DNA of 64,000 nt from assembly GCF_006345805.1 (NCBI RefSeq), contig NW_021832528.1:62001-126000 (forward strand), written 5' to 3'. The notes beneath the pieces were generated by a model, which made no database searches, had not been told where the DNA came from, and was given only the letters and a program-made list of their open reading frames with translations. This document shows positions 1 through 64,000 of the stretch, piece after piece; the first letter of the stretch is position 1; every line of letters starts with the position of its first letter. The position numbers and the translations under genes are program-made. This stretch comes from Octopus sinensis (lineage: Eukaryota).

Positions 1-850
1 ATAAATATTTTTTGCTATTAGCGCACAAGTTATGAGAACGTGTTAAAAACCCTCACTTCATTAAAAATCATTAGAATAGTAACTCATCCAATAAAAGTTT
101 CGAAAGTACTCGCACACTACAATCAGTCAGTCAACATACCAAATCGTGGGGGCGTAACTCGAGGATATCGCACTGCACGTGGATCCCCCAGAACAACAAA
201 GTCTTAATATTACCAAATCCTACTGATCGAGCAAAGGCAGTTCATGACCGGCCGACAGTTCTCCATTTCCCTCTTTAAAATGACCAGTGGGTTGCACTTC
301 AATGAAACGTCCTTGTCCTTCATTTTTCTTATTTTCCCGTGTTTTAGATAAAAAAAACGCTTTTAACTAAGTTTGAATGCCAACTTTGTAGACAATAATT
401 CGTGCTACTAATACAAGACTGATTCAATATTTATTTCTTTTTCAATTAATTTACGGTAAAGTATGGCAACTGGTTTGGTTTGAGAGATATATAAATAAAC
501 GGAATATGCACTTTTTATACATTTTCCTTCTCACCGACGAGACCACACGTCTCGAGGGGATGCCGCACTATTCGGGAGATTAATTTGTGATTGAGAAAAT
601 AAATGTGTTAATTAATTAGGAGATAAATATTAGTAATACACAAAAGAATGGTCATATTTGTGTCATTTCCTGATATCTGAGCATATCACGTAGTCCCGAC
701 ATTGACTCATTGCAAGCTTGTATAAGTAATATAAAAAATGATTCAGCCGATACATAGCCTTGTTCTATATGTGTTTTCGGCAACACTGATGGTGAAGTTC
801 CTTTGGGATACACTACTCCACAATGTTCGGGTATCTTGGACAAAGTCGCT
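1..850 (-). other. probable spliced gene of unknown product running off the left edge; the 790-850 part is shared with the LRR-family 3' flank
   Basis: GC-richer open stretches separated by GT..AG-like AT gaps. 790-860 is homologous (inverted) to 10325-10385. No reliable product match. Confidence 0.3.
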
Positions 851-959
851 CACTTAAATGGGTGGGAAAGTTAGGATAAAAGTTGAGGAAAAAAATTGAA
901 CTTTGCAAAAAACTAAATTGAACAGATAAAGAATTTCAATAACGGAAATGAGGTTAATT

Positions 960-1824
960 AAGAACAGGAATGAATATTAGTATTATAAGAAAAACTGTTA
1001 ATATTTGTATTATTTTTAGACATTATAGCATAGAACGTTGTCTGAATCGTATGGGAGGCACTCATTGCATGCTTGGATAAGTAATATTCATACCTGTGGC
1101 TCCCAAAGTGGTCAATGTAAAATTTCCGGAAAACATTCGCCACACAGAATCGCTACTAGGCTATTAAATTGATATTGGCATACTCTAGCATAAGCCAAGC
1201 ATTCCTGCCTCCAAGTATTCTAAACTTGAAGATCGAAATGAATACGATATGGCTGTGAATCACTATTTGAAGGCACATTATAGACATTTCAAAATAAATT
1301 TCGTATTGAATGTTGATAAACGGACGGAACGTTTTGTATTGCGGCAAAACACTAAAATTTTGTTATACTTAAAAATACAGATATGTCAAACTCGAACAAG
1401 TCAAAAATGCCGAACGACTAAAATATTGCAATCCCCTGCAGCTAAAAAGCCACCTGTAGTAAAAATTAATTTATTTAGGTCATTACACTGTATTTAATGA
1501 TGCCAGTCCATTAAAAGTGTCATTCATAATATACATCAAGGAACCATAACAGTAACTACAAAAATATATTGACAATTATCAACAATATTTCAAGTGATGG
1601 GAAAATACGAAAATTTGGCCTTTCAAAAAAAAAAAACGTTTTTTTCTATTTTAAGCTTTTTTATATTTGAATAAAAAGTTCCGTCTGTTTGATAAATGCA
1701 ATTTTGAAGAGCCCTACGAACATTTTAAAATTTGTAAAAAAACGTATTATTGTCTTTTGATATTTACAATTGGTTAATGTAGCTTTTGTAGCTTAAAAAC
1801 TAGAAGAATCACCAATCCGATCAT
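960..1824 (-). CDS. LRR-family copy A (secreted leucine-rich-repeat protein, possibly frameshifted)
   Basis: Spliced exons read YCYGSLMYIMNDTFNGLASLNTV and WLFSCRGLQYFSRSAFLTCSSLTYL, with the same intron positions as copy E (47570-48363). Has 1-2 nt indels relative to the other copies. Confidence 0.55.
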
Positions 1825-2064
1825 TTATGATAAAATTATTCACAATTCATTGACTTATTTTTTTTTATAAATATTATATCTTTCATTTTGAAACATCAAA
1901 TAAATAAATAAAAAATATTTTATTATCACAGTAATTAAAATCCAATTTTGTTTTGAAATATGTCCACTTCCGGTGGAGCATTTGACAGAAAACGAGAATC
2001 AGAAATAGAAATGAGGATTTTCAAAGAACTTCACCTCCATTTTCATTCCGAATTCATTATTTTC

Positions 2065-3198
2065 AATCGTCTATCGGCTTACGTGGAACAAAATAATATA
2101 CTCGCGGAGGAACAGTGGGGTTTTAGACCTGGTCGTTCAACCGGTCACTGTTTCTCGCTTCTTGAGGAAGAACTGTCTCGGGCCAAACTCCATAAAGCCT
2201 GCCTAACGGCGGTCTGCCTGGACGTCTGCAAGGCCTTTGACAGTGTCTGGCACTTGGGGTTGATAGATAAAGTAGCGGAGTTGGGTGCTGGGCGAAAAAC
2301 TGTCAGATGGCTAAAGGACTTCTTGTGCGAGAGAAAATCGTTCATTCGTTGTGGAAATTTGTTATCGAAGGCCGTGAATCTGAGGAGAGGTGTTCCTCAG
2401 GGATCGGTTCTCAGCCCCTTGCTCTTCAATATATTTCTGGCCGACGTCCCGAAACCACATTTTCCTACGAGCAGACTAATTATCTACGCGGACGATATCT
2501 TGGTTACGGATGTCTCGATGTGGGGACCCCGACACAGAAGAAGGTTGTCCTGGAGCAGACTAGAACCGTACTTGGAGGAACTTGAAATCTGGTGCAATGG
2601 TAAAGACTTGAATCTCGCTGGGACAAAAGTACCATTGTTGGATTTCAATGGGTCGTGACAAAAAACCGACTTTCGAGGATTATGGGAACCTGATTATATC
2701 GAAGAACCTACGTTACCTGGGAGTAACTATAGACCCCACCGGGTCATACAAACCCCATGTGCATGCAAAGCGGAAACAAGGAGCGAAAATCCTGAAAGGA
2801 CTGAGGCGTTTTTGTCTAAGCGCAGAAACGTTTCTACACATCTACCAGACTTGTGTTCAGCCACTAATAATCTATGGTTCGGAAGGCTGGTACCAAACTG
2901 ATGAAAGGGACCTTCTAATCGCCAAACTCGAAAAAACCAGACGATTTGCCATCAAACTGGCATTCGGCCTGGAGCTCAGCAGTCCGCTGGAGGACCTGCA
3001 TGAGCGGAGTGTTGACACGATAGACGCGATCCTGGCAAAAACTCGAATTCGCTGAGGGAGATAAGACAGTCTCCTGGGGCAAAACCGAAGTTGAGACCTT
3101 CGTGGCTCTCGTTATCAAGCCCCCTAAGCTCTAATTCCTCGGCCACTTTTCTTTTGGACCTATTATATTAAATAAACCATATTCATTCATTCATTCAT
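2065..3198 (+). mobile_element. 5'-truncated LINE (L2/CR1/Jockey-like) reverse transcriptase with (ATTC)n tail
   Basis: RT motifs QWGFRPGRST, LDVCKAFDSVWH, GVPQGSVLSPLLFNIF, YADD. Frameshift near 2650. AATAAA followed by ATTC repeats at 3180-3198. Confidence 0.9.
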
Positions 3199-3242
3199 AA
3201 AAAGTATTTGATTAATAATATTGTAATAAATATTTGATTTGG

Positions 3243-4173
3243 ATGAAGTCCATTGTGGTGGTTGTTTGTGGTATCCCGTGCAGTGGGAAAACATATTTTT
3301 GTAATGAAATAATGGGAAATAACGAATTAAATAAAGAATATAATATAATCCACATTTGTTACGACGATTTAATGCCCTTCTCCCCCACCGGTGTACTCGC
3401 TATAGAGCAGTCACACGAACGAAGACTGGCAGTCCTTGAGTTGATAGAACTGATCCTAACAGGCGGGAAGTGGAGTGAAATGGAGAAAATATACAATTAC
3501 CTGGACAGCAAGAATGAGGCAAGGAAACATATATTTGGCCGACTGTCGAATATATCCAAACAAAACGTGTTGTTGGTGGACGACAACATGTACTACACGA
3601 GCATGAGGAGACAGATCTACAAAGTGGCCCGCAATGGTAGTCCAGAATTGACACTCCAGTCCTCGCTGGGTACTGCCAGGTGTATGTCCGCACTGCTCTC
3701 CCCCACGCTCTCCACACCAATAGTCGGAGGACTGTCCCTCTTCCTCCTCACATCATTCGGGATATGGCACGCAAGTTCGAGCCTCCCAGACTGGACGGAA
3801 ATAGATTTTATGAGAAATATAGTCTGGTTATTGACACCCCTCCTTTCGATTATAAACTGTAGTGTTATCACATGTTTGTAGACATCAAGTTTATTCGTTC
3901 TTGAGGACTGTCACTGTCAGGCAGGGGGGTTGTTCTCAGGATTCCACAAGTGTCTTGCATGTTCTCGAACTTTCTCTGAGGAAATACGTGGGGGACTCAA
4001 TCAGAGCATACAAGGGTAGGCCTGACATTCCAAGACTGGCCTTCCAACTTGCACTGAGGAAGAAACGAGTTTACGCACAAGTCAGGCACTACTGGATGTG
4101 TGGGGATACCACCACTCCCTCCCTCTTTAAAATAGCCGCTGACTGTTTTCTAAAAAACCACGCACAAGTCTAA
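3243..4173 (+). CDS. PSTK: L-seryl-tRNA(Sec) kinase
   Basis: P-loop CGIPCSGKT, HICYDDL, LLVDDNMYYTSMRRQIYKVAR. A 23-nt intron (3637-3659) joins to GYCQVYVR..MARKFEPP; C-terminal LELSLRKYVG. Confidence 0.88.
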
Positions 4174-4250
4174 CAAAGGAGTGAATATGTTATGAGAAGT
4201 GTACAAGGAATGTGACAGTCTTGGCATTTCAGAAGAGTATGAATTGTTCA
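4173..4250 (-). pseudogene. ACBD3: duplicated 3' end of ACBD3
   Basis: Diverged direct copy of 5886-5965. Reads F*NAKTVTFLVHFS* versus FWNAKTVAFLVNFS*. Confidence 0.7.
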
Positions 4251-4269
4251 AAGAGTATATTCTTCAAGT

Positions 4270-5355
4270 ACTTTTTTATTGGCTTTGTCTTCCGCTTGGT
4301 CCTCTTTCCCACCTCCCGTGGACGAAAAGACTTCGAAAATTAAAGCAGGACACGGTGTCTCTATTTCTGCCTCGGAAGAGTGACTTGAGTAGAGAGGAAT
4401 GCCAAGCTCTGTTGATGGACTCGAAGGAGAGTTGTCAGGTTTTGATTGCCTTTGTCTTTTTCGGACGATGAAAGTTTGTGCAGTTGCCAAGGAAGATTGG
4501 GGTAGATTCTAGTTCTTAGTTTAGGAAATTATTTTGAGGACACGTGTTATTTGTACATATCTCTTGAGATGTTGTGTGATGGAGAAGGAGAGTTTTTTAT
4601 TGGGCTATTTCTTGCAAGTGAGTTGTGGACCTGTGGGAGTATGGCTGCAGTTATCCCTCAGTTTGAAGAACACACTCGAAAACACCCTCAATGACTTATT
4701 GGAAGTTATCAGACTTGAACAGGTAATGATTTGGGTTTATTTCGAAGCAAAAGGAGGAAATTCCTCGCTTTGTTTATTCATTCGACTCCTGCGAGTGAGG
4801 TTGTCCTCAGAATGATCCAACTGCAATGTACGGCAGGACCGATAACTTTGCGTTGTCGTAAGTCCACCAGTCTATGTAAGGTCGATGTGAATGTGTTCAT
4901 CTCAACCCACGACTGTGTTTACTGTTGAGTATTCCCTTCAAGTCTGAGAGAGACATGAAGGGAATTGTCTACTTGTGAATTGGGAGTCAGTCTGTCGAGG
5001 AGGAAGCGGACATTGCTCATTGCTGAGAAATATCATGCGAGGATTTGCTGTCTCCGTTATTGACGAGGGGTCTGAACCAGACGACTATTTCTGGAATATG
5101 TGGAGAATACGTTTGCGTATGACAGATTTGACATTTATTTAAGGATACGTACTTTTGGGAGGGTTGAGACTATTTCGTGGCTTTAAGGAGAACGAGTGTT
5201 TCACAGTGGTAGAGAAATGTACTGATTTCAGTCAGGTTGGCAATGATGATGCTAAGGCAGGCTGATTTGTCGACCATGCCTCGAAAATTGACGATTCAGA
5301 TACATCAAAGGAGCCAGGTCTTTTTAAGCGTTGTTTGCATGGGTGGAGGGGATAG
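4270..5355 (+). pseudogene. FLII: Flightless-I C-terminal gelsolin-domain fragment, unprocessed and decayed
   Basis: Collinear motifs DTVSLFLPRK, KFVQLP, WLQLSLSLKNTLE..LEVIRLEQ, SIPFKSE..GIVYL*IG, EGSEPDDYFW, RLFR..FTVVEKCTDFSQ, FKRCLHGW, with stops, frameshifts and an internal deletion. Confidence 0.8.
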
Positions 5356-5374
5356 TGAGAATGTATAATAAAGA

Positions 5375-5688
5375 ATGACTATATTTATACTAACATGGTT
5401 ATTATGCATGAAGAGGGAGTTATGTTTTGTTTTAATTCCCCAAATTCAACACCCTGCAGCGATATTGGATTGTTTTTGCTGTCGGACAAATGTCGAACAT
5501 CGAGATCTTCACATACTACCGATGCTAAAGACTTGTGTACTGTTGCAGGTGTCGCACGTTCTTGGCAAATCATAATCCCTGCAATCCTATTTGTTGCACA
5601 AAGTCCATATTTTGCTATTTGGCAGCATTTATTCGACAATATCTTTTTTTTGCCAATTCTGAACACTCTTCATATGAGTCAGTCTTAG
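5375..5688 (+). CDS. possible small orphan secreted or membrane protein
   Basis: Hydrophobic start MTIFILTWLLCM, a GT..CAG gap, then an open frame with a hydrophobic C-terminus. No homology recognised. Confidence 0.3.
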
Positions 5689-5907
5689 TCACTAAAGTTA
5701 TATATTATACTCATTCCATCACATTTTGCGCCAGAATTACAAGTATCACTAGTATTTTACAGTGAATGGTTTCCATTATCAGTCTACATTAATTACTAAT
5801 CAATGATTAGTGTTATATTTGTGACAGACAACACATTACTAGTGGTCTACACAGGTCTAACAGACTACGTGGTCTATACAGGTTCAACAAAGGAGTGAAT
5901 AAATATG

Positions 5908-6732
5908 TTATGAGAAGTTTACGAGGAATGCGACAGTCTTGGCATTCCAGAAGGAATATGAATTGTCGAAAATGAACAAATAATTGGGCCTCTCCCCTCC
6001 CACCACTTTGTGTTGTCCGCAAAAGACAAACTCACTGGACCTGCAGGGGCGGAGGGGGAGCAGCTGGAGAGGACTGTCCCCTTCCTCCACTGGGGAGAAG
6101 GACAACCCGAAGTGAATGTCGTGTCTCACCGTCGCGAAACTCCACTTAACCACCCCTGCATTCTCCGGCACAAAAAACCGAATCTGCCATCATTCAGTAT
6201 TTTACCGTCACACAATTTCCGGCCATTATTGTCACCTCCTTCCTTCCCTCCGACTTGATAAAGTCCTTCACGTCCTCCCTCAGCCACACATCCGCCTTCT
6301 CCATGTCCATTGTTGAGTGTTGTGGAATGTCCGATCTACATATATATATAGTAATACATGGGAGGAGTAGTAGCAACCAGTTGGCTGAATTGAGGGGAGT
6401 GGGCAGTGAGGAGGGAAATGTACTTCCTGCGGGCACTGTCCGAGTCGACTCCCCCGAGGACTCTCCACTGATTCCTGGAATGTGCAAATCAATGAGACTG
6501 GATGTCGTAGGCCAAGTAATCAAAGTACCCCACTGCCTCCCATTTGTCCTCACTGAATTCTCCGCACTGGATTTGTTTGTTCAATGCCAATAGGAGGACT
6601 TTGTCGTTGTACTTGAGGGTACTTCCCCCGTCCTCTGTTGTGCTACTCACTCATACTACCCTTGTAAAACTGGGTGGCTTGTTCGTAGCATGAATTCAAG
6701 TCTTGTGCTCCAAGTTTGTTCACATCAAACAT
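5908..6732 (-). CDS. ACBD3: Golgi resident protein GCP60 (ACB domain + GOLD domain)
   Basis: ACB domain YNDKVLLLALNKQIQCGEF..VGYFDYLAYD. GOLD domain WSFATVRHDIHFGLSF..YLFIFDNSYSFWNAKTV. Several short introns. Confidence 0.88.
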
Positions 6733-6800
6733 GACACACGTCCCCTTAATTATATTTAATTTAAAATATTAATAAATAAAAGGAGAGTGTTGTAGTGTGT

Positions 6801-8623
6801 ATGGGCAGCCAAGAGTGTGTAAAGCGAAGCATAGCGAAACTGTTGATGGAGAGTGACCCCAAATTCCTAAGCAGCGTGATAACGTGGCTGGACAACATAG
6901 TGTGCCAACTGAAGGCGACGAACAACATAACATGTAAGGAGATTGTGTGATTGGGAGTCAATTCGGACAATTATGAAGAAGGATTCGACTTTCCGGGCAA
7001 TTTCGTGGCGTTGGTGGGTGGGACGAGTCCGGAGATGATCCTGGAGGCGATTCCGTGGATAGACATGAAGGTGTGTGAGGCGCGTGTGTTGGGGACGGTG
7101 ACGTTGGACGACGAGAAGGGTCTGAGTGAACCAGTGTGGGTGTCCAAGTGGGTGGAGTACACGGGGAGTGACCCCGATTGGAGTCGGCTGGTGTGTGCCG
7201 TGACGGACATGCTGGTGAAGGCGGAGGACGATCTGCAGGAGGTGATTGAGTGGCTGGAGAGGAAGGTGGCCTCCTATAAAATTGGTGGAGGAAGTTTTGA
7301 GAGTAATGTTGGCATGGAGGAGACGACTGATAAATTGAGGAGATTGGACGAGACCTTCCATCTCCTCGTCTCCACTGTGTCCGACCACTTGTTGATGACT
7401 TTTGTCCTCTGGATTGACCACAAACTGGCAGAAAATAGACTCACCAACGAGTTCTCATTCGGTCTATATATTTATTCATTCCAGACCCTCATGTCCCACT
7501 CTATGTCCCCGAATGGCTCAAAATCATCCAGTCCAATAACACCCAACAAATGTTCGAGGACACTCTCAGTCGATTCGACATCCACAAACTCCCCGTCCTC
7601 GTCCAAAACATCAGTCCCTCCAATGCCCTCTCCCTCGGACTCGCCCACTCCCCACATCCACAAGTCCTGTCCGTCAAACAAGTCAACCCTTCCAACCGTC
7701 CCCGACTCGACCCAGTCCCCACTTTCGTCACCGTCATTGAGTCCCCCTCCAATCGACCACCCCCCAAGAACAACCACGACTACACCTGTCCACACTGCTT
7801 CCTCAAAATGCCCGACATGAACAGTCTTAACCAACATCTCCTCGATAACGCCATTCCCTTCGAGTGGGTCAAGATGGGCGACCAAATGTCCATCATCATA
7901 GCCCAACAAAGTGACGACGAATCAGAAGAGGACAGAGTCCCCGTCTTCCAAGTGGCCACCCAGACCACCTTTAAGTTAGAACGATATTTATTCCCCCCAT
8001 TAAAGAAGTTCACTCCCTCCGCCTCCACCAGAAATGCCACCGACGGCCGAAGGATAGTCTCCGACAGTGTCAGGTCCAAGTTGGAACACGCTCGGTCGAT
8101 GAGGAAGTTTGGCAAGAGGACTGCCCGCTCCTCCACTGATGAGGAGGAAGATGTCGAGGACCCCTCCTATGGTTCCGTTATGAATCCTGGAGGTGAAGAC
8201 GACAGTCCCAAACTCAAGTCCCAGTACAAGGCACTCAAGGCAGTCTCCCGAGGAACTCGTTCTCGTCCATCGAGGAAGTGTCCCATTGATTTCTCCAGTC
8301 CTGAAGAAGAGGAAGAGGAGTCTGTCGAGAAAGTGACGAGTGCAAAGAGGAAGGCGACTGCCAAGGCGTTATTGGAGGATTCCGACTCGTCTGTCTCGTT
8401 GGAAGTGAGTTCTGAGTCATCTGGGAATGAAGAGCCCGTGGCAAAGAGGAAGCGATCGACGAGGAAGAGTGCGCAGTCCGTGGAGGAGACCTATCCATGT
8501 CCGTACTGTGAGAAAGTGTTTGAGGACCCGGGTATTTTGGGGGAACATTTGTTTGATCACGTCTACGCTGATAAACAGGGGGATGAGAATAATGCGGAAA
8601 ACCCTATTAAGAATGACGCTTAA
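6801..8623 (+). CDS. C2H2-type zinc-finger protein with acidic/basic low-complexity region
   Basis: ATG 6801; introns 6934-6957 (24 nt) and 7462-7484 (23 nt) join ORFs 6951 and 7550. Motifs YTCPHC..LNQHL and YPCPYCEKVF..LGEHLFDH. Confidence 0.75.
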
Positions 8624-8799
8624 TTAGTTTAGTCTTTTTGTTTTTATGGTGTCTCTACCTTGCTTATTCAAACAGCCTATGCCCGATCGTAATAAAACTG
8701 ATTGAGCTGATTAAATATTTTACCGGACGTTATTTTTGCAATGAGTTTATTTATAATTTGTGACAAGTGCATTTCTGGAACAAAATTACGTTTTATACA

Positions 8800-8964
8800 T
8801 TTAACCATACCTAGATGATACAGTGTAATGGCTTAATTTAAGTAATTCTGAAAACATATTGTTTTATTAACATTCATTACAGAATTTTTATTGGATAGTC
8901 TATAACGTGCTTCCAAATTGGTGAATTCTAACTAATTTGGTATTCATATCTAAATGATATAGAT
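8800..8964 (+). pseudogene. LRR-family copy B, left part (internally deleted)
   Basis: cagtgtaatggcttaatt and ttattaacattcattacagaattt..gcttccaaattggtgaat align with 47895-48150. Ends at a transposon terminus at 8965. Confidence 0.6.
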
Positions 8965-10183
8965 CAGGGTTTCACAAACTTTTTCTTTCATGATATTCCT
9001 AAAGAGGTTCACTTTATCCTAAATAATATTTTAATAAATATTTGTTAAAAACTTTTTACCAAAAAATATCAACAAAAAGAACTCCTTTCGAAAAATTAAT
9101 AGGAATAATGTAATTGTTTTTTACTATTACAAAGTCGATTAATATCAAGAATTAATCTTGTAAGTTGTACGTTATACTTTCCAATGACCGTCTTTAGAGT
9201 TAATTCTAATAAACGTTTTGTAGGTGCCGCACACCCACTTTCGTAAATTCCAACCAATTTCGTATTCATTTCTGTATAATATAGACACCATTAACGCATC
9301 GGAAACAACGGTGAATATTCTCTTCAAGGTTATTCATTGCTGTATCGTGTCCAAGTGTGAACAGTTGCATTCAGTTTGGTCATATATTGACTCATCATTC
9401 TTTCTCTTCATTTTCAGCAATTACGTCTGCAATTATCGGTCCAATTTTCTTTCCACTGTTAACTAAAAAATTTGACTAGGAATCTGTTGCCGATAGTTAT
9501 AATTGTTTCCCAACAATTCGTTATTGTTTCAGGATTTAAATTTTGCCATGTTTTTCCAACAATTATTATGACATGACGAAGATTTATTTTTTTTTAAATT
9601 AACAATTTGTAACTCAACGTCCTCAAAATAAAGAATATTTTTTAAAGAGGACCGGACCAGGAATATTCTTCCCTTGTCTTGGTGTAAAGCCTCAAAAACA
9701 ATTTTATCAATTTTGGGATAAAGTATGAGGAGAGCGTTGAATTGTTCTGGGAAAATCTGTTTGAACAGCCCCAGTATAAAAAAATTGAGATAATTTTTTT
9801 TAATACTGACACAGCGCTAAAAACTTACATAATAAAAAACCTTTATAATTTTGTACTTATCTACAATATCTCGTTCAGTAAGATGTTTATTTTCACTTAA
9901 TTCCTTGGCATTTTTGATCTTTACCTCTAAGCTAAGCTTACGAGCCATAAACAAGAATACAAAAATTACACGAGGCTTCCAAATGAAATTTTCATAATCT
10001 AATTAATTTTAATTTTATGCAAATATTATATACAATTAAAAGCCTGTGCCCCACTTAAGTTCCGGAATTTCTAAATTTGAAATTACCGCATAAAATTATA
10101 TCCTTTTCAAACTACCCCAAAAATAGAGGTTTCCCCAAAATGAGTTCCCCAGCCAGAGGTCTGCCCCAAATGAGGTTATACTG
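8965..10183 (-). mobile_element. composite DNA-transposon relic: hAT-like terminus plus Tigger/pogo remnant
   Basis: CAGGGTTTCACAAAC at 8965. Minus-strand INLRHVIIIVGKTWQNLNPETITNCW (DDE_1 C-terminal-like). Tigger-type end TA-CAGTATAACCTC at 10183. Confidence 0.55.
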
Positions 10184-10185
10184 TA

Positions 10186-10390
10186 TTAACATTCTTTCTT
10201 GTAATAATATTCATTTCTGTACTCAATTAAGCTCATTTCAATTATTTCATTCTTTGATAGTTCAATTTAGATTTTTGCAAAGTCTAATCTTTTGTCTCAA
10301 TTGTATCCAAATTTCGTCACTTATTTAAGTGAGCGACGTTTCAAAATACCTGAACATTCTCGAGTAGTGTACCCCAAAAGAAAGGTTAGC
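10186..10390 (+). repeat. LRR-family copy B, 3' flank
   Basis: Aligns with 48385-48450 and, inverted, with 790-960 (ttaagtgagcgac..tacctgaacatt..gagtagtgtaccccaaa). Confidence 0.65.
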
Positions 10391-10897
10391 ATGAATAATT
10401 TTGAAAAAAATTAAGGACCAGAGCTATGTGTCACAAAGTATTGTCTAGGTCAGAGTTTCGCAAATACTTTTGGAGAAGAACCAATTTTTGATATTCTTGG
10501 AAATTTTACAAAATTGAAAGCTCCATTTACCATCTGTCCAAATCAAAACTTCAATGATGATTAAGAATTCGTTTAAAAAATAAAATTAATTAGTTTCATT
10601 ACTAAGAGATGTAATTCCTGATATCTTAGGAGAGTTGACCCCCTCCCTTGCTCGCTCACACATCCAGTAGTGACACACATTCTCGTCACTAATCACACTT
10701 GTTCACGTTCCTCCACAATCTTTCGGAATAAACAGACAGCACACATTCAAGCTCCCTCTTAATGTCACAATTCCAACATAATATTGTATTACTCGTTATT
10801 TCCGACTCCCCAATGTCTTACTAATGCACTATACATACAATTAATGACAACTAGCTCACACATTGATTAGGACAACCACCAGAAATGAATATTCAAA

Positions 10898-12116
10898 TCA
10901 ACTATTTAAAGTGGTCTTTTGGAGTCTGTCAAGTCTATTGAGCAAAGACTGATTTTCAATTTCTGCATTGGCCAAGGAGTGTCTGGTCTCCCTCAGCCTA
11001 CTGCGGAGACTCCGATTGGCATTCCTGAGTGAGTCCTCCCCCTCTTCGCAGGCCAGAACGGACGATTGGTAGTGGACAATCTGACTCTCCAAACTGGCCA
11101 CCTTCCAATTTAGTCACACCGCCTCCACCCGGGTCTTCAAAGACGACATTTCCTGCATTTTCAAGGACTGTTCATTCTCCAGGCACTTCAGTCTCCGAGT
11201 GGTCTCCACTCTCACTAAACAAACTCATTTTGGACACTTTCCGAGTTCTGAAGGGAAGGCTGCCTCTCCCCACACGCCTCCTCTTCACTCTCCACGTTTT
11301 CCGACTCCAATAACTATATATATATTTTGAATATTACAGTTTTGGTGAGTTCTTCCCGCTCGGTCAGCAAACAGGCAAGTTTATCCTCTACGTCCAATTA
11401 GTCCAAAATATACCGAAATCCCCCGATTGTTTATATTCCTCTAATTTGGCCTTGAGACTATCAGACAGGACAGCCACTGAGTGTATGTCCTCACTCTGTC
11501 CTTCATTTTCAACAATGTTTAATAAATTACTTGTCTATATTATATATATTATTATTTATTAATTTAATTAATTATTATAATAAAATACTTGAATAATAGT
11601 ATCTCGTTGTTCTAACAGTCGTTTGGTGTGTGTCACTCTTTTGGACAAGTTCAAAGTGGCTTCCTTCAACTGACTCAACTCCTTAGGATAAATCAGGATA
11701 GCCAACATCAGTTTTTTGTTGAATGACTGATTTCTTCTGAATAAGAGTGTCCTGCAGTTCATAAATATACAATTGCTGGTCGTCCAGATGTGCCTGTAAG
11801 ACTGCTCTTTCCTCGTTATTCGTGTCAATATGTTATTCGCTTCCCTTAGCCTGTCTTGTGAGTAATTGGCCTGCAATGTTTGTTGGGTGTACTTCTCTGG
11901 TGATGGAGGGGGACTGTCCGTCCTCTGAGTTGGGGTTGTCGTCGGTTGTGTCTGTCAGTAAGGATTGCCTCTGGTCGAGATCTGCCTTTAGGAGAGTTCT
12001 GGCTTCTGTCACGATGGCTCTTTCGTTATTAATTTGTTGTTCAGCCTGGATTGATGTGTGTGATATACCTCCTCGTTTATTTTTATGAATGAGTTGACCA
12101 GTGACTCCTTATTCAT
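10898..12116 (-). CDS. unknown coiled-coil protein, multi-exon
   Basis: ATG 12116 MNKESLVNSFIKINEE, 21- and 22-nt GT-AG introns, and a heptad-like C-terminus LRNANRSLRSRLRETRHSLANAEIENQSLLNRL. Confidence 0.6.
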
Positions 12117-12167
12117 GGATTACCCACAACGAACTAATCCGTTTATTTATATTTATTTAAATTAATA

Positions 12168-12779
12168 TTAGTTAGTAATTTTATTAGAAATAATATTTTT
12201 GACAATTTGTCCTCCTTTAGAAATAACTAAGAATATAAGGGAGAATAACCCTTATCGGAGACACCCCCCACATAGTCCGAGCCGGAATGGACAAGCCGGT
12301 CAATGTACTCCTCATTCTGCAAGAAGTAAGGGCGGACAATGGCATGGTAGATCATGACACTCCCATTGTGGCGGGAAGGGAGGTAGCACACAATCAGAAT
12401 GGCAGCCTACCCTCTCAACACCCCCCACCTTGAACACCCAATAGAGGGGTACCCACGACAGAATGATATCCGCGAATGTCTCAGTGACGGAGAGGAGTGC
12501 GTAGACCACCCAGTAAATGAGCCACACGACGTCGTCCTCCTTGTGGGGGGACTCGATGGCCTTAATACTGGCAATGAGGGGGGGACACAACGAGGCGTAG
12601 GTGGGGTAGCCCATTCCGATGAGAGTGCTCACCAACTGCCCTCCAATCCCCATCCCCACCAGCACGAACAGCACCCCCGACACCCCCAACCACATGTACG
12701 ACATGTTCCCTGTGTTCTGTATGTATCCTGTTATCTCTCTTATTTTCTTCTCGATCGTTGTGTTGTTCTTTTTCCTCAT
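12168..12779 (-). CDS. REEP5: receptor expression-enhancing protein 5/6 (TB2/DP1/HVA22 family)
   Basis: [49 protein letters not shown] after removing introns 12568-12591 and 12407-12428. Confidence 0.9.
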
Positions 12780-13183
12780 TTACGAATGTTTGATTGTACT
12801 TAATTTATACTTGTGATGACGTCCCACACGTACGCTGTGTGATGATGATAGTTATCCACGTGGGACATCCCTCTGAGCTTTATGACATTAAGTAATCTAA
12901 AATTAGTACGTTTTATTCCGAAAAACTCAAAAATTAGTGCATTAGAATTAATATGTTAGACAAATGTGACCTTGGATCTTCCTCTCACATTTCTAAAAGA
13001 TGTGAGCGTGTTATTACAATTTTAGGCTATCCAATCCACTGAATGTATTCTTACTGAATTTACCGATTGAAGATTTTTTGATATCTCTATTTGTGAATTA
13101 AACATGAAAACATTTGTTTGAGATTTGATAAAGTCGACAGTGAAAGTTCACTCAAAACACCAATTTTAGAATTTGTAAACATA

Positions 13184-13471
13184 CTAATAATATAAATTAA
13201 TAAAAATACATTCTTTCAATATGAGAACAAGAACTAGCAAAATAATTGTCGTCAACATTTGAAATCTTTGCATAGCCGATGAGTCTACATACTCAATAGT
13301 GTTGTACATTGATTTAACACTGCGAGGACAGTTTATTTGAAAACCCGACTCGTCAACCAAGTCGTAGCAGTACATCACTGCACCGTCTGGTCCACAGCTG
13401 TTTTTCTGCTTTGTTTCCCATATGTGAAATATTGCTCCGAGTAACAAACAAATATACATTTCATATTGCAT
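13184..13471 (-). CDS. possible small Cys-containing secreted or GPI/TM-anchored orphan protein
   Basis: Hydrophobic N-terminus (MYICLLLGAIF), three Cys in the core, hydrophobic C-terminus (TTIILLVLVLIL). Confidence 0.4.
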   Translation of the reverse strand: MQYEMYICLLLGAIFHIWETKQKNSCGPDGAVMYCYDLVDESGFQINCPRSVKSMYNTIEYVDSSAMQRFQMLTTIILLVLVLILKECIFINLYY

Positions 13472-13899
13472 TAAAACGCTCGCTTTATATTTACTGAGAT
13501 ACAGGTGGACTGCTTATTAGTTCCAGATGTAGTTTTGAACATATTGCAATTAATGATGAATCACAACATTTTGTGTTAAATGTGTTCTAATATAGGGTTT
13601 ATCGATCTATTTCGGATTTGTTGCAACAAAATCAGAAAAGTTAGAAACAACATTTATTGAAATAAATTTTATTCATTAATCTCTTTCGACAGACAAATAT
13701 AACCGAGCATTTGTCTAGAACAAGAATCACAATGTTCTCGAGTTATTTCAGCAATTTTTTCGGAAATTAAGTTATTTAATTGCGTTTTATTTTGAGCTTC
13801 AGTTCTTATAACTAAATTTTTCCAAACAGAGAAAATATTTTCGATGGGATTGAGGAAGGGCGAATAAGGTGGAAGAAAAAAACAAATTAGAACTGATAA

Positions 13900-14060
13900 A
13901 TTCCCTTCAATGTTTTCGTCCGCAAGCTCGGGGCCAAAATCTCCATGCGCACTGCCGATCCTCGGGAGTTGGACTGGCTTGTTCAGCGGTTCTCGATCGC
14001 CGTTATCCGGGGAAAAGTTTGGCGATCTGTCAGGGTGCTGGCCTTCCCTTCGATTAATCC
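13900..14060 (+). mobile_element. CRE/R2-like RLE retrotransposon, C-terminal fragment
   Basis: RTADPRELDWLVQRFSIAVIRG parallels the C-termini at 33150-33230 and 44790-44870. Confidence 0.65.
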
Positions 14061-14384
14061 TTTAACACTTTTGCAAAATATTTTGTTTTTGCATGTTTTT
14101 CACTTTACACGATTTTCTGATTTTGATTAAAATATATGAAATTAATGATGAATCACATTTCGTGTTGATGTGTTCTAATAATATTCACAAATAAACATTG
14201 ATTTTAATAAGCTTACTTTCATATAATGCCAAATTAATAGCTTTATCAATAACTAAATTGTTCTAAACAATACACAATGTCCCTTCTTTATATAGTGATG
14301 GCCAATTCAGCCTCATTTCCCATACATTAAATTTATTAGCTTGTTTAATTAATCGATTTAACATAAATGAAACAAATGAGAATA

Positions 14385-15481
14385 TCAAATCCCATTAGTA
14401 TTGGTTAGTCTCAGTCTCTCCGATGGATGTGCCTTGACATGTCGATCTAGTGTATAGCAACCGCGTTCACTGCCAGTAAATTTGTGGGCTACGAACAACG
14501 ACAGAAGAATTATCATCAAAAATACAATCACAGGCCCGCATATGTACACTGCAATACAAACAAACACAACTAACCTGCTTTTATCCCACGTTCTCCATCA
14601 TACAAATATTTATTGTAAAATGAATCAAATACACCCTTCTCATATTCACTACTCACTTGTTTGTTCTTACTAGTCAATTCTCTATCCACACTCGGACTTG
14701 CCGTTGCATCTGAATTTTTGCCCATCTTTGCAATCAAATCAGGCGTTTCATTCACCGCAGGTGGACTTGCCGTTGCTCCAGAATTCACGCCCGTCTTTGC
14801 AATCAAATCAGGCGTTTTATTCGCCGCAGCTGGATTTGCCGTTGGATCTGAATTCTCACTCGTCTTTGCAATCAAATCAGGCGATTCATTTGGCACAGTC
14901 GGACTTGCCGTTGCATCAGAATTCTCTCCAGTATTTATTAACGACTCAGACGTATCATTCGCCCCAGTCTGGGTTGCCAGTACTTCCGAATTTCTGCCTG
15001 CGTTAGTAGTAGAGCCAATTTTATGTGTGGAGACTGCCTGTGAATGACCTGGCTGTATTGTATGGACATATTTATCGTCCATTAAAGATCGTGTTTGGTC
15101 TGGCTGAGGACTATCGGTTGTTGTCACAGAAACAGTGTTGTTGGAGGACAGAGTGGTCTGTCTCAACTGTTGGTTAAGTTGTACACAATATTGTTGGGTG
15201 AGCGCATTGGTGTAGTTGAATATGACTTGCCCGGTGAGCACATCATTGCAACTGCACCGATCGGAGAATATTTCGCATTGGAGGGGCTTGAACAGTCCGT
15301 TTGGCTGGCAGAGTATTTCCCACAACTGTAAAATGTCATCGACTTGATATTCCAGTCTAAACGTCAATAATATCAATTTATATCGCAGACTAATTAAGCA
15401 ACAGCAACACTTACAATTTACGAGTGCATGGCCCATCCACCACTGAAATCTCGTTTTTTGAAGCAAATTCGTCCACGCCAA
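14385..15481 (-). CDS. type I membrane protein: thyroglobulin type-1-like domain, Ser/Thr/Pro repeat stalk, TM helix, short tail
   Basis: CQPNGLFKPLQC..RCSCNDVLTGQVI; 23-aa repeats; a 26-nt intron joins to TM VYICGPVIVFLMIILLSLFVA and tail HKFTGSERGCYTLD. The N-terminus is uncertain. Confidence 0.7.
14690..14935. repeat. 69-nt coding tandem repeat, about 4 units
   Basis: GGA(C/T)TTGCCGTTG recurs at 14694, 14763, 14832 and 14901. Confidence 0.9.
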
Positions 15482-15917
15482 ATATATGACTCTACAAATA
15501 AATGTTTTTAAAATATTGCTGGTTTTGTGTTTAGCTTAAAGGACGGGACTTATTTTGTCTAAGTATTAATAATTTTGTGCATAAATTTTGGTGAAAAATA
15601 CCGGAAAGAAGACAAAAAAAAGACACAACAACAAATACATTTGAAGAAAACATAAACTAATTTTATTATCAACATTAATAAAAATAATTCCAAATATAAA
15701 AACACGAATAATAATTTTCATTAAAAAAGTGTCATATAAATGTTACTCTTATATCTCACTTGGAGACCAACAGACCTCAAGCAATCCCTCACCCTAGTAC
15801 CCCTGTGACGTATGACAGGAGCACTCCAGTAGCAACCACGTGAGGGATTAGTGACAAAGCCCACTAATGGCTAAACAAACATCACCAATATAAAACGTGG
15901 GGAATCCTGGTCTGCCA

Positions 15918-16466
15918 ATGAATTGTGTGGTGTGCCACAAACAGGAGGTCCCCTCCCAAAATTGTGAGTGGCAGGAGATTGTAGACGTGGGACTGTGCCA
16001 CACGTATTGTCTGAAGTGCAGTGTGTGCAGGGAGGATCTGAGCGAGGGGGAGACGTGTCTCGTCAGGAGTGGGCGCATATTCTGTCCTGCTGACTACTGC
16101 AAGTACTCTCTCACGATGACCAGGCTATATCGACACCAGTGCACTCTCTGTGGGCAGTGGCTGCAGAATGGACAATTCTATGTCCACTTGGAGGGACAAA
16201 TCTGTCATTTCGAGTGCCCACGGAAGTCTGGAGAACAAACAGACAAATCGGACGACTTGAGGAAATTGAGGGGCAATAAAAAACATCGACTGAGGACGAC
16301 GATCACTGAGTGGCAGAGGAAGGAATTGAACAAATATTTTTTGTACAATCCTCGACCAGATCGTGGGGAGAAGACAGCTTTGGCCACATGTCTTGAATTG
16401 TCCTGCAAAGTGATTGGCATTTGGTTTCAGAATAAAAGATGTGAATCAAAAAAACAGTCTTTTTGA
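15918..16466 (+). CDS. ISL1: Islet-type LIM-homeodomain transcription factor (shortened)
   Basis: LIM CxxC..HxxCxxCxxC..FC. Homeodomain RLRTTI..NPRPD..WFQNKRC..KK (NPRPD and NKRC are Islet-like). Two 21-nt introns, 15964-15984 and 16103-16123. Confidence 0.8.
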   Translation: MNCVVCHKQEVPSQNCEWQEIVDVGLCHTYCLKCSVCREDLSEGETCLVRSGRIFCPADYCKYSLTMTRLYRHQCTLCGQWLQNGQFYVHLEGQICHFECPRKSGEQTDKSDDLRKLRGNKKHRLRTTITEWQRKELNKYFLYNPRPDRGEKTALATCLELSCKVIGIWFQNKRCESKKQSF

Positions 16467-16899
16467 TTACATTTTGTTTATTTTTATAATCCAAATAATC
16501 AGTCCAACTAAACAAACTGACTCTATCCTTGTCTAGACTACCTCAACCAGTGCTCTCTTTCAGAAAGTCTTCATGGAAAGTCACATGGAAGCTTTTTTCA
16601 GGCTCTCTTACCTGTCTGATACAAACAGTCAAGGATAGTTGAGGAGTCCTCGTGGTATACAAAAGAATAATATCTTCCATTAATAAAAATATTATTTTTT
16701 AATTATTTTTTAACGGATAACCTCATTTAGTAGTAGTTGTAGCGTGGTGTTCTTGTTGCCTTTATACGTGGCAATTTTTTGTTGTTGTTTTCTTGTAACA
16801 TATTTCTATTTGTTTTATTATATTTTCTTATTTGATATTCCTTCGATTTTTCAAGTTTTGTAATTCAATTTACTGATTTTAAATAACGGCGTGATTTCT

Positions 16900-19480
16900 T
16901 TAAAATCCCGTTATTTTAAATTTATTAATCTTGTATAACTACAAAACTTCTATTTACCGATGGAAGTGTTGTTTATTTTTACTTACATCGAAGCGACCCT
17001 AAATTTTTTTAATTTATATTGATATGTATTATTTCATATTATTTAAAACTACCTCTACGCGATTATTCGACAAAATATTTATTATTTCAGCTGCTGGCTA
17101 GCATTGTGATTCGAATTTATCCAGTCGCAACGATGGATTAGTTCCAAAATCTTTAATTCGAATTTATTTAATAATTTTTTTATTTCTTACTTTATCGCCG
17201 ACATTATAATCATGCTTACTATTATGAGCATTTATTTTCCTGTTTATAGCTTTGTAATAATTAGAAGTTTCACAAATGGGTTTCCTTATAAATTTGAATT
17301 TTTTTGGATCCAGATAGGAACATTCTGACTCGGAATTATCTACGTATATATTTTAAATTGGACTACGCAAATTTTCTACGCTCTCTGGAGTTGAACAATC
17401 AAATTAATCTTTCATTTGCTTTGAAATAGCACAATCATTTGAATCATCAAAAACATAATTACATACCGCTCAATGTTTCGGACCACCCTATTTTTCTCAA
17501 TTTCCAAGTCAATCCTAAATTATTTTTATACGGTTCCTTAGAGAAACTATTAGATAAGCTTAAACACATTTATTCATTTAAAAACTTGGACAGATATTCA
17601 TGTTGGCGCATTTTAAATTATCGATTTTATACTCGATCATATGTTCCGGACCAGTTTAAAAAAAACCGAAATTTATTAAACTTATAAAAGTAATAATTAA
17701 TATTTCCTCCGTTGTTCGTTATAACAGCATTTATTCGCTCTGGAAGTGAATTGTATAATTTTTCAATGTACGAATTATCAATCTCGTACCAATTTTTTTG
17801 GTCAAATTCCAGAGCTCTGGAAGATCTTTTGGTTCCAGATCATAAAGTTTTTTGTTTTAGTACCGACCACATATTTTCAATAATACAGTTCGGGTGACTG
17901 GCTCGGCCAAGTTTCTAAGATTTTTATTTGTTTCCTTGAAAAAATTCATTGTCGACATGGACCGATGGAAGGAGCGGTCTTGCTGGAGATTACATGGTCT
18001 CATCATAAAAATTTTGAGTCCAACATTATAATTCTCTGATACTCTGCGGAATCAACATTTTTAATGCTCAGACAATGTTTCTCCATCCATTTGCGCAATA
18101 GCTCCCCAACCATAATGCTAGGAGAAAATTTTCGTGTTTTTAAACAATATTTTGAGTCAAATCTAGAGTTTGGTGGCCTTCTAACATAATTTTTTGTGTT
18201 TGAATGCAAATTTATTTGCATTCATCACTAAAATAATTTTAACCCCATCATGTTGGCTCCAAGTTAATTCTCAATGCACAATTTTTCTAGCCTTTTATGG
18301 CATATGGAAACTTGGTTTTGGCATTGCTTTCGCCATTCAAATAATTTCTTTGTAGGCATCTTTTAATTGTATTTGTGCTTACAATAGAATTTATTTCATA
18401 TCAAATTTAATTTGATTTGCCGTTTTTGGGGTCTGCTTTCGAAATTCTCACTATTTGCGTTCAGATCTTGGGGATAACAATCTGGTCGACCAGATTTTGG
18501 GTCTGTCGGATATAGTCCAACGTATGAATATCTGGAAATTGTTCTTTGAACAGCAGTTTTTTGGATATTTTTAATTTTTCGGCAATTTCTCTTTGTTGAA
18601 GCTCCATCTTTAAAAAAAATGATGATGCGACCCGATCACCCGTGAAACACGCGGCATTTGATTATTTAATTAGTCTTTTGTTTTTAATTGAATCAAAAAT
18701 TATTTAAAATTTAAAGAGATTTAACTGGTTCGAAACATATTGATTGCAACTGGTCCGGAACATATGATCGAGTCAAAAATCAATTATATTCAATTGGCCC
18801 AAACAAAATATTAAAGAAATTTTAGAATAGAATAAATGATTTAAGCTTATCTAATAAGTTTCTCTAAAGAACCGTATAAATATTTAGGATTGACTTGGAA
18901 ATTGAGAAAAAAGGTGGTCCGAAACATTTGAGCGTACTGTATATATAATAACCATCAATTATTGGATTTATTTTTTTAATTCCCCTATATTTTTCAAAGG
19001 GGCTCTCATTAGAAAATAAATCTACAGAGATGTTATAACTGTACACACATTTTTTTAATTCCACTATCCACTTTTTCTCGCTGTTATCAAGGATTTTTGA
19101 TAACTTTCTTGTTAAAGTTTGGTTGAATCTCTCTACAATTCCCTGTGTCCGTGGATTGTTAGGTCTTCCGTGAATTTGTTTGATTTTAAAATCAAAACAA
19201 AATTTTTTTATTTCCTGATTCTTAAACTCAGACCCATTATCTGACTGAGGAATTTGACATGGGCCGTTTAAATAAATAATGATTTTAAATTTTCCGATAC
19301 TTCTTTGCCTGACTTATTATAAAGAGGCATTGCGAAGGCAAATCTATAAAGATTGTTTTAACTAACCAACCTGCTATAGACATCAATGACCGTTAAAATC
19401 CATTTAAAATCATGATTTCAGTCGAAAATTTTTTCAAGTCTATAAGATATATCTGAAATCGTTGTGCCTCGAAAAATTTT
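16900..19480 (-). mobile_element. retroviral-type integrase element relic (Ginger/GIN- or Polinton-like) split by Tc1
   Basis: LTVIDVYSR, QSDNGSEF, HGRPNNPRTQGIVERFNQTL at 18960-19450. A C-terminal-like YNVGDKVRNKK..NKFE resumes near 17150-17250, beyond the Tc1. Confidence 0.7.
17462..18939 (-). mobile_element. degenerate Tc1-family transposon with about 200-bp TIRs
   Basis: Inverted repeats cgctcaatgtttcggaccacc / ggtggtccgaaacatttgagcgtactg, with TA flanks. Minus-strand IIFSDE and QQD motifs with many stops. Confidence 0.85.
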
Positions 19481-19559
19481 CTGGCTCACTTTCGGTAAAA
19501 TTTAAAAAAATAAAAAACTTTTATACTCATGAATGACGGTGTCAAGCACATTCATCAGT

Positions 19560-20140
19560 TTTGGTCAGTTTATGGTCTCAAAGTCTCCAAAGAGTTCTAT
19601 TTTCAGCACGTTCGTTGCGTTTTTGAATTTTTTGTGCGTTGCGCAGCACTATAGCGAGGGGGAGGAGGCTTTCTTACGGACTCTTAATGGGAGAAAACCG
19701 AGACCGGAAGAGGCGAAACAAAACAACTTCAGCCAATCGGAATGGCCATCGGATACTAAAGCATTATCAATTGCGGTGGACAAGGAGGAGGCTGCTAAGA
19801 TACGCGCAGCTTTTGGGATTCTGGATGGGATTTGCCGGAGACGGCGGAAGAGCTTGATTGATTTGAGAACTTCCTCGGCAGACGGGGGTGTTGCGAATGG
19901 CACTTTTTCGGGGATTTCTTGCGGGCTGGCAAGTGCGGCAGGAAGGACAGTTCCAGATTAAAAGAGAGGCAAAAACGCGCCTGGAAAGATGCACACAAGA
20001 AAGGTGGAAGAATCTGTCACAGCTAGAACAGACTCTCCCCTTCTTGCGGTTGTTACTAACTTTGTCTTGCCTTCTTCGCGTTTTCAATGTATTTTTTTGG
20101 TCAAATGCTTTTTTACACAAAGTTTTGCAATAACGGTCTT
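19560..20140 (-). mobile_element. CRE/R2-like retrotransposon, 5' portion with PHD finger
   Basis: CSSCDRFFHLSCV..WNCPSC (PHD) followed by IPSRIPKAARILAA..DWLKLFCFA. Frameshifted. Confidence 0.6.
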
Positions 20141-20921
20141 TTGATTGCTGTCAGTTTCTGTTCCTTGGTACGAACGTGCATGATTTAGCAGGTTTTTTAG
20201 ACTTTCGGCAGATATTGTAGTTGATTTGATTATATAACTTTACGGTCTCCCTGCCAGAGTTTGTTCTTTGTCCGTCCGACGCCGTTTTTGGTAAGCTGAA
20301 TGCGTGAAGGTTGTGCTGCATAGGAAAATCAAGTTCTTCTTTATCAAGATTCCGCTTGATCCGATAGACAAAATTATTTGATTTTGAAATATTCATCTTT
20401 TTAAACTTTGATTAATATTATCATGCTTAAGGTCATATTCAGTATATTTAAGATTATTTGGCCACGTTGATACCACAGTTTTTGTGCTAACCTGAAACGA
20501 GGAGACAGTGAGCTAGTTTGATGGTATTCTTTATGTAGACGAGTCATCAGAAGAAATTAAACTAATTTAAACAATGGGAATTCGTGTTACTGTATTCAGT
20601 CACGCTCGACAATCCATGTAGAGTATTTGTTAAACTACCGTCATTATTTGATGTTTAACAAAAGATGATTATTCGTTAAAAATGGCCTCTATAGATAATA
20701 TACGACATATTTAATGGAAATTCCTTGTTGTCATCAAATGTGGTTTATTGACTAGAAGACATGCACAGCAGTTCTGGTTTCACCATATTGTATCTCTGAA
20801 ACATTCTTTGTCAATAAAATTTGAGGTAACAATAAATAACACATTTTTGTACTTCTTTAAGAACTGGTCATAGGGTAAAAAAATAATTACAGTTCTTAGT
20901 TAAACAAGAAAAATCATGATA

Positions 20922-22413
20922 CAGTCGGACCTCGTTATGAGCCAGATCTCGGGTATGATCCATACTCGCTTTATGATACAAACTCTATTTTTGAGCCACG
21001 TTTTTTGAAACTGCTTTTTTCCTAAGGGGTTTGTAAAAATCAATTAAAAATAGACCTCGTTATGAGCCATCTAAAAATTGCTATAAACTAAATATTTTGT
21101 AATATAATTATTTTATATATTTTATTGTTTATTTGAAAGAATTTTTTCCTTGTCACGTTGTTATCTTTGTTGAAGTATTTTCCACTGTTCTATGATTTCT
21201 AGATGCCTAAAATGAAAATTGATCACGAAAAAAAACTCGAAATAGCCCAATATATTAAACGGAACCAGCTTTTAGAGCGCAGAATTGCGGAAATTTTCAA
21301 AGTTAGCAGGGCTACAATTTCACGTATAAAAAAAGATTTCCCTTTTATGGTAAAGAAAATGTATTTAATTGCGACGAAACTGCACTTTATTTCAAAAATA
21401 CACCAACTAAGTCATTTGTACAATGTGGTGAAAATTCGTTTGGTTTTAAGCAGCACAAGGAAAGGGTTAGCCTGCTTCTATGCTGCAGTTATCTTGGAGA
21501 GAAACTGGAGCCTTTAATTATCGGCAAATATCGAAACTCTCGGTGCTTAAAACAATTCTATATTGATGTTTTTAACGTCATGTACTCTTCTTCTAAAAAT
21601 TCGTGGATGACAACTGAAATTTTTAAAAGCTGAGTTTTTAAATTAAATACCAGAATGCTTTCTGAAAACCGAAAAATATTAATGTTGTTGGATAATGCTA
21701 GTTCTCATAGACTATCCGATTATTCAAACATTGAATTTTTATATTTACCTAAAAACACTACATCGTTAGTTCAGTCATTGGATATGGGCATAATTAAAGC
21801 ACTGAAGACAAATTACAGTAATTTGCTTATCGAATTCGTATGCATTTGTGAAAATAGAAGCAATTTTTTGGAAGCAATCAAAAGTCTCAATTTACGGAAT
21901 GTGATGCAACTAATTTCTGAAGCCTGGGCCAATGTAACTTCAAATCAAATTCAAAATTGTTGGAAAAAAATTTTTGAGTGTAGATGGGAGGAAACAATAA
22001 ATATCAATTCGAAGATTCATACGGACGTGACAGAAATGGTGAACGAAGTCTTTGTCGAAGAATTGCTTGAAAGCGAAATAAATTTTTATAATGGGCCTAA
22101 ATCAACAGACATCATAGATCCACTGACTCTTATTAATAATATGGAGGAAAATATATGCAAACTTTCTCCAGAATTATTAAATGATTTCTACGCCCTAAGG
22201 AAAAAAATACTGATTAATTTACGGGATAAAAATCGTTTTGGAGAAAAGATTACGCATTATTTCAAAAAAGTATAACTTATGAACTGTTTCTATCTGTTTC
22301 TTGTGAACTATTTTTTACTTAAAGTACTGTTAATTAGGATTATTAGCGAACCTCGGTTTATGATACAACCTCGGTTTATGAGCCACCAAGTGGCTCAAAC
22401 CGAGGTCCGACTG
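20922..22413 (+). mobile_element. Tigger/pogo (CENP-B-like) DNA transposon, frameshifted and internally deleted
   Basis: TIRs CAGTCGGACCTCG / CGAGGTCCGACTG with TA flanks. HTH VSRATISRIKK, NCDETALYF, LLLDNASSH, LPKNTTSLVQSLDMGII. Confidence 0.92.
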
Positions 22414-22779
22414 TAGTCTGAAATTCTTGTTTTTGTAATAACTAGGGCGATTTTTTTAACCTAAAAAATTTAACCTAAAAAAATTAAGAGTAACGAATAC
22501 CCGGCAGGAGATATGTGTGGATTGGTAATTACTAATAACTCAAAATTGTGTAATTTGCTTGGGCTCTTGATCCTTGGCATTGATGATACTTTGATCTAAA
22601 ATCCGAAAGCAGGAAACCGCACCCAAAAAAAAGTGGCAAAGAAACTAATCGAAAAGTTGTCTTTCTATGAGATGTATAAGACGATAGAACTATCAGATAT
22701 CATAAAAAATGCGGTTCACTCACTTAAAAGAACAGAGCATACATCAATGGAAAAACGTAAAGTAAAACGAAGCGCGTTT

Positions 22780-23050
22780 TTATGACCTCGTTGTATGAAT
22801 TCAAATGCATTGAATTTGGAAAAGCAATAAACCCAAATGATTTGAACCCGGATGACCTGTTGATTGATTTATCTCAAAAGGAAAAAGAGCTTAAAGGTGA
22901 ATGTAGGCTCTTTGCACTGATGAGCTACAAATCGAGACTTTTCCCTGTAATAACTAAAATTCTGATAAGAAAATTTATATTATCAATATTTAAACATATT
23001 ACAATGACGAAAGACATTGTAGGCCATGCTTGTTGAACATAAACATGGAG
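22780..23050 (+). mobile_element. possible hAT C-terminal relic
   Basis: Weak RLFPVITKILIRKFILSI similarity to the hAT dimerisation region; heavily decayed. Confidence 0.3.
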
Positions 23051-25559
23051 TGGAAATTGAAAAACATGAGCAACAAGTTTCGAGAGCCACCAACCACCTC
23101 CTAAAATTGGCTAGAGAAACAACAGATCCACCAGATTTGCCGGAAGATGTGTCTCATGTGTCATATGAAGTGTTAGAGAAAGAGAATACGCAGATCCAGT
23201 GCAACGGTCCAAAAAGGAGGAGAATTATACAGATTAGTTAGTTATTAGTAACTAAAGACGTTAATTTATAATAAGGCTTCATTGGGTACTGTGACTAAGC
23301 AATGTCCATGAGAAAATGAGAAGAGCTGTTCCTGGTCATCCATACAAGAAGTCATCCATTTGGATTACGAAAAATGGAATAATTACCAGAGGCAAAAATG
23401 TCCAGCTGTCATGGAATGTGGTTTATTGATGTAACGAAACGACAATTCAATAAAAAAATCTCATCCTGTTAAATCAATGTCGTAACAATATAGACGTAGG
23501 GCAGGATTTTCTTAACTGCTTTCAACGATTAACAGTTGATTGTCTTTCGTTCAAGATATATGACAGTAATTTCAAGTGCGGCCCCCAGGATTTAATTTGC
23601 TTTTTTTCAATAGTAAGATGGTTAAGCCGTAGCTCTTGTCTCAAAAGGTTAATTTACTTCAACTAGTAAAATTAAACTTAATTTTGATTATTTAGTTAAT
23701 AAATAATTGATAAAAATTATTTGCGGGCCCTGAATAAAAAGCTTGAGAATCACTGATATATATATTTCCACCGGTATAAAAATGACAATAATCAGACAAA
23801 ATTTAAGAATTCGAATACAACTAAAATAACCGAATTTGGAAATTATATCAAAACAAATAAAAAAATAGATAGTGGATGGTTCTCGCTGACAAAATAAGAG
23901 AAGACTCATTGGGTTGTCACATAATTAGGTCAACTGTACCGCATTCTTTCGAATACTGATTCCTGGAAAAATCACATTAATTAATTTCTGGCAACAGCCG
24001 AAACCTTCTATGTGAGTTTAAACATTTACAAAACAAAATTAATGAATAATGGCCAGTTGTCATGGAATGTGGTGTATTGACCAGAAAAACGACAAATCAA
24101 TGAAAATACCAAGTACTATCACAATAGGGACCATAAACCACATTTTCTGACCTCTTTAAGAACTGGTCATTATTTTATAATAATTTTGTCGGATATGTGA
24201 GGTGTGTATATGAATGTCGTAGGTGTTAAAAAGGAACATAAAATCAGAAAAATGTAAAAATTTCAATATGACTAAAATAAAAATGATTTGAAAGGAATAA
24301 AATCGAAATAAATATTAAACGATGAAATTTCAAATAATGTAATCATTAAATGAAAAGTCATGAAAAATTATTCCTCCAAAATATATAAAAAATAAAATGA
24401 CAAAAGACAAGGAATGTGGTACAACAAACCTGATCTAACAGACGTATGAGAATGTTTTAATTAATTAGGTTTTCCAATTAAAATAAGGATAAATAAAAAA
24501 AACATTAATAAAGTATTAAAATCATACAGAGCTAATGTGTGATAGTAAATATTTTTGAAAGAAGAAAAACTGATATGTAAGTTTTGAGACATGAAAATCG
24601 ACAACTATAACTGTAGGGTTATCTAATAGCCTAAGAAAATAAAAACTAAAAGAATCTACAAAGAGATTTTAACATGACTGCAGACATTTCTTCAGTGGCG
24701 AAAAAGTATGTTCCAGTTTTTTTAAGTACAAAATGTTCGAAGAATACGCCAAAATGTGGGCTGCGTCAATAAAGACGTATCCTCAAATAACAAAATTAGG
24801 AGAACCTTGTTCCGTTGAGTGAAGTCCGATTTCACTTGATAAATTTCCAAATTAGGGAATGCTTCAATTCTATTTCCGTTTCTCTAAAATTCCAGGTGAT
24901 TTTTAAACTTTAACAACGACTTTCCGACTGTTGTTCATCAATGGATTATTCAGCAATTCAGACTTTGAGATTACTTTTCATTTATATCTTACAGTTTCAC
25001 TTTTTATCAAGTTTGAACCAATTTTTGGTTTGGAGAAATTTTAAAATTTATCTTTTTACCGTCGAACATTATCTTGACCGGTTCGAATCCGTTTCATCCA
25101 ACCAACGGCGCCAAAAACGCATAAAGAAAAAAATACTTATCTTTCGGAAAATTATTCAGTTCTATGTTAGTCAAGACGTCCGCAATGGACGGGAAAAACA
25201 AAAAATTTTATTTGTAAGATCTGTGACAGTCGTTTTTGTTGCTAAAAAGGCCTACCTCGGCTTTTCCTGTCATTTCTGATTGTTTTTCTGCTAAAGACGT
25301 AGTTCAAAATAGAAAAAAACAACATAAACAAGTTTGATCAAATTAGCTGGACAAGTATAATTTAAGAACTAATCAAACATATGTTGATTTATGAACCTAA
25401 TATATTAAAAATCATTTTACTTAATTTGAGCTTTATTTTATCACCAAATATTTTAATTTTGATGGTCGCACATATTTTAAAATTACAATGATGCAATTGA
25501 TGATATATAAGTCAGTTTTTTTACTATTTTAATATAATGAAAAAAATAGAGTCAATACA

Positions 25560-25740
25560 TATTAGGAAATTAAAATCCGTCAGTGGCCGCAATTCGAATA
25601 ACAAACGAGTTACCTTGCAAGATTGCTATAGATACCCTCAGCTGGTTTCCAGTGTTCATTATTTTTTTCCGATGAGCTTTCAGGTGACTAAAAGAATCCT
25701 CTTCTCCGGCCCAATCACGCCGCTCGTTTATAAGTCAGTT
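25560..25740 (-). mobile_element. possible hAT dimerisation-domain relic
   Basis: EHWKPAEGIYSNLARQLVC resembles the WWK..YPxLARLA motif. Confidence 0.35.
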
Positions 25741-26309
25741 GTTTGATAAAATATAAAATGAGAAATGTTAACCATATCACGGTAGAACTTAAATTTGATC
25801 AAAAAAAGACGATGAAAGCAAATCTCTCAACATTAGCAGTCGACGTTTATATTTAGTTAAACTTCGAGCTGAATTGTGGCAGAATTAGATAATTTTTAAG
25901 GCATGCAAGTTAATTATTGTTTTATTATTGAAACATATAAAGTTGGATCCAAAAAAAGTTTTGTAGGGAAAAGATCCCCTTCAGCTTTGAGTGTGATTAC
26001 TGACAAATATATAAAGTTTAGCCATAGGACAGAAAAACCAAAGCAAATATCAAGTCGTTCATAAGCATGCAAGTAAAGAAAACATGAATGTTCTACGCCT
26101 TCTTGAAGAGAGAAGACAATTACTCATTGTGATTTATTACAATTAATCTAAATGGGCGTTATTTAAAGAGTCAAATCTAAAAAATCAATTATTTTTTAAC
26201 AGAGAAATATCAATTACAAATGCAATGTGGAAATGAGCTTAATTAAGTACCGGAATGAATATTATTATTAGAATAAAGAATGTTAATATTTTTTTATTTC
26301 CTCATGCCT

Positions 26310-28902
26310 TAACATATGGCATTGTCCGAATCGTATGGGAAACACTCATTGCATGCTTGGATAAGTAATATTCATACCTGTTGCTCCCACAGTGGTCACC
26401 GTGAATGTTCCGTACGTCAGATTCAACTGGAAATTATTACTAGGTTATGAAATAGATATGGACTTACTGTAGAATTAATTCAGAATAATTGCCTGTAAGT
26501 ATTCTAAGCTTATACATCGAAATGAATACGATGTTGGTTGGGATTCACCTATTTGGAAGCAGATTATAGAGCTTTCAAAAGAAATTTTGTATTTAATGCT
26601 AATAAAAGGAAGGTACGTTTTGTATTTCGGCAAAGAACTAGAATTTTGTTATTCTTAAAAATACAGATATGACAAACTCGAACACGTCGAGAATGCCGAA
26701 CGACTGAAATACTGCAATTCCCAGCAATTCAAAGAAATCTATAGTTGAAATATTGAATTAAGTCATTACTAGGGCAATTTTTTCAGGCACTTAAAATTTA
26801 TTTTTAGGACCTTAAAAATAGGCATTTTAGGACTTTATTTTAATTTTTAGACTTTATTCTACATTTTTAGGCACATTTTAATAGGTATTAAATCAAAAAT
26901 CGTAAAAAATTATTTGTTTATAGTATTAAAAAATTTTTGACATTTCCGCATTGAAACCCTATCTTTAGTATTAATTTTTTAAGCAAAAAATGCTCTTTCA
27001 ACGGTGATGATGTACCTGAAATTTTCTTATTTTCCATATTCTTCAGGAAGATATTACTTTCTCCATTTCTATAATTGATTCTATGTCATTTTTGTGTATC
27101 TTTTTTGTATGTATTCATTTATTTCTGCATTATCAGACGAAATTTTAACAAACAAAGATCTGAATGTGCATCATTTATTGTATAACTTGTGGATTCCATT
27201 TTTTTCATATTTGATTAAGTATCTGATAATTTTCATTTATTTCCATTAGACTTTTTCTTAAGGTTGGCGATCAATTGCTTGTTTTACTTTTTTAACTAAT
27301 ATTCCGTCGTCTTTGAAATTCTCCACAATTTCAGCATTGAACAAAATTATTTGCATAATAGTATGCGCTTGGCAGCCAACTACCCCTCTATTTATGATCG
27401 TCGGGCGGATAACCTTGTAGAACATTTTTTTCTAGTTTTGTTTTTCACTATTGATGTCTTTATAGTCGCAATAAGATTATCACGTCCGAATAATACGCCT
27501 TTACTCTGAGACAGCATTAGTAACAAATGTGCAAACACATGTTACATGGAACATCCTAGGATAAGCATTTTCAATGTTTTTCCGGCTAAAAATATTCAAC
27601 AAACTACCCAAAATCATATACGGGGCTGCATCAGAAAGAAAAAGAAGAAATTATTGCGTATAATCTCGAATTTTTTAATCTCTTCATCGATAATCTGAAG
27701 AATTGTGTTAGCAGTTACAGATTCATATAAAGGTTCACACGAAATTAAATAGGTCTTCTCTGGTAAGCGATATTCCCATGAGAACAACTACAAACTTCTG
27801 TCATTTACTGTCACCTCGTCAACAACCATAAAACTTTTGAGATCTAAAAATTAATCATTGTTACCTTAGATCACTTTTATACTTGGATAATTTTGTTCAC
27901 TGATTGCAGGATACAATTGCGACAGGCTGACTGGGAAGGAAGCGAAATATTCATTTTCAAACAATCCCTTTAAGTGGATTATTGAGCTTATGAAGAGAAT
28001 GTTTGCTCAGAAACTTTGGCACTTCATCGGCATACTCTGAAAGTCTTCCGTTCGGTTTGACCGTTGATAGGATCTAAGGATTGTTGGAATCCTTCATTGT
28101 TATCTAAAAAAATAATTTTAAATTACTCAAAGCTTTAGATGTTTTGTAGATTGTCTATGCTGATCAATATAATATTTTTTTGATGCATTTACGTAGATCA
28201 TACATATTTCATATAGGACTGCCTTTAATCACTGTGAATTCTTTACGTAGTTTTCAAGGCTTTAGAGCTTTAGACTTTATGTAAACGTACACGTGGCATT
28301 TGAACACAAAAGTATTATCGCGTGCCTAATTTGTTATTTTTAAATATTTTTTTGTAACATTTAAAAATAATTTATTTTAAAAATTTTTAAGACCTTAAAA
28401 AATTTTTAGACCTTAAAAAATTTTTTAGGACCTTAACAATTTTTAAGCATTTAAGGCATTTATAACCGTTGTAGATAAATCTATTTTAATTAATTATAGC
28501 TTAAATTAATTATTTAATAAATAGACCTTTGGTGCAAAAGGCTTTTAGGCAAAAAATTGCCCTAGTCATTACACTGCATTTAACGATTTCAGACCATAAA
28601 AAGTATCGTCCATAATATATTTCAAGGAACCAGAACATTCTCTACGCAAATGAATAAAAAATTATCGACAGTGTTTCAAGTTGTGGAAATATTCCAAAAT
28701 TTGGTCTTCTAACAAATGAGACATTACTGAGTATATGAACATATATGATATTCGAATCAGTTTCAATGTTCGGAAAAATGCAATCTCCTAGCGACCTAGG
28801 TATACTTTAGAATTTTATAAACATTTGTTTTGTGTATCCCGATTCTAATTCATAGGTTTTTGACGTGATCTTAGAAACTAGCACTATGATAAAGACAAAC
28901 AT
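26310..28902 (-). CDS. LRR-family copy C, with a hAT element inserted in an intron
   Basis: Near-identical inverted copy of 47570-48363 apart from the 26770-28564 insertion. Confidence 0.6.
26770..28564 (-). mobile_element. non-autonomous hAT-like transposon, 1795 bp, intact ends
   Basis: 14-bp TIR TAGGGCAATTTTTT / AAAAAATTGCCCTA. 8-bp TSD GTCATTAC at 26762-26769 and 28565-28572; the empty site is present near 47900. Internal frameshifted FLLFLSDAAPYM and YPRMFHVTC. Confidence 0.92.
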
Positions 28903-29147
28903 TTGAATTAAAATTATTCACAATTTATTAAATTATCTTGACAAATTATATCATTCATTTTATAATCAGTTAATAAAATAATTAAAAACATGTATCCAAG
29001 TATTCAAAATCATTAAATTTCAATAAAAAATTTTTACCAAAAAATTTCGAAGTAATCCACGCTAAGAAATTCACAATATAACAGAAATCTACATCTACGA
29101 AATAATTATTCCCTTATAAACATATTTAATAATAATAAACAGCACAG

Positions 29148-29575
29148 TTACACATTGCAGTCCTTCCAAAGACCCCTAACAAGCACATTATGCAGAAAGT
29201 TATCCTTAGACATCCTTTCGTTAAGAGGAGGCCACGGATTCCCTTACAATCGATAATCACGATAACCTTTAAGTTCTAAAATCGACAATTTGACTCCTGT
29301 TCCGGGATAACGGTGAGGGGCAGTGAGAAGATTGGTGTAGGAATCCACGTGGTCTTGGAAACGAGGTACGAGGACTCGGAATAATTTTCTGATCAAATCC
29401 TTTTCCTGGAATTTTATAGAAAAAACAAAAAGAACCAAAAGCCAGTAATTGGCTTATTTCATGGTTTCAGCATGTCTGTCCCCGTAGAGTAATGCACGTT
29501 GAATTAACTAGTGATTTTGGATAGGGAGGGGACACGATTTCTGCATATCCTTGTGCCTCGTGGTGTTGGTCGTGC
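29148..29575 (-). pseudogene. MRPL17: 5'-truncated duplicate of mitochondrial ribosomal protein L17
   Basis: Near-identical inverted copy of 46885-47314, including introns. The first ~48 codons are missing. Confidence 0.88.
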
Positions 29576-29579
29576 TTGT

Positions 29580-29855
29580 GAGTTAGAAGTATCATTCATG
29601 ATATACATTAAGGAATCAGAACAGCCTCTAAACAAATGAATTGAGAATGATGACAGTCTTTCAAGTTTCGTGAAGATTCCAAAATTAGGTCTTTTAACAA
29701 ATAGAACATTTTTAGTATCTCAATGTTTGTTATATTCAAATGAGTTTCATTGTTTAGAAAAATGCAATCTTCAAAGAGCTATGAACATTTTAATTGTCGG
29801 CTAACAATTCATAGATTTTTAATTAGTTTTAAACACTAGAAAAATCACTGATCAT
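29580..29855 (-). pseudogene. LRR-family copy D, 5' part only, fused to the MRPL17 fragment
   Basis: VKRPNFGIFTKLE and SLMYIMNDTSN match copies A and E, then run out of frame into MRPL17 sequence. Confidence 0.7.
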
Positions 29856-30257
29856 CTATGCTAAAATTATTTACAATTCATTAACTTATCTTGGTGATTA
29901 TTATGTCTTTCATTTTAAAAACAGTAAATAAATAAGTAAAAATATTTTATTATTAACAGAAAGTTCAGAATATGAATGCAGATTACGAAATATGTCTACT
30001 TTCTGTAAAACATTTGACGAAAAACTAGAGTCAGCAAAGTTGTTTAAAACTAATCAAAATGAAGAAAATAGATAAACTGTCAGTAAGTGAACTACATCAA
30101 ACACACTATTTACATTTCAAATATTTAAAAAAGTATTATGCCCTATTAGTTTGAATTCAATATTTCGCAAAATAAACTGTTTGTGGAAAGATTGTGTTTT
30201 CAATTAAATATTATAAATAAGGTAGCTTTACTGATTCCCTGAGAGTGTGCTGTGTCG

Positions 30258-31486
30258 TATGTTTGAGGGGAGTATTACCTCCACGAATATATTCTCGTAA
30301 CCACGTGTCATGGTGGCTGTCTACAGTCAAAGAATGAGGGTTAATAAAGAAATAATTGAAATAAAATCATATTTGCCGAATTGTAACGTGTTGGGTCATA
30401 TAACAGGCACAAGACCGACAAAGAAGCATAAATCAGTGCATTGCTAGTAATGCCACTAATGAGTCAAGAAGACCTTTCTAAGTCTGGTGATATAGGATAT
30501 GTCTGATGATGTAATAAGCACATGTAATTGACAGACCAATTCACGGAAATACTCAACTAATATAACACAGTACAACACCTGTTAGAACACATTGGTTTGT
30601 GTATATCACAAATTGACCAGACGCTCTTATAAAACAGGACAAGCTGTCCTCCGCCCTGGGAATCGACACGCGTGTGTGCTACCACTTCTCTACAGAACTA
30701 TCTCTCGGCGGACATGCCCGTCCCCCGCCCACATGCAGTGCCCAGTCTACCAAGGCAGTAGAAGAGCATTTCTCACTAAAAACAAAGAGCTCTTTGTCCG
30801 ACGTTTCTTTGGGCAAATGAACAACATAATCTCCGAACAAGTAAGTGGTGGACTGACCAGGCAAGTGAACTGATTTCGGAGGACAGACTACTCTCCTCGG
30901 CACACAAATGAGACATTCCGAACTACTCTTACTTAATCCACGTCCGCGTGCACATTTTCACCGACATTGTCCAAATATACGTCCACACTATACGCCCTCT
31001 CTATAAGGCACAAGTCTATCATTTGGTCGAGTCCTTCAGTCTGTCCTCTCTGCTCTCTCTCACCCCTCCCTCCATTCCGATTTATTGTACTCTTTAGTTG
31101 CTTGTCAAGGATAACAAAAACAGTTCGTATGGCGAGTATAATTTTAAATTCAGACTGCCATTTATCAGTCCAAGTCTACACATCAACACCGCGTACGACT
31201 GGGTTAATCCATTTCTGCTTATTTGTAGAGAAATACTATCATCTATTGGGTATTCGGTGGCTCCAAACAATACAGATGTCCTCAAAAAATTGGACATCCA
31301 CGAAGTCTGTCAAACGAAATAAATATGCCCCAATAGTCTAGCGAGCTGTTTTGCACAAATACTGAACAAGGCATTTGTGTTGCACTGTCCGCTCCCAATT
31401 GGGACAGGAATATGAATATCCATTCAGAAACCACGAAAACGAAGAAGACCGTCTGGAAACTTGAGATACCGGCTCCAAAAATCTGA
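30258..31486 (+). CDS. unidentified multi-exon gene
   Basis: Repeated short GT..AG gaps (e.g. GTAAGTGGTGGACTGACCAG) between open GC-richer segments. Last exon ends LEIPAPKI*. No homology recognised. Confidence 0.4.
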
Positions 31487-32089
31487 ATTAGTTAGCCTCA
31501 GTCTTGGTTATAAACGCTCTGGCTACCTACTACTGGTCTTGGTAAGTACACACTACATGTGCTACTGTCTGAAACTGAACTAGTCATTAGACTCGCTGTT
31601 AATAATGTGTTCAGGAGGCTACCTGTTGGCAATTTTTGTCAATAATTTAATGAAAAACTTTTCTAAAAGAATGTAAAGCGTCCAAAGAATTGTCCAAAAA
31701 ATGTATTTAAGAATGGAACTTCATTCAATTCAAAAATAATAAATTTTGTGTTCGATGATACTTTTTAAACCTCGAGAGACATATAAAATTTTTACTAAAT
31801 TTAATTTGTTCGGTATAATCAACACTGGTAAAATAGCAAGTAATAATTCGAATCAATTAAGAACAAAAAGAACCAAAAGAAAATTAAATCATGGTATTGA
31901 AAGTAGAATTGGTTAGTAAATCATCCATTTCCACACTTTCAGTTATGCATAGAATGTTTTTTTCTCCAGGTGATCAAATCTATTACAGGCTATATGATGT
32001 GTTTCATACAATGTAGTCTGAAAACAAATCTTCGACTTTGGCCGAGGATGTTCGGTACACCGAATCGAGTGATTTCTAAATTACCGTAC

Positions 32090-32190
32090 TTGAACCGGTC
32101 GGGGTTGACAGAAGAGATGGAAAACGTCCTGATGGGATAGCAATTTTCCCATTTGAAGAGGGGAAACCCCTAGTCTGGGACGCAACCTGT
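32090..32190 (+). mobile_element. CRE/R2-like RLE endonuclease fragment
   Basis: [34 protein letters not shown]. Confidence 0.8.
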
Positions 32191-32854
32191 TGGCGGGGTC
32201 CACTTGGAATGGATGGTTTTGTTAACTTCTATTCTATAGTTGATATTTTCATTCATTTTCTGTATTAATAGTTAATTTAAAAAATTAATAATTTAAATCA
32301 CATTTAACATTTTTAACTTAGCGTGTCAGAAGGACTCCCCTCATGGATGGGGAACGGTGACGAGACTTACCCCAGCGGAAAGTTGCTTCCTTTTGGAATC
32401 GAACAGCCGTACTCCAACATCCATAACATACTTTTCACTCTATTTATTAATCATATTCACAAAGAGAATTATTTTAATTTCCCAATTGAATGATTTGACC
32501 TTGCTTAAACATTTAAATAACGATTATTTATTAACATTAAAATAGAAATATCCTACAAATTTGTATTTTTAGTTGAACTGGATTTTTTACAGATAAAAGC
32601 AATACATTTGAATAATTAAAATGAGCAATTTTTTAATCTTTTTTGATAGATATTTTTTAATGACTCATTTTATTCGGATATATTTTTTTAAGAATTAAAA
32701 AAGTCAATTTTTAGTACAAAAATATAGGCTCGTTCAAATTTTAAAGTGAGTTATGCTTAATTTGTAATTTTATCTGGTCCTCAGCACATAATAAGAATAT
32801 TTTTAATGAAATATTAAATATTTGATGACGACAATATCAATCAATTCATTAGAA

Positions 32855-33230
32855 TTGGACCGAGGAAATGGAAAACGCCCAGACGGGATGACTATCTTTC
32901 CGTTTTTGGAAGGAAAGCCTCTCGTATGGGATTCAACATGTTCTGACTCCTTGTCCAAGACAAACATGTTGGAAAGTGCCTGCAATGCTGGCACAGCTGC
33001 GGATAGAGCAGAGGACATCAAGAAGAAGAAATATGATGGGCTCACCGATCGTTACGTTTTCCGGCCGGTTGCCGTCGAAACCCTGGGATCGATTGGGAAG
33101 GAGTCGTTTCGCTTCCTCATGTGTATTGGACGTCTCAAGACCCTGAGAACACACAATCCTCTGGAGACGAGATGGCTTCTCCAGAACGTGTCCCAAGCAA
33201 TAGTGAGGGGAAACTGGATCGCCATCAGAT
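32855..33230 (+). mobile_element. CRE/R2-like RLE endonuclease fragment (young)
   Basis: [53 protein letters not shown]. Nearly identical to the inverted 44790-45160. Confidence 0.88.
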
Positions 33231-33643
33231 CTTCTTCTTATTGACCTTAACAATTAGCATATTCATTAGAATAAAAAATTAACATTATGATAATTTACAA
33301 TTAAAGACTTTAATCCTGAACTAGATTAAACTTCTGTCTTGTCAGTTCTATTAAAACTGATTATAAAATTTTTTCAAATTGTCAATATTATCAAATAAAA
33401 TAGTAACTAGTGATTGGTTCTCTGGATCACTCAAAGGTACAGGTTATATTTTATTTCATTCCACGCAATTCTTATATCACGTCGACCTGATCGGCCGGGT
33501 TATCATACTTAATAGAAACAACGTCAATTTTCATTTCAATCGGAATTATACCAATGAATTATTTAACAAGATTTCCAGATAACATGACATTTCAACTTAT
33601 GTATCAGATTTCCCACAATGATTTGTTTTTAAACCATTACCAG

Positions 33644-34317
33644 ATGAATTCATATAATTTCATTATACAGAATTATCGAATATCTGAGAACGTTTATTCA
33701 GATCACAATCAGCCTTCCATCCAAAATGAAATTGCTCCTCAGCAAATTCCGTGACTTTATACAAGCCTGATGTCAGCGACTTGGGTCTTGCCATTTCCAA
33801 TGATTACAAGGAAGACAACGTGCCTCATCTAATTACTGAAAAAGCAACAGTAAATGACGACACTCTTCAAAGAAAGTCTTTGGTAGAATTAGGAAACTAT
33901 TTCAAGACTAAAAGAATGAAATTTGGTTACTCCCAGTCCGAGATGGCCATTATAATGGAGAGAGGCGGGTTCCCCGTGTGTCAAACGACTATATGCAGAT
34001 TTGAGTTGGGTAAAGTCACAGCTACTTCAACGGCAAAACTGAAAGATGCTTTTTTGAGTGTTCTAGAATCTCTGAAGAAAAACCCAATTTCCAAGTCCCA
34101 CTTAAAGTCGCTCCCGAAAGCCAAAAAGAAACGAACATTTTTTGATAGAAAAACCAAAGAATACCTCGAAAATATTTTTTCAGTCAGCGTTTATCCAAAC
34201 AACGAAGAAATCGGGAAGATTGTAGCGGAGACTGACTTGCCGAAATATGTAGTCCGAGTCTGGTTTAAAAATAGAAGAAAGAGAGAACGTCGAACTATTT
34301 CTTCCGATGATCTATGA
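33644..34317 (+). CDS. POU-domain transcription factor (divergent)
   Basis: POU-specific domain FKTKRMKFGYSQ..CQTTICRFE; homeodomain KKKRTFF..VVRVWFKNRR. 26-nt intron 33751-33776. Start codon uncertain. Confidence 0.88.
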
Positions 34318-35109
34318 AATGTTCAATAAATACGAGTTTTTTTATCGTGTTATTTTCATGTCCTGACATGTCACGAATATAAAGTTGACTGTCATTGATT
34401 GTTAATGTAAGATATTTAAATTGGGGAGTTGGACTTGGATTGATCTATTGTATCGATTTTAAATATAATTTGTCCCACAACATAATTATCATAAAAATTG
34501 CCAATTCACATTCATAAGAGAATTCTGACATCATATAATGAAAGATTTTCCCAAAAGTGAAGTAATCAGAACTAGGATTGTTCACAACTGGCACAATTGA
34601 ATTATGAATAAAAACTTAACAAAAAAATGCTGTAAGAGATAGTCAACAATTTCTGTTATTTTTTTAATGGATTTGACTAATTTTGTAGAATCGACTAGTT
34701 TAGTATCCAAATGAGGCAAAGGGACGACATCGTCCTTTAGCGGCTCAAACATCTGAGCTCTCCTCTTTTCTCTCTCCACTTTGTTGAAAGTCTGTCTCTC
34801 TAACAATTGCTGAGGGAGTTTTTGTGTGTTCAGGATTTGTAATTTTTAGTTTTATTTTCGGGGAGTTTCCGTGGCTGCTCATTGGTGTAATGTCGGGACA
34901 ATTTATTCTCTCAACTTTGACCAGGAGACAATTGGAAGAGATATTTCTTTGGATAAAAAATGAATTTAATTATCATTTAATACTTTTACTGATCAATTGT
35001 GTTTTATATTTACAAATTCTGAGTTTTATTCGCGTCTTTTTTTTCTAGAATTTTTGATAATTTAATGATCTTAGTGATCATTTTCAAAATTTGTGTTCTG
35101 TGGCTCTTA

Positions 35110-35770
35110 TATATCCTGGGAAAATAGACTTTGCACGTGAATTAACCAGAGTCGAACCATTGATTAGAAATATTGAAAGTTAAGCATTGATTGTGTCAGG
35201 AATATGTATTTCTTGTATTTTCCAGCAGAAGTGAAACAATTTGTAATAAAATTTAAAAGAATTGAAATAATTCAGCCCTTCGTTTGTTTTGGCTACAAGG
35301 TGGACCTGGATCGTCTTCAATTTATGGACTATTTGTAGAAAATGGTCCTTTCTTTTTTGATTTAATATTAACTGTAGTTTAATGTAATTTACTTCATAGT
35401 ACAATTGAGAGAACTTTCATGAGCAAATAAATATAATGTAATCTACATTGATAATTTAGTATTTTGATATTTTTGACACTCAGATAGGATCGGGATTTAG
35501 TTTTTCAAAACAAAAATGTTATCTCACCACCCAAAATCAAGTCGGTTTATATTTATCAATGTGATTTATCAAATTGATATAAATTAGAATAATGAAATAT
35601 TTTATCAGCTCTTTCCAGAACTAATACCGAATGCTCTGTACATTACTGGGGAGTCATACGCTGGGAAATACATGCAATAAATCACTACAACAAAACACTC
35701 CTACGCCAATCAACCTAATTGGAATGCTCATCGGAAATGGATACTTCCCAAGACACTTACGGAGGTCAAT
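35110..35770 (+). pseudogene. CPVL: serine carboxypeptidase S10 (CPVL-like) fragment
   Basis: GKIDFARELTRV, FWLQGGPGSSSIYGLFVENGPF, IGSGFSF, FYQLFPE..LYITGESYAGKY then a stop, frameshifted INLIGMLIGNGY. The C-terminal half is absent. Confidence 0.78.
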
Positions 35771-36016
35771 AAATTTTTTGACACTTGTTATTTATAACTT
35801 ATTTAATTTATTATTTTATAAATTATGTTTTGCGTGGCTAACCTGACCTCCTCCCGTTTAATGTACAGGGAGGGCTTTTTGTTCAATATTAATTCTTTGT
35901 GGTGTTGGATGTCATATGATAAGCAAGAGCTTATTTTTATCATATTTAAGTCACAATCTTATCAAAACTATTAATTATGAATTTAAAAGCGCACACGTTA
36001 ACGTTCTACTTAAAGA

Positions 36017-39000
36017 ATGACTTTTGTGCTCCTTTTATTTGTCCGAATTGAATCAGTTAGCCAGTTCTCACAAGAGGGATTTGTCTCAAAAGTAGCCGAG
36101 AGTATTCAGGAAATGGACCAAAGTCGATTTTGGAACATAACAGCCCACATTTGTAGTGAAACAGTATAGAACTGTCCATTCTCTGTTAGGCCTCAGTCGT
36201 ACTACTGCATGATGACGTGTCTAAACTAGTGAGGATATACACGTGAGGGACTGTGATTTAGTCAGGTAGATCCTCCTCCACGACACACCTTTACCCACTG
36301 GAGGTGGATGCCAGCATTGCCCACGTCTGCCCCTCCACCAATGATATATGGATAGTGGACAGTGCCCCTTATTCTACTCTCCTCAGACTGAAGGACTGCC
36401 ATTCCCTCAGCACACAGTCCACTCCCTTCAAAATCGACATCCTCCTCCCCCACCCTGAGGACTGTGACACAATGGTGGCACTGAGTGATATAACACGTGA
36501 CAATTATGCACGTGTTGGACATGTCTGATTATTATAGTTCATGTTTCTGACTGAGAATGGTGGAGTGACGTGGAGTCTGCTTAGCACTGATGTCTCTCTC
36601 GACAGTTGTGAGTGGAGGGGACACTCCAGGCTGTACTTCCTGAGGGATATTGAAGGTTGCTGTCCTCAGTCATGACTAAGGGGACACCCACCTAATCCTC
36701 TGCCGTATAAGGGACATGTGTCGGACTATCACCAACAATGTGACCAGGAATCACTTCCTCATTGGAGGGGCATTTGCCTACTTTGAAATAGATCAAAGGT
36801 ATAAGTCATCCTCATACCAGTACTGCCCACTACACCATTCCACTGTGGAGAGACCACTCGATTGTCCTCCCTCAATTCCTTCCCTCCCCTCCTCAGGTTC
36901 CCGCCCTCACTTTGTCCTAGAAAGTACTCCACTTTGAGGGGGATGGGGCCAGGATTATATTGGCGGCACTTCAAAGGGTTGATGACGTCACTGCTAGTTT
37001 ATATGTGTCTGATTCAAAGGGAAAATATTTCAAGAAAACAGTGACAAATATAATTAGTGAGCCCGTCCTTCAATTCATGAAAGTAATCATCGGCCATGAC
37101 CTGCCAGTTGTCGACCACTGTCCTCGTCAATCAACGTGACTCCTCGGAAAACATGTTGACTTTGATCTCTACGAACATGGGCAGCACATTTAGGAGGATA
37201 TCATTAAACCTTCACATAGGAAAGGAGAATGTTTTGAGTAGTCCCGACTGTCCAGGCTTGCTTATTCTCTACGGTTATTGCTGTGTGGGGAGGCTGGTAG
37301 GAATGGAGGGATCCCACTACGACACAAACATCCCACATCACGCCTACATATCTACCGACGGGGGAATTAATTTTAAAAAAGTATATTAATTAATAATTTA
37401 GACATTATCATTTCGACCAATAATTGGTTTCCTTGATGGTGGGTCTGTCCTCATTGCAGTGAATGCGACGATTGTTGGGCAGAGAATTAGCACTATTTTG
37501 TACTTTTCAATTGCCATTTGAGTTATTCTATCAACTACGGGGAGAGTTGGGAACACAAGGACACTCCTGTAGACATTGTCCCTCTCAGATTCGAACAGAC
37601 TTCTCGTTCTTCCTCAATAAGGTACATTTATTAGGATTATTAGACTCTTTGCATACAATGCCACCAACAATCGACTTTTGATCATCACTTTAAATCTCCA
37701 AGCTCTATTGGGACGAAAATGCTCTCAAAAGGATATATTAAATAATGTATTATATTTTAATAATATATTAATTAATAATAAAATTTATATAAAATAGGTT
37801 CATGTGGGGACATGTCATTATGGGATATCCTATCCCCTCGTTTATCGACAACCACATCGCCTATGCAGAGTGGCCCACCTAATGACCCCAAAATACTGCA
37901 ACTGCACAGCAGAGGACTACGAGTGGTATAACTAGAATGTAATATCAGTGACTCGTCTCCAATCCTATCAGAATGTATTAACAACGTCTCCAAATTCAAC
38001 TACAATTGCTGGGAAGGAGAACCCATTCGTTCGAATAACGAGTTCCCCTCTTGGTATATTTCAGTATCCGTCTAATTCCGGGGAACATGTGCCTGAATGA
38101 CCAGACCGAGGATATGAATGCCCCTCCCTGTCCATTCCAGCCCCCTTCCAACGTGAGCATAATCACTTCGGGGTACAAATCAGTGTTCAGAGTGCATGAG
38201 CAAGTCCACTTTATGATACTCCAATATAAGGTGGGTGGGGAGTGCCATGTGGTAGGGGTGGCGGTCCAATATCACGTGTGTCTGGGATTTTGGGGATGGT
38301 TACATATTGAGAATGGGGGAGGGGTGTTATAGTGTGAGGCATAAGTATGTGGACGGGGGTGACTACTCGGTTGGCGTGTCTCTCACACACAGACACCACT
38401 CCCTGTGGGTGAATGCCTCCATGGATGTCACAATTATTGGTGAGTGTAGTACTGTGGTAGTGTAGACACACAGTTGTATGGCAGTCTTGAATATGACAAG
38501 GATATTTTTGTGAATGAAATGTTTACTGTCCGAGTACACTCCAGTCTACTGAGTGACCACAAGGATGTAAATTCAAATGATTTTATTTATAAATATATTT
38601 TTAATGATGAGGTGATTAATATACATATATTTTAGTTATTGAATAACTCTATAATCACAGACACGAATACATGTGAGTATATATATACTACTCCTGGCCA
38701 GTATGTAGGCCACGTCACTACTTACTCTCACTACGGGTCTCACTCCAGTGAGTTCGTGGTTAATGTGCACGGAGAGCCCCGGATATATGAGTTGAAGTGC
38801 TCTCTGTGTGGTGAGCAACAATTTGTGACCCACAGGAAATATGTGATTGACGACTTGTACCTCCAACTTGTGAATGTTTGTGATTGGATTGAATTAGTAG
38901 TATTTGAAGCCGAATTACTTTCGTGTAGAAATGGATACTACTCGTGGTGGTGTCATTTTGGTTATTAAAATAGACGAGTCGACCTCCTCCGTATTATTAC

Positions 39001-39273
39001 TTATATTATTTATAGTGGGGGGATGTGAGGAGGGGACTAGTATTGAGTGTGGGGAGTAGAGAGTGTGTTTGTGGGGAATATTCGAGTGGATATTCGTGGA
39101 GATATCTCATCTCCGGATTGGTCGTTGCCATTGTGCTGGTTGGAATAATCCTCATATATTTGTTCTACAAGTATAATGACTGTTCTATATATAGGAAAAC
39201 GTGGATATCACGACTGGTGGGTAAAATGAAGCACTCTAAATATTTCGAATATAGGTTAACCACAATAGATTAA
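36017..39273 (+). CDS. VPS10-domain receptor with PKD domain and TM helix (SorCS-like)
   Basis: Signal-like MTFVLLLFVRIES; Asp-box motifs STDGG/STNMG; Cys-rich 10CC-like region; PKD-like EYIYTTPGQYVGHVTTYSHYGS; TM YLISGLVVAIVLVGIILIYLFY. Many micro-introns. Confidence 0.72.
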
Positions 39274-39302
39274 AATTTATTTAAAATAATAAATAGATTT
39301 AT

Positions 39303-39842
39303 TTAAAATATTGTTTTTGTGTATTGGTAGTAAAGACACGCTGAATAGTAATAGTAGAATGTGTCCCTGTCCACGTCTGTCTCGAATTGGATTAGTCTGA
39401 GCAAGTCAGCTTCGATTTGATTTCTATATATATTAAACATATTACATTCTATGGATATCCAGGTTGGTTATTTGTGTCCAATCTTTATTCTTGACTTCAA
39501 AATCCTCATAGTTCTTGACTGCCAGAATACACGACCCCACCAAAATGTGTTTCCAGTTGTGTTTAGTCAGGGACGTCCGTCGTGTGGCTTTGGTCAAATA
39601 AATCTGTCGTGATACCACACAACCACCAGTGATATCAAAACGTGTTCAAAATTACAATCACAAAACAACGTGTCCACAAAAGTAGCAATTTGGTGATAAA
39701 ATAAAATAGGCCCTTATTTTGGCGGGAACAAAAGTAGATTTGGCGGGGTGGTTTAACTCCTTTTTGGTGAGTCAGTTCATAGTCGATTATATCAGTGATG
39801 AGTGAGCAGGCAGAAGAGGATAACAAATTGGATGTCTAGCAT
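39303..39842 (-). CDS. CCNY: cyclin Y-like (cyclin box only)
   Basis: NWKHILVGSCILAVKNYEDFEVKNKDW..MNQIEADLLRLIQFETDV..YY parallels CCNY NWKRIVLGAILLASKVWDD..MNELERQFLELLQF. The 5' end is uncertain. Confidence 0.75.
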
Positions 39843-40016
39843 TAGGGCGGGAAAATATTCACTTTAAAATTATAAGTGTTTTGTTTGATTGGTTAGAAAA
39901 CGTGTAGTTTATATTGCCCATGATAAAATACCAAAATGATAATTTATTATATTTTTATTAAATAATTTACATTAAAATATAATTAAACTGGCGCAAATAT
40001 AATTTCGTTTGTTGTG
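39843..40016. promoter_or_regulatory. bidirectional promoter between the CCNY-like and TPX2-like genes, with E2F-like and CCAAT motifs
   Basis: GGCGGGAAAA at 39846-39855, ATTGG at 39888-39892, TGGCGCAAA at 39989-39997, in otherwise AT-rich DNA. Confidence 0.5.
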
Positions 40017-40525
40017 ATGAGTAAATTAATTGCTAATATTATTCTAGGTTTGCCAACTAAAATAATTCTATCCTCTACAGTGAAAAAATCCTCCTCACTT
40101 CAGAACAGTAAAACATCCCAAAGCAGTCCCCTGAAAGAAAACAGGCCTCCCAATGCTCAGAGTCGGTATAATTTGATCAAAAATCGTGAGCCATTTCGTC
40201 CTCAAATCCCCGAAAGACCCCCAATTGGTTAATTAAATGACCCATTTTAGAATTCGATGAGTTCAATCTCCACTCAGCAGCACGTGCAATTGATAGAAGA
40301 AAGGCCGACCAGGACTTTGAAGTAAACCGACTGATGCAACAACAGGAAAATGAGCATTCAAGGAGGGAGCGTGAGAAGGAGGAGATCTGTGCTATCAGGA
40401 GACAGGCCTCCTCCTTCCGAGCCTCACAAATACGCAAATATAAATCACTCCAACCAATATCAAGGCCTAAACTAACATTGCCCATTTCTCCTAAGTTCCA
40501 TTCCTACAGTTGGCAACGAAAATAG
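40017..40525 (+). CDS. TPX2: TPX2 C-terminal-domain protein (miniature)
   Basis: ATG, 27-nt intron 40021-40047, second short intron, then EFNLHSAARA..EKEEICAIRRQ..FRASQIRKYK..LTLPISPKF. Confidence 0.72.
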
Positions 40526-40584
40526 TCTTTCTTGCTAATAAATGTCTGTTTAATTCGTTCGACATGTCTCATTGGCTGACAAAG

Positions 40585-40880
40585 CTATTTTATGCTAAGG
40601 GGGGTCCCTTACCATTTTTAATTGGTTCCCTACTAAGCCCACTCTATGGTAATGGGGGTCCCTTATCATTATTATTTGGTCTCTTAATGACCCCATTTTT
40701 TGGTAAGGGGGGTCCCTTACCAGTTTTAATTGCTCTATAAATAACCCCATTTTATGCTAAGGGACCCCCCTTATGCCTAATTGGTCCTTGTAATTTATTA
40801 AAACACAAATAGTGTAGTTCATTTAAATAAAGACCATTTTTAAGGAAATAATAGAAATACTATTTATGTATTAAGTGTTA
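40585..40880. repeat. 54-nt tandem repeat (4 units) plus flank; second locus at 45620-45790
   Basis: AAGGGGGGTCCCTT-like core at ~40597, 40651, 40705 and 40759, and at 45627 and 45681, with a shared downstream flank. Confidence 0.8.
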
Positions 40881-40927
40881 ATTATTGAATATGAATAAAT
40901 TAATAACAATTGATTGTAATACAAGTG

Positions 40928-41679
40928 ATGGTGGTGACGTGAGGAGTAATATGATAGGACGTATTAACATACAATGGTGGAAGTGTTGCTGCAATGTGTG
41001 GAAAGAACTCAATCGCCTTTGCCTGTGACACACAGTTCGGAGTCCGCTACCAAGTAATATCCAACAATTTCTGCAAAATATTCCGCCTCAACAAACACGT
41101 CTACATTGCCATGTCAGGCTTCCAAAGCGACATTCTCACATTGTACCCCCCAACCTCCCCACCACAGCCACCACAATCTGCAGGCGGAGATCAGCCAATT
41201 CGAGTTGAACGAGCACAGGGAATTGAGTCCTCAAAGAGTGGCCAACATAGTCTCCTATATGTTGTATGACAAGAGGTTGACCTTCCACTCACCCACAGGT
41301 TTTCTCCCTGGTTTATTGAGCCAATCGTGGGAGGGATTTCCTTCACGGAGGAGGGGTCTCCCAGGCCTTATCTTGCCCATTTTGACTCGATTGGAAGTCT
41401 GTCGGAGACCTGTGACTTTGCAGCGTCGGGGACTGCTTGTGAGGCGTTGATTGGGTTGTCGGAGTATACTTATAAGGAGGGGATGGTTGGTCTGTGGGGG
41501 TTTTGTTTAGGAGGATGGGCCACTTTTTGAGGCTATTTCTCAGACCGTGTTGAATTCGGTTGATCAAAATGCCTTTTCGGGGAAGGGGGTTCTCGTTTTT
41601 ATTATGTTTGTGGGGGTTTTGATGTTGTAGATCTCCTGAGAGGGCTGTGGTCAGTACTTTGAAATGTAGGGGAGATTAA
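40928..41679 (+). CDS. PSMB3: proteasome subunit beta type-3
   Basis: M|DVLTYNGGSVAAMCGKNSIAFACD..FIEPIVGG..FAASGTA..LFEAISQ..VDQNAFSGKG..TLKCRGD*. Introns 40931-40957, 41143-41167, 41486-41510 and others. Confidence 0.95.
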
Positions 41680-42628
41680 TTTTTGGACTTTCCTAATAAT
41701 TTTGTCTTTATTTTCAATTTATTTTAATATCTAGGCTTTTGAGTTTTTAGAAATATATATTTTGTTGTTGGTGGTATTGATAATGGAACGTGATTCTACA
41801 AGATCAAAAAATTATTAAATGTATTGATTAAAATGCAGGGATTTCGCAAAAGAGTGTCGGCTATCTTTCCGAAATATTCCAACGTGTTATGTCAACAATA
41901 ATAAACTATTTTTGACATGATAAATGGCCTGAAGATATGACAAGTCTATGTCTTAAATTTATTTTGGTCAAGACTAAGAATAAATTCCAAAGGAAGAATA
42001 TCATCTATACAGAGAATGAAGAGATTCTTCACAATTTAGATGAAAATGGTGATGAGGACATTGATCGTGCAAAACAGAAGAATGAACACAGAAGATACTG
42101 TCTATAATTTTAACTTTTTTTTATATATTAGTTATAATTTCTAGCATGCTTAAATTAGTTTTTTAGCTGGATACCATAATTCTAGAATATTCCAGAACAC
42201 TGTAGAACATTCTTGGATATTCTCGACCTATATTCTTATTGAAAAAGCTGTGCTAAATTTTGATTTATGATTGTTAAGCACGTCATTTGTCCTAGAAATA
42301 GATAATTGGACGTAACTTATAGTCTGCTTACTTAGTCATCAGGCCAATTATCAAAAGAAGCTTGAAATTCCAAGAGGGAGTGTTTTGTGGGTCTTGAATG
42401 ACATTTTTCTACCTCCATGTCTTTAAAAAGGAATCTCATCTCTTTAATTATTTTTTATTGATTTATAATAATCATGATGAGTTTTGATTGGTTAAATTCC
42501 ATAATTCAATAAAAATAAAATTATATATAATATCGTAAAATAATTAATATGTGTATATTATTAAATTATAATTCGATGGTTTACCTGATAGAATAGTATA
42601 ATAAAATAATATACTTGGCATAATCCTA

Positions 42629-43061
42629 ATGGTTTCTAGTGTGCTCTATTTATTCCCATATTTAGGTCCTATCTGTCTCTCTATCACTTCCCGATGATTT
42701 CGAGACCACATTCAACGACTTCAAATTGAAGCACAAGTATGACTACATCATCATCCACCTCAACGAAGACAAATCAAGCTTAGTCGTGGCCGATAAATGT
42801 GACACCTCTTCAAGAGAGAAGACTCAAATCTTTGAGGAAATGTCCGAGAAAGTCCTAAACCTCGACAAAAGCTGTTTCATTCTCTTTGATAACCCTTTCG
42901 CGTGGATCAAGTTCATAAAGGAACAAGAAGACGTCAAGACAAAAATGCTTCTGGCCTCTTCCTTCCAGAGTGTCCGAACGAGGTACAACACAGGCTATTT
43001 CGAGGCCTATGGACCCTCCGATATGGTTTATGGCACTTTTATTAACAATCGTAAATCCTAA
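42629..43061 (+). CDS. ADF/cofilin-family actin-depolymerising factor
   Basis: Intron directly after ATG. FNDFKLKHKYDYIIIHL, VKTKMLLASS..EAYGPSDM. The 3' end is uncertain. Confidence 0.75.
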
Positions 43062-44139
43062 TCCCTTCTTAATTATTACTGGAAGTGTTATTTAACATGA
43101 TTATTCTAATTTGGTGTTTTTTCTTTGTCTATTTCCTCATCAGTGTGCCCAAAGTTGGATTCTTTTTTGTTCCTAAAATTTGTACGCTTTTGATTTGTCT
43201 GATTTATGGGTAGGTTAGTTATTGGGGAGGATTTGTTCAATTAAATGTATTTAATTATGCCAATATTTAAGGAATAAATTGATTGAATAACTTATAAATT
43301 CTTTTCCGACTAACCTACTGTCCGTGTCTTCTAATTCTGTGCCCTGTGAATATTCCGTCTCTCGTTTGGATATTAGAAAACACAATAATGACGTCTGACA
43401 TCTCAGTTCGGATATTTGACATCCTAGTTCGGATATTCGATACCAAAAAGGTGTAGAAGTGAATATGCTTAGTTTAAGCAGTTCTTGTATGTTTGGTTAA
43501 TGTTGAGATATTCGATTATTATACTCCATCAACGTATTAGATTACCCAATTGTGTGCATTTTGTACTTATCATCTAATCCTGAGATATTCTTTTATTCAC
43601 TAATCATTTAATGAAAAAAAGAATTCGGTCAAGTGTTGAAAGCTTCATGGAAGGGAAGCCGACGCGATCGAGAAAGAATTAGAGCGTACTATCGCAAAGG
43701 ATATTCGCTCGAAAAACCATCTGAGATATTTATATTTAAATTTTCGGTAAATAAATTTATCAGTAGTTTAGATTTGTCATCCAATTTTTTAACTTTTCAG
43801 ATTGTTGATTGAAAATATTTGAGATAAGTGACAAAATTACGAACACTGATGCAGAAACTCGATTTATATTGCAATACTTCATTTATTTAGGATCCCTGGT
43901 TCAAATATTTTCACTTTTTTTAATAAATGGTTTTTCATTAAAAAATCATTCTATTAAATGACTTGATCAATTCAATTTGAATTTTCTATATACAAACAAA
44001 AACGAATACTCTAAGAAAGGGCATGTTCATTATAGTCAATTTAAAGAAATTAATATTTGATATAAAGTTTGAAAATTTTAAATATTCATGCGTTATTTGA
44101 TGAATTTAATAGACCTATTTAAAACCAAAAGTTTGAACC

Positions 44140-44570
44140 TTAAATTTTTTTTATGAAGTACTTGGAGAAAGACTGCAAAATGACAGTCCTTCCGAACGCA
44201 CATAGAATGGTTGTGTTGTCTCCTTTACAAATAGAAACACATAATTGATGACTCTGCCTCATCAAAAGTGCGTAGTTTGCATCTAACTTTTCCACGACTG
44301 GGCAGAATTGGCGGACTGGAAAGATCTGAATCATCTCGTAGTCTTTTTGGGTATCCCCTTATTCCACCTGCATTACAGTTTCCTTTTCATTGAGTAGAGA
44401 ATGCTCACCCCAATGGTGTACGAGTTAGTAGGGGCAACATAAGTCACTCGGATGTGCGTTGGGAGAGAACATGTTTAGTCCTCGAATCCCTACCAATGTC
44501 ACATTTCTCTACTGAGTGAATACTCCCCATCACTCCCCGACCCAGTTCCACGCTCAGAGGCTTTCCTAAT
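44140..44570 (-). pseudogene. ATP6V1A: V-type ATPase catalytic subunit A internal fragment
   Basis: KPLSVELG, VTYVAP, MIQIFPVRQ..VEKLDANYALL, TTILCAFG..TVILQSFSKY. In-frame stop, large internal deletion and a retained 26-nt intron. Confidence 0.85.
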
Positions 44571-44761
44571 TTAATTTACCTTGTGTTATTTGAGTAATTT
44601 ATATTAACAAATCCACAAATTTATTTGAAAATGAGCGTTCATCATTTATGCTTATTCTACAATCAGTTTTAAGGTCAGTTTTGAAATATTTATTGCAATT
44701 TTTTTTTTCGTTCGAAATGAATACTTTTGCTAAAACCTAATTTTTTTGTCAATTTGTAATT

Positions 44762-45290
44762 TTAAACTAATGTATGTAAAGCAGAACTGATGGCGATCCA
44801 GTTTCCCCTCACTATTGCTTGGGACACGTTCTGGAGGAGCCATCTCGTCTCCAGAGGATTGTGTGTTCTCAGGGTCTTGAGACGTCCAATACACATGAGG
44901 AAGCGCAACGACTCCTTCCCAATCGATCCCAGGGTTTCGACAGCAACCGGCCGGAAAACGAAACGATCGGTGAGCCCATCATATTTCTTCTTCTTGATGT
45001 CCTCTGCTCTATCCGCAGCTGTGCCAGCATTGCAGGCACTTTCCAACATATTTGTCTTGGACAAGGAGTCGGAACATGTTGAATCCCATACGAGAGGCTT
45101 TCCTTCCAAAAACGGAAAGATAGTCATCCCGTCTGGGCGTTTTCCATCTCCTCGGTCCAATCCAGGTGGTTCCAGCACTGATGGGAATCCGATTGAATCG
45201 AGAGCTCTTCTTATAACGTCGTTGAGAGCTGAATGCCTCGGGAATCTACCAGCGCTTTTTCGACAGGAAAGAGGGTGGAGTCCAAATTGA
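44762..45290 (-). mobile_element. CRE/R2-like retrotransposon 3' fragment (CCHC + RLE)
   Basis: GLHPLSCRKSAGRFPRHSALN..LEPPGLDRGDGKRPDG..VWDSTC..AVETLG. Confidence 0.9.
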
Positions 45291-45786
45291 TCAATTGAAA
45301 TTCTACAGAATTTTCAATTTTCACGTGTTCTTATAGAACTACTCTTTAACCTCCCTGGCTTAAAGTTGAGAGTCTACTTGCCCACTGGTTTTCTCACATT
45401 ATTTTCTTTTGTCCTATTTTAAAGCATTATTTTTCAATCTTCAAATTATTTATTTCAATTTGCTTACAGTTATCCTCGTCAATCTACCAATTATTGTATT
45501 CAGGATTCTTTCCAGAGTATCCACAGTACTGTTGCATATAATTTAAGAGTATTATCATTGCATAATCAGTACTATATTCACTTTACTTGCAAGTAAGTCG
45601 TATTTGTGCATTTTTTCCATTTCTATGGTAAGAGGGGTCCCTTCTCATGCCTAATTGGTCCCTTACTAAGCCAACTCTATGGTAAGAGGGGTCCCTTATC
45701 ATGCATAATTGGTCCTTTTGATTTACTAGAAGCACAACTTGTGTGGTTCATTAAATAAAGATTATTATAAGGCAATAATTGAAATA

Positions 45787-46300
45787 CTATTTAGTGATTT
45801 CAACCTCAATTGAAGTAATTATCTCTTTTACTGTTCTGGATATATTGTGATATCCACCCGTATCTCCACCAATTATTAGCTGCTGTAGATTGTCTGCTTG
45901 TGTCATGAGTCTATTCGATTTGTTCACAAAAAATGTGTCTTCATAAATAATAATTGTAGCACCCGTCCACATTTTATAGCAAAAATTCTCAACATTTTCA
46001 TCACTGAGTTCCACTGAGAACACATTGCCTTGTACGTATCAAAGAATGGATTTTGAGTTAAACATTCCTTCAATTTTAGAATTATATACAATCCACTAAG
46101 AAGGGTCAGTAAAGTTAGTCTCCTTTAAACAATAAGAGAGTATTGAATGCAAAGATTTGTTTTATTCAATCCAATGTCATTTGACTGCATGGCCAATAAA
46201 TTACCCGCTTTTTGAAATGACTTTAGGATTCGTTCACTTTTTTGTGCAACCAACATTAATCCAAGATTTTTCGATATTCTGGCCAATCATATAATTCCAT
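45787..46300 (-). mobile_element. possible Merlin/IS1595-like transposase relic
   Basis: GATIII and GGDTGGYHNISRTVKEI resemble the ISXO2-type DPxTGAHTQxIERxW region. Adjacent 54-nt tandem repeats. Confidence 0.45.
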
Positions 46301-46740
46301 ATTAATAAGCTATATTTAATAGTTAATATATGGACTCAGGGTATCTATTTGTGGCTTTAAAAAGTTGACTAAGTTCAATTTTATATTCACCAAGATTCTC
46401 TTGTTCACATCGTCAGATATTACATTTAATATTGAACCCAAAAAGTTTGAAAACATTTATTTGGGAACTCGACGTGTTTTATCAGAGTATAAAGTTCATC
46501 CGAAAGTGAATAACATAGAAAGACTGTGTATTATTCGAACTAAGTTAAGAAGGGTTTTACTTCTATTACTATGAATTGCAAAAATATGCTTTTTTAAAAT
46601 CGGATTTTGTATCAACAAAAATGAAATTTTGAGGTTCTTGAAAGGAAAGAAAACATACATGACTACGATTTTTATCTTTGAAGTTTTTAGTAAAAAATAA
46701 ATAAAATTAAATAACGTTATAGTTGTTGTGTGTCCACATT

Positions 46741-47314
46741 ATGACTACTCGATTACGAGTCCCGTATCTAAACCGTCGAAGAAACCTACCAGGAGCCAAA
46801 GCCTGTGGGTCAGGACCAGAAGGCCGAATGCTCAAATTACGAGAAATTGTGACTGCGGTGACCAGATTTGAGCGAATTGAGGGCTACCACGACCAACTCC
46901 ACGAAGCACAAGGATATGCAGAAATCGTGTCCCCTCCCTATCCAATATCACTAGTTAATTCAACGTGCATTACTCTACGGGGACAGACATACTGAAACCA
47001 TGAAATACGCCAATTACTGGCTTTTGGTTCTTTTTGTTTTTTCTATAAAATTCCAGGAAAAAGATTTGATCAGAAAATTATTCCGAGTCCTCGTGCCTCG
47101 TTTCCAAGACCACGTGGATTCCTACACCAATCTTCTCACTGCCCCTCACCGTTATCCCGGAACAGGAGTCAAATTGTCGATTTTAGAACTTAAAGGTTAT
47201 TGGGATTATTGATTGTAAGGGAATCCGTGGCCTCCTCTTAACGAAAGGATGTCTGAGGATAACTTTCTGCATAATGTGCTTGTTAGGGGTCTTTGGAAGG
47301 ACTGCAATGTCTAA
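46741..47314 (+). CDS. MRPL17: mitochondrial ribosomal protein L17 (bL17m)
   Basis: GSGPEGRMLKLREIVTAVTRFERIE..GYAE..YWLLEKDLIRKLFRVLVPRF..SILELKGNPWPPL after removing three short introns (24-30 nt). Confidence 0.93.
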
Positions 47315-47569
47315 CTGTGCTGTTTATTATTAAATATGTTTATAAGGGAATAATTATTTCGTAGATGTAGATTTCTGTTATATTGTGAATTTCCTAGCGT
47401 GGATTACTTCGAAATTTTTTGGTAAAAACAGATATTTTTAATTTTTTATTGAAATTGAATGATTTTGAATACTTGGATACATGTTTTTAATTATTTTATT
47501 AACTGATTATAAAATGAATGATATAATTTGTCAGGATAATTTAATAAATTGTGAATAATTTTAATTTAA

Positions 47570-48363
47570 ATGTTTGTCTTCATCATAGTGCTAGTTTCTA
47601 AAATCACGTCAAAAACCTGTGAATTAAAATCGGGATACACAACAAAAATGTTTATAAAATTCTAAAGTATACCTAGATCGCTACGAGATTGCATTTTTCC
47701 GAACATTGAAACTGATTCGAATATCATATATGTTCATATACTCAATAATGTCTCATTTGTTAAAAGACCAAATTTTGGAATATTTCCAAAACTTGAAGCA
47801 CTGTCGATAATTGTTTATTCATTTGCGTAGAGAATGTTCTGGTTCCTTGAAATATATTATGGACGATACTTTTTATGGTCTGAAATCGTTAAATGCAGTG
47901 TAATGACTTAATTCAATTATTTTCAACTATAGATTTCTTTGGAGTTGCTGGGAATTGCAGTATTTCAGTCGTTCGGCATTCTTGACCTGTTCGAGTTTGT
48001 CACATCTGTATTTTTAAGAATAACAAAATTCTAGTTCTTTGCCGAAATACAAAACGTACCTTCCTTTTATTAGCATTAAATACAGAATTTCTTTTGAAAG
48101 CTCTATAATCTGCTTCCAAATAGGTGAATCCCAACCAACATCGTATTCATTTCGATGTATAAGCTTAGAATACTTGGAGGTGATGATTCTGATTTAATTC
48201 TACAGTAAGTCCATATCTATTTCATAGCCTAGTAATAATTTCCAGTTGAATCTGACGTACGGAACATTCACAGTGACCACTGTGGGAGCAACAGGTATGA
48301 ATATTACTTATCCAAGCATGCAATGAGTGTCTCCCATACGATTCGGACAATGCCATATGTTAA
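47570..48363 (+). CDS. LRR-family copy E: secreted BspA/LRR_5-like leucine-rich-repeat protein
   Basis: Signal-like MFVFIIVLVS. Phase-2 introns 47803-47830, 47900-47932 and 48008-48034 flank 69- and 75-nt exons ECSGSLKYIMDDTFYGLKSLNAV and FLWSCWELQYFSRSAFLTCSSLSHL. 3' exons unresolved. Confidence 0.6.
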
Positions 48364-48480
48364 GGCATAAGGAAATAAAAAAATATTAACATTCTTTATT
48401 CTAATAATAATATTCATTCCGGTACTTAATTAAGCTCATTTCCATATTGAATTTTTTTCTCTATTCAAACATTTTAATTG

Positions 48481-49143
48481 TTAATAAGTACTGCAACTGA
48501 TAACTGATTTTTGATCAGTAATTTCAATGGCATTCTCAACGAGCAAATCATTAGTCACACTCGTTCTAACACATTCATATTCTGTCCCGTCCACTGAAAG
48601 GGTAGACAGTCTGTAGCACTGTTGTTTGCCAATTGGTTTTGCCAGAATATACCATTCGCACAGTTGTACTGACAAAACTGTTTACATTGTCAAACCTCGT
48701 TGTAGCACACCAACCAATCCACACGAGCACTCCCAACGCGACTCCAATTGGCACAGGAGAATGTTTCCTCAATTCGGAATGCACCACGGGGCAGGAAAAT
48801 AGTGGGGAACATTACTCTCACTCTTGACACTACTTAACACTGACATGCAACTCATTCTACATGTGGCGCTTATATCAAGAAGGTGTTAATCAGATTTTCC
48901 ATTCGACAGCCCACTTGTCCTCAGTGAATCTTAACTATCAATGTATGTCAACTAAAAATATATAAATTGGAAAATCATCGTGTGTTCGGAAGACGTTTCT
49001 ATCTGTAATGATATTTGGTCTCATTTTATCACGAAAACATGAATTCAGATTTTATTTCTGACTCGCTGTTTATCGTCCCTTACTTGACCACATATTTCTA
49101 CACGTGCATATTCATCACTGGACAGACTCCTGAGGACTGACAT
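48481..49143 (-). other. probable spliced gene or pseudogene, unidentified
   Basis: GC-richer open segments with GTAAG/GTAAAC donors. No consistent frame or homology found. Confidence 0.3.
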
Positions 49144-49220
49144 AAAAATGGGCTAAAATATCTTATTTTATTAAATCTTGAAAAAATACAAAATTCTAAT
49201 ATATATAATCAGTCCTTGAG

Positions 49221-49950
49221 ATGTATTCAATAAGCAAAGAGCAGGCCGAATACTACTCATACTACTTTGACATGCTGCGGGCAGATCACGTGTCTATTCC
49301 AGGTTATGAGTATGTCATTGACCACTAGGGAGAGCGTTGATTAGTTTTTTTGAAAAATCCAAATTGTCCAAAAATTTGTTGGCCTTCATTTGGGAGACTG
49401 CCGACAAAGACCAAGACGGGCGACTAAATAAAGCGGAATTTGTGGTTGCCACACACATGGTAGTGCTCTTCATTCATGGATATTCTGTCGACCCATCGAA
49501 TGCACTAATTATTCATAAATATGCCAATGAACTATTTTCGAATTCAATTGACTTATCCAACCATTCTTCTGTGAACAAAGAACAGGACAATTCTAACAGT
49601 TTATACTACACTTTCCTAAGCATACTTTATTTATAGAAATGAAACCTCTGGGTCAGTCTTCGGAGGACAGCGTTTCCAATCGACCCTCCGGGATATTTTC
49701 ACATATGTCCAGTTTGGGAGAAAAAGGATGGAAGGAATACATGGAGGACTATTTTCGATCCCCAGAGGGTGTTGCTACAGACGAAAAACTCAAAAAACTT
49801 TCCAAAATTTTAGGCCAAGTGGAGTTTGAAAGAATTTATTTGAGCAATAAACTAAAGAAATATAAACTGTTTGAGTAATTACCATTTCTTGTGTTCTAAT
49901 ACAGGAAGATAATGAGACGTGGAAATACTCGACATTAGTCAGATTAGTGT
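49221..49950 (+). CDS. EH-domain protein (EPS15/intersectin-like single EH)
   Basis: MYSISKEQAEYYSYYF..PGRALISFFEKSKLSKNLLAFIWETADKDQDGRLNKAEFVVATHMV. The 3' end is uncertain. Confidence 0.75.
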
Positions 49951-50375
49951 AATAAGTCAGAGTTTTAAGAACAGATCAAAAAACTTAGTAAATTAACTTG
50001 GAATCAACTGCGTTGAGCAAAAATACATTTCATGACCATTTTTTCTAGAAAATCAGAGAAATTGAATTTATCTAATGAATCCTGGTTTATATTCCTTTAA
50101 TGCACTAAATTAGAATTTCATGGTGGCTTAACATTTATGAAAATTATTTTATCATAACGAATTTTAGTAAATGATTGTTTACAGTTCGACTTGTTTTAAC
50201 AATTGCCGTTTTGTCCAGTATCATTAATTTTTTATTTACGGAAGATTCTCGCGAGGTCGACAGAAGAAAAATATAATACTCAAGTAAAGTTTAAAAACTA
50301 ATTGAATTTCCTAAATTCCGTCAAATTAGTGATATTTAAATTCTACAATTAACATCCATACTGATGCTGGAAACA

Positions 50376-50594
50376 TTAGAATATACTGGCGTTTTTTCTC
50401 ACGATAGCAACGGAGATCAACTGGAGAAGCCACCGGGTCTCACGTATGTCGTGGCTTTTTAATGTGACTAAGCGTCCAAGCTTCTTTAGGAAGCGAAGTG
50501 ATTTCCCACTTATTCCTCCAGTTGTCTCGACCACAATCGGACAGAACACGAATCGATCTCGCAGCGCTTCGTATTTTCTCTCCTTTGCCCTCAT
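50376..50594 (-). mobile_element. CRE/R2-like C-terminal fragment
   Basis: KYEALRDRFVFCPIVVETTGGI..LLQLISVAIVRKNA. Confidence 0.8.
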
Positions 50595-50940
50595 CGTTTT
50601 TTTTGTTTTAGCTTTTTTAATTTTTGAGCTTTTTGTGTTTTAATTTTTGATTTCTACTTTTTTTTGTTTTTTTCATTTTTTCAGTTTTGTTTTTAATTTA
50701 ATTTTTTTTGTTTTTCTTTTACATTTTTTAGGTATTCTATATTTTTTCAACAGAAGAAAAGCACAAATATTTTGGGTACACAAACAGATAAATAAGATAC
50801 ACACCAGAAGTAACAGACACACCAAGTTCAAACGCCACATTAGATAACAAACATATACACAGCACACCAGATAACTAACAGACATACTACATAACTAATA
50901 GACACATCAGATGAATAACACATTAAATAGATAAAAAATT
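50595..50940. repeat. T-rich low-complexity tract followed by a degenerate ACAC/AGAT minisatellite
   Basis: Runs of T separated by 1-2 other bases over about 150 nt, then recurring agataa/acacacc words. Confidence 0.7.
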
Positions 50941-51169
50941 AAGTTGGCAAAGAAAGCGGAAGGCAAAGAAGCCGCAGAGAACGAATAAAAAAGTCAAAAT
51001 TTAAGATTTTTAATTAAATAACTTAACCTCAGCTTTTTTCAGCCTCGTTTTCTTTTCTTTAGCTTCGTTTTACCCTTTCCGCTATCTATTAAAAAATTAT
51101 TTTTTATCAGTAAAAAGGATTAGAAAAAAGAGGGATACCAAAAATAAACGCCATCTTTACAAAAAACTT

Positions 51170-52800
51170 AAATAAATAGTTAATAATAGAATTAAACAGT
51201 TTCTCGAAACACTTTCAAGAAGAAAAAGGAATAAGCTAGTTATTAAGTACCGGCTCGGAGGATTGAAAGACAATTCCAGGATAAAACAGCCAGCGAGATC
51301 CTCTGAATAATGATTATAAATTTCATGGGATCTCTGGAGCGATGGGTGCACAGACGGCCAAGTTTCTTTGGATGAGCAACGGTCTTTGCCCCGAAAACAC
51401 AGGAAGTCTCAACGGCAATTCACAAAAGCGAAAGCGATCGCACAAATTATCGTATTTAGTCAGTTTCATGGATTCGGCCTTCACAGCCGACAAGCAGTGG
51501 AATTCAATGCTCCTTTGGCGAAAGAGTCGGCACAGGTGACGTCCCAAACGAGCTGCTTCTCGGATTCAAGAGCAAAAAAGCGTACAGCCGTCGGAACGTT
51601 TTGCATCTTCATGGTCGAGGCCCGTCGGTTCCAGAACTGAAGGGAAACCAGCTCTTTCCAGGGCTTTGTGAATTAAATTGTTAATTTCAGTGTACCGAAA
51701 AAATTGGCCGGCACTCATTCGACAGGACAGAGGATGTAATTCAAGTGGGTCAACTTTAGCCCCAAACGACAGGGGTGAGGTCTGCAGACGTGGAGTTCAA
51801 GGCGATTGCAGATACCCAAACGGAGTGAATCTCTATCGAAGACAGTATCCAAAAGCAGAGAAGGGAGTACATTCAGCCAGGAGTCTGAGTATGACTGACA
51901 GACGGAACGAAAACAGGCCAGTCTGTGTTGGTCGAGGAGTGGTTCCAAGTCAGCTGAAGATCGACGGCAAAGAATTTTGTCCCAATCCCGCTGAGAAATG
52001 ACATCGGAAGGGATTTCAGAATAATTTTGTTTCCAAAGTGCAAGGGCCGAATCAACATCAGAGTCCAAAGATAATTCAGTAGTTTTTTCTAGAATCTTTT
52101 AGACAAGGAGATATGATCCAGACGCCAAAGAAAAAAAGGCTTGAAGAGCCAAATCAAGACTGGAACGGAGGTCCAGACCTCCGTGACTCACAGGAAGTTT
52201 AGCCTGACACCAGGCAATATCGTCGAAATGCACATTGAGAATTTTCTCCGCAAACCTCCGAACCAAGGAATGATAAAATTCCAGCACTTGCGTGACATAA
52301 AAACAAGGAGAGTTTCTCAGCATATAAATGATTTTTGTTTTAAAAGATAGTTTTTGAAGATGTAGAATGAAGGATAAGGATCAATGACAGAAAGTTTTTC
52401 AGAAAGAGATGCAATGAGATTTTTTTGGAGAGGAGGATTCGTGTAGCTGAGTCGGCGAGAATCGGTGACCCCAGAATTTCCAGATCAGACAAAGGTGTTG
52501 TCTCAACTGGGGAAGGAGTCCGAAAAAAAGAGAAAAGTTCTTAAACAGTGAAATTGACAAACTCAGACGTGTTGGAATTAATGACCAGACCAATGTTCGA
52601 TAACGCCGGAATTAGAGTGACTAAGTCTTTCAACAAAACATCGGGCGGACCGCCCAGGGTACAACAATCAAGATACCAAAGATTTAAACAAAATTTATCA
52701 GGAATGGAATTCGTACTGTCAGTATTTCTTTTTGTGAGGTCTTCATGTGAAACTGATAATTGATCATTTTCAATTATTTCCAAAGTATCTCTTAAATCAA
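51170..52800 (-). mobile_element. CRE/R2-like retrotransposon, decayed RT-to-RLE portion
   Basis: WYLDCCTLGGPP (YLDD-derived), QAKLPVSHGGL, SQRDWD, DSWLNVLPS..LRLGICNRL, CRPHPCRLG, CELPLR. Confidence 0.85.
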
Positions 52801-52809
52801 CAAATTTTT

Positions 52810-54393
52810 GTTTCAATAGAGCTGTAATGTAGATCTATTAGCTGCATTTCCAGATCTTCAAAATTTATTCATTCTAGAATCTTTAAATTAAGTTTATCGA
52901 ATGTAATTAAATCTGGATATATTCTAAAGTTGGATGTTTGGGAAAATAGTTTTAATTCAACAAATCTTGAAGAAAATTCATGAATTACTGACTGAATTAA
53001 CGACGAAAATTCTAGAATTTGTTTAGGTAGATCTTTTTTCATAGACACTAAATCTAATTTTAAGAATTTTTTAGTATTTTTAACATTTAAAATTGTTGGA
53101 AAGTAAGTCAATGTTAAAAACAACCAATTTGGCCTCAAATGCCTGAATTAAGTCAATCGTGTAATATAATAATTTATTACCACCTTTCAAATTCAATTCA
53201 TTTAAATGGCACATAAAATCTGCCAAAAATGTTAGTTTAAGGATCCATCCAGGGTCCATTAATTGTGGATACTTATCAATTACTTTTTCACTCTGTAAAA
53301 ATATTTGAACTTCATCAAACCACTGGACAAATCGTTCAAGAACTTTTCCACGGCTCAACCATCTTACGTTGTTATACATAATTAATCCTTTTAACAGATT
53401 ATAAAAAACCCATATGTAGTGAATTTACTTCATTTAATATTGTCTGAAATTTTCTTTTATTTAAGGACCGAGCAGAAATGAAGTTAATTATTTTTGTGAC
53501 AATGATTGTAATGTGCTCGAATGGCTCGAATCCAGATTTTGCACATAAAACCTGAAGGTTGTAAGAAAAACGAATAACCTGTTGATGAATGATGCAATGA
53601 AGACCAAGAACTGGATGCCCGACGTGCTGTGTAAGTAAGCTGACAAAACCGATATTCTTTCCAATCATACTGGGTGCACCATTTGTGGTTATTGATACTA
53701 TTTTTGAAATATCTATCTTATTCTTTGTGATCGAATTTACAACTGTGTTAAAAATATCAACTCCTTTATTAGTTGTTGCTAATGCTGGCAAAAACAATAA
53801 TTCTTCCATAATAGTATTTACGGCGCAATATCTGACAAAAATTGCTAGGGGTGACAATCCAGATATGTCCGTACTTTCGTCAACACAAAGGGAAATGAAA
53901 TCATAAGACTTGATATCTTTACTTTGTTGAAGAAAGATATTTTAATTCATCACCAAAATTCTTTTCTTTATTTCGTGAAAATGGAATATTTTTTCTACAA
54001 TTTTTGGATTTTCTTTGAATAAGAATAGTGCACATTTTATCCACGCTTCTTTTATATATTCACCATCAGAAAAAAGCTTTCTATGCTTCGCAATAACATG
54101 AGAAATAACGTAACTAACACCGATTGAATCAGATTGACTGTTAAAGAGTGTTTTGAATTATTCTGATTGTTGAGAGTTCTTTTTAACTAAGATGTAATTG
54201 TTTCTCTTTGATATTTTAATCTCTAAAATTCAAGAACAAAAGTCCCATTAGGCAGTTTAATCACTTTATAATTTTTTATTAATAAGATTTGATTTAATTC
54301 TTGATTAAGATAAAATCGATACTATGGAGTCCCTGAAATTTTTTAACGGAGTCCCTTTGGGGGTCCCCATTTAAAAAAGGTTGAGAAACGCTA
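52810..54393 (-). mobile_element. SPIN/GTF2IRD2-like hAT transposon relic
   Basis: LAIFVRY, SITTNGAPSMIG, LHCIIHQQ, VRWLSRGKVLERF, FLADFMCHLNELNL. Terminus TAGCGTTTCTCAACC at ~54393. Confidence 0.85.
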
Positions 54394-55199
54394 TTCTAGA
54401 GCCTCTAAGGTCTTTTGAGAAGATTCAACATTTTAAAATGTGGCATCAAAAGTTTCAAAAGTGCCACCCATGGCAAGGCTATAGAAGAACAGATCGCGCG
54501 TCTGCAGAGTCTTGAGCCATTTTGTTTCTTGTTTGTGAACTTTCTAGACGTGCCTGATTGGAGGTCTATTCTGGGTTAAACAATTTGCGTGAGCTATTTG
54601 TTTGTATGTGTAGATTCATCGATCAGAGGAGAAAGAATATAAACTGTCAGTGATTTTTTATATTTTGTAGGACGGGGGATTTTTTAACTCTCTATTTGTT
54701 GTAATTTTCCTTTGCAAACTGATAGGGACACTTATGATTTAATGCTTTTACAAACCATTACACGCAACTTTTACCTGTGAAATTGGACAAGTGATATGAA
54801 TTAAAATTTACAACCGCGTTCTTTTTGCTACCAAATATTAAATACAGAAAAATACATAGCCTGAAATGACACAACTATGCAATACTGGAATCGCCACGAT
54901 TGGAAATAGTACATCTGTAAGATTTATACCAATTTTAACAAAGCAATTTTCAAATTTGACACTTTTTGTATCAATTTTGGTAATCATGTAAAGCGAAGAA
55001 AGAGACATTTTCTATTTACAATTGGACTTAAACCATTTTTAATTAATTTTGACATCTTTTTAAAATTGTGCTACCAAAACAATCGTTCTTGAATAGTCCA
55101 AAACAATTCAGTAAATGTATACAGACCTGACACCCTACCCCTTTATCATCTCTGCCAAGAAAATCCTCTTGTCAAATTGTTCACCGGACGGGGACTCGT

Positions 55200-55305
55200 G
55201 GACGATGTCTGCTTTGGACTCAAACTCGTGGAGGCATTTGACAACTCAGGATCAGCCAATGGCCGGACACGGGTGATTACGGCTTTAACTAACTAACTAA
55301 CTAAC
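55200..55305 (+). repeat. GC-richer segment ending in (TAAC)5; possible LINE/SINE 3' end
   Basis: Perfect TAAC x5 at 55286-55305. Confidence 0.45.
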
Positions 55306-55861
55306 TATACAGAGCGTAACTGATTCTTAATATAAGATTTAAACAATTCTAATTTTTTGAGAAAATGTCATTGCTATGGAACATTTTCTCATAAAAATAT
55401 TTTTTTATTATTAAATTTAAACATTCAACAAATACGGGAAAGCTGAATTATTGAGTAAGGCATTATTAACAAACATTGGTCTGAACTTTGTAAATCCTCG
55501 GCAGTGATGACGGTGATGACACAATTTTTTAAATCAATGAGTCGGAAAATTCCTCCTCTATTTAAACAAAATTTGCTTTATGTTACAAAGTCACCAAAAA
55601 AATAAATGGGAACTTTTTTCTCTTTATTACTAAGTGACTTCAGACCTCTACCGAATTTATTTCTTGAAATAAAAGTCATTGTTAGCCGGTTAGAAGTGAA
55701 TATGATTGACTCGTGATGTCTATATCTACACATTTCCTATAATATCCAGACTAATGAGCTACAAGACTCAAAAAAACATTTTCCGAAAATCCAACGGAAA
55801 GAAATTGTTAGTAAATATATCAATTAATGCCAGAAATATTAAAAAACAAAAAAATGCCAAT

Positions 55862-56895
55862 TTAAACACAAAAATTAGTACAAATCCAGGCATCGACAGT
55901 TTCCCTCAACTCAGCACTCGCATGCTGTGCTTGCTAAACTAAAAATAAGGAGAATACATCAATGATATCAAACACACTGTCGACTGACAACCCTCCGTCC
56001 TTCAACTTCTTCATTGCGACCACATTTCCCTCCAAATCAAAGGCCAGGACGACACTCAAACATATTTTCCCCTCAAAACTACCTCCCGACTGAACACAAC
56101 TCTTCCTCCACACACCCATCCAACACATGACTCTCCCCAATCTACAAAACACACAGAATACTCCACTTTGCACGTGGTCACCACTGTGGGACACTCCTTC
56201 ACGTCCAGACGGGATCCCTTCCCCACCGGCTCCACCTCACCCTCCGCGGAAACTGAGACCAACGGGAGGATTGTGTCCGCCAAGGCTACTTTTATAGCCA
56301 GGGATGTGACGTCATATATATTCCCGCCAGATTCCAATAACTGAAGTGAGGTTAACCACCGTGAATATAACCAAAATGTCAATGTGGAGTAACCAGCATA
56401 TTTTTGACGGAATTATGCAGAGGGAAGGATTATGGTGGTAATTCGAAAACGCGGAGTTAATGAAGCCCACGACTTCCGCTGACATTTGGCTGGGAAAATC
56501 ATTATCGTTTTCGGAAAAGACATTTTTTGAACTAAATAAAATTTATATTATAAATTAATTATATTTAATTCAATTAATATTTTTTAAATTAAATAAATTA
56601 CCATTCAAAATTAAATTCAATTCTCCCCGATGTGGGTGTCGATTGGTTTGGAGTTGAAAGCTCGCATTTTACCCCAACAATGACCTCAGTATTACCCTGA
56701 GTGATTACTACGATTGAAATACTTGTCTAACACGAGCTGATCCATTAGCATTGACAAGTATTCCACTCTCAATGCCTATTTCCCTTAAAGAACGGCAGTC
56801 TCTACCATCAATTCGCACATTGTTCTAAAAATTGGTATATTTTGATATACCTTTATTCCTTCTAATATAAACTGCTTTTCTAAATAACTTAGCAT
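55862..56895 (-). CDS. EXOSC7: exosome complex component RRP42
   Basis: MLSYLEKQFILEGIK..VRIDGRDC..NANGSARV..TEVIVGVKCEL..LLESGGNIYDVTSLAIKVALADT..VVTTCK..MKKLKDGGL. Confidence 0.92.
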
Positions 56896-56981
56896 GTCCC
56901 ACAACAGCTATTATTATTAATAATTTATTTAATAATAATATTAAAAAATAATAATAAAATAATTAATTATTTAAAAACAAA

Positions 56982-57900
56982 TCAATCAGACCAAACCCCC
57001 TCAGACTCATTATCAGAACAGTTAATAGACACCCTCCTCTTCTCCAAAGCAGTGTTGAGAGCAGATATCATTCCACAGGCAGGCTGTACCCCCCTCTTAT
57101 CCCCCACAGGATTTAGTTTAACCCCCCCAGCCCGAATAGCCTCCATTAACACACTCCTCTTGCCCTCCTCAGCCGGAGACTTGCCTTGGCCGTTTTTGTC
57201 GACTTTGGGAGGGTTTTGATTGGTTTTTGATACTTTTATGCTCAATTCGGCCATCAATCCTTCAAAGGAGACCTTTCGGGGAGATATAGCCGAGATATTC
57301 TCCTCTTTTTTGGCATTTTGGACTACCTGAGAGGACTCCTCGGGGATTTTATGGTCAGAAAAATCCGCGTTTTTTTGTTCCACGGTCATTTCACGGTTTT
57401 TATTGCTCATAAATGTCCTCATAATCTAAAATATATTAATACTAGTTAATATATACATAATTTATATCATAAGAATCTTCTAGATTACGAATTATTGATT
57501 TTCTGAGTGATATTTTGACAGAGGAGTCCAGAATTTGAAATTTCTGGGGCTTTTCGCACGTGTTGAGTGCTTCTTTTAAGGGTTCTGGAATTTTCTCGAA
57601 CGGATTTGGCGGGCTTTTAAAATTGATGTTCATTTTAGTCCATTTAGGGGTGAAATTGTGGATTTTTTGACTTAAATTTTGTTGTTTATTGCCAAGTGAG
57701 TTTGTGATGTTTGATATTTCAGTAATTTCGAGTGATATTTTAGTGAATATGTCACGAGAGCGTGAGGATAGGTCACTGATTTGTCTCATTATGTTGACAA
57801 ATGCACATCCCGTCATAAAATTGAATGAATTTTGGGCAGATTCGGGGACCTCAGGGTCATATAGCTGCTCATTCTTGACTGTATTTATGTTTAAAGGCAT
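56982..57900 (-). CDS. WASF: WAVE/SCAR-family actin nucleation-promoting factor
   Basis: N-terminal SHD MPL..MTGCAFVNIMRQISDLS..DIF. C-terminal WH2 RSVLMEAIRAGGVKL, central LEKRR, acidic SDNESEGVWSD. Confidence 0.85.
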
Positions 57901-57904
57901 GCCA

Positions 57905-58140
57905 CACGTGAAATAATCAAAATATAAATAAATTTAAATATTTTTAAAAACTAAATTATTATTAAATTAAATATAAATGTATATTTAATATATAAAAATT
58001 TGAATAATTTTATTCTTTTTATATTAAAATCATTTTATATTATAATAAATTTTTAATTTAAATTAATTATTATTATATTAATTCCCATAATAATTATAAT
58101 AACATAAATAATAAAATATTAAATATATTCAAATATATTT
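57905..58140. promoter_or_regulatory. near-pure AT bidirectional promoter between WAVE and MED17
   Basis: About 230 nt almost devoid of G/C between divergent ATGs, bracketed by CCACA (57902) and TGTGG (58143). Confidence 0.6.
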
Positions 58141-58151
58141 GCTGTGGTTAA

Positions 58152-60027
58152 ATGGATACCCCACCTATCAATCCTCATGTTAGTCTAGAAGTCTCGCTAG
58201 AATGTGACGTACGAGAAATACTGCCAGATGGAGAGGAAATATATATTAAGTTAATTCAAAATATTATTCCCAGACCATCCACATTCGCCGAAAAAGTAGG
58301 GACACAAAACATTCAAATAATCAACCAAAAAATAAAGGAAAACAACAAAACTATTCCAAACACAACTCATCTGTCCACAATAAACCAAAATTTAAAGTAA
58401 AACACAAATAAACTAATTTCAGACTCGCCTACCAAGAAGTTGTCGTCCTCGGCGATTTGCTCAAAATATCCTCCATAAAAAACGATAAATATATCACACT
58501 TCAAAAAAGTCATAATTTTCCCGCCAATACTTCAAATGGCGGCATATCCTTTGATCTTCAAAGCAGAAAATTTGTATGAAAATGACCGTCATTTTTAGGC
58601 TTTAAGTCGGGCATATAAAGCCCTAATTGACGGTGCAGAAAAACTCGAGCGTGAAAGATTCGGCAAAGATCAAAGCAAGCGGAGTTGCCTTGATGTTAGC
58701 CGCGAGATTCTGAGGCTGAGGACCCTCTGGCATTTGAAAAGGACCCCCAGTGGGATTACAGGAGAATTAGACATAAATCCACAAGGTTATTTATTATATT
58801 AAATATAAAAAATATATTTAAATTAATTATTTTAAATAAATTGTCTAGTGTCAAATGATTCTTGTGGTGCCACTACATTTAGTTTAATCTGCGACGAAAA
58901 CGGTGTGTTTACAGTGTCCCTACCAGACGAACTAAAGTGGCCATTATCCCTTAAACTCTCCTCCACAAAAACATGTTTCAACATTGATCTTGTGGGTGAT
59001 TATACAACAAGAACAAACCCTGCTTCAATAATCCTCCAAAGAGCTCAGAATACTATAATTGTTCAAAAACTATTCCAAACTGTATTTTTGACTATTCAAA
59101 TATACTAGTTGTGTCTGGAACATGTTGTTTGTGATACTGCAAGAGTGTTGGGAGATCGGATTGTACTCGACATGGCTAATCTAGTATATTCATTACCAGT
59201 AGTTGATTCTCTGTAGTCTGTGTTGGACAGTCCTCTATTTACTGCTACATTTGAGTACATACTTTATTACATATATGTGACCCACATGACAAGTATTGTT
59301 TATTATTTTATTATTAATTAATTAAATAATATTTTAATTAGAATTTAAATCAAAAATTAATCTTTTGAATAAAGTGATTATTCTTTTAAAGAACTGCAAT
59401 TTGAGACATTGGTTTGACTGATTTGTTATTTCAGCCTAATTGAGTGTCTAAAGTCCACAAAATTGACTGATGGAGTCACAACCAAGGCTGTGGAGGACTC
59501 CTGTCAGTCCTTTGACTGCATTCGAATGCAGATTGTAATGAAATTGGCCAATGTCCCATTCCAGTGAGAATTTGTGGGGATTTTGTGGTAGAAACAAGTT
59601 TTTTGTCGAGATTTGTGAAGGGAAAATACGAGTAGTCACCAGCAGGCATAAAATGGTGGATAATTTGACTCAAATTGGCCATATTTTGCACAGAGAAGTA
59701 ATTTTTTGTTGATTTTTGTAGGCAATGTTATTCAAGTGTGATATTGTTGCATTATTTGCCGCCAAATTTGGATTTATTGAATGCAGTCCACGTGTGTTAG
59801 AAAATTGGTCAGGTGAGACAATTTCAAAGGACGAGGCTGTATGTGTATTCCATAGGAAATTAGTGTAGTGTGTGATTAAGGAGTGTAGGTGTGTGGTGGT
59901 GGTTGTGTCCCCCAACGAGGATGTCCGTGTGTTGAGGACAAGGTGGCCTTTGGTTGAGAAAAATGTGCCCGAATTGTCAGCACGTGACTTTGTGTCCACA
60001 TTGGAAGCTGTTTTTTATTTGGAATGA
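58152..60027 (+). CDS. MED17: Mediator complex subunit 17
   Basis: AYKALIDGAEKL..SREILRLRTLWHLKR..ITGEL parallels MED17 GAERL..NSELLRLRQHWKLR..ILGDL. C-terminal GKIRVV and RDFVSTLE. Many micro-introns. Confidence 0.7.
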
Positions 60028-60211
60028 TATATATTGATCTTAGAGTTGTTAAATTGGATTAATTAATAGTATAAGTATATATGTAGACAATGCGGACTAA
60101 TTAGGAAGCCAAATGGAGATGTTAGACCAAGCAGTAAATTCAAATAAATAACAAAAATAGAAATTTAAATCAAAATGGGGAATAAAAAACCGTCGATTAA
60201 ACTCATTAAAA

Positions 60212-61820
60212 ATGTCCCCAGTTAGTTTAAGTTGGCTGAAAACATTTGTAATCAACACGTCAGGAAAGTTGTACTTTTATTGGCTGTCACTCATGTTTTT
60301 GGTGGTGTTGTACAACACACTCATTCTGACAGCCAGATGGTCATTCTGGCGACTGCAGGAGGACTTTTCAGTGGCTTGGACTGTGTTGGATGTGTTTTCA
60401 GATGTGGTTTATGTGATTGACATATTCCTCAAGTCCAGGGAAGGTGAGAGTTGTCCGCAATGTAGGCTTCCTTGAACAGGGAATTGTGGTGACTGACATT
60501 AAAAAGTTGGGACAAAAATATAGGGCGACTTTGCAGTTTAAATTGGACATTATTTCAGTCATCCCTCTGGACTATCTTTACTTCACAAACCGAGGACTAT
60601 TCGATAATTATTTCCCCGAAATGCGAGCAAATAGAATTCTAAAAATATATGTAATCGTCAAATATTTCAACTTGGTGGAAAACAAAACCAAATTTCCTAA
60701 CATTTTCCGAGTGATTGAACTAGTGGCTTACATCCTGATTATAATCCACTGGAATGCCTGTGTGTATTTCTCAGTCAGCAATTCGATTGGATTCTGTTCT
60801 GACCGATGGGTGTACGACATGTGTGGGTCAGGGAAGGACCAGTTGATATATATGTATATATACAGCTTCTATTGGTCTACTCTCACTTTGACTACAATTG
60901 GAGAAGTCCCTCGACCTGTCACTAATTTTGAACATTTTTTTGTAGTCCTCGACTTTTTAATCGGGGTCCTCATCTTCGCAACCATCGTGGGGAATATTGG
61001 GAGTATGGTCACCAACATCAACTCCTCGAGGATCGAGTTCCAACAGAGCATGGACGGGGTTAAACAGTACATGGAATTACGCCATGTTGACAAATCACTG
61101 CAAATTAAGATCCTCAAATGGTTCAACTATCTTTCCGCAAATAAACAGTCTCTTAATGATGACAAGGCTCTCGATATTCTCCCAAGCAGACTCAGGGCTG
61201 AGATTGCTCTTAATCTTCATTTTGAGACACTCAAACAAGTCAAATTATTCAAAAATGTCGAGGCTGGTCTTCTCATGGAAGTTGTTCTTAAACTCCGACT
61301 TCAAGTCTTCAATCCCGATGACTATATCTGCAGAAAGGGGGACATTGGGAGGGAAATGTATATTGTCAAAAAAGGGATCCTCAACGTCGTCTCCGAGGAC
61401 GGGAACACAATTTTTGCCACCCTCAAGGAAGGTGCTATTTTTGGGGAACTGAGCATTATGAATATTCCTGGGAATAAGACTGGGAATAAGCGGAGTGCTA
61501 GTATCCGCAGTTTTGGGTACAGTGATCTGTTTGTGCTACAGAAGGATGACTTGTGGGATGTCCTTAAGGAATATCCCGAGGCTGAAAAAACTTTCATAGC
61601 CACGGGGGAAGAGATTCTTAGAAAGGATGGTCTTTTGGACGAGGAATTGGCCGAACAGGCCAAAATTGATAGAGAAAATGAAAAATTGCAAATTTTGGCT
61701 TTGTCGAGTAAAGTTGATAAATTGGAGAGGACTCTTGTCTCCTTTATTGGGACATTTGAATCGCGACAAATTCAACTAAAAAATAGATTGGATTCGCTTG
61801 AGGGTCGAATAAATATATAA
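60212..61820 (+). CDS. CNGA: cyclic nucleotide-gated cation channel alpha subunit (CNGA/TAX-4-like)
   Basis: 22-nt intron 60444-60465. GFLEQG, IHWNAC, pore YWSTLTLTTIGE, VLIFATIVGNIGSM, C-linker, CNBD ICRKGDIGREMYI..FGELSI..RSASIRS. Confidence 0.96.
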
Positions 61821-61991
61821 TTCTATTTTAATGTCATTTTTTAAATACATTTTTGAATAACAATTTTTCTTTTCCTGAATTAATAAGTTTTTTCAAACTA
61901 AATAATTTGTTATTTCTATCAATGTTAATAATTTATAAAATATATTCTAAACATATTTTTTAAATATTTTTAAATATATCACGTTGCATTA

Positions 61992-63128
61992 ATGATAAGA
62001 AAGCAGATTCTATTTGGCTTGTTTCTTGGCCAGTTTGTGTCCTTAGCCATATTCGGGACCTCAATAACAAGCGAATATTTGCAAGAAAAAAATTTTAATG
62101 TTCCTTTAAGTAACATATTCATTAAAAATTGTCTTTCTAGCTCAAAATATTTTCTTTTATCTGATCATATCAATTTTTACATGTTCATACAGTCTCTACA
62201 AAAAGTTAAATTCAAAAATTTGGATTGTTCTTAAGTAAGTATGTTCTCAAACACTAAGAGAAAATTGGATAGCCTTTTTACTAGTTTCAGTAACAGACGT
62301 CGAAGGCAATTATTTGGTAGTGAAAGCCTACAGTAATGCAAATATAACAAACATCCAAGTTAACTTATTTCTATATTCTAGTTAATGGATTCGCTTATTA
62401 TTGTCACTGTGTTTATAATCTGTTCTACACTACTCAAAGTTAAATATAAAATTGTGCATGGAATATGTATAATTGCTGTCCTTTTCGGTTCAAGTTGTCT
62501 TGTTGTTGGGGATATTTTATTATATGGATATTCAGGTTTTTTGATAAAAAATATTTTTTAGGTTTTAAATCTATTTCTGGACTTGTTTTTGCTTTTTTTG
62601 GTTTTGTTAGTTATGGTATTTCTAATGTCATCCAAGAATATATTGTCAAGACTACCAATACGCTACAATTCATGACAATTTTTAGCACATTTGGGTTACT
62701 TATAACAGCCGCACAAATGTAGTATATATATGTAATGCCAGGGCTATTTTAGAGTATGAAACACTTAAAAAAGTGCCCTTCAATGGATATATTGGAGGGG
62801 CGATTGTCGGATATACCAGTTGTATGATCTTTATATATTCTCTTGTACCTTACGTAATGAAATACAGCGGAGCTTTGATGTTAAATATAGGTGTATTGTC
62901 GTCGGATATATTTACGCATATCTATGGGTATATACGACTTCATTATAAAGTATGTATAGGATTAATTTTTAGTTTCATTATTTACATGTTTTTGCGTTTT
63001 TTGTTGTGACGTTTGGAGGTGCGACTTATGCTTTTTATGAACCCGCATCCGAACCTGATTATACACTTTTTAAAAAAATAACAACAGTGAAACAAAAAGA
63101 GAACATAAATGAAATTGATCTTATTTAA
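61992..63128 (+). CDS. SLC35F2: solute carrier family 35 member F1/F2-like
   Basis: LGQFVSLAIFGT, DVEGNYLVVKAY, SYGISNVIQEYIVK, SGALMLNIGVLSSDI. Multiple introns. Confidence 0.85.
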
Positions 63129-63699
63129 AAAATATATTTTTATGCTAAGCAAAAGTACATATCTTAGGAATTTTTAAGTTACAAGTCCATTTTCTAACTT
63201 GGACCCACACACAAGAAAAAGAAAAACAAGTAAAGTTAATTTCCCGGCCCTACCTACGATTAGTTAAAAAATTAACTCTTTGCTAAAAATAAAGTGTGTA
63301 TCCTGCCAGTGGGGAGTTATAGAATACTCTGGCTCTGCGGAAAAGGCTATATTATTATAGTTCCATCCCATGTTAATATAATACGTACTATTTTCACTCA
63401 TTCAGGATAAATTAATTCCAACTCTTTCAAAAAGATTCAAAGAATAATATCCCGAGCGGATCCCTCCGTAGTTCCAACTATTAACAATTCCAACTAACAT
63501 TTCGAGGATAATATTTGGATACATTAGCAAATGGCTTCCAAAAAACAAATTCGTTGTGGTCCGAGATAGAATGAACAAGAATTAACGAAATTTAAAAGAA
63601 TTAACAAAAGGACGCCACCGGGAGTGGAGCTTGCCGATCAATATAATATCTTTCTACATTTTCTACACTAAACAATTTTAAAATTTATATTTTTAAAAA

Positions 63700-64000
63700 G
63701 AATGATTCAATAATCGAAGAAATTAAACAAAATTTTGAAAAATTCTGAAGAAATACTTACTTTTCAAGCTGACCAAAGAAAGAAGAAAATTTACTTGTCC
63801 AAGTCTCATCCATTCGACAGAGATTATTTCTCAGAATGGCTTATAGAATTGAACAAAAAATGATTTTGCAAAAAAAATCTAATTTTATTTGATAATGCTA
63901 CTGTACCCTTACATGATTTTGAGATGAGTAGCATCGAACTCTTTTTTCCTCGAAATACAACATTGAGTTATACTTATGATAGCAACGTAGATCACAAAAA
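63700..64000 (+). mobile_element. Tigger/pogo DDE_1 relic running off the right edge
   Basis: EWLIELNKKM..FIDNAT..IELFFPRNTT. Confidence 0.6.

What the first reader, a model, noticed from the sequence alone, without database searches (positions are those of the whole stretch)
3637..63000. Miniature 21-28 nt spliceosomal introns in animal genes, some with no pyrimidine tract
Seen: conserved reading frames require GT-AG introns of 21 nt (ISL, twice), 22 (CNG, REEP5), 23 (PSTK, zinc finger), 24, 25, 26 and 27 nt. Some are almost all G/T (GTGGGGGGTGTTGAGAGGGTAG) with no polypyrimidine tract or clear branch motif. Ancestral-looking positions are kept, such as directly after ATG in PSMB3 and cofilin. 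Established: these are far below usual animal intron lengths; introns of this size are reported in dicyemids, ciliates and nucleomorphs. Inference: splice sites are defined mainly by length and GT/AG by a reduced spliceosome.
Basis: partly seen in the sequence, partly recalled or inferred. Interest (0 to 1): 0.7.

Follow-up and report, generated by a model that had tools for sequence, protein, structure and literature searches.

The report
Dicyemid-type tiny introns in octopus assembly
The 21-31-base introns are real, but the DNA is almost certainly from a dicyemid kidney parasite that was assembled and annotated as Octopus sinensis, and such tiny introns have been known in dicyemids since 2007.

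Summary
Twenty GT-AG introns of 21-31 nt (19 of them 21-27 nt, mode 23) are supported by gap-free alignment of the spliced proteins to homologues or Pfam profiles. They lie in PSMB3, a CNG channel, REEP5-like, KTI12/PSTK-like, ISL-like, sortilin-like, SLC35F and REPS-like genes. Another 24 rest on reading-frame continuity only.

The window is contig VCDQ01001575.1 (62001-126000) of the Octopus sinensis assembly, but it is not octopus DNA. The host has its own CNG orthologue on another contig, with a 5.45-kb intron at exactly the position and phase of the window's 22-nt intron. The window's copy is only about 53% identical to cephalopod CNG channels.

The packed animal genes, 36% G+C, 'GTa...AG' splice signals and narrow length range match published Dicyema genomes, and O. 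sinensis is the host D. japonicum was collected from. A second contig, 98% identical, shows these segments changing about four times faster than the flanking exons and tolerating 1-nt indels.

The biology is already known. One of the two ISL introns cannot be decided. No cDNA and no dicyemid reference sequence could be reached.

The parts
3637..3659 (+). 23-nt intron, KTI12/PSTK-like gene (3243-3862)
   Evidence: Pfam KTI12 is 60.6 bits spliced against 34.5 unspliced, and the match extends to profile position 141. The frame shift is visible.
12568..12591 (-). 24-nt intron 1, REEP5-like gene (about 12227-12705)
   Evidence: Pfam TB2_DP1_HVA22 is 94.4 bits with the 24-nt version, against 87.2 with the 21-nt alternative donor. 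It is in frame and has no stop, so it rests on homology only.
12407..12428 (-). 22-nt G/T-rich intron 2, REEP5-like gene (GTGGGGGGTGTTGAGAGGGTAG)
   Evidence: The unspliced product matches only profile positions 1-52 (67.6 bits); the spliced product matches 1-77 (94.4 bits).
16103..16123 (+). 21-nt intron, ISL-like LIM-homeobox gene (15918-16466)
   Evidence: The unspliced protein aligned to ISL1 (4jcj) shows one gap of exactly 7 residues at this spot. It is in frame and has no stop.
15948..15984 (+). Two overlapping 21-nt candidates (15948-15968, 15964-15984) for a first ISL intron; undecided
   Evidence: LIM scores are 23.2 bits retained against 24.4 and 24.9 spliced. Retention gives a C-x2-C-x21-H spacing and splicing gives x14.
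37381..37401 (+). 21-nt intron, sortilin-like gene (about 36017-39273)
   Evidence: It carries in-frame stops. The SorLA alignment is gap-free across the junction.
37500..37522 (+). 23-nt intron, sortilin-like gene
   Evidence: The SorLA alignment is continuous across 'RISTIF|YSINYGESWE'.
37622..37643 (+). 22-nt intron, sortilin-like gene
   Evidence: The SorLA alignment is continuous at the junction.
37926..37948 (+). 23-nt intron, sortilin-like gene; splits the Cys codon of the conserved EDYEC|D
   Evidence: Aligned to SorLA 'CTREDYECD' without a gap.
40931..40957 (+). 27-nt intron directly after the ATG, PSMB3 (40928-41679)
   Evidence: The exon-2 frame has no ATG before it. The spliced protein aligns from M1 to human PSMB3 M1.
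41143..41167 (+). 25-nt C-rich intron, PSMB3
   Evidence: Gap-free alignment to human PSMB3 across the junction.
41276..41298 (+). 23-nt intron, PSMB3
41486..41510 (+). 25-nt intron, PSMB3, with no internal A (GTTGGTCTGTGGGGGTTTTGTTTAG)
   Evidence: The alternative 21-nt donor breaks the frame, as the sequence shows.
41606..41630 (+). 25-nt intron, PSMB3
   Evidence: The C-terminus then aligns to the end of human PSMB3.
42632..42665 (+). 34-nt intron directly after the ATG, cofilin/ADF gene (42629-43061); inferred
   Evidence: The ORF has no usable in-frame ATG before its ADF domain (Pfam 15-121 of the model).
49310..49332 (+). 23-nt intron, REPS-like EH-domain gene (about 49141-49875)
   Evidence: Gap-free alignment 2-77 to REPS2 19-94 across the junction. 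Pfam EH match.
60444..60465 (+). 22-nt intron, CNG channel gene (60212-61820)
   Evidence: tblastn. It has the same position and phase as the 1.0-kb Lingula intron and the 5.45-kb octopus intron. It restores Ion_trans profile positions 1-60.
62110..62140 (+). 31-nt intron, SLC35F gene (about 61974-63125)
   Evidence: The spliced model matches Pfam SLC35F in one stretch, residues 9-296 to profile positions 2-291, 201 bits.
62235..62258 (+). 24-nt intron, SLC35F
   Evidence: It carries an in-frame stop and has 3 substitutions against the allelic contig.
62359..62381 (+). 23-nt intron, SLC35F
62536..62561 (+). 26-nt intron, SLC35F
   Evidence: It is 27 nt in the allelic contig, a 1-nt indel.
62719..62741 (+). 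23-nt intron, SLC35F
6934..6957 (+). 24-nt candidate intron, zinc-finger gene (6801-8623); frame continuity only
7462..7484 (+). 23-nt candidate intron, zinc-finger gene; an A+T-rich island joining two long frames
36164..39047 (+). Nine further sortilin-gene candidates: 36164-36189 (26), 36243-36269 (27), 36514-36537 (24), 36914-36938 (25), 37083-37107 (25), 38042-38064 (23), 38324-38345 (22), 38612-38635 (24), 39025-39047 (23)
   Evidence: Frame continuity in a gene with Sortilin-Vps10 and Sortilin_C matches.
33751..33776 (+). 26-nt candidate intron, POU-homeobox gene (to 34317)
   Evidence: Frame continuity only.
40228..40250 (+). 23-nt candidate intron, TPX2-domain gene
   Evidence: Frame continuity only.
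49212..49234 (+). 23-nt candidate intron, REPS-like gene
   Evidence: Frame continuity only.
62996..63018 (+). 23-nt candidate intron, SLC35F, at the edge of the Pfam match
58397..59108 (+). Three candidates in an unnamed gene: 58397-58422 (26), 58574-58598 (25), 59082-59108 (27)
   Evidence: Frame continuity. The first is 27 nt in the allelic contig, and the second has 3 substitutions there.
11215..11892 (-). Four candidates in coiled-coil ORFs: 11871-11892 (22), 11388-11413 (26), 11314-11337 (24), 11215-11237 (23)
   Evidence: Frame continuity only.
57426..57456 (-). 31-nt candidate intron in an unnamed gene (56985-57933)
   Evidence: Frame continuity only.

Best explanation
The window is nuclear DNA of a dicyemid mesozoan (Dicyema-type kidney parasite of octopuses) that was co-assembled and annotated as Octopus sinensis. 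Its genes carry ordinary U2-type GT-AG spliceosomal introns shrunk to about 21-27 nt, as published for dicyemids.

Shown here: the segments must be removed to restore conserved proteins, their length range is very narrow, at least one sits at an ancestral intron position and phase, and they evolve faster than the flanking exons and tolerate frame-breaking indels.

Inferred: each intron is recognised as a whole unit. U1 pairs with a minimal 'GUa' donor. U2 uses a branch nucleotide, usually an A, about 15-17 nt from the donor and 5-7 nt before the AG. A 3-4 nt U-rich stub replaces the pyrimidine tract. These signals carry too little information to pick the real sites, so further cues must contribute; candidates are lower G+C than the exons, exon context, or clearance of mis-spliced RNA.
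For: Origin: the CNG ORF is 100% identical to XP_036355014.1 on VCDQ01001575.1 of GCA_006345805.1, and the next best hits reach only 55-56%. A genuine O. sinensis orthologue clusters at 90% or more with O. bimaculoides, O. vulgaris and Argonauta. It spans 31 kb, with 23.7-kb and 5.45-kb introns. The window holds at least 14 animal genes in 64 kb, including ISL, POU, sortilin, CNG and SLC35F. G+C is 36.0% against 36.7% for D. japonicum, which was collected from O. sinensis (PMC6736024). Dicyemids have an Islet gene and divergent POU genes (PMC6543705).

Introns: searches give the homology support. The donor is reduced to 'GTa' and the acceptor to 'AG', with weak A residues upstream, as reported for D. 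japonicum (PMC13644364). Published dicyemid lengths are 26.2 +/- 1.9 nt, verified against cDNA (PMC2222250), and a median of 27 nt (PMC6543705). The CNG intron position and phase are identical in Lingula and octopus. In the allelic contig, exons differ at 28 of 2494 nt (20 synonymous, 8 not, no indel) and introns at 7 of 149 nt including a 1-nt indel, Fisher p = 0.003, with all GT and AG ends kept.
Against: No dicyemid reference sequence could be reached, so the taxon is inferred, not matched. Searches with PSMB3 and with an innexin fragment found no close relative, and the paper supplements held no sequences. No cDNA or read data were available, so removal from mRNA is not directly shown for this locus. 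The median here (23-24 nt) is a little below the published 26-27 nt. Two introns (REEP intron 1, ISL 16103-16123) are in frame without stops and rest on homology spacing alone. The evidence for a branch-site A is weak (p about 0.01 with 44 introns, 24 of which are not homology-verified).
Confidence: 0.83

Rival explanations
1. The DNA comes from another tiny-intron eukaryote living with the octopus: a myxozoan, a renal ciliate such as Chromidina, an apicomplexan, or an undescribed parasite.
For: Myxobolid myxozoans have 22-27-nt introns with the same reduced 'GTa...AG' signals (PMC13644364). No dicyemid sequence match was obtained.
Against: The genes are animal-specific (LIM-homeobox ISL, POU homeobox, sortilin, an innexin next door) and use the standard stop codons, which excludes ciliates and apicomplexans. 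The best CNG matches are lophotrochozoans (annelid, bivalves, nemertean), and no cnidarian appears among the best 120. From general knowledge, dicyemids are the common kidney parasites of octopuses; D. japonicum itself was collected from O. sinensis.
Confidence: 0.09
2. These are genuine octopus genes that happen to have miniature introns.
For: The contig is deposited and RefSeq-annotated as Octopus sinensis. Its G+C is like that of octopus DNA (36.9% in L004).
Against: The host has its own CNG orthologue, 90% or more identical to those of other octopods, with kilobase introns, canonical GTGAGT and a long pyrimidine tract. The window copy is about 53% identical to cephalopod CNG. Gene density here is about one gene per 4 kb.
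Confidence: 0.02
3. The segments are not introns. They are assembly indel errors or pseudogene frameshifts, or DNA that is cut out of the somatic genome rather than spliced from RNA.
For: No RNA data were available here. Unusual circular DNAs are described in dicyemid assemblies (PMC6543705).
Against: All 20 homology-backed segments start with GT, end with AG and are 21-31 nt long. They are present with the same ends in a second, independently assembled contig. The exons between them show purifying selection, 20 synonymous to 8 non-synonymous changes. One sits at an orthologous spliceosomal intron position and phase. Genomic and cDNA clones of Dicyema genes differ by exactly such segments (PMC2222250).
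Confidence: 0.03
4. Mechanistic rival: splice sites are set essentially by GT, AG and spacing alone, read by a reduced spliceosome.
For: Information outside GT and AG is only about 1.5 bits in total. A position weight matrix anchored on the intron ends separates real introns from decoys only weakly (AUC 0.70-0.75). The length spread is small (SD 2.3 nt).
Against: There are 159 decoy GT(N17-23)AG pairs in 7,044 nt of verified exon, about eight per real intron, and they are not depleted relative to codon shuffles. Real introns differ from decoys in G+C (0.37 against 0.48). They also show position-specific A and T enrichment and G depletion near the 3' end. A canonical U2 snRNA branch-pairing region and U2AF orthologues are reported for the comparable myxozoans.
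Confidence: 0.1

Closest known systems
Ultra-short spliceosomal introns of Dicyemida (Dicyema acuticephalum, D. japonicum, Dicyema sp.; Aruga 2007 PMC2222250, Ogino 2010, Zverkov 2019 PMC6543705, Lu 2019 PMC6736024, PMC13644364 2026)
   Same: GT-AG ends. A narrow length range in the 20s. The donor is reduced to 'GTa' and the acceptor to 'AG'. Weak A residues lie a few bases before the AG. Ancestral positions are kept. Proteins are highly divergent, G+C is about 36%, transposon debris is frequent, and the octopus host is the same.
   Different: The median here is 23-24 nt, against a published 26-27 nt (small sample; the species may differ). The sequence is filed under the host's name. No direct sequence match to a named dicyemid could be made with the tools at hand.
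Ultra-short introns of myxobolid myxozoans (Henneguya, Thelohanellus, Myxobolus; PMC13644364)
   Same: Median 22-27 nt, the same reduced splice-site logos, and parasitic animals.
   Different: They are cnidarian parasites of fish and annelids. The window's CNG is closest to lophotrochozoan proteins, and the DNA comes from an octopus sample.
Tiny introns of ciliates (Paramecium 20-35 nt, Stentor 15-16 nt) and of the Bigelowiella nucleomorph (18-21 nt)
   Same: The size class. Recognition must span the whole intron, with a very short distance from branch point to AG.
   Different: They are not animals. Ciliates use altered stop codons, whereas here the genes are animal-specific and TAA, TAG and TGA all act as stops.

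Membership tests
U2-type GT-AG spliceosomal introns | GT at the 5' end and AG at the 3' end, at boundaries fixed independently by homology | tested here: met
   20 of 20 homology-backed junctions (list). The ends are conserved in the allelic contig.
U2-type GT-AG spliceosomal introns | Removal restores a continuous conserved reading frame | tested here: met
   PSMB3 aligns end to end. KTI12 gains 26 bits, TB2_DP1_HVA22 gains 27 bits and Ion_trans gains 20 bits with profile positions 1-60 restored. SLC35F matches in one 288-residue stretch.
U2-type GT-AG spliceosomal introns | Positional orthology with introns of other species | tested here: met
   The CNG intron lies in phase 1 in the Gly codon before (Y/F)LE(Q/H)G. 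Lingula has a 1.0-kb intron and O. sinensis a 5.45-kb intron at the same place. This was tested for one intron only.
U2-type GT-AG spliceosomal introns | Absent from mature mRNA; lariat with a branch point | not testable with these tools
   No cDNA or reads were reachable. There is only a positional A enrichment at -7 to -9 (36 of 44, p = 0.01). One intron has no internal A.
Dicyemid ultra-short introns | Narrow length distribution in the 20s | tested here: met
   The homology-backed set averages 23.8 nt, SD 2.3, with 19 of 20 in 21-27 nt. Published values are 26.2 +/- 1.9 nt and a median of 27 nt.
Dicyemid ultra-short introns | Reduced splice-site logos ('GTa', 'AG'), no long pyrimidine tract, weak upstream A residues | tested here: met
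   A at +3 in 48%, and no signal at +4 to +6. Position -3 is C or T in 80%, and T is 48-59% at -4 to -6. A peaks at -7 and -9. This matches the description in PMC13644364.
Dicyemid ultra-short introns | The host genome is that of a dicyemid | tested here: inconclusive
   The DNA is not octopus. It is animal and nearest to lophotrochozoans, and the sampled host species, G+C and gene set are consistent. No dicyemid sequence was available for direct comparison.
Myxozoan ultra-short introns | Cnidarian (myxozoan) genome | tested here: not met
   The best CNG relatives are annelid, mollusc and nemertean, and no cnidarian is among the best 120. This is weak, single-gene evidence.
Ciliate or nucleomorph tiny introns | Ciliate or algal gene content and genetic code | tested here: not met
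   LIM and POU homeobox, sortilin and SLC35F genes are present. PSMB3 ends at a TAA aligned with the human C-terminus.

The most novel reading that the evidence does not exclude
The two 'octopus' contigs may come from a dicyemid lineage or population not represented by the published genomes. Its introns would have a mode of 23 nt, shorter than reported, and would include A-less and pyrimidine-poor examples. Because the splice-site information is demonstrably too small to separate real sites from exonic decoys, recognition would depend on a cue not yet described, such as composition contrast or a strict molecular ruler combined with surveillance.
Probability: 0.15. Interest if true: 0.45.

Novelty: already known. 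Interest (0 to 1): 0.25.

Why it matters
The biology is established: dicyemids are, with myxobolid myxozoans, the animals with the shortest introns.

The practical point is curation. At least two contigs of about 250-275 kb in the Octopus sinensis reference assembly, and RefSeq proteins built on them (XP_036355014.1, XP_029657656.1), appear to be parasite DNA. A gene finder that cannot-nt introns has mis-modelled them. Such entries can mislead comparative studies of cephalopods.

These contigs are also long-read dicyemid sequence with allelic variation. That material can be used to ask how 22-nt introns are told apart from the roughly eightfold excess of look-alike sites in exons, a question the published work leaves open.

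Tried and rejected
1. I counted ORF-joining candidates for all 256 end-dinucleotide pairs. This was uninformative, because any two neighbouring ORFs can be joined by many pairs.

2. An ORF-length-maximising exon chain finder over-predicts everywhere and got 2 of 3 PSMB3 introns wrong. I used it only as a source of candidates and as a length control.

3. A codon-usage version was too weak; PSMB3 was not even recovered.

4. The search for cDNA or close relatives found nothing. PSMB3 had no hit at E <= 1e-20. The innexin C-terminus from the same contig found nothing. P0002 looked closer but is a duplicated chimera.

5. The supplements of the two dicyemid genome papers hold no sequences to compare. 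No paper reporting this contamination was found.

6. The sortilin N-terminal half is too divergent for junction-level checks.

7. Rfam and tRNA scans found nothing, so no snRNA gene could be inspected.

8. Pfam scores could not settle the first ISL intron.

Full report
WHERE THE WINDOW COMES FROM. The 467-residue ORF at 60417-61817 is 100% identical to a RefSeq protein labelled Octopus sinensis (XP_036355014.1). All other hits reach only 55-56% identity. The gene lies on contig VCDQ01001575.1 (274,785 bp) of assembly GCA_006345805.1. Matching the fetched locus to the window places the window at 62001-126000 of that contig. The window has 36.0% G+C.

IT IS NOT OCTOPUS DNA. O. sinensis has its own CNG orthologue (XP_036355899.1). 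That protein clusters at 90% or more with those of O. bimaculoides, O. vulgaris and Argonauta, and its gene spans 31 kb with introns of 23.7 and 5.45 kb. The window's copy is about 53% identical to the cephalopod protein. The window packs at least 14 animal genes into 64 kb. They are a KTI12/PSTK-like kinase, a zinc-finger protein, REEP5-like, ISL-like LIM-homeobox, POU-homeobox, sortilin-like, TPX2-domain, PSMB3, cofilin/ADF, REPS-like EH, CNG and SLC35F genes, plus unnamed ones. Reverse-transcriptase and DDE transposase debris lies between them.

Animal-specific genes and ordinary stop codons exclude ciliates and apicomplexans. The best CNG relatives are annelid, bivalve and nemertean proteins. 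Dicyema japonicum was collected from O. sinensis and has 36.7% G+C, 49% repeats and very short introns (PMC6736024). Dicyemids have an Islet gene, divergent POU genes and many innexins (PMC6543705), and an innexin gene lies just beyond the window on the same contig. I therefore read the window as dicyemid DNA assembled with its host. This is inference. No dicyemid sequence could be reached for a direct match.

THE INTRONS ARE REAL. PSMB3 needs five GT-AG introns of 27, 25, 23, 25 and 25 nt, the first directly after the ATG. The spliced 208-residue product aligns from end to end with human PSMB3 (1-208 to 1-205, E 4e-47). Its single 3-residue gap is away from every junction.

For the CNG gene, consecutive residues of the Argonauta protein map to 60179-60445 and 60462-61802 in different frames. 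Removing 60444-60465 (22 nt) restores Ion_trans profile positions 1-60, which the RefSeq model lacks (82.5 against 62 bits). That model reads straight through the intron.

For the KTI12/PSTK-like gene, the 23-nt intron at 3637-3659 raises the Pfam score from 34.5 to 60.6 bits. For the REEP5-like gene, the quoted G/T-rich 22-mer (12407-12428, minus strand) and a 24-nt intron (12568-12591) raise the score from 67.6 bits (profile positions 1-52) to 94.4 bits (positions 1-77). A 21-nt alternative for the second gives 87.2 bits.

The SLC35F model, with introns of 31, 24, 23, 26 and 23 nt, matches its Pfam profile in one stretch: residues 9-296 to profile positions 2-291, 201 bits. Four sortilin introns (21, 23, 22, 23 nt) lie inside a continuous alignment to SorLA. 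One REPS-like intron (23 nt) lies inside a gap-free alignment to REPS2.

For the ISL-like gene, the unspliced protein aligned to ISL1 shows exactly one gap, of 7 residues, at the 21-nt candidate 16103-16123. The other 21-nt ISL intron has two overlapping candidates, both in frame and stop-free. Pfam scores differ by under 2 bits, so I leave it open.

That makes 20 homology-backed introns, with a mean of 23.8 nt and SD of 2.3 nt. Another 24 are supported only by frame continuity. They include the 34-nt intron after the cofilin ATG and the 23-nt zinc-finger intron.

MORE THAN CHANCE. A mechanical ORF-chaining program allowed 18-45 nt. It inserted 462 GT-AG joins outside the curated genes or on the antisense strand, and 30.5% of them were 21-27 nt. 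Of the 20 homology-backed introns, 19 fall in that range (p = 2e-9).

EVOLUTIONARY EVIDENCE. A second contig of the same assembly (VCDQ01011809.1) is collinear with window 55513-64000 at 98% identity. Across the CNG and SLC35F genes, exons differ at 28 of 2494 nt, with 20 synonymous changes, 8 non-synonymous changes and no indel. The six homology-backed introns there differ at 7 of 149 nt, including a 1-nt indel (Fisher p = 0.003). Another candidate intron also changes from 26 to 27 nt. No GT or AG end is altered.

The 22-nt CNG intron lies in phase 1 in the Gly codon before FLEQG. Lingula has a 1.0-kb intron, and the octopus host a 5.45-kb intron, at exactly that codon and phase. This is the conservative exon-intron structure described for dicyemids.

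SIGNALS AND LIKELY MECHANISM. Across the 44 introns the donor is 'GT' followed by A in 48%, with nothing at +4 to +6. The acceptor is YAG in 80%, preceded by a T-rich stub (48-59% T at -4 to -6). A peaks at -7 (45%) and -9 (39%), and G is nearly absent around +17 and +18. An A lies at -7 to -9 in 36 of 44 introns, against 63% expected (p = 0.01). In the longer introns these A residues lie further from the AG (13-17 nt in the 31-nt SLC35F intron). That fits a roughly fixed distance from the donor. The same picture is published for D. japonicum (PMC13644364).

Some introns do lack a pyrimidine tract (the REEP 22-mer), and PSMB3 intron 4 has no internal A. Other 'G/T-rich' introns end in T runs, which are pyrimidines. 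Intron G+C follows local G+C (r = 0.5).

Verified exons (7,044 nt) contain 159 GT(N17-23)AG decoys, as many as codon shuffles give (161 +/- 12). Adding the A and YAG features still leaves 25. A leave-one-out matrix on the intron ends separates real introns from decoys only weakly (AUC 0.70-0.75). Real introns are lower in G+C, 0.37 against 0.48.

My reading, which is inference, is ordinary U2-type splicing with recognition across the whole intron. It would use a minimal donor, a branch nucleotide 5-7 nt before the AG, and further unidentified cues. Retention would be mostly harmless to detect: 25 of 44 introns carry a stop in the upstream frame, and most others shift the frame.

VERDICT. The phenomenon has been known in dicyemids since 2007 (PMC2222250; PMC6543705). 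What this window adds is a curation point, namely dicyemid contigs and mis-modelled proteins filed under Octopus sinensis. It also gives a small quantitative illustration that the visible splice signals are insufficient. The missing pieces are a direct match to a named dicyemid and RNA evidence for this locus.

Noticed in passing
window 60212-61820; L001, L002: RefSeq proteins XP_036355014.1 and XP_029657656.1, labelled Octopus sinensis, are built on these parasite-like contigs.
   Followed up: yes
L002 (VCDQ01011809.1) against window 54479-64000: A second contig is 98% identical and collinear from 55513 to 64000. It carries about 940 extra bases between the CNG and SLC35F genes. Upstream, similarity drops to 77% (54479-55001) and then disappears. 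It could be a haplotype or another individual of a parasite population.
   Followed up: partly
window 41486-41510: PSMB3 intron 4 (GTTGGTCTGTGGGGGTTTTGTTTAG) has no A except in the terminal AG, so any branch nucleotide would have to be a non-A.
   Followed up: partly
window 37746-37796: A 51-nt, almost pure A+T GT-AG segment seems to be needed to continue the sortilin-like frame. It would be a longer intron outside the usual size class and is not verified by homology.
   Followed up: no
window 14692-14969 (ORF 14573-15535, minus strand): A 69-nt tandem repeat (about 4 copies, 77-82% matches) lies inside a long ORF. It encodes repeated 'PDLIAK..NS.ATASP' peptides next to a weak thyroglobulin type-1 match.
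   Followed up: no
window 40587-40763: A 54-nt tandem repeat (3.3 copies) lies in the short gap between the TPX2-domain gene and PSMB3.
   Followed up: no
window 1957-3052, 21551-22272; L002 20410-21630: Transposon debris lies between the genes: a reverse-transcriptase fragment (RVT_1), a pogo-type DDE_1 transposase fragment, and an integrase (rve) gene on the allelic contig. This fits the repeat-rich dicyemid genome.
   Followed up: partly
L001 19001-19633 and 21907-22095 (beyond the window end): There is a 211-residue ORF of unknown kind, and the C-terminal exon of an innexin gene on the minus strand. Neither found relatives in the word-indexed search.
   Followed up: partly
window 40931-41630 and 12407-12591 against 36164-39047 and 62110-63018: Intron composition follows the gene. 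Introns are C-rich or G/T-rich in the G+C-richer PSMB3 and REEP genes, and nearly pure A+T in the sortilin and SLC35F genes (r = 0.5 with flanking G+C).
   Followed up: partly

Follow-up and report, generated by a model that had tools for sequence, protein, structure and literature searches.

The DNA analysed here (the window) is a stretch of 64,000 nucleotides filed under Octopus sinensis (GCF_006345805.1, NW_021832528.1:62001-126000). It is mislabelled: the sequence is that of a dicyemid, an animal parasite with tiny introns. Among its genes are a zinc-finger gene, PSMB3, REEP5, a CNG channel gene and a sortilin-like gene, and it also holds RT and DDE transposon relics. In several genes, strongly G-rich runs of about 70-570 nt switch abruptly to C-rich ones, on one strand throughout. 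The main features are collected in Table 1.

Table 1. Genes, skewed blocks and junctions in the window (positions counted from its first letter).
Feature	Position	Strand	Composition	Basis or remark
Two G-rich blocks	4374-4644, 4946-5429			Viterbi; downstream of + strand PSTK/KTI12-like gene
Abutting pair, C-rich then G-rich	C 6125-6308, G 6312-6420			Viterbi, change-point; junction 6305-6315
G-rich block, 5' part of zinc-finger gene	6782-7352	+	G217/C83	Viterbi
Zinc-finger gene	CDS ~6834-8623	+		Unique open frame on + strand
G-to-C junction in zinc-finger exon	7349-7355			Best change-point 7354, lnL gain 61.8
C-rich block, zinc-finger gene	7354-7861	+	C198/G63	Viterbi; coding strand unchanged
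Weaker G-rich 3' end of zinc-finger gene	8297-8623		Fourfold G:C 19:8	
C-rich on +, i.e. sense-G	10639-10861			Directly downstream of minus-strand coiled-coil gene 10901-11534
REEP5	12407-12693	-		C-run intron 12568-12586, G-run intron 12407-12428, sense-G block 12628-12693
C-rich on +, i.e. sense-G	14514-14693			Viterbi; 3' end of minus-strand gene 14570-15481
C-rich block	30888-31078			Viterbi; no assigned gene or orientation
Exons within sortilin-like gene	36270-37082	+		Four successive exons alternating C-, G-, C-, G-rich
G-rich blocks, 3' end of sortilin-like gene	38230-38361, 38870-39363			Extend beyond stop near 39270
G-rich block, upstream region and PSMB3 start	40844-41005		G39/C9	Viterbi
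Sharp junction at PSMB3	41008			Change-point; support 41005-41010
C-rich block, PSMB3 exon 1 and C/A-rich intron 41143-41167	41008-41178		C63/G21	Viterbi
G/T-rich block, PSMB3 3' exons	41389-41860		G135/C50, T180/A107	Viterbi
Two C-rich (+) blocks	55957-56245, 56763-57174			Each the sense-G 3' end of a minus-strand gene
G-rich block, 5' short exons and G/T-rich introns of CNG channel gene	59564-60125			+ strand gene

Six base counts quoted in a preliminary description of this DNA are exact on recount. These are 25 G/9 C at 7021-7080 and 7 G/29 C at 7621-7680 in the zinc-finger gene, 15 C/2 G and 1 C/11 G in the PSMB3 introns 41143-41167 and 41486-41510, and 10 C/5 G at 12568-12591 and 0 C/14 G at 12407-12428 in the introns of REEP5, read on the sense strand. 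The block structure claimed there lies far above local shuffles. Counted per 100 nt, G-C has a variance of 84.5; shuffling inside 2-kb chunks gives 41.0 +/- 2.0. A 3-state HMM of the G/C series gains 199 nats, versus 5-16 nats in shuffles. Viterbi decoding yields 19 strong blocks, each 66-571 nt long and together making up about 5.6 kb, with a G:C or C:G ratio of about 3:1. They occupy only about 9% of the window and are neither periodic nor ubiquitous, and 2-kb windows along the stretch show no long-range skew trend.

The skew is chiefly one of G versus C. T and A follow it weakly when blocks are taken whole, more clearly so at third codon positions (r=0.39). Of the bases on the G-rich strand, G makes up 0.30-0.36 (0.18 in neutral sequence), C 0.11 (0.18) and A 0.26 (0.32), with T almost the same; G is gained at the cost of C and A. 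Block GC content is 0.42-0.47, versus 0.35 in the background, with single blocks ranging from 0.30 to 0.65. Within blocks CpG o/e is 0.82, elsewhere 0.84, without any CpG-island-like association. Runs of G in blocks show no excess beyond the composition-based prediction; GTGTG and GGAGG occur there about 2-fold above first-order expectation.

Blocks of opposite sign adjoin in 3 pairs, where 0.017 would be expected; 0 of 20,000 random placements reached 3. Change-point support intervals resolve the junctions within these pairs to 6-11 nt, and the paired lobes are broadly alike in length (571/508, 162/171 and 184/109 nt). Junction polarity varies, being G-to-C at 7354 and 41008 and C-to-G at 6312, and most blocks are unpaired. 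No motif or hairpin is shared by the junctions, of which only 1 of 5 folds better than shuffles.

An example of an abrupt switch can be found in the zinc-finger gene. In its G block the fourfold sites are G:C 37:7 and valine is encoded by GTG 13 times and by GTC never; in the neighbouring C block they are 4:74, with 15 GTC, 2 GTG and 16 leucine CTC codons (p=1e-19 for the change in fourfold sites). An imperfect palindrome lies at the junction, near 7354 (DNA fold z=-2.2). The fourfold C bias carries on to about 8040, and the return to G is diffuse, over 7861-8052; the 3' end, at 19:8, differs from the 4:74 upstream (Fisher p=4e-11). The reading frame of the C block contains a SUZ12-like Zn-finger motif, and the part of the protein encoded there has many Pro, Ser and Thr residues.

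PSMB3 matches solved PSMB3 chains at 1.7e-45, and its coding strand is certain. Fourfold G:C goes from 3:14 in the first half of the gene to 20:8 later. The G/T block takes in the G/T-rich introns 41486-41510 and 41606-41630 and runs about 170 nt past the stop codon, and its Y-ending twofold codons are T17:C3. Amino-acid replacements relative to human PSMB3 are not significantly polarised.

Other genes show the pattern in different arrangements. The sortilin-like exons count, in order, G44/C84, G40/C22, G40/C77 and G36/C22, and the composition changes at tiny introns. Over the final four 30-codon windows of the gene at 14570-15481, sense fourfold G numbers 5, 7, 6 and 2, and C 0, 1, 1 and 0. 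The block at 56763-57174 carries on for about 220 nt beyond the stop codon (56982-56984); it and its neighbour at 55957-56245 have sharp inner edges by change-point (57168-57192 and 56242-56264). The pair at 6125-6420 probably belongs to a minus-strand gene, as a weak GOLD_2 match suggests. No convincing ORF was found on either strand of 4374-5429.

Amino-acid choice can be separated from the skew by shuffling synonymous codons within each gene, which leaves the protein unchanged, and scoring the clustering of G3/C3 or keto3. With the amino acids held constant in this way, 8 of the 12 host gene segments show significant G3/C3 clustering, most markedly the zinc-finger gene and PSMB3 (p<=0.0005, variance 6-7.6 times expected). 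The CNG, sortilin-like and PSTK-like genes and two unnamed ones follow at p=0.002-0.03, in line with the alternation described earlier for the CNG, PSTK and SorCS-like genes. Clustering is not significant in SLC35F, POU, LIM-HD and one unnamed segment, nor, for G3/C3 or keto3, in the RT and DDE transposon relics, where alternation had already been called not obvious.

Introns share the skew. Their skew correlates with that of the flanking third positions (r=0.45, p=0.0015, n=48), also when PSMB3 is left out (Spearman 0.36, p=0.018). Skew at first and second positions is correlated with that at fourfold sites (r=0.52), twofold codons move as keto versus amino, and the sign flips inside the zinc-finger, PSMB3, sortilin-like, CNG and unnamed genes. 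The polarity, G with some T versus C with some A, is thus a local property of strand composition that marks codon third positions, first and second positions less so, as well as introns and untranslated flanks. Since clustering persists with the proteins fixed, and introns and flanks share the skew, amino-acid choice is not the cause, and the earlier remark that it is not the whole explanation holds good; skew at synonymous and intronic sites did not vanish under this control. These data support a regional, strand-asymmetric source common to synonymous sites, introns and untranslated flanks. Sequencing error is rejected as this source because the reading frames are intact and homologous to known proteins. 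No published description of such skew in dicyemids was found in the literature.

The blocks are related to gene ends. The comparison covers 13 genes, using ad hoc models made in this analysis. Sense G-C from -300 to +100 around the stop is positive in 11 of the 13 (mean +32.5, t-test p=0.0024), and the 200 nt after stops average +9 (p=0.014). G blocks continue for 170-220 nt beyond stop codons and enter DNA that is apparently non-coding. The last 100 codons do not differ significantly from upstream ones (G3-C3 p=0.14, keto3 p=0.06; one gene is mis-framed). Among strong blocks with an assigned gene strand, 12 of 16 are sense-G (p=0.077, several of the gene models having no homology support). 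Two divergent gene pairs, at about 6770-6830 and at 15660-15890, show a C-to-G flip across their shared upstream region.

Many genes had been said to begin with a G/T block. This is so for some: sense-G lies near the predicted 5' ends of the zinc-finger, CNG, PSMB3 and REEP5 models and is absent from those of sortilin-like, SLC35F and POU; G blocks are found more consistently at the 3' end. Sense-C blocks are seen in coding sequence only, the exceptions being three C-rich introns, of which PSMB3 has two and REEP5 one. On this small sample, block layout follows transcription units rather than nucleosomes. Sense-G spans roughly the final 300 coding nucleotides and 100-200 nt past the stop, the sense strand is often G-rich at the 5' end too, and C-rich blocks lie inside genes.

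The best reading, which we infer throughout and hold tentatively, is strand-asymmetric mutation or repair anchored to transcription, of the kind associated with R-loops and GC skew. Transcription would leave one DNA strand exposed for long at certain sites. Near the ends of genes, the exposed strand would be the non-template one in structures of the R-loop type, as at human promoters and terminators with GC skew; in gene interiors it could be the opposite strand, for example via antisense hybrids. Asymmetric damage and repair on the exposed strand may then, over evolution, raise G and lower C and A. Insertion of C opposite abasic or deaminated sites is one concrete route to a gain of G. Because G-rich RNA pairs more stably with C-rich DNA, the process might reinforce itself and end in strongly polarised blocks, and the skew may since have gained a function, such as termination in a gene-dense genome.

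The sense-G stops, the flips at divergent pairs and the relics without significant pattern speak for anchoring to transcription. Against it, sense-C blocks inside genes fit least, junctions of 6-11 nt in mid-exon are not obvious from a diffuse process, and simple deamination would not yield a block GC above background. The lack of excess G runs, of a significant third-position contrast in the last 100 codons and of polarised PSMB3 replacements also counts against it. It is possible, if doubtful, that the abutting G and C lobes with their few-base junctions, lying across exons, introns and flanks, reflect a previously undescribed process that polarises strands in the dicyemid nucleus and cannot be put down to any known asymmetry linked to transcription, replication or nucleosomes. 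Such a process would override codon choice and, in part, amino-acid choice, and could be a self-reinforcing bistable mechanism driven by hybrids or by breaks.

The same abutting pairs, the sharpness of their junctions and the similar lengths of their lobes would also suit bipolar units that start from fixed points, an unlikely but not far-fetched explanation. The point could be a site-specific break with resection or resemble an origin or terminus. Opposite strands would be single-stranded or newly made on its two sides, and strand-asymmetric repair or GC-biased gene conversion would add G to opposite strands left and right. The GC richness of the blocks and the lack of the pattern in transposon relics agree with this. 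However, both junction polarities occur, which a single point process is insufficient to produce, and most blocks have no partner. The junctions have no common motif or hairpin, and the dependence of sign on gene orientation and stop codon is unpredicted unless hot spots lie at gene ends.

Selection on the RNA or DNA sequence, recruiting silent sites and introns, is rather improbable. Polarised segments cannot self-pair, as keto/amino polarisation abolishes Watson-Crick self-complementarity, and might keep transcripts locally unstructured. Alternatively, they might be binding platforms, such as GU-rich 3'-end or termination elements and C/A-rich elements, as the G/T blocks running past stops and the excess of GTGTG and GGAGG would allow. 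Windows of 100 nt in the zinc-finger mRNA are indeed less stable than a global shuffle (-20.4 versus -26.1 kcal/mol, z=+7.3), but PSMB3 shows no local folding effect (z=0.05). Whole-transcript stability is not lowered and is, if anything, above shuffles (z=-1.0 to -3.8), since a G/U block is able to pair with a C/A block. It is also hard to see why nearly every silent site over 300-570 nt would be needed.

The preliminary description had favoured nucleosome-phased, strand-asymmetric mutation or repair, or a positioning code, and had named a fixed periodicity as the result that would support it. No such periodicity appears, and the proposal is now very unlikely. Autocorrelation of G-C falls monotonically to zero by about 300 nt without oscillation. 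The power spectrum is red noise, with excess power only at periods of at least 400 nt and no peak at 150-220 nt (ratio to shuffles 1.0-1.35). Block sizes are on the order of one to a few nucleosomes, the mean exon of D. japonicum is 198 bp (PMC6736024), and the four sortilin-like exons switch at introns. However, block lengths show no preferred size, other blocks cover several exons or switch within one, and the direction of skew varies with gene orientation and gene end.

Ordinary causes (amino-acid composition, translational preference for codons that end in C or A and suit a limited set of tRNAs, chance or assembly artefact) are largely refuted and almost negligible: the Pro/Ser/Thr-rich zinc-finger block, the coupling of first and second positions to fourfold skew and mild heterogeneity in the Argonauta CNG orthologue (p=0.04) are outweighed by clustering with amino acids fixed, the opposite codon set in half of PSMB3, skewed introns and flanks, intact homologous frames, and CNG orthologues without clustering in Lingula (p=0.67) and Owenia (p=0.27). 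Translational codon bias, with one codon set per gene and in coding sequence only, is rejected on the same grounds.

Kataegis, in which strand-coordinated mutations cluster around resected breaks, shares with these blocks its sub-kilobase tracts and the switch of the mutated strand at a point. It is a somatic change of C to T or G that lowers C; it does not raise G to 30-36%, whereas the blocks are a fixed germline composition in functional genes.

In mammals, Green et al. 2003, Touchon et al. 2003-2004 and Polak and Arndt 2008 reportedly described an excess of G+T on the sense strand. That transcription-associated asymmetry likewise produces a sense keto excess, affects introns and silent sites and spares untranscribed relics. 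It keeps a constant sign along a gene and amounts to a few percent; here, introns and silent sites are affected as well, but the local skew lies near 0.5, with values up to 0.9 at fourfold sites, and its sign switches inside genes.

Replication skew, known from bacterial chromosomes, mitochondria and human skew domains, has the keto/amino polarity and the abrupt sign changes in common with the blocks. In mitochondria, skew reportedly bends codon and amino-acid usage (PMC2779903). Replication domains span tens of kb to Mb and flip only at origins and termini; here the flips are 0.1-1 kb apart and related to gene orientation. Replication-associated domains are therefore rejected, given blocks of 66-571 nt, trendless 2-kb windows and a sign tied to gene ends.

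The transcription-anchored reading finds its closest counterpart in the human GC-skew modules at CpG-island promoters and terminators that favour R-loops (Ginno et al. 2013, PMC3787257). Both systems show sense-G at gene ends that extends into non-coding flank, here around 11 of 13 stops and with +9 after them. Both are also enriched where genes lie close together, and they may share a flip of sign across divergent promoters. Maize has its sense R-loops mainly at promoters and termination sites and its antisense ones near start sites, and their occurrence is correlated with skew in GC and in AT (PMC8327920). Unlike the human modules, the dicyemid blocks lie in an AT-rich genome (36% GC) without CpG-island character, span only 70-570 nt, and cover coding sequence whose synonymous codons they switch. 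Equally strong opposite blocks occur inside genes, with sharp junctions.

The window contains blocks, that is, stretches in which G strongly outnumbers C or the reverse; signs refer to the plus strand unless the coding strand is named (sense-G, sense-C). Every base count quoted in the preliminary description proved exact on recount. The variance of G-C per 100 nt is 84.5, twice the 41.0 +/- 2.0 found in shuffles kept within 2-kb chunks. A three-state hidden Markov model of the G/C series, with P(G) = 0.26, 0.50, and 0.69, gains 199 nats over an independent-sites model, while shuffled series gain 5-16 nats, which places the block structure far beyond chance. Viterbi decoding picks out 19 strong blocks, which measure 66-571 nt each and add up to 5.6 kb.

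On the G-rich strand, base frequencies inside blocks are A 0.26, C 0.11, G 0.30-0.36, and T 0.28-0.32, compared with A 0.32, C 0.18, G 0.18, and T 0.33 outside. The main effect is thus a rise in G and a fall in C and A. A T/A component is weak across whole blocks and visible at third codon positions. No surplus of G runs or CpG effects beyond composition was found in the blocks.

Two long AT-rich stretches (33-34% GC) are free of strong blocks; they contain transposon relics but not many genes with support. Blocks appear to be densest where genes are dense.

Positions of the features discussed; for junctions, the position is the change-point support interval
Feature	Position	Strand or direction	Particulars
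Junction at 6312	6305-6315	plus strand, C to G	
Zinc-finger junction	7349-7355	plus strand, G to C	mid-exon
PSMB3 junction	41005-41010	plus strand, G to C	
Junction at 56246	56242-56264	plus strand, C to G	
Junction at 57175	57168-57192	plus strand, C to G	
Diffuse transitions (examples)	7861-8052; 41174-41429		
Zinc-finger gene, region 1	6958-7352	plus	fourfold G:C 37:7; Val GTG 13, GTC 0; Leu CTG/TTG 11
Zinc-finger gene, region 2	7354-8040	plus	fourfold G:C 4:74; Val GTC 15, GTG 2; Leu CTC 16
Zinc-finger gene, region 3	8297-8620	plus	fourfold G:C 19:8; Val GTG 5, GTC 3; Leu TTG 4, TTA 1
Imperfect palindrome	7314-7393		GGAGACGA...GGAGAT / ATCTCC...TCGTCTCC
REEP5 intron, G6 run	12407-12428	minus (sense)	
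REEP5 intron, C7 run	12568-12586	minus (sense)	
G/T-rich stretch	4200-5450		about 1.2 kb
Block-free stretch	14694-30886		16 kb
Block-free stretch	41861-55952		14 kb
DDE transposon relic	21655-22272		in a block-free stretch
54-nt tandem repeat	40587-40774; 45630-45698		core TAAGGGGGGTCCCTTA
CNG protein	59338-61820		
CNG, public model	about 59725-61820		489 aa over 2096 nt
SLC35F	61974-63125		Pfam 3e-59

Codon usage was followed in 15 coding segments that have no stops and are open in one frame only; along them, skew at third positions and fourfold sites swings widely. In the zinc-finger gene, fourfold sites and the preferred Val and Leu codons change between three regions (Fisher p = 1e-19 between regions 1 and 2, and 4e-11 between regions 2 and 3). 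The flip is best secured in PSMB3, because homology fixes its coding strand across both halves. Its fourfold G:C counts go from 3:14 in the first half to 20:8 in the second (p = 7e-4), its Y-ending twofold codons from C20:T7 to C3:T17, and its R-ending ones from G7:A7 to G12:A1. Skew at first and second codon positions runs parallel to that at fourfold sites (r = 0.52 overall, and 0.35-0.39 once the zinc-finger gene is left out). Amino-acid replacements between human PSMB3 and the conserved protein encoded here show no significant polarity.

Amino-acid content can be held fixed by swapping synonymous codons among identical amino acids within each gene and scoring the clustering of G3/C3 or keto3. 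Clustering is strong in the zinc-finger gene and PSMB3 (p <= 0.0005; variance ratios 5.9 and 6.0). It is also present in CNG (p = 0.0055, variance ratio 1.70), the gene at 14573-15481 (p = 0.002), both halves of the sortilin-like gene (p = 0.02-0.03), and, on keto, the gene at 56985-57422 (p = 0.0025) and the PSTK-like gene (p = 0.0015). Clustering thus persists in eight segments with the protein fixed. The alternation previously reported for the SorCS-like (sortilin-like), PSTK, and CNG genes holds up; of the transposon relics (RT, DDE), in which it had been called not obvious, neither gives a significant result. Codon clustering was not significant in SLC35F, POU, LIM-HD, or the segment 57445-57900. 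A restriction of the skew to GC-rich windows was rejected, third-position |skew| exceeding binomial expectation in every GC3 class.

The same test on CNG orthologues provides an outside yardstick. The variance ratio is 0.88 in Lingula (p = 0.67), 1.14 in Owenia (p = 0.27), and 1.45 in the control cephalopod Argonauta hians (p = 0.044 on G3/C3, nominally significant). Because the Argonauta gene is mildly clustered, moderate heterogeneity within genes is not unique to the genome sampled here and is found in ordinary animal genes; the extreme cases are unique to it.

The skew is not confined to codons. In 48 tiny introns, G-C of the inner intron correlates with G-C at third positions in the 120 nt of exon on its flanks (r = 0.45, p = 0.0015); the relation is weaker when the four PSMB3 introns are left out (Spearman 0.36, p = 0.018; Pearson 0.29, p = 0.06). 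The two REEP5 introns cited in the preliminary description lie 140 nt apart; their homopolymer runs are skewed opposite to each other and out of step with their flanking exons. Tiny introns may form G-run and C-run classes independent of the blocks, as in REEP5.

G blocks run 170-220 nt past stop codons, and some lie where no reading frame is convincing. The PSTK/KTI12-like gene is followed by a long G/T-rich stretch in which neither strand has a convincing frame and Pfam gives no match. Possible identities are a long 3' UTR, a non-coding transcript, and a degraded gene.

Some blocks of opposite sign meet at sharp junctions, the remaining transitions being diffuse. Three pairs abut within 5 nt, with lobes of 571/508, 162/171, and 184/109 nt, where random placement predicts 0.017 pairs; none of 20,000 simulations gave three. 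Adjacent lobes were rejected as sequence-level inverted repeats, since they share just short chance matches with no common centre. Among the five junctions tested, a hairpin better than shuffles occurs at the zinc-finger junction only. This junction lies within an imperfect palindrome (DNA fold -12.5 kcal/mol, z = -2.2); no palindrome of this kind occurs at the remaining four.

A separate feature near PSMB3 is a 54-nt tandem repeat with a near-palindromic core. Four copies of the core, one of them inverted, lie 150-350 nt upstream of the gene, and two more near 45.65 kb have the identical 54-nt spacing (6 matches in all, 0.05 expected). The repeat is a candidate promoter element, insulator, or small mobile element.

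The preliminary description proposed that a strand-asymmetric mutation or repair process phased by chromatin, or a positioning code, shapes exons and introns alike. No supporting nucleosomal period was found: the Welch spectrum of G-C over 6780-61700 has surplus power at periods of at least 400 nt only, and power at 150-220 nt is 1.0-1.35 times that of shuffles. In 25-nt bins the autocorrelation declines from 0.22, reaching zero at about 300 nt with no oscillation. Blocks coincide with exons in four sortilin exons. As a rule this equation was rejected, since sharp junctions lie inside exons and CNG blocks cross several exons.

Gene ends give a better description. When 13 genes are aligned at their stop codons, the sense strand has more G than C between roughly -300 and roughly +100-200. 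The sum of G-C over -300 to +100 is positive in 11 genes, with a mean of +32.5 (t-test p = 0.0024, sign test p = 0.022), and the mean for the 200 nt downstream of stops is +9 (p = 0.014). At third positions, the last 100 codons do not differ significantly from those upstream (p = 0.14 and 0.06, PSMB3 being mis-framed in the computation). Among 16 strong blocks with an assigned gene strand, 12 are sense-G (p = 0.077, some of the gene models lacking homology support). The four sense-C blocks all lie inside genes. Third positions read G (5'), C (body), G (3') in several genes, namely the zinc-finger gene, 14573-15481, and CNG, and in PSMB3 if its upstream block is counted. In two divergent gene pairs, C flips to G across the common upstream region. 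The skew reflects a regional, strand-asymmetric influence on all site classes that is non-periodic, related to gene ends and orientation, and absent from the transposon relics.

The DNA is animal nuclear DNA of 36.0% GC with GT..AG introns of about 19-30 nt. It carries metazoan-type genes, namely PSMB3 (1.7e-45 to solved PSMB3 chains), a CNG channel, a sortilin/Vps10-like receptor, SLC35F, REEP5 (TB2/DP1), a KTI12/PSTK-like kinase, and POU and LIM homeobox genes, together with RT and DDE transposon relics. Animal introns shorter than 30 nt are reported solely from myxobolid Myxozoa and the dicyemid Dicyema japonicum (PMC13644364), whose genome has 36.7% GC (PMC6736024). The CNG reading frame is identical (100%) to a protein labelled Octopus sinensis at NCBI, from VCDQ01001575.1 of GCA_006345805.1, a 274,785-nt contig that was deposited under that name and includes the window. 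The runner-up matches are just 47-60% identical, and the gene's introns are about 23 nt. Given the tiny introns, the 36% GC, the low CNG identity, and the octopus kidney as the habitat of dicyemids, the contig is almost certainly a dicyemid contaminant mislabelled as its host. Searches for a further dicyemid PSMB3 found no match, those with the RT relic gave at best 43% identity, and an exact look-up of the zinc-finger ORF returned no record.

Octopus-tuned annotation pipelines fail on this contig. The public CNG model omits upstream exons joined by tiny introns, and the adjoining SLC35F has no public gene call. The analysis covers one 64-kb window and 7.8 kb to its right, with about 13 genes. 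Gene models were ad hoc, built from unique-open-frame segments with Pfam or PDB support; those of PSMB3 and the zinc-finger gene were curated by hand. These segments replaced three home-made dynamic-programming gene finders. Stop-free chaining called too many genes because G-poor strands are open in all frames, and a self-trained codon finder drifted and missed AT-rich genes.

The leading explanation of the skew, an inference, is that transcription exposes one DNA strand, on which asymmetric damage and repair would then act. The composition shift would fit a bypass step in which C is inserted across from missing or deaminated bases of that strand; it would also fit strand-asymmetric GC-biased conversion. 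Plain cytosine deamination is a misfit, since G is gained from C and A, T is unchanged, and GC is raised. Maize R-loops correlate with both GC skew and AT skew; those in sense orientation are concentrated at promoters and at sites of termination, and antisense ones are found close to starts (PMC8327920). Transcription-linked exposure accounts poorly for C blocks inside genes and for sharp junctions in the middle of exons. A serious rival is a process centred on a point, either a break with resection or an origin-like point. Selection at the RNA level for avoidance of structure is less likely, because the folding stability of whole transcripts is not reduced.

Silent sites are ordinarily read as recording a single mutational regime for each gene or region. 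In this DNA a few bases suffice for the regime to reverse, and the change is marked enough to exchange GTG and GTC valine codons within the same gene. Should the pattern hold for dicyemids generally, a compact animal genome would display the footprints of strand exposure, whether by R-loops, antisense transcription, or breaks, at high contrast. Because composition varies within genes, the pattern would also bear on gene finding, codon models, and the phylogenetics of fast-evolving parasites. Whether R-loops are cause or consequence of GC skew at gene ends would then be testable from polymorphism, heterozygosity in D. japonicum being 1.24% (PMC6736024).

Full-text literature searches found no paper on skew or codon usage in dicyemids, and both the D. 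japonicum genome paper and the 2026 short-intron paper are silent on these subjects. Skewed gene ends and strand asymmetry linked to transcription are already known from other systems. Abutting blocks of opposite sign, with a skew that switches synonymous codons within one animal nuclear gene, are not among the known cases.
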